From a virus (Duplodnaviria; Caudoviricetes): a DNA stretch of 27,990 nt. Of this stretch, positions 1 to 27,990 are shown one piece after another; within the stretch, counting starts at the first letter, position 1, and each line of letters begins with the position of its first letter. The notes under the pieces are model-generated. The model was not told the origin of the DNA and ran no database searches. It worked only from the letters and a program-made list of their open reading frames with translations. The translations under genes and the position numbers were made by a program. The DNA is taken from positions 1-27,990 of the IMG/VR virus record IMGVR_UViG_3300004369_000107; one strand, 5' to 3'.

Positions 1-80
1 ATTGATTTAACTGATCTTTCAGTAACCAGTAATGCAGCCTCAGGTGGAGGAGCATTAAGTTACAATAATACCACAGGTGT
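1..80. repeat. Terminal overlap: identical to 27911-27990 (and to 27797-27876)
   Basis: ATTGATTTAACTGATCTTTC...ACCACAGGTGT occurs at both ends of the window. This suggests a circular or terminally redundant assembly of ~27,910 bp, but the overlap lies inside a 114-bp tandem repeat. Confidence 0.9.
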
Positions 81-498
81 TTTTGGTTTTACACCACCTG
101 ATTTGACCAGTTATGGTACATTAAGCAATGTAGTTGAAGATACTACACCTCAATTAGGAGGCACACTAGATTGTCAAGGTAATACTGTTAGCAATCCGGT
201 ATTAAAAGATTATGCAGAAACCATTTACAGTTTAGGATCAACTGACACACCTACAATTACCATTTCAAATGGTAATGTACAATCAGTTACTATTACTTCA
301 GGTCTGTCATTACCTGCGTTTTCAGATGCAGCAACAGGTCAATCAGTTACACTAATAGTATCAGGTTCAGGTACAGCTACAGGTACAGCAGCATATAAAT
401 TTGCAGGCGGTAATACTACATTAACAACTTTAAGTGTTGTAAGCATTTTTTATAATGGTACTAATTACTTTGCTAGCATTGCAACAGATTTTCAATAA
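1..498 (+). CDS. C-terminal part of the virion fibre-like protein that starts at 27593 and crosses the junction
   Basis: Frame 1 is open from base 1 (IDLTDLSVTSNAASGGGALSYNNTTGVFGFTPPDLTSY), then EDTTPQLGGTLD and a beta-rich C-terminus (YKFAGGNTTLTT..VVSIFYNGTNYFASI). It is in frame with 27593 (27911-27593=318). The track's start at 103 is not the true start. Confidence 0.8.
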   Translation: MDLTDLSVTSNAASGGGALSYNNTTGVFGFTPPDLTSYGTLSNVVEDTTPQLGGTLDCQGNTVSNPVLKDYAETIYSLGSTDTPTITISNGNVQSVTITSGLSLPAFSDAATGQSVTLIVSGSGTATGTAAYKFAGGNTTLTTLSVVSIFYNGTNYFASIATDFQ

Positions 499-507
499 GG
501 AGTAGAT

Positions 508-2526
508 ATGCCATTAGGAGCAGCAAGACTAACACTATTAGCATTTCAACCCACAGTTGCGGTAGGAGCAGAAGTCATTCGCAAGAAAGTTGGGATATTT
601 TCAAACGGAGTAGACATTGCAACAGCAGACAGCAAATTTGGCGGTTCAAGTATATTTGTTAATAACACCAGTTCCACAGACAATGTTGAAATAGATGATG
701 CATCAAACACACAATTTAGATTAGGATCTACTTTTACTATAGAAGGTTGGTTCAAACCTGGACTAACAGGAGATAGATTTTGGAGTTTTAAAGGTGTTAA
801 CACCTCCAACGGTTTTGGTTTAGGCATTAGTAGTAATTGGATTATTTTTAGACACGCAGGTACAACAGATCTAAAATATTCAAGATCAGACAGTAATTGG
901 CAACACATAGCATTTGTGTCAGATGGAACCAACAAACAAATATATTACAATGGTAGTCAGGTAGCAACTACAACTGCAACTTTGAATATCACTGACACAA
1001 CCAATCTAAGAATAGGTAATGAACTTACAAATTCAACTTTTGGATACTATGGTTATATTGATGAAGTGCGTATTTCCAACACAGCAAGATATACTGGTTC
1101 TTATACAATACCTACAGCACCATTCGTCAATGACGACAACACACTACTATTGCTACACATGAACGGCACAGATGGTTCAACTTATTTTGAAGATGACAAT
1201 GGTGTAGGTAGGAGTGCAGTTGGGGTATCGGCTTTAGGCAATGCACAGGTAGACACAGCACAATCTAAGTTTGGTGGGGCAAGTGCTACATTTGATGGCA
1301 CTGGTGATTATCTACAGGTTCCTTATTCATCAGACTTCCATTGGAATTCCGGCGACTTTACTATTGAATTTTGGATTAGAACAAACTCCACACATTCATC
1401 AACAGTACCACCTACAATTGGTATGATGAATCCCACTACTGGTTTAAATTATTGGAGTTTTGGTGTTGATAATAACAATCTACTTGAATTTTATTATTTT
1501 AACGGCAGCACAGTATCTGTAGTTGGTAGCACAACTATATCTACAGCCGTTTGGCATCATGTTGCAATGACTTATAGAAGCAGTAATAATACTATCAAAC
1601 TTTGGCTTAACGGCACGAATGAAGTCAGTGCAACTGTTAGTGGAACTCCTCAATTTACAACCTATGGTGCTATTCCAGTAACTATTGGACAATATAATAA
1701 TGTTGGTTTTAATGGACATTTAGACGAAATTAGGATTTCCAACACCCGAAGATATACCAGTAATTTTACAACAGCGTCTGTTCCGCATGTAAATGACTCA
1801 AATACGCTACTATTATTGCATATGGATGGCAGTGATACATCAACAGACTTCCGTGATGACAATGGTAAGGATAGATACCCATTGCCTATACAAGCATTAT
1901 CAGATACCCAAATTTCGACCACAGCCTCTAAATTTGGAGGTACCAGCATTAAATTTGTTACCTCAGGTAGTTATGCAGAGGTAGTTGCCGCTGAATCGCC
2001 TGCATTTGGCAGCGGTGAATTCACTATAGAATTTTGGTTATATTATACAGCCATACCAACCACTGCCGCTAGTATGCTTTGGGATCAACGCCCAGGCTCA
2101 AATGGTGCTTACCCATTGATATGGACTGAAGGTAATAGCAAAGCAAATATAAATTACTTCGTATCAAGTTCAGCAAGGATAGCTACTGGAGCAGTTTTGT
2201 CAGCTAATACATGGCATCATGTGGCTATAACTAGAGATTCATCAGCTGACCATAAATGTTATGTTGATGGGGTAAAACAAGGTGCAACCTGGAATAGCAC
2301 AACGAGTTATCTCGCAGGTAGATTAAGGATTGGTGCTAATATGAATGGTGTTAATATTGTTCCTGGTTATATGGATGAAATCCGTGCTAGCAGTGTATGT
2401 AGATATACTGCAGCCTTCACACCGCCTTCAGCACCATTCCAAAATGATGCAGATACAATATTATTGCTACACGGTCATGGATCAAACACAAATACCTTCT
2501 TGTTAGATGATAATGGGTTTTATTAA
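508..2526 (+). CDS. Virion adhesin with three tandem LamG/concanavalin A-like lectin domains
   Basis: Three repeats of SKFGG.S ... FTIE.W ... W.H.A ... G.(I/L/M)DE.R.S...RYT..FT....PF.ND..T.LLLH..G. AAGGAG RBS upstream. Confidence 0.85.
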   Translation: MPLGAARLTLLAFQPTVAVGAEVIRKKVGIFSNGVDIATADSKFGGSSIFVNNTSSTDNVEIDDASNTQFRLGSTFTIEGWFKPGLTGDRFWSFKGVNTSNGFGLGISSNWIIFRHAGTTDLKYSRSDSNWQHIAFVSDGTNKQIYYNGSQVATTTATLNITDTTNLRIGNELTNSTFGYYGYIDEVRISNTARYTGSYTIPTAPFVNDDNTLLLLHMNGTDGSTYFEDDNGVGRSAVGVSALGNAQVDTAQSKFGGASATFDGTGDYLQVPYSSDFHWNSGDFTIEFWIRTNSTHSSTVPPTIGMMNPTTGLNYWSFGVDNNNLLEFYYFNGSTVSVVGSTTISTAVWHHVAMTYRSSNNTIKLWLNGTNEVSATVSGTPQFTTYGAIPVTIGQYNNVGFNGHLDEIRISNTRRYTSNFTTASVPHVNDSNTLLLLHMDGSDTSTDFRDDNGKDRYPLPIQALSDTQISTTASKFGGTSIKFVTSGSYAEVVAAESPAFGSGEFTIEFWLYYTAIPTTAASMLWDQRPGSNGAYPLIWTEGNSKANINYFVSSSARIATGAVLSANTWHHVAITRDSSADHKCYVDGVKQGATWNSTTSYLAGRLRIGANMNGVNIVPGYMDEIRASSVCRYTAAFTPPSAPFQNDADTILLLHGHGSNTNTFLLDDNGFY

Positions 2527-2537
2527 AGGAATAAGGA

Positions 2538-5500
2538 ATGGCTGAATATTATATAGAAGCTGGTTATATTGATCCCGCTTATTTTGAAAGACAGATTGAT
2601 TCAGGTACCATCGCAGTAACCTCAGCATTCTCACCAGTTTTTACGGTAGATATTGCAGATGACACAGGATACTTCATTCCTGATTATATACAAGTAGATT
2701 ATATTGCTGCTGCAGTAACAGAAGCCGCTGCCGATATAACAGCTTCAGCTACAGTAGCTGCAACAGTAGGAGTACAAAAACCATTTACAGTTGACATCGG
2801 CGCCGCCTGCACCATCGCAATTGCAGGTTCAAGGACCAGGTCGGATTCAGCTGACATAACCAGTCAAGCCACTGTAACAGCCACAGTGTTTAGGTCACAA
2901 GATTTTGCAGCAGCCATTAGTGCCAGTAACACCCTTGCATTAACAGCCGTACGGATACGGAATTATTCAAGTGATCTCACTGGATCAGCCACTGCGGCTG
3001 CGGTAATTGGTGTCAAAAAACCATTTGCTGCAGTTGTAACCACCGCTTTTGCCTGTGACCCCACTGTTTCAGTAATCACTGACACCACCGTTTCCTTAAA
3101 TACCCTCGTAACACAAACTGTTGTAATTGGTAAACTAGAAGAAATTTCACTTGCACCTGCTTTTGTGGCCAGTCTAACCTTGTTGGCTGGTCTCTTAGAA
3201 ACAGGTACAGCTATCATCAGCTCCACAGCGGCCCTAACAGCTACAGCCATAGAATATCGCACAAGGGCAGTAGATGGAATAGGTAATAGACCAATCAATT
3301 GGACAGCTTATTATCCAAACACCTCTAATCCTGTCGCATTACCTACCATAGATTTTGCATTTGATACCTCAGTCTATAAGTATGGTACAGCCAGTTTAAG
3401 GATTAAAAATGATAACTACACTGATCCTTATGCTAGTGTAAGCACTGACAGTTTATTACCCTCAGGTCAAACCACCTATGATTTTGCTGCACAGAATGAA
3501 GATTTTGTTGTAGAATTTTGGTGGCGTAGGAATTTATCGACTAGTGGTACCGGGACTGAACCAGTTATATTTTGGATAGGTAATGCTAACCAACAACCTA
3601 CTCAAAGGTCTAGTTTCACCATTTCTAATAGTGGTGATCGTTTCATCATGGGTATGATAGAAGATGTTTCATACAGGAGATTAGGACTTTATTATTGGGA
3701 TGCCGATAAAACTAGATACAGTTTAGATACCAGTCTCAATAGTTTTCCTAGTTCCAACAACACATGGTATCATATTGCAGTACAAAGAGCAGGTTCAACC
3801 TTAGCAGTAAAATTAAATGGATCCACAATTGCAAGTACTACATTCTCCAGTCAATTTAACCAATTCAGCGGTTTAAAAAATAGATTTAATATTACACAAG
3901 GTTACAGTTTAAGTGGTACATCAAGTGTAGGTGTATACTTTGACAGCATACACTATGCAAGAGGGGATTCCACAATCCGTGGACTCAGCGCTCATCCTTA
4001 TAACACAGAAGATACTGTTTTCTTAGCCAGTTTTGACAGTGTTCTCACTGATGATTTAGCCAACTTCACATTAGAATACACGGCCACAGCGGCCACAACT
4101 GCAACCTTAACTGCTGGTGCAACAAGAGCAGTAGCAGGTAGTGCTGATTTAACAGCGAACTCGGTCCAGGCAGCGGAGGTCAATAAAACTGTTACCACAA
4201 CAGCAGCCGTTGACGGTGCGGTAACCATTGCAGTCTCTGCTGCGAGATTGAGATCCACTGACACGGCCAGTGCGGCTGAATCAACACTAGCAGCCACAGC
4301 AGTGAGGATAAAACAGTTATCAACACCGATGAGCACCCAAGCGGCTGCCGAGATTGCGCCTGTTAAAACTGCCAGCACAGGTGCAGTCGTTGACGCCGTC
4401 ACCGTTTTAACTGCCACTGGATACCGAACACAAGAAACGGTTTTAACTGCATTTACTGATGCAGCGGTCACTGCTGCACCTGTGGTTACTAGATCTGGTT
4501 CCAGTGACAGCACAGTTACGGCCAGTGTCAACGCTACAGCAGTGAGGATAAAACCATTGGCTGCCTCAGTGTTAGCTGAGTTCAGTACCACAGCCGCAGC
4601 TGAATCAAATAGACTGTTCTTCAGTGACCAGACCTCAGTCAGCTCCGTGAGTGCGAGTGCGTCAAGGACTAGAGATACCGGATCTGATCACCTAGTCGTG
4701 TTTACACAAGCGGTTACGGCTAATAATCTTGGTGTTATTGAAGCCGTAATAGCCGGTGTAACCGAGATAACTGCGGATCCGCAGAGGATAAGGACCACAG
4801 ACGCAGAAGTGTCTGTCACAGCTGACAGTTCAGCCACAGCCACAAGGATTCGACCTGGCTCAGCTGCGGTCACCACGGTTTCCACAATCCTAATCGCAGC
4901 GGTTAAGACTGCTGTTACAGGATCCACACCGAGTGCCGAATCGGTTTCCTCGGCAACTGCGACAAGGATCCGCAGTTTTGAGTCTGTTCAGTCAATTCTA
5001 GCCACTGTGACTGCCACAGGTAGTAGACAAGGTGTAATAGAATTAACTGCATTCACCACGGCCAGTATTACTGCAGTACCTGAGATCACAAGATCAACAC
5101 CTGCTGATTTATCCACGGTAACACAGGCCGCGATCTCAGCAGTTAAACGGGTGTCAGCACTGAGTCAAGCGGATTCTGTAGCCACCGCAACCACAGCACC
5201 CGTAAAAACAGCCAGTGCACAGGCAGTGTTCTCTGGAGCATTTTCACCTGTATTAACAGCCTCAGTGACAAGGCGAGGTTTGGTTGCGGTCACAGTGACG
5301 ACTGAATTAACCGCCACTGCCGGAGTAACAAGACTGTTTGACTCAGCTGCGGTCGTCGAGAGCACACTAGTGATCACAGCTGGTAAACTGGTGTCAGCTC
5401 AAGTCACCATAGATTCAGCAATGACATTTACAAGTGCAATCCGTGACCTAAGGATTGAAACCGTAAGTTATAAGATACCTGGTGAAACAAGACTTTATCA

Positions 5501-5570
5501 AATAGTGGGTGAATCAAGACTGCGTTCGATTGCAGGCGAAACCCGAATATTCCAAATTAATCAATATTAA
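2538..5570 (+). CDS. Ala/Thr-rich repetitive fibre-like virion protein with a central LamG-like domain
   Basis: 1010 aa. Short ~19-20 aa Ala/Thr/Val repeats (e.g. TLAATAVRIK) flank a LamG-like core (YKYGTASL...DFVVEFWW...TWYHIAVQR...FDSIHYARG). AAGGA RBS. Confidence 0.75.
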   Translation: MAEYYIEAGYIDPAYFERQIDSGTIAVTSAFSPVFTVDIADDTGYFIPDYIQVDYIAAAVTEAAADITASATVAATVGVQKPFTVDIGAACTIAIAGSRTRSDSADITSQATVTATVFRSQDFAAAISASNTLALTAVRIRNYSSDLTGSATAAAVIGVKKPFAAVVTTAFACDPTVSVITDTTVSLNTLVTQTVVIGKLEEISLAPAFVASLTLLAGLLETGTAIISSTAALTATAIEYRTRAVDGIGNRPINWTAYYPNTSNPVALPTIDFAFDTSVYKYGTASLRIKNDNYTDPYASVSTDSLLPSGQTTYDFAAQNEDFVVEFWWRRNLSTSGTGTEPVIFWIGNANQQPTQRSSFTISNSGDRFIMGMIEDVSYRRLGLYYWDADKTRYSLDTSLNSFPSSNNTWYHIAVQRAGSTLAVKLNGSTIASTTFSSQFNQFSGLKNRFNITQGYSLSGTSSVGVYFDSIHYARGDSTIRGLSAHPYNTEDTVFLASFDSVLTDDLANFTLEYTATAATTATLTAGATRAVAGSADLTANSVQAAEVNKTVTTTAAVDGAVTIAVSAARLRSTDTASAAESTLAATAVRIKQLSTPMSTQAAAEIAPVKTASTGAVVDAVTVLTATGYRTQETVLTAFTDAAVTAAPVVTRSGSSDSTVTASVNATAVRIKPLAASVLAEFSTTAAAESNRLFFSDQTSVSSVSASASRTRDTGSDHLVVFTQAVTANNLGVIEAVIAGVTEITADPQRIRTTDAEVSVTADSSATATRIRPGSAAVTTVSTILIAAVKTAVTGSTPSAESVSSATATRIRSFESVQSILATVTATGSRQGVIELTAFTTASITAVPEITRSTPADLSTVTQAAISAVKRVSALSQADSVATATTAPVKTASAQAVFSGAFSPVLTASVTRRGLVAVTVTTELTATAGVTRLFDSAAVVESTLVITAGKLVSAQVTIDSAMTFTSAIRDLRIETVSYKIPGETRLYQIVGESRLRSIAGETRIFQINQY

Positions 5571-5580
5571 GGAGCAAACG

Positions 5581-5910
5581 ATGGCTATCCGTTCAGGTTT
5601 TGAACAAACAATACAGGGCTTGACAATCCAAAAAGATACTGAAGCCCAACTAATTTATACATTTGATTGGAGTGAATGGTTACCCGAAGGGGATACTATT
5701 AGCACCAGTAATTACACAGTTACAGCTAGATCTAATGACCCAGATCCATTAGCAATTGAATCACAAGGTTTAAGCGGTGACAACACCTATGTTGAACTAA
5801 GTAATGGACAAGAAGGCAAGACATACACAGTTACCTGCCAGATAACCACAGGAAATGGCCTAATTGACAGGAGGAATTTCCGTGTAAAGGTACTTGCTCG
5901 GAGTGCATGA
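5581..5910 (+). CDS. Putative fibre-tail adaptor protein (109 aa)
   Basis: AAGGAG at 5569-5574 precedes ATG 5581, a better start than 5509. The motif KD.EA.L.YTFDWSEWL.EGDTI...G.TY.VTCQITT..G...R.F is one I recognise from phage fibre adaptor proteins. Confidence 0.6.
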   Translation: MAIRSGFEQTIQGLTIQKDTEAQLIYTFDWSEWLPEGDTISTSNYTVTARSNDPDPLAIESQGLSGDNTYVELSNGQEGKTYTVTCQITTGNGLIDRRNFRVKVLARSA

Positions 5911-6158
5911 TGAGTTTAGAAGATGAAAGTACAGATCTAAAGTTGCACACTCATCTTTGCTCAGAAAGATATAAAGGCATCCATGATCAGATGCACAATA
6001 TTGATCAACGGATAGATAAAATAGAGCATAAAATAGATACACTGCACAATACTATTATTGAGCAAGGTAAAGCAATGCGTAATACATTAATATTTGCTAT
6101 GCTTACTATTACAGCGAGTTTAATAAGCATTATAGGAGTATTACTCAATGGTTCCTAA
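5907..6158 (+). CDS. Small coiled-coil protein with C-terminal transmembrane helix (XhlA/holin-like architecture)
   Basis: L..H..LC.ERY motif, heptad segment (IDQRIDKIEHKIDTL), then hydrophobic LIFAMLTITASLISIIGVLL. Confidence 0.6.
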   Translation: MMSLEDESTDLKLHTHLCSERYKGIHDQMHNIDQRIDKIEHKIDTLHNTIIEQGKAMRNTLIFAMLTITASLISIIGVLLNGS

Positions 6159-6324
6159 ACTGATACAACAGGCTAGACTAGAGATCTGTCATCAGTGTGA
6201 ACACTATCAGAGTAGATTTGGTCAATGTGGTGTATGTCATTGTTTTATGGTATTAAAGACAAGACTAAATGGAGCAGAGTGCCCCAAGAAAAAATGGTTA
6301 AAATATGCAAAAAGATCTACATGA
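6148..6324 (+). CDS. 58-aa Cys-rich Zn-binding protein (DUF6171-like), absent from the ORF track
   Basis: AGGAG at 6134-6138, ATG 6148. Translation MVPKLIQQARLEICHQCEHYQSRFGQCGVCHCFMVLKTRLNGAECPKKKWLKYAKRST has the pattern RL.IC..C...C..C.CF...K......CP..KW. Confidence 0.75.
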   Translation: MVPKLIQQARLEICHQCEHYQSRFGQCGVCHCFMVLKTRLNGAECPKKKWLKYAKRST

Positions 6325-6613
6325 TCAACAAGTACGGGAATGGTTTAAAACCCGTCGGACCACAAATCCAACACTGCCAATTGATTGTGTTCGATTAAAA
6401 GACCAATCACGGATATGTGAAGATTGTGGAAAACGATTACCAGCACAACGGATAGTCCGTATTAGCCAGCGTACATGGCCAGAACGACATTGGCATCACT
6501 ACTGTGAAGCCTGTCGTTGTTATAGAGATCCAATAACAGGTGAATACTCAATACCATATGGTGATAGTGACCGATTTAATCGTTATTTAGATAAAAATTG
6601 GCAACGGAGATAA
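6305..6613 (+). CDS. Hypothetical Zn-ribbon protein
   Basis: CEDC...CEAC pairs, Arg-rich, 102 aa. Confidence 0.65.
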   Translation: MQKDLHDQQVREWFKTRRTTNPTLPIDCVRLKDQSRICEDCGKRLPAQRIVRISQRTWPERHWHHYCEACRCYRDPITGEYSIPYGDSDRFNRYLDKNWQRR

Positions 6614-6616
6614 ATA
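6609..6616 (+). promoter_or_regulatory. Candidate T4-type late promoter GATAAATA
   Basis: Matches NATAAATA. It overlaps the stop of the upstream ORF and sits just before a structured non-coding segment. Confidence 0.5.
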
Positions 6617-6620
6617 CGAG

Positions 6621-6723
6621 TGCAGGATGATTCACTATGTTTACTGCCATTAGCATAGTGGCTTTTTCAAGCTCACGAAAAAGTTAAACTCCCTGGATAC
6701 CCCTTATCCAATTGCATCCTGTG
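6621..6723 (+). ncRNA. Candidate four-way-junction structured RNA (or ssDNA)
   Basis: Closing stem TGCAGGATG (6621-6629) / CATCCTGTG (6715-6723) encloses three hairpins: CACTATGTT/AGCATAGTG, CTTTTTC/GAAAAAG and TGGATA/TATCCA. Confidence 0.55.
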
Positions 6724-6739
6724 ATTTATCCTAATAATT

Positions 6740-6786
6740 TTTTCTGACTACACAGGGTCCTGCCACGGGGCCCTTGTGCAGGAAAA
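6740..6786. terminator. GC-rich hairpin, possible terminator or 3' stabilising stem
   Basis: CACAGGGTCC...GGGCCCTTGTG stem, extended by TTTTCTG/CAGGAAAA. There is no downstream T-run on + strand. Confidence 0.45.
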
Positions 6787-6801
6787 TATCAAAAAAAACC
6801 A

Positions 6802-6835
6802 TTTACAAACAGTTTTTTTTAATATATAATAAATA
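6802..6835 (+). promoter_or_regulatory. Near-consensus sigma70 promoter overlapping a late-type ATAAATA
   Basis: TTTACA (6802-6807), 17-nt spacer, TATAAT (6825-6830). A-tract upstream (6791-6798). ATAAATA at 6829-6835. Confidence 0.7.
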
Positions 6836-6853
6836 ATATTATTAGGAACCAAT

Positions 6854-7183
6854 ATGGAAACAGATTTTACACGACACAAACAAATTGATCCAGAACAGAT
6901 CTCAGCGCATCCAGTACGAGTGGATCTAGAACTGTTGTTACGGATTAGACAACAGTTTTGGCGTGAGATGACGAATCATCAGCGTGGTCAATGGGCTGCA
7001 TATTGGGACCGTGTATATTTTAAACAAAGACCATTAAAACAGGCATTTTTACAGGCACTAGCAGAAACAGTCAATCAATTCGCAGGATCTAAAAGGCAAC
7101 AAAGGCAACCGAGGCAACAAAAATCCACTGCCGATATCGTGGCTAAAACAGTGGACACCTGTCAATCTCCTCCTTGGGATTGA
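6854..7183 (+). CDS. Hypothetical protein (109 aa), probable early gene
   Basis: AGGA RBS, directly downstream of the sigma70 promoter. No family recognised. Confidence 0.7.
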   Translation: METDFTRHKQIDPEQISAHPVRVDLELLLRIRQQFWREMTNHQRGQWAAYWDRVYFKQRPLKQAFLQALAETVNQFAGSKRQQRQPRQQKSTADIVAKTVDTCQSPPWD

Positions 7184-7545
7184 CACCGACAGGTGGCGCC
7201 TGGACTACCTCCCAGTACACTAGTACAGTAGGTGAGAGTTATACATAGTCAAGCTTCTCTCAGAAATGTCACAAGGAGTCGTCAAGAGCAGTAATACTGC
7301 CGCTCCATCGACGATGTGCTAATGGTAACAGCATCGGGTGCACGAGCACCTTTTTTTTGTGATGGCTGTTACATTAGCCATCGTTTGACTTCAACTCCAT
7401 GTCTCAATTAGATACTAACTCGATTACAGAGTATCACTTGCGATAGCAAATTCCAAGTTGATATCAACTGACAGTTGAACGAAGTGAAACTGACAGATTG
7501 ATTCAACGCAGGAAGGACGGCGTAGCTGGACTTGGAGAATCAATT
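7156..7545. other. Non-coding, hairpin-dense region; candidate origin or structured RNA
   Basis: Inverted repeats include CACCTGTC/GACAGGTG, TGTCAATCTC/GGGATTGACA, TGAGAG/CTCTCA, a long hairpin at 7311-7384, the palindrome GTTGATATCAAC (7457-7468), a hairpin at 7463-7502 and CGGC-GTA-GCTG. Confidence 0.6.
7336..7358 (+). terminator. Rho-independent terminator-like hairpin
   Basis: GGTGC-ACGA-GCACC followed by T8. Confidence 0.6.
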
Positions 7546-7572
7546 AAACCACTAGGCAATTTAAGGACCGAT

Positions 7573-7668
7573 ATGACCGAAGAATCAAATCAAATTGGCC
7601 GTGTAACACTCGATAATTCGTGTGTGAGCGGGCCGGAATCGTTTACCCTAGAACTGGAGACCCTATGA
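7573..7668 (+). CDS. 31-aa mini-ORF whose N-terminus duplicates that of 7832..8116
   Basis: AAGGA RBS. Translation MTEESNQIGRVTLDNSCVSGPESFTLELETL. The stop overlaps the next ATG (ATGA). Confidence 0.45.
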   Translation: MTEESNQIGRVTLDNSCVSGPESFTLELETL

Positions 7669-7835
7669 AAAACCGATTAGTCACCTGGCGAGTTCGCCAT
7701 GCAAATGGTACGGTGATAGAGATGTCACTGCCCAAGATGGCGAGAAGTCGGGTGAAGGCCATAGTGGAGGCTGATGCCCGGTCCACGGGTACCCGTGTCG
7801 TGTTCTTCACTGATCGGCCGCTTGGACCGGTATGA
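7665..7835 (+). CDS. Hypothetical protein (56 aa, MKNRLVTWRVRH...)
   Basis: GGAG RBS and an ATGA-coupled start at 7665, preferred to GTG at 7620. The stop is ATGA-coupled to the next ORF. Confidence 0.6.
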   Translation: MKNRLVTWRVRHANGTVIEMSLPKMARSRVKAIVEADARSTGTRVVFFTDRPLGPV

Positions 7836-8116
7836 CCGAAAATCAAATTGGCCGTGTAACAGAATATAATTTTTGTGTGAGTAGGCATGAATTCAGAGAT
7901 GAATACTTCTGGGAATTTACGACTGTGGAAGAATACTCAAGGCAGAGGCTAGGTGATGGAGCAGTTGATGAAATCTTAGCCCAGAAAGGTGGATTACTAG
8001 TCGCGGATCCACCCTGTGCGGATCCAAGGCAACATCGGGTTGAAATATGGGTATCAGCACCCAATCAGTATCAATTGGCTTTATTCCAACTGAAATTTGG
8101 TTACTTAGATAAATAA
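7832..8116 (+). CDS. Hypothetical protein (94 aa)
   Basis: ATGA coupling. It ends in ..LALFQLKFG, a C-terminal F.LK(F/W) pattern I associate with small phage proteins. Confidence 0.65.
   Translation: MTENQIGRVTEYNFCVSRHEFRDEYFWEFTTVEEYSRQRLGDGAVDEILAQKGGLLVADPPCADPRQHRVEIWVSAPNQYQLALFQLKFGYLDK
8108..8115 (+). promoter_or_regulatory. Candidate T4-type late promoter GATAAATA ahead of the block leading to terminase and portal
   Basis: NATAAATA lies 6 nt before ATG 8122, which has no Shine-Dalgarno. It is part of the inverted repeat ATAAATA-A-TATTTAT (8109-8123). Confidence 0.6.
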
Positions 8117-8121
8117 TATTT

Positions 8122-8322
8122 ATGTACGAGATATTAATTAACGAAATAGAGACACAGCGGAATCGTATACGGGTAGAGGTATACCATCGACCCCGGGAAG
8201 ACCGATACCGCATAGTTACCAGACAGCGAGGTGTGGCGATAGCTGAAGACTTCCGAGCTGATCAGTCTCTAGCTGAACAACTTGCAACGGAAATAGCTTA
8301 TGCCGATATTAAGAGCAGATAA
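8122..8322 (+). CDS. Hypothetical protein (66 aa)
   Basis: ORF track. First of a tightly overlapping run of genes up to the terminase. Confidence 0.6.
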   Translation: MYEILINEIETQRNRIRVEVYHRPREDRYRIVTRQRGVAIAEDFRADQSLAEQLATEIAYADIKSR

Positions 8323-8644
8323 ACCAAAAAACCCATCCAGACTGGAACTGGAAATGTTCCGTGGATACCTATTAAGAGAATCAATGTGTCGTTTTAGATC
8401 AGAGCCATGGGAACTCACTTTCGAGGATTTCCAGGTGCTATGGGGCCCACACTGGCATCAAAGAGGTACAGGATCTGACGAGATGTGCCTTACAAGGATC
8501 GACGACAGTCGACCATGGCGACGGGATAACTGTGCCGTAGTAACACGCAACAGTTATCTTAGGCGGGTGACCCAACGACCAAGGAACAGACGGAAAGGCC
8601 GGACTGTCAATGCTCAAGCAGTTCTATTACCTCCGAAAAATTGA
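8300..8644 (+). CDS. Putative HNH-like (beta-beta-alpha) nuclease or DNA-binding protein
   Basis: WELTFEDF..LW...W..RG.....CLTRID...PW..DN..VVTR resembles the RID....(Y/W)..(G/D)N core of small phage HNH-like proteins. No canonical catalytic His is evident. Confidence 0.5.
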   Translation: MPILRADKPKNPSRLELEMFRGYLLRESMCRFRSEPWELTFEDFQVLWGPHWHQRGTGSDEMCLTRIDDSRPWRRDNCAVVTRNSYLRRVTQRPRNRRKGRTVNAQAVLLPPKN

Positions 8645-8990
8645 CATGGAACCAAGACCAGGAGTCAGTTACGCAACCAGTTATATCCGTATGACTGACC
8701 CGGAGCGTCAGAGACTGGCAGAATGGTTAGCTGAGGAGATACGAGACATCTTTGAGGAAATTGAATCAGATCCAGCTGCACAAGCTGCTAGTGAATTGCC
8801 ACTGAGAGGTTTTCCAAGGTCGGGTAAACCTAATCGCAGTCTGTTAGACATACTCTGTGATACCGCTGAAACCATAGCGGGTCGACAGAATTCAGGACAA
8901 CCCAAAGACTTTCCACTAGCGATCATTGACCGTTGGAATCGTTTTTTCCGTGGTACCCGACGAGAGTTTTTTTTGCGGCAGAGAAGATGA
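8610..8990 (+). CDS. Hypothetical protein (126 aa)
   Basis: ORF track, overlaps both neighbours. No family recognised. Confidence 0.6.
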   Translation: MLKQFYYLRKIDMEPRPGVSYATSYIRMTDPERQRLAEWLAEEIRDIFEEIESDPAAQAASELPLRGFPRSGKPNRSLLDILCDTAETIAGRQNSGQPKDFPLAIIDRWNRFFRGTRREFFLRQRR

Positions 8991-9187
8991 TGGCGGATGA
9001 ACTCGTGGGTGATTTTGATCCATACGATTTATTGATTAATTCACATCTGGAGATCCAACAACTACAAGGGATCGCCCGTAACCATAAGCAGCATATAGAA
9101 ATGCTTAAACTAAGGGCAGATCATCAGGACCTACAGATAGCACAGTTAAGAGGAACACTAGCTAGAATAGAGGAGCAGTTACGATGA
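8987..9187 (+). CDS. Small coiled-coil protein (about 66 aa)
   Basis: ATGA-coupled start at 8987. FDPYDLL followed by heptad repeats. Confidence 0.6.
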   Translation: MMADELVGDFDPYDLLINSHLEIQQLQGIARNHKQHIEMLKLRADHQDLQIAQLRGTLARIEEQLR

Positions 9188-9579
9188 CAAGACGAGAAAG
9201 ACAAACTGAAAAACCTGCGGAGAAAACAGGTCCACGACCAAAACAGTTGGTTACCGCAGAATATACTGGTTTGCCAGTTGGTAGAGATCGAACAGTAGTA
9301 CCACCAGATGGTGTAGAAGCACTAGCTGCACTAGGTTGTAGAGACAGAGAAATAGCCAACTTCTATGGTATTGATGAGACTACCCTTAAATACAACTTCA
9401 CGGAAAACCTGGTAAAAGGACGAGAGGATTTAAAAATCAGCCTTAGACGCAGCATGTTACATAATGCTTGTAAGAACATGAATGCAGCGGTACAGATATT
9501 CCTTGCTAAGAATATACTGGGTTATAGAGATCAACCAGTGGCCGCAGAGAACACACAACCATTGCCGTGGACAGACTAA
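9184..9579 (+). CDS. terS: Terminase small subunit
   Basis: HTH-like VEALAALGC.DREIANFYGIDETTL and C-terminal N.AVQIFLAKNILG..D. Immediately upstream of TerL. Confidence 0.8.
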   Translation: MTRRERQTEKPAEKTGPRPKQLVTAEYTGLPVGRDRTVVPPDGVEALAALGCRDREIANFYGIDETTLKYNFTENLVKGREDLKISLRRSMLHNACKNMNAAVQIFLAKNILGYRDQPVAAENTQPLPWTD

Positions 9580-9580
9580 C

Positions 9581-10807
9581 ATGCTGAGTCCTGCACAGCG
9601 AACGGTAGCAACAGCGCAGGAAAGATGGCGTGTGTTGATAGCAGGTCGTAGATTTGGTAAAACACATCTTGCTATCAGAGAACTGTGTCGTTTTGCAAGC
9701 GAGTGTGATCGACTCTGTTGGTATGTTGCACCCAGTTACAGGATGGCAAGGCAGATAGTGTGGCGCCCATTAAGGCAACGACTCGAGGCGTTGAGATGGA
9801 TCGGTCGCAGCCATGAGACTGAAATGAGCATTGATCTAGTCAATGGTTCAAGGATACAGTTAAAAGGTTCAGATAACGAAGACAGTCTTAGAGGAGTTGG
9901 ATTAGACTTTGCGGTATTAGATGAGTTCGCAGACATTGCCAGCACTGCTTGGTATGAAGTACTGAGACCCACACTAAGTGATCGTCAAGGCTCAGCACTG
10001 TTTATTGGCACACCTAAAGGCATGGGTAATTGGAGTTATGACATCTACTCACATGCTGCTCGAGCAGCTGATTGGTCCAGGTTCCAATATACCACACTGG
10101 ATGGCGGTAATGTACCAGCTGAGGAAATAGAATCTGCTCGTCAGGACCTAGATGAGCGCACATTCAGACAGGAATATCTTGCTACATTTGAAAGCCATTC
10201 AGGTAAGATATATTACAATTTTGATTCCGAACACAACACAGTAGACACTCCAGAGATCACCGCAACGGAATTACATATAGGAATGGATTTTAACATTGAT
10301 CCAATGACAGCAGTTGTTGCGGTACGAGCTGGTGAAGTGTTAACTGTTGTAGATGAAATAAGGATCTTTGGTAGCAACACCGATGAAATGGCCGATGAAA
10401 TCCAGTCAAGATATCCTGGTCGTAGGATAGCGATTTATCCAGATCCTGCTGGTCATCAGCGTAAGACATCAGCTGGTGGTGCAACAGATATCACACTGTT
10501 AAGGAACAGAGGATTCCGTGTGGTAGCAGCAAGATCACACACACAGGTTAGAGACAGGATCAATGCGGTAAATGCACGATTGTGTACAGCAGCCGGCCTA
10601 AGGAGACTGTTTGTAAGCAGGACCGCTAAATATTGTATTACTGCATTAGAGAGGCAAACATATAAACCAGGTACCACACAACCAGATAAAGACCGAGGTT
10701 TTGATCATACCAATGACGCACTAGGTTACATGGTAGACGCGATTTTTCCAGTGCGTACCGACACAGCGGTGACCCCGCCAGAACGCTGGGGTCATCGAAT
10801 AGCATAA
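9581..10807 (+). CDS. terL: Terminase large subunit (408 aa from ATG 9581)
   Basis: LSPAQ adenine-binding motif, Walker A GRRFGKT, Walker B FAVLDE, IGTPKG coupling motif, FRQEYLATF, RNase H-like GMDFN and DHTNDALGY. Confidence 0.95.
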   Translation: MLSPAQRTVATAQERWRVLIAGRRFGKTHLAIRELCRFASECDRLCWYVAPSYRMARQIVWRPLRQRLEALRWIGRSHETEMSIDLVNGSRIQLKGSDNEDSLRGVGLDFAVLDEFADIASTAWYEVLRPTLSDRQGSALFIGTPKGMGNWSYDIYSHAARAADWSRFQYTTLDGGNVPAEEIESARQDLDERTFRQEYLATFESHSGKIYYNFDSEHNTVDTPEITATELHIGMDFNIDPMTAVVAVRAGEVLTVVDEIRIFGSNTDEMADEIQSRYPGRRIAIYPDPAGHQRKTSAGGATDITLLRNRGFRVVAARSHTQVRDRINAVNARLCTAAGLRRLFVSRTAKYCITALERQTYKPGTTQPDKDRGFDHTNDALGYMVDAIFPVRTDTAVTPPERWGHRIA

Positions 10808-10815
10808 GGAACAAG

Positions 10816-12267
10816 ATGGATATTTTACAAACATTATCAGAAGAGGTGAGACGATTATTACAGGGTAATCAACTACACCAAGATTATTTTCCACATTGGG
10901 AATACCTGTTAGAAAGTTATATTGGTGGTGTAGAGTACCGTAATGCAGGTCATCTTACACGCTATCAACTAGAATCTGATGGTGAATACACGAGTAGACT
11001 GCGTACAACTCCATTAGAAAATCATTGCAAAAGTGTAATTTCAGTATATAATAGTTTTATGTTCAGACAGGGTGTTCGGAGAGAATTTGGCACGATTGAA
11101 CGGTTTCCAGAACTAGAAGACTTCATTTGGGACTGTGATCACGAAGGTCGTACCATTGATCAATTCATGAAAGAAGTCAGTACCTGGATGTCGGTGTTTG
11201 GACACTGTTGGATCATAGTAAGTAAACCCAGTGTTAATGCTCTAACACTAGCAGACGAACAACAGTTAGGTGCTAGACCATATGTCAGTGTCATGACACC
11301 AATGGTAGTATTAGATTGGGATTTCCAAAGGCAACCGACGGGTCGTATTGAATTAGCGTATATTAGATATCTAGAATCAGCAACAGGTGACCTGTCAGTG
11401 GTAAAAGAATGGACACCCGTGGAGATCACGACCACTGTGGTTGACACAGGTCGAGATATGATCTCTAGCACAGTACGAGAAGTGAATCAATTAGGTCGTG
11501 TACCTGCTGTGTGTGCATATAATGGTCGCAGCATTGTTAAAGGCTTTGGTATCAGTGACATAGCTGATATCGCAGATGCACAGAGATTCATTTATAACTG
11601 CACATCAGAAGTAGAACAAGCAATCAGATTAGACTCACATCCAAGCCTGGTAAAAACTCCTGAAACACAGGCTGGAATTGGTGCAGGTAGTTTGATACAC
11701 ATGCCTGAAAATTTAGATCCAGGACTAAAACCATATCTATTAGAATTTGGTGGTGCTAGTGTAGACTCAATCTACAAGTCAATTGAACATACCATCACCG
11801 CAATAGACAAGATGGCCAATACCGGTGCAGTCCGTGCAACAGAATCTCGTTCAATGTCAGGTGTAGCAATGGAAACAGAATTCCAATTGTTAAATGCAAG
11901 GCTAAGTGAGAAAGCTGACAATCTAGAATCAGCAGAAGAACAGATGTGGACGATATGGGCAGAATATTCGGGTGCTGAATGGACTGGTACTGTCGATTAT
12001 CCAGACAGCTTTAATATCAGAGATACAGCCGGTGAGATACAGCAGTTACAAACAGCCCGTAATACCGCAACTGATCCAGCTGTTATACGACAGATAGATC
12101 GCCGGATAATGGAATGGTTAGGACCAGACCCGGACCTGGAATCGGAGGAATTTCTATACGAAATCCATGTAATGCAAGATCCTGCGTCAGGTCGACAAGA
12201 AACAGTCACAACCCTCGAAAGACATGAAGAATTACAGGCTCTTGGATGGCGGAACCTAGGCGACTAA
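10816..12267 (+). CDS. Portal protein (SPP1 gp6-like)
   Basis: 483 aa directly after TerL. Motifs ENHCKSVI, VFGHCWI, N.LGRVPAV, GISDIADIAD, SGVA.ETEFQLLNARLSEKA..LE.AE and V.YPDSF. Confidence 0.9.
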   Translation: MDILQTLSEEVRRLLQGNQLHQDYFPHWEYLLESYIGGVEYRNAGHLTRYQLESDGEYTSRLRTTPLENHCKSVISVYNSFMFRQGVRREFGTIERFPELEDFIWDCDHEGRTIDQFMKEVSTWMSVFGHCWIIVSKPSVNALTLADEQQLGARPYVSVMTPMVVLDWDFQRQPTGRIELAYIRYLESATGDLSVVKEWTPVEITTTVVDTGRDMISSTVREVNQLGRVPAVCAYNGRSIVKGFGISDIADIADAQRFIYNCTSEVEQAIRLDSHPSLVKTPETQAGIGAGSLIHMPENLDPGLKPYLLEFGGASVDSIYKSIEHTITAIDKMANTGAVRATESRSMSGVAMETEFQLLNARLSEKADNLESAEEQMWTIWAEYSGAEWTGTVDYPDSFNIRDTAGEIQQLQTARNTATDPAVIRQIDRRIMEWLGPDPDLESEEFLYEIHVMQDPASGRQETVTTLERHEELQALGWRNLGD

Positions 12268-12650
12268 CACACCGAGAATTGGCGACATATAGGAACAACA
12301 TGCGTATCCATCAGATGAATAGATGCGCATTATGCGGTGAAGAAATAGCTGACCAAGAAGCTGTATTAGATCATGACCATCACTCTGGTCGTATAAGGAG
12401 TGTACTGCATAGAGGATGCAACGCACTATTAGGTAAGATAGAAAACAATCTTGCTCGTAATCGTGTAACACCTGAGCGATTAAAACAGTTTGCAGGTCGT
12501 TTATGTGATTACATAGCGGCGGAACGGGCAGAGGTCGTACATCCCACATTTAAAAGAAAGGAGACCACATGTACGGTAAAAAGAAAAAGCGAAAAAAACC
12601 TTCGGGTAAAAAACCAGGAAAACAGCGGTGCCAGTGATCGGCACAGCTAA
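12246..12650 (+). CDS. Endonuclease VII family (T4 gp49-like junction resolvase)
   Basis: Q..RCALC.......VLDHDH.SG.IR.VLHRGCNALLGKIEN signature. Confidence 0.9.
   Translation: MAEPRRLTHRELATYRNNMRIHQMNRCALCGEEIADQEAVLDHDHHSGRIRSVLHRGCNALLGKIENNLARNRVTPERLKQFAGRLCDYIAAERAEVVHPTFKRKETTCTVKRKSEKNLRVKNQENSGASDRHS
12569..12637 (+). CDS. 22-aa Lys-rich peptide overlapping the endonuclease VII 3' end
   Basis: AAGGAG at 12558-12563, ATG 12569. Translation MYGKKKKRKKPSGKKPGKQRCQ. Confidence 0.55.
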   Translation: MYGKKKKRKKPSGKKPGKQRCQ

Positions 12651-12661
12651 AGGCTCCGGTT

Positions 12662-12865
12662 ATGGCAAGAAAAAGAAAAACTAGGAATAGATTCCAAGGG
12701 AGTCCGTGTAAAACCAATTGTGGAGGTCATCGTGCTGGATATCGTTATGCAAGATCAGGTGGTAGAACTCCTAGTCCTAGTAGTCGTAGTTTTAATCGCG
12801 GGATGGGTATCTTCTTAGGTACTTTTAATCCACGCAGTTTAGCACGGAAACAGAATCGACGATAA
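12662..12865 (+). CDS. Small very basic protein with a C-x3-C-x2-H motif
   Basis: MARKRKTRNRFQGSPCKTNCGGHRAGY...SRSFNRG. No acidic residues. Confidence 0.65.
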   Translation: MARKRKTRNRFQGSPCKTNCGGHRAGYRYARSGGRTPSPSSRSFNRGMGIFLGTFNPRSLARKQNRR

Positions 12866-12879
12866 AATTTCGATTTTTT

Positions 12880-12887
12880 TATAAATA
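12880..12887 (+). promoter_or_regulatory. Perfect T4 late promoter consensus TATAAATA upstream of the scaffold-capsid-tail operon
   Basis: TTTTTTTATAAATATATT lies 33 nt before the scaffold ATG. I see no convincing -35 element. Confidence 0.7.
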
Positions 12888-12920
12888 TATTAATAACTCT
12901 TAAAGGAGGCGAGGTTAACA

Positions 12921-13598
12921 ATGGACCAAGAAACAACATTGGCAGACAAGGAACAGGTAATTGACACCGAAGAAAAAAGTCAGGCAGCTAAGATGTTCAC
13001 ACAGGAAGAAGTAGATAATATGATGGCAAGGATGAAAGGTTCTTTGTCAAAAAAACTATTGAAGCCTTATGAAGAACTAGGTGATATTGAAGAACTACGA
13101 CAGTTGCGAACTGCTCATATCGAAAGAGAGCAGGAACAACAGATAAAGCGTGGTGAATTTGAAAAGACCTTACAAGACTTAGCAGCTCGTAAAGATGCTG
13201 AAATCTCAAAAAGAGACAGTATCATAAGAGAATATCGTATTGAAACACCAATCCTGTCAGCTGCTGCAAAGTATAATGCAGTTAATGCAGAACAGGTAAA
13301 AGCATTGCTAGCGAATCAAGTTAGACTAAATGATTCCGGTGAAGTTGAAGTTGTGGATGCTAAAGGTTCCGTAAGATATACAGATTCTGGAGAACCAATA
13401 CAGGTAGATGCTCTAGTCAAAGACTTTTTGGAAAGCAATCCACATTTTAAATTAGCTAATCCAGCTACAACTACCACACAAAGCAATGCAGTTAATCGCA
13501 CATCAGGTAAGACTGTGGATGTAACAAAATTAAATATGCGAGATCCAAAGCATCGTGAAATTTACAGTGAATACCGTCGGGCGAATGGACTAAGATAA
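12921..13598 (+). CDS. Capsid scaffolding protein
   Basis: K.FTQEEVD motif, long charged coiled coil and FLESNPHF. Directly before the capsid gene, with a strong AAGGAGG/GAGGT RBS. Confidence 0.85.
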   Translation: MDQETTLADKEQVIDTEEKSQAAKMFTQEEVDNMMARMKGSLSKKLLKPYEELGDIEELRQLRTAHIEREQEQQIKRGEFEKTLQDLAARKDAEISKRDSIIREYRIETPILSAAAKYNAVNAEQVKALLANQVRLNDSGEVEVVDAKGSVRYTDSGEPIQVDALVKDFLESNPHFKLANPATTTTQSNAVNRTSGKTVDVTKLNMRDPKHREIYSEYRRANGLR

Positions 13599-13620
13599 TT
13601 TTTAAAATTAAGGAAATAAG

Positions 13621-14475
13621 ATGGCTAACGAATCAACAACTACTAGTCTTAATGACCTTTTACCACAAATGGTCGCAGAGGCTATGTTTGTAGCGAACGA
13701 AAGAAGTATCATGCGGAATATTGTAAAAGTCTACGATATGCCAATGGGTACAGGTAAAACATTAACAGTTCCACGCTATCCAGTGCAATCAGCTGCTGGA
13801 TTGACTGAAGGAACTGATTTGTCAAACACACAAGTAACCACAGATGGTGCTACACTAACAGTTAGTGAAGTAGGAATCATGGCTACAGTAACTGATCTTG
13901 CAAGGATGACCAGTGCAAGCAATGTAATTTCAGATGTAGGTCGTGTAATTGGCGAAGCTGTTGCTAAGAAAATGGATCAAGATCTAATCGGTCTGTTCTC
14001 AGGTTTCAGTTCAGATGCAGGTGGTGACAGTACACCAATGTCAGCATCACTAATTGCAAAAGCCATTGCTACCCTAAGAGCTAATGCAGTACCAGGAGAT
14101 GATTTATTCTGCGTAATGCATCCATATGTTGCATATGACCTAAAAGCTGCAATTACTAATACTTTTGCTAATCCAGCTGCTGGTGACATGCAAAATGAAG
14201 CAATGAGATCAGGTTATGTTGGAACACTGTTTGGTGTACCAGTATTTGAAACCAGCAACATCAGCAACACTGGAACAGCTGGCGACTATGTTGGTGCTGT
14301 ATTCCACAGGAATGCTATTGGTTTGGCAATGTTACAAGATATCAAACTTGAAACACAAAGAGATGCTTCATTGAGAGCAGATGAAATTGTTGCTACAGCC
14401 GTTTATGGTTTTGGCGAACTGTATGATACCTATGGTGTAAAGATTACAGCTGACAGTTCATTGGTAAATCCGTAA
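13621..14475 (+). CDS. Major capsid protein (HK97 fold)
   Basis: GKTLTVPRY, LTEGTDL, IGEAVAKKMDQDL, VMHP...YDL, G.VGTLFGVPVFETSNI and ETQRDASLRADEIVAT..YG motifs. Confidence 0.92.
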   Translation: MANESTTTSLNDLLPQMVAEAMFVANERSIMRNIVKVYDMPMGTGKTLTVPRYPVQSAAGLTEGTDLSNTQVTTDGATLTVSEVGIMATVTDLARMTSASNVISDVGRVIGEAVAKKMDQDLIGLFSGFSSDAGGDSTPMSASLIAKAIATLRANAVPGDDLFCVMHPYVAYDLKAAITNTFANPAAGDMQNEAMRSGYVGTLFGVPVFETSNISNTGTAGDYVGAVFHRNAIGLAMLQDIKLETQRDASLRADEIVATAVYGFGELYDTYGVKITADSSLVNP

Positions 14476-14486
14476 GGAGTTGATCA

Positions 14487-14996
14487 ATGCCTTTTGTAGT
14501 TGAAAACGATACAACAATTAGTTTTGCTGAATTTTCGGATATGTTAGACCGTGACCAGCGTTTGTTTGAAGCGAATGAAGGCTTGAGTGATGACATAATT
14601 GACAACCATTTAGTGAGGGCGACGGAGCGTATTCTAGATCGGATACGCTCCACACAATGGTGGCAGGAATATTACACAGCTCGTAATACCACTGTTACCA
14701 TTAATACAAGAGCAGATATCCCAGCAGTTGATCCTGATCGCATACTGAATAGACAGAATGATTTTACTGATCTTTGTGTTTATACTGCGCTAACTGAATT
14801 TACCCTGCCATTGATAGCAGATTTTGGTCGAGAAGATTCAAGTGAAAGGAACAAGATGGGATATTACCAGCAGAAGGCTGACGGATTATTTGCAGAGTTA
14901 ATCGGTGCAGGTGATTGGTATGATTTTGATGACGATTCAGTGATCCAATCAGACGAACGACAGCCTGGTGCATTTAATCTTAAAAGGATTCGCTAA
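14487..14996 (+). CDS. Putative head-tail adaptor
   Basis: Position after the capsid gene, 169 aa, helical and acidic. Confidence 0.6.
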   Translation: MPFVVENDTTISFAEFSDMLDRDQRLFEANEGLSDDIIDNHLVRATERILDRIRSTQWWQEYYTARNTTVTINTRADIPAVDPDRILNRQNDFTDLCVYTALTEFTLPLIADFGREDSSERNKMGYYQQKADGLFAELIGAGDWYDFDDDSVIQSDERQPGAFNLKRIR

Positions 14997-15388
14997 TGCG
15001 TCAAGAAATAGTGGACTATATAGCTACACTAGGATTAGGTGGTTATTTGTTAACTGATGAAATACCTTGGTCAGCAGATAACACACCATTGTTCCTGCGT
15101 AATCTAAAGAAAATTTATGTAGATGAAACAGCAACTGCAAGTGAACCTATTATTAGAGCACTCGATGGGTTGAATGTCAATAACGAACAATCGGTCACAC
15201 GGATTTATTTTGCAAATGATGCTAAACAAATTCCACCAAACTATAGTGATGTAATCACCAGCCTAAAAACCTGCCGAGACATAACTACCATTCCAGGCAT
15301 CCAAAGCCGATCGGTAGAAGTCTCAACAAGTTTTGAGGACGATGTTTTAGTAACAGAAATAACTGTTACATTCACTAGACTAAATTAA
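14996..15388 (+). CDS. Putative tail terminator or neck protein
   Basis: 130 aa starting MRQEIVDYI, immediately before the tail tube gene. TAATG coupling. Confidence 0.55.
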   Translation: MRQEIVDYIATLGLGGYLLTDEIPWSADNTPLFLRNLKKIYVDETATASEPIIRALDGLNVNNEQSVTRIYFANDAKQIPPNYSDVITSLKTCRDITTIPGIQSRSVEVSTSFEDDVLVTEITVTFTRLN

Positions 15389-15402
15389 CATAAGGAAAAG
15401 AG

Positions 15403-15876
15403 ATGGCTTACATTTATCCAGCACCAGGTACATCAAGTAGTCAGGTAACTTTAAATATAGTTACTGTGGCAGGTACTGATACATTAGGACTTGATGTCCC
15501 TGCGTTACAAGATGTTACTATCAATAATGCGAACGATGTTTTTACATGGACGCAATTAGATAGTGGATCTAAAAAGCAAATCGCCACTACAGCTACCAAT
15601 AGTCTAAGTATGAATATTGTATTAGATCAAGATACATTCTTTGGTACTACTGTAGCAGGTGAAGATGCACAAACAGCCGGTATTTTTGGACTTAGCAAGG
15701 ACAAGACTAAAATTGAATTTACATTGTTCTTAGGTAAGGAAGATGACGGCAGCGCCGGTAAAACAGTTACTGGACAAGGTTATATTACTGGTTTAGCACC
15801 AACAGTTTCAGCTGATAGTCCTGTTTGGGTCAGCCCAATCACGATTACAGTTGACGGTGATTACACAGTAAGTTAA
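15403..15876 (+). CDS. Major tail tube protein
   Basis: 157 aa, beta-rich, with G.GYITGLAPTVSADSPVWVSPITITVDG. Followed by a terminator, then chaperone and tape measure genes. Confidence 0.8.
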   Translation: MAYIYPAPGTSSSQVTLNIVTVAGTDTLGLDVPALQDVTINNANDVFTWTQLDSGSKKQIATTATNSLSMNIVLDQDTFFGTTVAGEDAQTAGIFGLSKDKTKIEFTLFLGKEDDGSAGKTVTGQGYITGLAPTVSADSPVWVSPITITVDGDYTVS

Positions 15877-15883
15877 TAAACTG

Positions 15884-15914
15884 ACTCCAGGGCCCAGGTG
15901 CTCTGGGGTTTTTT
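15884..15914 (+). terminator. Rho-independent terminator after the tail tube gene
   Basis: ACTCCAGGGC-CCAGGT-GCTCTGGGGT followed by a T-run. Confidence 0.8.
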
Positions 15915-15930
15915 CACAAGGAACGGACAG

Positions 15931-16110
15931 ATGGATGTGATAGATTCAAAGACCTCACGAGAGATAGCTGACAGTGTGTTAGCAGAAGTTGCCAAAGCCG
16001 GTAATGAGCTTAGATGTGCTCGTAACGACATTGACAAAGCACAGAGTAGGATTAAATTCGTAACTCTACTCACACATAAATTGATTGAAAGATTGGAGAC
16101 CGAAAGATGA
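15931..16110 (+). CDS. Small coiled-coil protein (59 aa)
   Basis: AAGGA RBS, ATG 15931 (MDVIDSKTSRE...). ATGA-coupled to the chaperone gene. Confidence 0.65.
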   Translation: MDVIDSKTSREIADSVLAEVAKAGNELRCARNDIDKAQSRIKFVTLLTHKLIERLETER

Positions 16111-16433
16111 AATTAGCAGAACTCGCAACAAAACCTAAACTGATCCCTGTAAAAATTGATGACGAAGATACTGTAAAGGAATATGGTGAACCCATAGAAT
16201 TCTATATCTATGATCGCCAACCAATGGAAGTATTTTTAAAATTAGCCCAATTAGAAGGTGACACCACGAATATAAAAGAAATAACCGAAGTTGTCAGCCA
16301 AATGGTAATGGACGAGACTGGTAAAACAGTGCTCACTGAATCCGAATGTTTACCAACCACAGTGATGTTAAAGGTAATTGAAAAAACAGTTAATCACTTG
16401 GGAAACTCAGTAACCCGGACTTTGAAAAAATAA
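16107..16433 (+). CDS. Tail assembly chaperone (gpG-like)
   Basis: Lies between tube and tape measure genes and contains the slippery site G-GGA-AAC at 16400-16406. Confidence 0.8.
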   Translation: MKLAELATKPKLIPVKIDDEDTVKEYGEPIEFYIYDRQPMEVFLKLAQLEGDTTNIKEITEVVSQMVMDETGKTVLTESECLPTTVMLKVIEKTVNHLGNSVTRTLKK

Positions 16434-16672
16434 GTCCAAAACTCAGCATATGGTTAACCGTAGACTTTGTAGCAAGGAGATATTCGGTATTACCAAGCGA
16501 ACTGTTGTCACGGGGTGATTCAATTGATTTTAGGTGCGCAGATTTAGGAATCAAATACGAATCATATCTCCAGAAACGAGCGGAGTCTCGTAATGCTCAG
16601 TCGGCTACACCTCAGCCAAGCCAGGAGGAAATGCAGAGGATGATAGACCGTGTAAGAAGGAATAAAAAATGA
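16400..16672 (+). CDS. -1 frameshift extension of the tail chaperone (gpGT-like, about 188 aa in total)
   Basis: The -1 frame is open from the slippery site (..LSNPDFEKISPKLSIWLTVDFVARRYSVLPSELL...QEEMQRMIDRVRRNKK) to TGA 16670-16672, which overlaps the next ATG. Confidence 0.8.
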   Translation, partial: GKLSNPDFEKISPKLSIWLTVDFVARRYSVLPSELLSRGDSIDFRCADLGIKYESYLQKRAESRNAQSATPQPSQEEMQRMIDRVRRNKK

Positions 16673-16953
16673 AACTGCGTCTTAAAACCAGTAGGATTGA
16701 ACCAAGGATTAACCGGATGCGAGATCAACTGTCCGGTATACCCAAAGAGGCCTATGATTATTTTAAAGGTATAACTCCTCGCCGTACGGGCAATGCAAGG
16801 AGGAAGACTTATTTACAAGGTCAAACGATTAAAGCTGATTATCCATATGCTCAGAGGCTAGATAAAGGTTGGAGTAAACAAGCACCGGAAGGAATGAGCC
16901 AACCTACCATTGAGTTTATCCGTGATCGGGTAGCAGCGACGGTAGGAAACTGA
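16669..16953 (+). CDS. HK97 gp10-like tail completion or neck protein
   Basis: TPRRTGNARR...YPYAQRLDKGWSKQAPEGM motif. Confidence 0.8.
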   Translation: MKLRLKTSRIEPRINRMRDQLSGIPKEAYDYFKGITPRRTGNARRKTYLQGQTIKADYPYAQRLDKGWSKQAPEGMSQPTIEFIRDRVAATVGN

Positions 16954-16954
16954 T

Positions 16955-19504
16955 ATGGCTAAAATACGAGACCAATATGTATTAGATATAGATACACGAG
17001 GTGCGCAACAGGCAATAACGGGAATACGCACCGCATTAGGCACACTAGCAGGTGTGCTTGCAGTTGATCAGATACGAAGCTTTGTCTCCAGTATCACAGA
17101 TGCAACTACACAATTTGAACGATACCAAACCCAATTAACAACATTCTTAGGTTCACAAGAACGAGCAAATTCGGCATTAGAGCGTTTAAGCCAGTTAAGC
17201 CGGAGTCTAGGTGCAGATGTCGATGATCTAACCAGTGCTTTTGTTATATTCACTAGATATGGACTAGACACCAGTAACCAAGCATTAACACAATTTAGTA
17301 ATATTGCAACAGCCAATGGTAAAAGCTTAGAACAATTAGGTGAAGCAGTAGGTGATGCACTAACTGGTGAATATGAAAGACTAAAAGAATTTGGTATTAA
17401 GGTCAGCCAGGAAAATGGGCAAATAATAGCAAGGATAGGCGAAGATCAAGTCGCTTTAGCAAGGACCAGTAAAGATCTTGTTAGACAGTTACAAGAATTA
17501 GGTTCAACTAGATTTGCCCAATCAACAGACAGTACTACACAATTAGGTACTAGTATAAACAATCTTAAAACCAGTGTTACAGAAGCACAAAGGGCATTTG
17601 GTGAAGGCCTGAAACCGGCATTAATACAAGTTAACACGGAGTTAGGCACATTTTTAGATCGTAATCGAAAAATTGCTGGTGAATTAGGATCAGGACTTGG
17701 CGAAGCATTAAGGACAATCTCAGCAGGAGCTCGTGTATTAATAGATAATATGGATCTATTAAGGACTGCTTTATTAACATTTCTTGGTATAAAATTTGCT
17801 GCTGGTTTAGCAAGTTTAGCCGTTGGGTTAGGGTCGGCTGTAAAAGCAACTGGCAGTTTAGGTGCAGCATTGGCAGGAGCTGGTACTGTATTAAAAGGCT
17901 TTTTAAGTAGGATACCATTAATCGGTCGTGCATTTGCCACCTTAGCTGCCATAAGTACTCCTCTTGCCAGTGTAGTTGCTGCTGTGTCAGCAATGGCTAT
18001 TGCATTTGAATTTTTCAAAGATGATGTCGTCCAAGTTGGTGAGACTACTACAACATTTGGTGAGATAGCCCGTGCGGTATTCTCAGGTATAGGTACCATA
18101 GCGCAGCGAGTAGGTAATTTTATCTCTGAGACACTAGGATCTGCTTTAAAATATGTAAGTGATTTGTTTGGTCCATTTGCTAATATTGTACAACAATCAT
18201 TAAACTCAGCGGCTGGTGTTATCCAACGCAATGCAAATTATATGATTGGTGCTTTTGTTGGATTTTTCCAACAGATAACCGTAGGTTTAGGGGATTTACC
18301 AGGTTTATTCTATCAAGCTCTCTCGAGTGCATTTACAATTGTAAGTGAATTTGTAGAAAGATCAGGTAAATTATTTGGGGAACTATGGGATTACATCGCA
18401 ACACTAGGCGAAGATGAAATTTCAAATACATTTAAAGGTCTAGGTGAAATAGTCTCACAAGAAGGTGCAAAAATAGCAGCACAAAGCAGTATCAATTGGA
18501 ATGAAATAATGGGTACTGATTACATTGGCTCAGCGGTTAATGAAATCATACTTAATATTGAAGAATTGGTATTAGCATATAGAGAGGGTCAAGTATCAGT
18601 AGAAGAATTTGGTGAGAAATTACAAGAAGCTGTTAATCCACCTGATGTTGAAAATAAAACTGAAAAAACCATCACTGCCATTACTCGAGCACGGGATGCA
18701 GTAAAAGACTATACACGGGAAATAGAAGACAGGATTAGGGCACAAAACGAAAGCCAAGAACTTGCAAGACTAACTGGTATAAGACGCACACTAAAAGAGA
18801 TTGAATTAGCAGAAAAGAATTATGCTAGATCAATAAGACAGCGTATACAAGAACAAGTCACAGCAGGTGAGATAACACAAGCAGAAGCCGATCGACAATT
18901 AGCCGAAATAGCTGTGCTAGAACAACAGGCCATTGAATCTCAACAGAGGATAGCTGAAGCTGCTTATCGAGAATCAAGGACCTTTAGTACAGGTTGGAGA
19001 CAAGCATTTGAAGAATATGTTGATGATGCAAACAATGCTGCACGAGCAGCAGAGAGTGTATTTAAAACAGCAACACAAGGCATGGAAGATGCAATTGTTA
19101 ATTTTGCAAAGACAGGTAAGTTTGAATTTAAAAGCTTCTTAAATTCAGTTTTAGAAGATCTATTGCGTAGTCAAGTAAGACAGTTAATAGCACAAACATT
19201 TAGCATTGGTAGATCAGGTCCTAGAGGAGGCGAATCCAGTGGTAACAGTTTCTTAGATCTTTTTTCCGGTTATTATGCCACAGGTGGTATGATACCAGCA
19301 GGTAGATTTGGTGTGGTTGGAGAATCTGGTCCAGAATTAGTGTCAGGACCAGCTACTGTTTCACCAATGGGTAATACAAATATCCAATACAATATAAGTG
19401 CAGTAGATGCGATGAGTTTCCGTGAACTGTTGTCAAGAGACCCCAGTTTCTTATATGCAGTAACAGAACAAGGTCGTAAGACCATACCTAGCACAAGGAG
19501 ATAA
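16955..19504 (+). CDS. Tape measure protein
   Basis: 849 aa. N-terminal tape-measure domain (..GS.E.A..AL..L...TGEYERLKEFGI), lambda-type C-terminus (GWRQAFEEYVDDA...GMEDAIVNFAKTGK) and YATGG...VVGESGPELV. Confidence 0.92.
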   Translation: MAKIRDQYVLDIDTRGAQQAITGIRTALGTLAGVLAVDQIRSFVSSITDATTQFERYQTQLTTFLGSQERANSALERLSQLSRSLGADVDDLTSAFVIFTRYGLDTSNQALTQFSNIATANGKSLEQLGEAVGDALTGEYERLKEFGIKVSQENGQIIARIGEDQVALARTSKDLVRQLQELGSTRFAQSTDSTTQLGTSINNLKTSVTEAQRAFGEGLKPALIQVNTELGTFLDRNRKIAGELGSGLGEALRTISAGARVLIDNMDLLRTALLTFLGIKFAAGLASLAVGLGSAVKATGSLGAALAGAGTVLKGFLSRIPLIGRAFATLAAISTPLASVVAAVSAMAIAFEFFKDDVVQVGETTTTFGEIARAVFSGIGTIAQRVGNFISETLGSALKYVSDLFGPFANIVQQSLNSAAGVIQRNANYMIGAFVGFFQQITVGLGDLPGLFYQALSSAFTIVSEFVERSGKLFGELWDYIATLGEDEISNTFKGLGEIVSQEGAKIAAQSSINWNEIMGTDYIGSAVNEIILNIEELVLAYREGQVSVEEFGEKLQEAVNPPDVENKTEKTITAITRARDAVKDYTREIEDRIRAQNESQELARLTGIRRTLKEIELAEKNYARSIRQRIQEQVTAGEITQAEADRQLAEIAVLEQQAIESQQRIAEAAYRESRTFSTGWRQAFEEYVDDANNAARAAESVFKTATQGMEDAIVNFAKTGKFEFKSFLNSVLEDLLRSQVRQLIAQTFSIGRSGPRGGESSGNSFLDLFSGYYATGGMIPAGRFGVVGESGPELVSGPATVSPMGNTNIQYNISAVDAMSFRELLSRDPSFLYAVTEQGRKTIPSTRR

Positions 19505-20124
19505 TGATGACAACAGCATATCAAACAGTTATAGATAACTGTTCGAGTTTAAGTATTAATAGGCGTAAACGGATATCTCAGACAGTTAGTAGAGATGGCA
19601 CCATTAAAACAACCAGTCTTGGAGGGCAGATTTGGGAGTTCCGTGTAAGACTACCTGATGGACCAAGTTATGAAACATATAGACCTCTTATAGAACGGAT
19701 GGAAGCACTAGATCGTGTTACTGCAGGTACTATACAAATTAACAGTTCAGGACACGCATATATAAGTGGTTACCAAGGAGACTTGTCAACACTCGCAGGC
19801 ATAACAGTCAGTTACACTTCCGGTAACACAGTAACCATAACTGGGGGTGCAACAGGTTTAACCACAGGCCAATATAGATTTAAATCAGGTGATTATATAC
19901 AGTTAGGATCAGGCCGAGTATATACAGTTGTCGACGATGTTGACCATGATGACACAGTGATAACCCTACATAGACCAGTAAGAGAGTCAGCAGGTAGTTA
20001 CACATTAACAGTAGGACCAGCAGTAACTTGGACAGTCATATGTACAGAGTTCCCTAATTGGACGATATTCAGTCGTAATCAAGTTGGTTGGGATGGAGAT
20101 TTTGTATTTGCTGAGGTGATATAA
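19504..20124 (+). CDS. Putative distal tail protein
   Basis: 206 aa after the tape measure gene. SRDG...GGQIWEF.V and FKSGDYIQ motifs. Confidence 0.65.
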   Translation: MMTTAYQTVIDNCSSLSINRRKRISQTVSRDGTIKTTSLGGQIWEFRVRLPDGPSYETYRPLIERMEALDRVTAGTIQINSSGHAYISGYQGDLSTLAGITVSYTSGNTVTITGGATGLTTGQYRFKSGDYIQLGSGRVYTVVDDVDHDDTVITLHRPVRESAGSYTLTVGPAVTWTVICTEFPNWTIFSRNQVGWDGDFVFAEVI

Positions 20125-20687
20125 TGGCTATAGATCTTTCAGCTTATCCAGAAATACAAACAAACATGTTTGTTAGACTGGACATACCAGATTATGCGGT
20201 ATTATATTTCAGTGATTATCATCGCAGTTACTCATTTGGTGGCAATACCTACGATGGAATAGGTCAATTATTATCAATTTCAAATACAGATGACAACCTT
20301 AGGGCCAGTCCTAATGAAATTACCTTAGGCATCACGGGTATACCAACGGGTAACATTTCTGATGTATTAAACAATCCTGTTAAAGGCAGCCAATGTGATA
20401 TCTACAGGGGATTTTTCTCAGTGACAACAGGAGATCTATTACCAATCTCAGGTAATCCTGCTGGTTATTTCCGTGGTGTTGTTAGTAACTATGATATAAC
20501 TGATGATCTAACCATGGGTGCATCAACAGGTACACTCGCACTATTGTTAATGCTTACTAATGTAGTAGGTTTATTAAACAATAAGATCGCAGGAAGACGC
20601 ACGAATGCCAGTGATTTTACCAATGGTGATATGGCCAGGGTATTACCACTGCAGAAAAGCAACTTCCAGTTTGGAGCACCACGATGA
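20124..20687 (+). CDS. Putative tail tip or baseplate hub protein (gpL-like position)
   Basis: GNTYDGIGQLLSIS...ITLGITGIP...IYRGFF...F.G motif. Confidence 0.65.
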   Translation: MAIDLSAYPEIQTNMFVRLDIPDYAVLYFSDYHRSYSFGGNTYDGIGQLLSISNTDDNLRASPNEITLGITGIPTGNISDVLNNPVKGSQCDIYRGFFSVTTGDLLPISGNPAGYFRGVVSNYDITDDLTMGASTGTLALLLMLTNVVGLLNNKIAGRRTNASDFTNGDMARVLPLQKSNFQFGAPR

Positions 20688-23600
20688 GTTTCTTACGAGG
20701 ATTAGCCACTGCGGCAAGTTTTATCGCCGGTGATAGCGTTTGGAGTAGCCTTGCAAGGACAGCTATCCTTGCATATGCTGTTAACCAAATGAACACCAAC
20801 ACTAATAAATCCAATGACACAGGCACAGAAAATATAGATCAAGGTGTTAGGCTACAAGCTAAACCTGATGCTACAGCACATATACCTGTTTTATATGGTA
20901 GTGCATATTTTGGTGGTAATATCAGTGATGCTGTGATGACCAATAATAACAAGACCATGTGGTACAGTCTTGTGTTAGCAGAAAGGACTGGTACGCTTTA
21001 CAGTTCAGGTGCAGCGACAGCATATACCTTTGATCGGGTATATTGGAATAACCAAAGGATAGTTTTCCAATCAGATGGTATTACAGCAGATTATACAGTA
21101 GACTCAACTGGAGTCGTTGATCGCAGCATAAGTGGATTGGTCAAAGTCTATCTATATGCCGGCAACAGTACCAGCACCAGTCAACAAGCACCCTCTGGTT
21201 CAACCATAACAGCAGCAAATGCTTATGATATTTTTCCAAATTGGACCAGTACTACCCATGCAATGGACAATCTCATATTTGCCGTAGTTAGGGTAGATTA
21301 CAATAGAGAAAAGGGTGTAACTGGTATAGGGGATATGTTGTATCAAGTTACCAGTTCAATGACACAACCAGGTGATGTATTCCGTGATTACATTACCTCA
21401 ACACGCTATGGTGCAGGTGTTGATTCAGCTGCGGTATCCACAACAGATGTTGCAGCATTAAACAGTTACAGTCTAGATAATATCAGTTATGATGATCAAG
21501 GAACAGGTGCTGAAACACTAGCTGACAGATATCAGATAAATGGTCTAATAGACACAGGCAACCCAGTACTGCAGAATGCAGAAGCCATACTGTCAGCTGC
21601 TGGTAGTTATCTCAGTTATGACACACATACGGGTCAATGGGGTATTGTAATTAACCGGACAGGCGCTTCAACGGCTGATTTTTCAGATTCAAACATACTA
21701 GGCACTGTAAGCATTTCCGGTACTGGTTTACAGGAATTGTATAATGAAGTAAAGGTTGAATTCCCACATAGAGAACTACGGGACTCGGCTGATTTTTATA
21801 ATATCAGTCTAAACAAAAGGAATTCAAATGAACCCACCAATGTACTTAATTTAAGATATGATATAATCAATGAACCTATCCAAGCCCAGATGTTGGCTTT
21901 GATAGAACTAAAACAAGCTAGGCTTGACAACATAGTTAAGTTTTCAACAGATTTTAGTTATTACAATCTCCGTGCAGGTGATATAATCACAGTAACTGAT
22001 TCACGACTTGGTTTAAGTTCAGCAACATATAGGATAGTTAACATTGGTGAGCGCCAGGACAATCAGGGCGCATTACAGATGGATATAACTGCAATACAGT
22101 ATGATGCAAACATATATTCATTTGCAGACCTTTACAGATTTACAAGATCAGATGATGATGGTATTGTTACAATAGGTAGTATAGGCACACCTGGTACACC
22201 TAGTGTATCCAAGATAGAACAAGACTCAAGACCTAGATTGGAAATTACCAGTAATTCACCAACAGGTGTAGTAGAAGGATTAGAATATTGGTTAACCACT
22301 GATGTTGGTGAAGCCGATGATGATCTAAGGAGCTATACATTAATTGGCACAAGGAGACCAGAGGGTGGTGGAGTATTCACTAGTGGTACTGCAGTTACAT
22401 TAGAATACACAACATCAGCTAGCGATTTCTATGTGAAAACCCGTGGTGTTAATACTACCACAACAGGACCTTTCAGTGCGGTTAGTGGACTAGTAGAATT
22501 TGAACCAGTACAAACAACACAGGCTATTGATTCAAATACCAGCATGTTTGATGAAACTGGTGCATTATTAACTGGACTAGCACTAGTAAATCTTGCCAGT
22601 AAACTGTTGGATCTATTTGGTGTAGGTAATGATGACAAGAGTTTGTTTGATCAGATATTTGATACATTTGAGGAAGAAACTGGAACAGACCTAGTTGGAC
22701 AAGCCACGGATGGCACCTTGGTTGTGGCCGGCGATCTAGAAGTAAAAGACTCAGGGACGAGTCTTGGCCCAACCACTGCAAGCATTGATTTTACAGGTGG
22801 ATTAACAGCATCAGGTAGTTCGACGATTACCGTACAGATGAAATCCGGTACTGGTTCAAAACAGATCCTAGCATGGGACGACACGGCAGGTGAATATAGG
22901 ATACTAGATGCAGCTGGCTGTTTATCAGGTTGTGATTTCATTGAAGAACCAGAACCACCAACACCAGCAGTACCTTGTAGTTTAACTATCGCTAATTTAT
23001 TACCTGCAAGTTCAGGTACAAGTACTGAATCAGTTTGTAAATTAAATCCTAGTGTACCATATACAGGTAGTTATTTTATTACCTACAGTATCGATCCTGG
23101 AACTGCTGAAGGTGGTGCTGCTAATCCTGCTATACCTTTTTATGCACCAATACAAGCAGGTATTGGAAACATTTATCTTTATGGATCAGATGGTTCATTA
23201 GAACAAACACTAACAGAATCAGATCTCATAATCCATAACAATGTAGTTGAATTACCATTTGCTGACAGGACACCGGGTAAAGACTATTATATATTAATAG
23301 AAGAAGGTGTTGTTACAAGTTGTAGTTGTGAAAACGCAGCCGTTGAGGACTGCACAACCTGGAGTTTTTATACCAGTACCAGTCCACAAGCTGAATTTAC
23401 ATATACAGCTGGTGATTTAACTGACGCAGAAACCTCTGATACTGTTTATGCTGAAGTTTTAACCTGTGATTCAATCAGCTTGGCTGGAACAGGTATTTGT
23501 GCCAGTACTGCAGAACTAAGTTTAGTATTTTCAGAAAACATACAGGCAGGCACAGGTTCAGTCCTCATTAAAGATAGACTCACAGGCACAACTGTTAGAT

Positions 23601-24364
23601 CATTGTCAATTGGATCAGCTAACATCTTTGAAGACACTGTTGATTTTGGTCTAGTAACTGGCTTATCGGACAATACAGAATATGATATTGTGGTACCAGT
23701 GGGTTTAGTTACAACAGCAAGGATCAGTACTGTTGTCACTGTTTGTGATGTTACAGTTACCTATCCACCAGGACCAACACTAAACAATCAATTGCGTACA
23801 GGTGGTTTTAAAACAGATATCACACTTGAATTAGTCAGTGTAGATTTATGTTATGAAAACTCAGGTTTAGTCAGTAGACGCAGTAACATAAAATTAACAT
23901 TTAATAAAGCGATCACCGCCGGTGCCACAAGTGAAATATCAGTATTAGAAGGCTCTGGTTTTTCAAGTAAAACACATCAAAAGATAGATTTAAATGCTAC
24001 ATTTGCCGCAGACGGTGTTTGCAGTTTATTTTCAATATCAGGTACAGATTTATATTTGAATCCAACACTTGCATTTAGATCAGGCGAACAATATCAAGTA
24101 TATGTACCTGCTGATGCAGTACAGGATTCATGTGGTGTTGGTAATACAGCTATAACAACTGACCTTTTCCAGGTAGATAGGATAGAAACAGCACCAACAA
24201 CAGCTCCTGTTTATGGAAGTGTTTATGTTGATTTTGAATTCCGTAGACCAGTTATACCAGGTCGAGGTAAGATACACATTATCAATTCAACAACAGGCGA
24301 ATTATACACCAGTATATCAGCTGGCGATCCTGAAGTAGTATTCAGCGAAACAAGATTTACATAA
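20684..24364 (+). CDS. Tail tip attachment protein (gpJ-like) with C-terminal Cys-rich Ig-like repeats
   Basis: IPVLYG, RYGAG, RYQINGLIDT, YNEVKVEFP, L.AGDIITVT and ITAIQYDANIY core. C-terminal L.L.FSENI.AGTG.V.I and IKLTFNKAI.AG repeats resemble SbsA/Big_5 Ig-like domains. Confidence 0.8.
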   Translation: MSFLRGLATAASFIAGDSVWSSLARTAILAYAVNQMNTNTNKSNDTGTENIDQGVRLQAKPDATAHIPVLYGSAYFGGNISDAVMTNNNKTMWYSLVLAERTGTLYSSGAATAYTFDRVYWNNQRIVFQSDGITADYTVDSTGVVDRSISGLVKVYLYAGNSTSTSQQAPSGSTITAANAYDIFPNWTSTTHAMDNLIFAVVRVDYNREKGVTGIGDMLYQVTSSMTQPGDVFRDYITSTRYGAGVDSAAVSTTDVAALNSYSLDNISYDDQGTGAETLADRYQINGLIDTGNPVLQNAEAILSAAGSYLSYDTHTGQWGIVINRTGASTADFSDSNILGTVSISGTGLQELYNEVKVEFPHRELRDSADFYNISLNKRNSNEPTNVLNLRYDIINEPIQAQMLALIELKQARLDNIVKFSTDFSYYNLRAGDIITVTDSRLGLSSATYRIVNIGERQDNQGALQMDITAIQYDANIYSFADLYRFTRSDDDGIVTIGSIGTPGTPSVSKIEQDSRPRLEITSNSPTGVVEGLEYWLTTDVGEADDDLRSYTLIGTRRPEGGGVFTSGTAVTLEYTTSASDFYVKTRGVNTTTTGPFSAVSGLVEFEPVQTTQAIDSNTSMFDETGALLTGLALVNLASKLLDLFGVGNDDKSLFDQIFDTFEEETGTDLVGQATDGTLVVAGDLEVKDSGTSLGPTTASIDFTGGLTASGSSTITVQMKSGTGSKQILAWDDTAGEYRILDAAGCLSGCDFIEEPEPPTPAVPCSLTIANLLPASSGTSTESVCKLNPSVPYTGSYFITYSIDPGTAEGGAANPAIPFYAPIQAGIGNIYLYGSDGSLEQTLTESDLIIHNNVVELPFADRTPGKDYYILIEEGVVTSCSCENAAVEDCTTWSFYTSTSPQAEFTYTAGDLTDAETSDTVYAEVLTCDSISLAGTGICASTAELSLVFSENIQAGTGSVLIKDRLTGTTVRSLSIGSANIFEDTVDFGLVTGLSDNTEYDIVVPVGLVTTARISTVVTVCDVTVTYPPGPTLNNQLRTGGFKTDITLELVSVDLCYENSGLVSRRSNIKLTFNKAITAGATSEISVLEGSGFSSKTHQKIDLNATFAADGVCSLFSISGTDLYLNPTLAFRSGEQYQVYVPADAVQDSCGVGNTAITTDLFQVDRIETAPTTAPVYGSVYVDFEFRRPVIPGRGKIHIINSTTGELYTSISAGDPEVVFSETRFT

Positions 24365-24374
24365 GGATTTACGG

Positions 24375-27008
24375 ATGGCAACAGTAACAGGAACAGCAAA
24401 ATTATATGATTCAGTCACGCTTAGACTGGTAGAAAATATCCAACCAGCGGTGTTTAGCACCACTTGTACAGTGGCAGCAGTTCCAACTGTGCTTAGAGGA
24501 TATACACAAACAGTTACACAAAAACCAACAGCGGTTACCAGTTTGTCAGTGGCCGCTGATTATCTTTATAAAGGTGGAGTAGCAGATCTTGAATTTTCAG
24601 CTACCCTTAGGAATTATACGGCTACCCATATCAGGATTGATATAGCGGCATTAATTGCTAGAGGATTACCAGAAGGTACACCGTTAACTTTTGTAATGGA
24701 AGAAGACTGGCTAAGAGAAGATCAAAATAAATTACCATCTAGTTTAGGATTATCTATTCCTCGAGATGACAGTTTCTATACAATGCGTACACCAATATAC
24801 CTTAACGCAACTCAATTCACAACGAGCAATTTCAGTTTAACTGCAGATAATACAAGATTAAAATTTGGTAGCGTGTCAGCGGATTCAGCATTTACTCCAG
24901 TGATGACTGTGGTAGCTACAAGGAATGTGGAAACAGAATTAATCGCAACCATTACACAATCCACAACAGCTAATTATACAGTTGGGAGTAACACAGCTGA
25001 TATACTCTCATTTGCAGTATTTGTTCGATCAAAACCTACTCGCATACTACAATTTGAGTCTGATTTCACCACAGTTACAACCAGTTTAACTGCTGATAAC
25101 ACAAGGTTAAAATTTGGTTATCTACCAGCAGTGGTTACCTCTGCCGTGTCCAGTTCAGCCATTAGGTATCCAGGCATACTAGAAGACTTGGCTGTGGTAT
25201 CAACAACGGACTGTACACCTATTGTGTTCTCAGAAGCCGGTGCAGCCATTGAATCTTCCGGTACCCTCAGCATAACAGCGACGAGGATAAGACCAGGTGC
25301 CAGCACAATGTCCACGGCTTCAACACAAACAGCAACGGGTAGCGTTCCAATGTTTGAGACATTAACTAATTTTGCAGGTGATTTCAGTCTTTATTTTGGT
25401 GGAGATGTTGATATTGAAGTAGATTGGGGTGATGGTACTGTAGAAACTTATTCACAAACACAAGATTGGACCACTGTAACTGATGCTAATTTATTTGAAG
25501 TATCACATACATACACAACCTCTACTACAAAAACAGTCTCAATCTCGGGATCAGCTGAAGTTGTTTCAGGATATACAGGTGTTAGTACTGTTAGTGGAGC
25601 CGACTATACAAGGGCCACAGCTTGGGGTGAAATCCGACCTTTATGGTTATACAAATGGGGTGGTAATTTAACCAGTACAGGTGCAAACAGGGTACTGTCA
25701 GGTATATTACCCGGTGAAATACCCTCAAGTGTAACCAGTTTACGATCAGCATTAACAACCGTCAGTTGGTATACAGGTAATCCATGGGCTAACATAGGCG
25801 ATTGGGATACCAGTCAGGTAACAGACATGTCCAGTTGTTTTGCTGGCACTGCATTTTATATTAAGAGTCACAACATCAGCACATGGGATACCAGTTCAGT
25901 TACCACAATGGAGGCAATGTTCTCAGGTAACAATGCTTATCCCAATTACAGTTTAAATTCCTGGGATACCAGCGCAGTTACTACAATGAAACAGATGTTT
26001 AAAGATAGCAACTTAACCAGTACAACTCAAATTGATTCATGGAATACCAGTGCAGTTACTGACATGAGTCAAATGTTCCAAAATACACAATTGAAAATCG
26101 AGTTAGATATTGCCAGTTGGAACACTGGTGCAGTTACCGATATGAGTTATATGTTTGACAATGGTACAATGTTTGCAATCGATCTCAGCACATGGAATAC
26201 TGTTTCGGTAACCAATATGCAAGCGATGTTCCGTGATACTGGCAATTTTAATTCAGATCTAAGCAGTTGGAACACTGGTTCAGTAACTGATATGAGTCAA
26301 ATGTTTAAAGGTTCAGACTACAGTAACACAGGTGTTACACAGAGAAATATCAATACTTGGAATACCAGTAGTGTTACTACAATGAGTCAGATGTTTGAAT
26401 CATCAACCGCAAGACTCTTGTCATTGAATTCATGGGATACCAGTGCAGTTACCAACATGTATAGGATGTTTGCATTTACCAGTGATTTAGATCCTGTTGT
26501 TGCAAATTGGGATACCAGTGCAGTTACCACAATGGAACAAATGTTCGTCGGTGCAGATCAATTTGATCATGCGATCGGCACATGGGATACCAGTAGTGTA
26601 ACCACGGCTGAGTCAATATTCAATGACGCAACAGTATTCAATCAAGATATCAGTGGATGGGATCTGACAGGTATCAGTACACAGGAATATATGTTCTACC
26701 AGGCAACAGCTTTTGACCGAGATTTAACTGGTATAGCATTTGATTGGTCTACGGCATTTGATGGAGACAGCATGTTCTATCAATCAGGTATGGGACAAAC
26801 AGCAATGGATAGAACCATAATATATATAGCAAACAGGATATATCAACAAGCTACAACACCTCCAGCTGGTGTGATAGGTTTACCTAATGGATATACAGCA
26901 TCAAGTACCACATTTACACATGCAACATACACCCAATTTACCGATGCACAGTCTGCCTTAACATATCTGTCTGGACAAAGTTGGACGATTACATATTCAC
27001 CTGTATAA
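24375..27008 (+). CDS. Adhesin-like virion protein with PKD-like domain and BspA/DUF285 repeats
   Basis: VDWGDGTVETY...SHTY, then 12 repeats of (I/L)xxW(D/N)TSxVTxMxxMF. The N-terminal Ala/Thr repeats resemble those of 2538..5570. Confidence 0.85.
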   Translation: MATVTGTAKLYDSVTLRLVENIQPAVFSTTCTVAAVPTVLRGYTQTVTQKPTAVTSLSVAADYLYKGGVADLEFSATLRNYTATHIRIDIAALIARGLPEGTPLTFVMEEDWLREDQNKLPSSLGLSIPRDDSFYTMRTPIYLNATQFTTSNFSLTADNTRLKFGSVSADSAFTPVMTVVATRNVETELIATITQSTTANYTVGSNTADILSFAVFVRSKPTRILQFESDFTTVTTSLTADNTRLKFGYLPAVVTSAVSSSAIRYPGILEDLAVVSTTDCTPIVFSEAGAAIESSGTLSITATRIRPGASTMSTASTQTATGSVPMFETLTNFAGDFSLYFGGDVDIEVDWGDGTVETYSQTQDWTTVTDANLFEVSHTYTTSTTKTVSISGSAEVVSGYTGVSTVSGADYTRATAWGEIRPLWLYKWGGNLTSTGANRVLSGILPGEIPSSVTSLRSALTTVSWYTGNPWANIGDWDTSQVTDMSSCFAGTAFYIKSHNISTWDTSSVTTMEAMFSGNNAYPNYSLNSWDTSAVTTMKQMFKDSNLTSTTQIDSWNTSAVTDMSQMFQNTQLKIELDIASWNTGAVTDMSYMFDNGTMFAIDLSTWNTVSVTNMQAMFRDTGNFNSDLSSWNTGSVTDMSQMFKGSDYSNTGVTQRNINTWNTSSVTTMSQMFESSTARLLSLNSWDTSAVTNMYRMFAFTSDLDPVVANWDTSAVTTMEQMFVGADQFDHAIGTWDTSSVTTAESIFNDATVFNQDISGWDLTGISTQEYMFYQATAFDRDLTGIAFDWSTAFDGDSMFYQSGMGQTAMDRTIIYIANRIYQQATTPPAGVIGLPNGYTASSTTFTHATYTQFTDAQSALTYLSGQSWTITYSPV

Positions 27009-27014
27009 AAAAAC

Positions 27015-27051
27015 TTTTTTTAAGGTTTTTTAAGGTTTTTTGAGGTTTTTT
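27015..27051. repeat. Four T-tracts phased at 10 bp (T(A/G)AGGTTTTT x3)
   Basis: T-runs at 27015-27021, 27026-27031, 27036-27041 and 27046-27051. Confidence 0.9.
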
Positions 27052-27059
27052 AATAAATA
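27052..27059 (+). promoter_or_regulatory. Candidate T4-type late promoter AATAAATA ahead of the fibre gene block
   Basis: NATAAATA preceded by a T-tract, the same context as at 12880. Confidence 0.65.
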
Positions 27060-27064
27060 CAATA

Positions 27065-27085
27065 ACAGACAACCAGGTTGTCTGT
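27065..27085. repeat. Perfect 10-bp inverted repeat with a 1-nt spacer
   Basis: ACAGACAACC-A-GGTTGTCTGT. Confidence 0.85.
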
Positions 27086-27129
27086 ATTGAAATTTTTGAC
27101 ATATAGACAACTAACAAAGGAGAAAAAAA

Positions 27130-27537
27130 ATGTCAGCAGCAAGTGATTATTTAGAAAATAAAGTACTGGACCATGTTTTAACCAGTACCGGTTACACAGC
27201 ACCAGTCACAAGATATATTGGTTTATTCCTTAATACCAGTGGTAATGCCGCTACTAATCTTGAAGCAGGTACTTTAACTGATGAAGTTTCAGGTGGAAGT
27301 TATGCAAGACAAACTGTTACCTTTGGCGCAGCTTCAGCCGGTCAATCAGCTACCAATGCAACAGTAACATTTACAACAGCTACTGCTAACTGGGGAACAA
27401 TTACCCATGTTGCTGTAATGGATGCCGTATCTGGAGGTAATGTTTTGTTCTGGGGTGCAGTAACAACAAGTAAAACTATCGAAACCGGTGACACATTCCA
27501 AATTAGCTCAGGTAATTTAACAATTAGTTTAGCTTAA
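27130..27537 (+). CDS. Small structural protein (putative fibre or tail-decoration subunit)
   Basis: SDYLENKVLDH...Y..LF...EVSGGSYARQ.VTF...F..AT..WGTITH..V.DA.SGGN.LF.G.....KTI..GD.F motif, which I recognise from phage virion modules. Strong AAGGAG RBS and its own terminator. Confidence 0.75.
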   Translation: MSAASDYLENKVLDHVLTSTGYTAPVTRYIGLFLNTSGNAATNLEAGTLTDEVSGGSYARQTVTFGAASAGQSATNATVTFTTATANWGTITHVAVMDAVSGGNVLFWGAVTTSKTIETGDTFQISSGNLTISLA

Positions 27538-27550
27538 TCTACCGATTCTA

Positions 27551-27577
27551 GGGTGGCTTAGGTCGCCCATTTTTTTT
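27551..27577 (+). terminator. Rho-independent terminator
   Basis: GGGTGGC-TTAG-GTCGCCC-A followed by T8. Confidence 0.8.
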
Positions 27578-27592
27578 AATAAGGAATAAAAC

Positions 27593-27990
27593 ATGGCTAC
27601 GATAGTTTTAAGGAGTGTTAAAGGCAGTGCATTAACCTTTGCAGAAGGTGACAGCAATTTTAGCAATCTTAACACTGATAAAATAGAATTAACTGATCTT
27701 TCAGTAACCAGTAATTCAGCCAGTGGTGGAGGAACTTTAAGTTATACTGATAGCACAGGTGTTTTCAATTTTACACCACCTGATCTTACCAGTTATATTG
27801 ATTTAACTGATCTTTCAGTAACCAGTAATGCAGCCTCAGGTGGAGGAGCATTAAGTTACAATAATACCACAGGTGTTTTCAATTTTACACCACCTGATTT
27901 GACCAGTTATATTGATTTAACTGATCTTTCAGTAACCAGTAATGCAGCCTCAGGTGGAGGAGCATTAAGTTACAATAATACCACAGGTGT
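27593..27990 (+). CDS. N-terminal part of the junction-spanning fibre-like protein (about 271 aa if circularised with three repeats)
   Basis: AAGGA RBS. Translation begins MATIVLRSVKGSALTFAEGDSNFSNLNTDK, then 38-aa repeats. No stop before the window end. Confidence 0.85.
   Translation, partial: MATIVLRSVKGSALTFAEGDSNFSNLNTDKIELTDLSVTSNSASGGGTLSYTDSTGVFNFTPPDLTSYIDLTDLSVTSNAASGGGALSYNNTTGVFNFTPPDLTSYIDLTDLSVTSNAASGGGALSYNNTTG
27683..27990 (+). repeat. 114-bp (38-aa) coding tandem repeat
   Basis: Units start at 27683, 27797 and 27911, and the last continues into 1-114. Unit sequence I(D/E)LTDLSVTSN(A/S)ASGGG(A/T)LSY...TGVF.FTPPDLTSY. Confidence 0.92.

Follow-up and report, generated by a model that had tools for sequence, protein, structure and literature searches.

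A 28-kb siphophage genome with T4-type late boxes and a likely dependence on a co-infecting jumbo phage

How would a phage genome that encodes a full particle, and no recognizable polymerase or sigma factor, have its genes read and its DNA copied? The question is raised by the window, the whole stretch of 27,990 nt analysed here, which is a 28-kb siphophage genome with a full virion set. An earlier note had ascribed to it its own terminase, capsid and tail, and matches to PHROGs and Pfam profiles confirm this for TerS, TerL, portal, scaffold, capsid, tail completion, tape measure, distal tail, hub, tip and fibre proteins, while the tail tube, connectors and chaperone gave no profile match and are identified from position only. 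The 34 genes called with a simple purpose-made caller all lie on the + strand (34/34), as previously stated. The features are as follows.

27593..27990, +, N half of a tail-fibre gene with 114-nt repeats, crossing the join (phrog_9729)
1..498, +, C half of the tail fibre, same gene as 27593..27990
508..2526, +, protein with three LamG/ConA domains, likely receptor-binding, swapped in other strains
2538..5570, +, long Ala/Thr-rich fibre-like protein with one LamG domain
5581..5910, +, gp77-like fibre-tail adaptor (PF23148, E 8e-21)
5907..6158, +, coiled coil and C-terminal hydrophobic helix, weakly XhlA/holin-like (phrog_1193, E 1e-5 to 3e-3)
6148..6324, +, small Cys-rich ORF, DUF6171-like
6305..6613, +, four-Cys zinc-ribbon protein (in 15/17 genomes)
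6610..6616, +, late box ahead of the small RNA
6622..6723, +, predicted multi-hairpin small RNA
6802..6835, +, fused promoter, sigma70-type -35/-10 overlapping a late box
6854..7183, +, family-specific all-helical ORF, candidate initiator judged from its place only
7128..7530, +, conserved structured non-coding element, candidate origin or RNA
7587..7839, +, 253-nt block with direct repeats at both bounds, missing in three other strains
8109..8115, +, late box ahead of small ORFs, terminase and portal
8122..9187, +, four small ORFs including an HNH-like one at 8300-8644 (HNH-like in 13/17 genomes)
9184..9579, +, small terminase (phrog_309)
9581..10807, +, large terminase
10816..12267, +, SPP1-type portal
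12246..12650, +, endonuclease VII-like (in 7/17 genomes)
12880..12887, +, late box, full TATAAATA, before the scaffold gene (conserved in 17/17)
12921..14475, +, scaffold and major capsid protein
14487..16953, +, connectors, tail tube (15403-15876), small coiled-coil ORF, chaperone, tail completion
16955..24364, +, tape measure, distal tail, hub, tail tip
24375..27008, +, DUF285 repeat protein
27053..27059, +, late box ahead of the fibre block
27130..27537, +, gp80-like fibre protein (PF23140, E 2e-40)

The endonuclease VII (12246-12650), the HNH-like ORF (8300-8644) and the weakly XhlA/holin-like ORF (5907-6158) were absent from the earlier reading; the last of these is the only lysis candidate in the window. 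Neither tRNA nor tmRNA genes were found in the window.

The family to which the window belongs is large, with 308 tail-tube matches in IMG/VR and genomes of 26-35 kb from marine and fresh water. One of the closest known phages, DSL-LC06 (OR003941; PMC10611076), of the proposed 'Nanhuiviridae', is described in the available text as a 29.8-kb circle with 42/44 annotated genes on one strand; its capsid and TerL are 45% and 52% like those of the window, and it bears 7 sense late boxes and no replication gene in its own annotation. It differs by another tail module and by a long branch in the portal tree, and the accessible parts of its paper (PMC10611076) mention neither the box nor helper dependence.

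In the window, the earlier note had recognized no polymerase, helicase, integrase, sigma factor, repressor or endolysin, and profile searches likewise returned no match to any of these or to a primase. Profile scans of relatives, covering 104 of 112 ORFs (7 long tail-like ORFs and 1 spanning two sequence pieces being omitted) and 53 of 54 cluster representatives of at least 75 aa (1 left out), revealed no sigma factor, polymerase, integrase or endolysin in these further ORFs, and no endolysin was found in any family genome scanned. Late-sigma profiles, in a search that included a positive control, matched 0/12 family records and 3/3 jumbo records. The absence of replication genes among relatives, proposed earlier as a check, holds for polymerases in the further ORFs and fails for the complete relative G003, which encodes a primase and an SF3-like helicase. 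Across 17 near-complete genomes, only virion and packaging genes are present in 17/17, the commonest other genes occurring in 15/17, 13/17 and 2/17.

Could the missing genes lie elsewhere, on a larger genome of which this contig is a part, falsely closed at a tandem repeat? The IMG/VR record is classed as having direct terminal repeats, and the 80-nt end repeat sits in a tail-fibre gene, inside its 114-nt tandem repeat, so that the repeat alone is little proof of closure. The 114-nt loop was seen in three sequencing runs, and a contig end in run X10 matches window positions 27659-27688, ahead of the repeat; none of the sequencing-run contigs listed spans the whole join, and none of the runs listed is an RNA sequencing run containing the window. 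Against false closure, the tail-fibre gene is split by the window ends with its N half at the end and its C half at the start, and both halves form one gene in 9/16 other genomes. The distance from the gp80-like to the gp77 gene over the join is 6.4 kb, compared with 1.8-8.3 kb in relatives (15/16 measurable). The longest family contigs in contig scans measure 30.5, 31.9 and 34.9 kb, none above 36 kb was found in contig searches, terminal repeats occur in 8/17 genomes and the DSL-LC06 circle was PCR-checked. The closed genome proposed earlier is thus very likely, short of proof, on account of the split gene, the join distance and the sizes of relatives, and a larger genome holding replication and sigma genes is very improbable.

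The earlier note also held that ATAAATA heads the gene blocks. In the window alone its count is not above chance (5 sense and 1 antisense copies vs 8.4 expected, only 1 of them the full TATAAATA), yet all 5 sense boxes sit at gene boundaries, each heading a unit. Among the 17 near-complete genomes, 90 sense copies stand against 3 antisense where 61 and 87 are expected, and 81/90 sense boxes lie outside gene interiors. Conserved placement among relatives, which the earlier note had proposed to check, was found ahead of the scaffold gene in 17/17 and of TerS in 11/15, compared with 0/17 for capsid, 0/15 for tube and 0/12 for tape measure as control genes. This conservation and placement argue that the motif is real despite its chance-level count in the window. 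The gap from box to ATG is 5 nt in 18/26 family cases, 10/14 jumbo cases and 1/8 in two pelagiphages, and the small-RNA stem begins 4-5 nt behind the box in 24/35, which fits a -10-only promoter as described in the available part of PMC2988020. Judged by sequence, the motif has the layout of a T4-type late promoter, with a -10-only box before late genes and a start a few nt downstream. It also resembles in sequence an archaeal or eukaryote-type TATA box, which would be read by the host; the start then lies at about 25 nt, whereas starts here lie 5 nt behind the box, and the sigma70-type promoters and SAR11-phage relatives indicate bacteria, so that this reading is hardly conceivable.

In cyanophages and the jumbo phages CBB/GAP32, NATAAATA or ATAAATA without a -35 element precedes structural genes, according to the accessible text of PMC2988020, PMC2984593 and PMC5259590; the box is the same, but those phages encode the sigma factor and this family does not. 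From the available part of PMC5259590, CBB pairs the ATAAATA box with a gp55-like sigma, and neither a gp33 nor a gp45 homologue was detected in it, hence the gp33 and gp45 that the earlier note took to be required need not apply. Since no non-virion gene is universal in the family, the reader of the box is likely supplied from outside. We infer that the window phage likely depends on a co-infecting T4-like jumbo phage of ~370 kb, whose gp55-type sigma would read the five boxes, with a probability of about 0.65. This reading draws on the universal box, its jumbo-like 5-nt spacing, the lack of a universal non-virion gene, the absence of a sigma factor from the genomes searched and DNA shared with gp55-encoding jumbos; it retains the gp55 parasitism proposed earlier and corrects its replication part, its gp33/gp45 requirement and its novelty.

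Under such dependence, the particle would infect through its own tail, and host sigma70 would transcribe only ORF 6854 and the structured element behind it, or a few small ORFs in other members. Once the jumbo late sigma appears, all virion units would fire. Copying of the DNA would start from the structured element, with enzymes of the host or the helper (a few members bring a primase-helicase), the phage's own terminase would package it, and the helper would lyse the cell wall. As the least certain step, the late small RNA might dampen helper mRNAs with AUG-GCA starts, e.g., those of tail tube, sheath and baseplate genes.

The DNA shared with jumbos includes a ~550-nt non-coding element common to 7/17 genomes and ~370-kb T4-like jumbos; the window is without it. 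A 17-mer from family members occurs at 120 loci (65 in jumbo-type context, 4 family, 51 unclassified). The jumbo-type element was found in 20/48 loci, the element profile having been trained on 63 loci with a few family copies among them, and family copies, 63-77% like their nearest non-family copy, do not form one group. Five big jumbo-type records, 21-33% complete at 86-120 kb, encode a gp55-like sigma, gp47, UvsX/UvsY, SSB and sheath, and a SegE-like gene is common to jumbos and 2/17 family genomes (47-53%). No cultured phage in INPHARED carries the window's element or the jumbo element, only the SegE-like gene being matched, and Rfam gave 0 matches at gathering score on 6 sources and 2 weak chance matches on 7 element loci. 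In 2/2 records the skew reaches its minimum no more than about 5 kb from the jumbo element; as it tracks gene direction, this was rejected as origin evidence. The shared DNA is a sign of shared host and gene flow, not of dependence. A broader proposal would make the whole family obligate hyperparasites of ~370-kb jumbos, a bacterial virophage counterpart taking the late sigma for all particle genes, using the repeatedly captured jumbo element as an origin for the jumbo replisome and silencing jumbo tail genes with the small RNA; we regard it as possible and rather doubtful. Counting against a helper are the absence of the jumbo-type element from the window, the common sigma70 sites and the G003 primase-helicase, and the helper reading gives no account of how an integrase-less free particle meets its helper.

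The main rival is an autonomous small lytic siphophage, replicated by the host and expressing its late genes via an unrecognized small activator or a host alternative sigma, with jumbo-like DNA gained by recombination in shared hosts. Its sister group, the HTVC111P-type pelagiphages, has counterparts of the window's capsid, terminase and portal (50-58%, 43%) and forms a clade apart from the family in a portal tree, a quick version without bootstrap. According to the part of the source available (10.1101/2019.12.14.876532), their genomes of ~32 kb encode a homologous head and packaging module and no DNA polymerase, yet these phages were isolated on SAR11 strains; cultured polymerase-free phages thus make a missing polymerase no proof of dependence. 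The sigma70 promoters, candidate initiators and G003 replication genes also speak for autonomy, as does the zinc ribbon, present in 15/17 genomes and Ogr-like in layout, which might be an activator; many small ORFs without match could conceal another, and members could use unrelated ones. However, the zinc-ribbon ORF 6305 is missing in G003 and DSL-LC06, both complete and box-bearing, is the last gene of a late unit and matches no activator by profile or fold (none to Ogr/Delta among matches listed). Folds of ORF 6305 and ORF 6854 gave no informative match, an absence that is no evidence of novelty. The early region of the pelagiphages, moreover, is divergent, and they encode HTH regulators, a DnaD-like protein and a lysozyme, all absent in the family, or a peptidase in place of the lysozyme; they bear no placed box, whereas the family has the exact jumbo box and spacing, and its scanned genomes encode no endolysin. 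We consider autonomy unlikely, if a serious contender.

Host-type signals are nonetheless present. The earlier note had recognized only T4-type transcription signals, which is contradicted by a sigma70-type site at 6802-6830 (11/12 matches) fused to the box at 6829. Strict sigma70 sites number 28 sense and 2 antisense in 14/17 genomes, and 3/17 genomes have none. Behind the fused promoter, ORF 6854 and the element 7128..7530, with covarying hairpins, a T-run, mini-hairpins and alternative pairings, make up a candidate initiator and origin. This arrangement and the conserved late small RNA are new here. That replication is all borrowed, as earlier claimed, agrees with the lack of replication matches in the window and is weakened by this candidate region and by G003. 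The fused promoter and alternative pairings would also fit a facultative partner that persists by means of host enzymes, either as a slow phage or as a plasmid-like episome, at little cost to the jumbo, whose late sigma would only boost particles, and satellite-plasmids are known in marine Vibrio from the accessible text of 10.1101/2025.10.10.681744. No partition, repressor or toxin-antitoxin gene is recognized, no relative was found among GTDB genomes, so there is no sign of a prophage state, and strict sigma70 sites fail in the three genomes above; this partnership is improbable.

Returning to dependence on a jumbo, the small RNA at 6622..6723 (-33.3 kcal/mol, z -5.3) has a closing stem and a loop with UGCCAU, and its profile finds copies in 12/17 genomes while missing the window's own divergent copy. 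The loop could pair with AUG-GCA starts. The pairing is not specific: sheath and tube starts fall at median rank 15-26 of 212, one tube at 95, and 6/642 own starts also fit; self-avoidance of GCA at codon 2 was not seen (60/124 vs 51% elsewhere). Mimicry of tRNA-Gly/Asp anticodons by two loops is a weaker idea, because these loops comprise 6 or 10 nt when folded and are variable at base 32. Most of 120 hits in a gapped pattern scan were chance on inspection, and the estimate of 490 was dropped, as was candidate L291, which proved false; a reverse-strand peptide behind the UGCCAU loop had no conserved frame by eye.

If dependence is true, hundreds of siphophage genomes from marine and fresh water, 26-35 kb long and ordinary in appearance, would belong to jumbo-phage parasites instead of free phages. 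Jumbo phages would then be under an additional level of control, and the culture resistance of such genomes would be accounted for. Satellite finders, which search for genomes short of virion genes, would always pass over them; a promoter signature would pick them up. The ~550-nt shared element and the small RNA merit study under any reading. No paper treating the family as helper-dependent was found in the literature searched, most subscription papers lying outside its scope.

In encoding virion proteins, the window agrees with the definition of a satellite virus. Virophages of giant viruses likewise make their own particle and carry their helper's late promoter signals; their hosts are eukaryotic and their genes unrelated, which leaves an analogy only. 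P4, PICI, cf-PICI and PLE have an integrase, reside in the chromosome and borrow a tail or whole virion, whereas the window has its own tail genes, no integrase match and no GTDB copy. As described in the available parts of 10.1101/2022.04.08.487710 and PMC13595925, the PLE of Vibrio cholerae parasitizes a large lytic phage, its activation is tied to helper transcription and its conserved small RNA SviR lowers helper translation, a likeness by description; unlike the window, PLE is an integrating element that uses the structural parts of its helper. The I55 island, moved by jumbo JPTI55, is also a jumbo-phage satellite, but the accessible text of PMC12772148 describes an integrating island in helper capsids, the opposite division of labour. 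The earlier note had presented an own particle without replication genes as a new, reversed logic. This is already known: the available text of PMC10690885 reports encapsidation genes and no replication genes for MiniFlayer and MulchRoom, and that of PMC13587820 extends this to Phanie. Like the window, MiniFlayer, MulchRoom, Ando and Phanie have their own capsid and packaging genes and lack key replication genes; their helpers are virulent, and MiniFlayer, as the window, is without integrase. According to the same accessible sections, they encode no long tail and rely on the tails of their helper or on short fibres with which they hold on to it, whereas the window, unlike MiniFlayer and MulchRoom, encodes tape measure, distal tail, hub and tip. 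The accessible text of PMC10690885 describes no promoter mimicry ('promoter', 0 hits), and dependence of the MiniFlayer type is reported there from culture, that of the window being inferred.

The window, 27,990 bases long, is a virus record that IMG/VR assigns to its terminal-repeat class, and its 80-nt end repeat is nested within a 114-nt tandem repeat of the tail-fibre gene. The record ends split this gene, leaving the C half at the window start and the N half at the window end. Since the halves form one gene in 9 of the 16 other genomes compared, gene order across the join is the same in relatives and family searches found no family contig above 36 kb, the window is very likely a closed genome, as the earlier note had supposed. 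No contig or read bridging the whole join was found among the sequencing-run contigs compared with the window. All 34 called genes lie on the + strand, as that note had also observed. Profile searches confirmed the terminases, portal, scaffold, capsid, tail completion, tape measure, distal tail, hub, tip and fibres, whereas tail tube, connectors and chaperone were assigned from position; the complete virion module proposed earlier thus holds by profile for most parts but not all. The absences read from the sequence were borne out, no polymerase, helicase, primase, integrase, sigma factor, repressor or endolysin being matched in the window. A 253-nt block (7587-7839), flanked by direct repeats and duplicating a gene start, is missing from strains of three other runs. 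In other strains a shorter unrelated gene replaces the LamG gene (543-2537), a swappable and likely receptor-binding cassette.

Capsid comparison placed HTVC111P-type pelagiphages (54-58%) nearest among cultured phages; the assembled genome DSL-LC06, described in part of PMC10611076 as a new family, is also among the nearest. A tail-tube search recovered 308 relatives in IMG/VR and none in GTDB genomes. We compared 17 complete or near-complete genomes (the window, 15 IMG/VR records and DSL-LC06; 8 with terminal repeats); of their 648 called genes 3 run against the rest, and only virion and packaging genes are universal. A quick portal tree built from 48 rows groups 20 box-bearing rows, window included, on one branch (support 99); pelagiphages fall within a separate 22-row branch, and DSL-LC06 and five further rows lie outside both. 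Among tube-defined relatives, tail tubes share 57-82% identity and capsids (window 13621-14475; L069-L148) span 24-73%; judged from this range, capsid genes are swapped within the family. Loci L001 and L002 have an 80% capsid yet an otherwise distant portal. In DSL-LC06 a glycosyl- and methyltransferase cluster occupies the variable region (L067:1732-9017), and its record lists no replication genes, though a passage of PMC10611076 states them in all genomes.

ATAAATA occurs 6 times in the window, fewer than the 8.4 expected, but all 5 sense copies (6610, 6829, 8109, 12881, 27053) head a unit, so the claim that it heads gene blocks stands on placement and not on number. Its placement proved conserved in relatives. 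In overlapping sets, coding versus other strand counts were 115 to 6 (80 loci), 149 to 10 (48 loci) and 90 to 3 (17 genomes; expected 61 and 87). The box precedes scaffold in 17/17 genomes, TerS in 11/15 and the gp80-like gene in 9/16, and internal control genes in 0/17, 0/15 and 0/12. In 26 cases an open frame begins no more than 15 nt after the box, and 18 of these have a 5-nt gap. Together these patterns mark the box as a genuine promoter-like signal. The T4 late promoter is described as a single box at the -10 position (excerpt of PMC2988020) and the cyanophage one as NATAAATA (excerpt of PMC2984593); the relevant section on jumbo phage CBB reports ATAAATA and a gp55-like sigma, with gp33 and gp45 undetected (PMC5259590). 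A coiled-coil ORF of 57-60 aa between tail tube and chaperone (15931-16110; 15/17 genomes) has its own late box in 9/14. A separate 29.7-kb lineage (L050 / G011) carries 6/6 boxes on one strand, so this way of life may not be confined to the clade of the window.

Late-sigma profiles matched 3/3 jumbo records and 0/12 family records, and a further 104 + 53 non-core family ORFs yielded no sigma, polymerase, integrase or endolysin. The commonest non-virion genes encode a zinc ribbon (15/17), an HNH-like protein (13/17) and ORF 6854 (2/17); the zinc ribbon is absent from two complete box-bearing genomes, and its fold comparison gave no informative match. Because the box is universal and no family genome set holds a universal reader, the evidence points to a reader from outside. 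Strict sigma70 sites (28 sense, 2 antisense) occur in 14/17 genomes, and the complete genome G003 encodes a primase and an SF3-like helicase (L233:1528-4082); the family is therefore variably equipped for replication and uniformly unequipped for late transcription. The expectation that relatives lack replication genes thus holds for the universal genes but fails in G003, a genome with no zinc ribbon, HNH-like, gp77 or gp80 gene. A small ORF in G003 (L233:430-702) and G006 (L240:3830-4111) may resemble a protein common in large aquatic T4-like phages.

The best explanation, at a probability of roughly 65%, is that a jumbo-derived late sigma would read the family boxes and that the virion genes would depend on it; we infer this from genomes, and the literature searched gave no description of the family as helper-dependent. 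That these are autonomous phages is rather unlikely. Polymerase-free pelagiphage relatives have been isolated on SAR11 strains (10.1101/2019.12.14.876532, in part) and unmatched small ORFs could conceal diverse activators, but pelagiphages possess regulators, a lysin and an early region, none of which the family has.

A 17-mer probe from non-coding DNA of three family members matched ~630 IMG/VR stretches; among 120 listed, 65 had jumbo-type neighbours, 4 had family neighbours and 51 had too little flank. Five large holders (86-120 kb, 21-33% complete) imply full sizes of ~350-410 kb. Large holders encode UvsX, UvsY, SSB, helicase and tail sheath, and the box precedes 34 ORFs (61 sites), with the 5-nt gap in 10/14 jumbo cases versus 1/8 in pelagiphages. 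The match marks a ~550-nt element, about -500..+150 around it, at a fixed place in ~370-kb jumbos (L448, L461, L460; G016-G018), after gp55-like sigma, gp47, gp46 and a SegE-like gene, and with near-invariant unpaired blocks. It is present in 20/48 family loci and 7/17 genomes, absent from the window, and has no Rfam match; it is a candidate origin or novel large RNA. Family copies are 63-77% like their nearest non-family copy and formed a single group in 0/200 bootstrap trees, which suggests repeated exchange between family and jumbos. Such sharing of DNA is proof of common hosts but not of dependence.

In the window, a different structured element occupies the slot of the jumbo-type element, 3' of ORF 6854 (6854..7183), which is headed by:

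6802-6835: fused promoter, sigma70-type site plus box

The fusion recurs in several of 14 relatives shown. The 118 homologues of ORF 6854 all come from contigs shorter than 33 kb, and the ORF has an all-helical structure model whose fold comparison gave no match. The structured element is conserved and has covarying hairpins (two-sided changes at 18/46 pairs, 8 sequences), a T-run and mini-hairpins; in window 7128-7395 and L581:1740-2005 its 3' block has two alternative partners, one 5' and one internal, in the manner of an RNA switch. From their place, ORF and element are a candidate initiator and origin.

A predicted late small RNA lies 3' of the zinc-ribbon gene in 56/70 loci (one judged false), as a box, a ~100-nt stem-closed multi-hairpin and a terminator; the window copy (6622-6723) has a fold z of -5.3. 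Its hairpins are modular and kept in relatives, e.g. L249:6956-7130. A search of 236 kb of jumbo DNA did not recover it. Predicted loops bear UGCCAU and CUGUCA, resembling tRNA-Gly and tRNA-Asp anticodon loops. The UGCCAU loop is complementary to A-AUG-GCA-(I/L/V codon) in 21/30 distinct copies, with a correctly spaced anti-Shine-Dalgarno stretch in 15/30. Of 214 jumbo starts it fits 5, and four of these belong to tube, sheath and baseplate genes; 6/642 of the family's own starts fit as well, and duplex ranks are unspecific. Pairing with helper mRNA starts is a possible lead, for which part of the PLE SviR report offers a precedent of small-RNA action on a helper (10.1101/2022.04.08.487710).

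The window falls outside P4, PICI, cf-PICI and PLE on their defining tests. MiniFlayer is described as securing co-infection by gripping its helper (section of PMC10690885); speculatively, the window's large swappable LamG and repeat proteins could act likewise. The window would operate much as the bacterial satellite viruses MiniFlayer, MulchRoom, Ando and Phanie do, yet it stands outside that group: a full long tail is encoded, and the predicted dependence is on late transcription.
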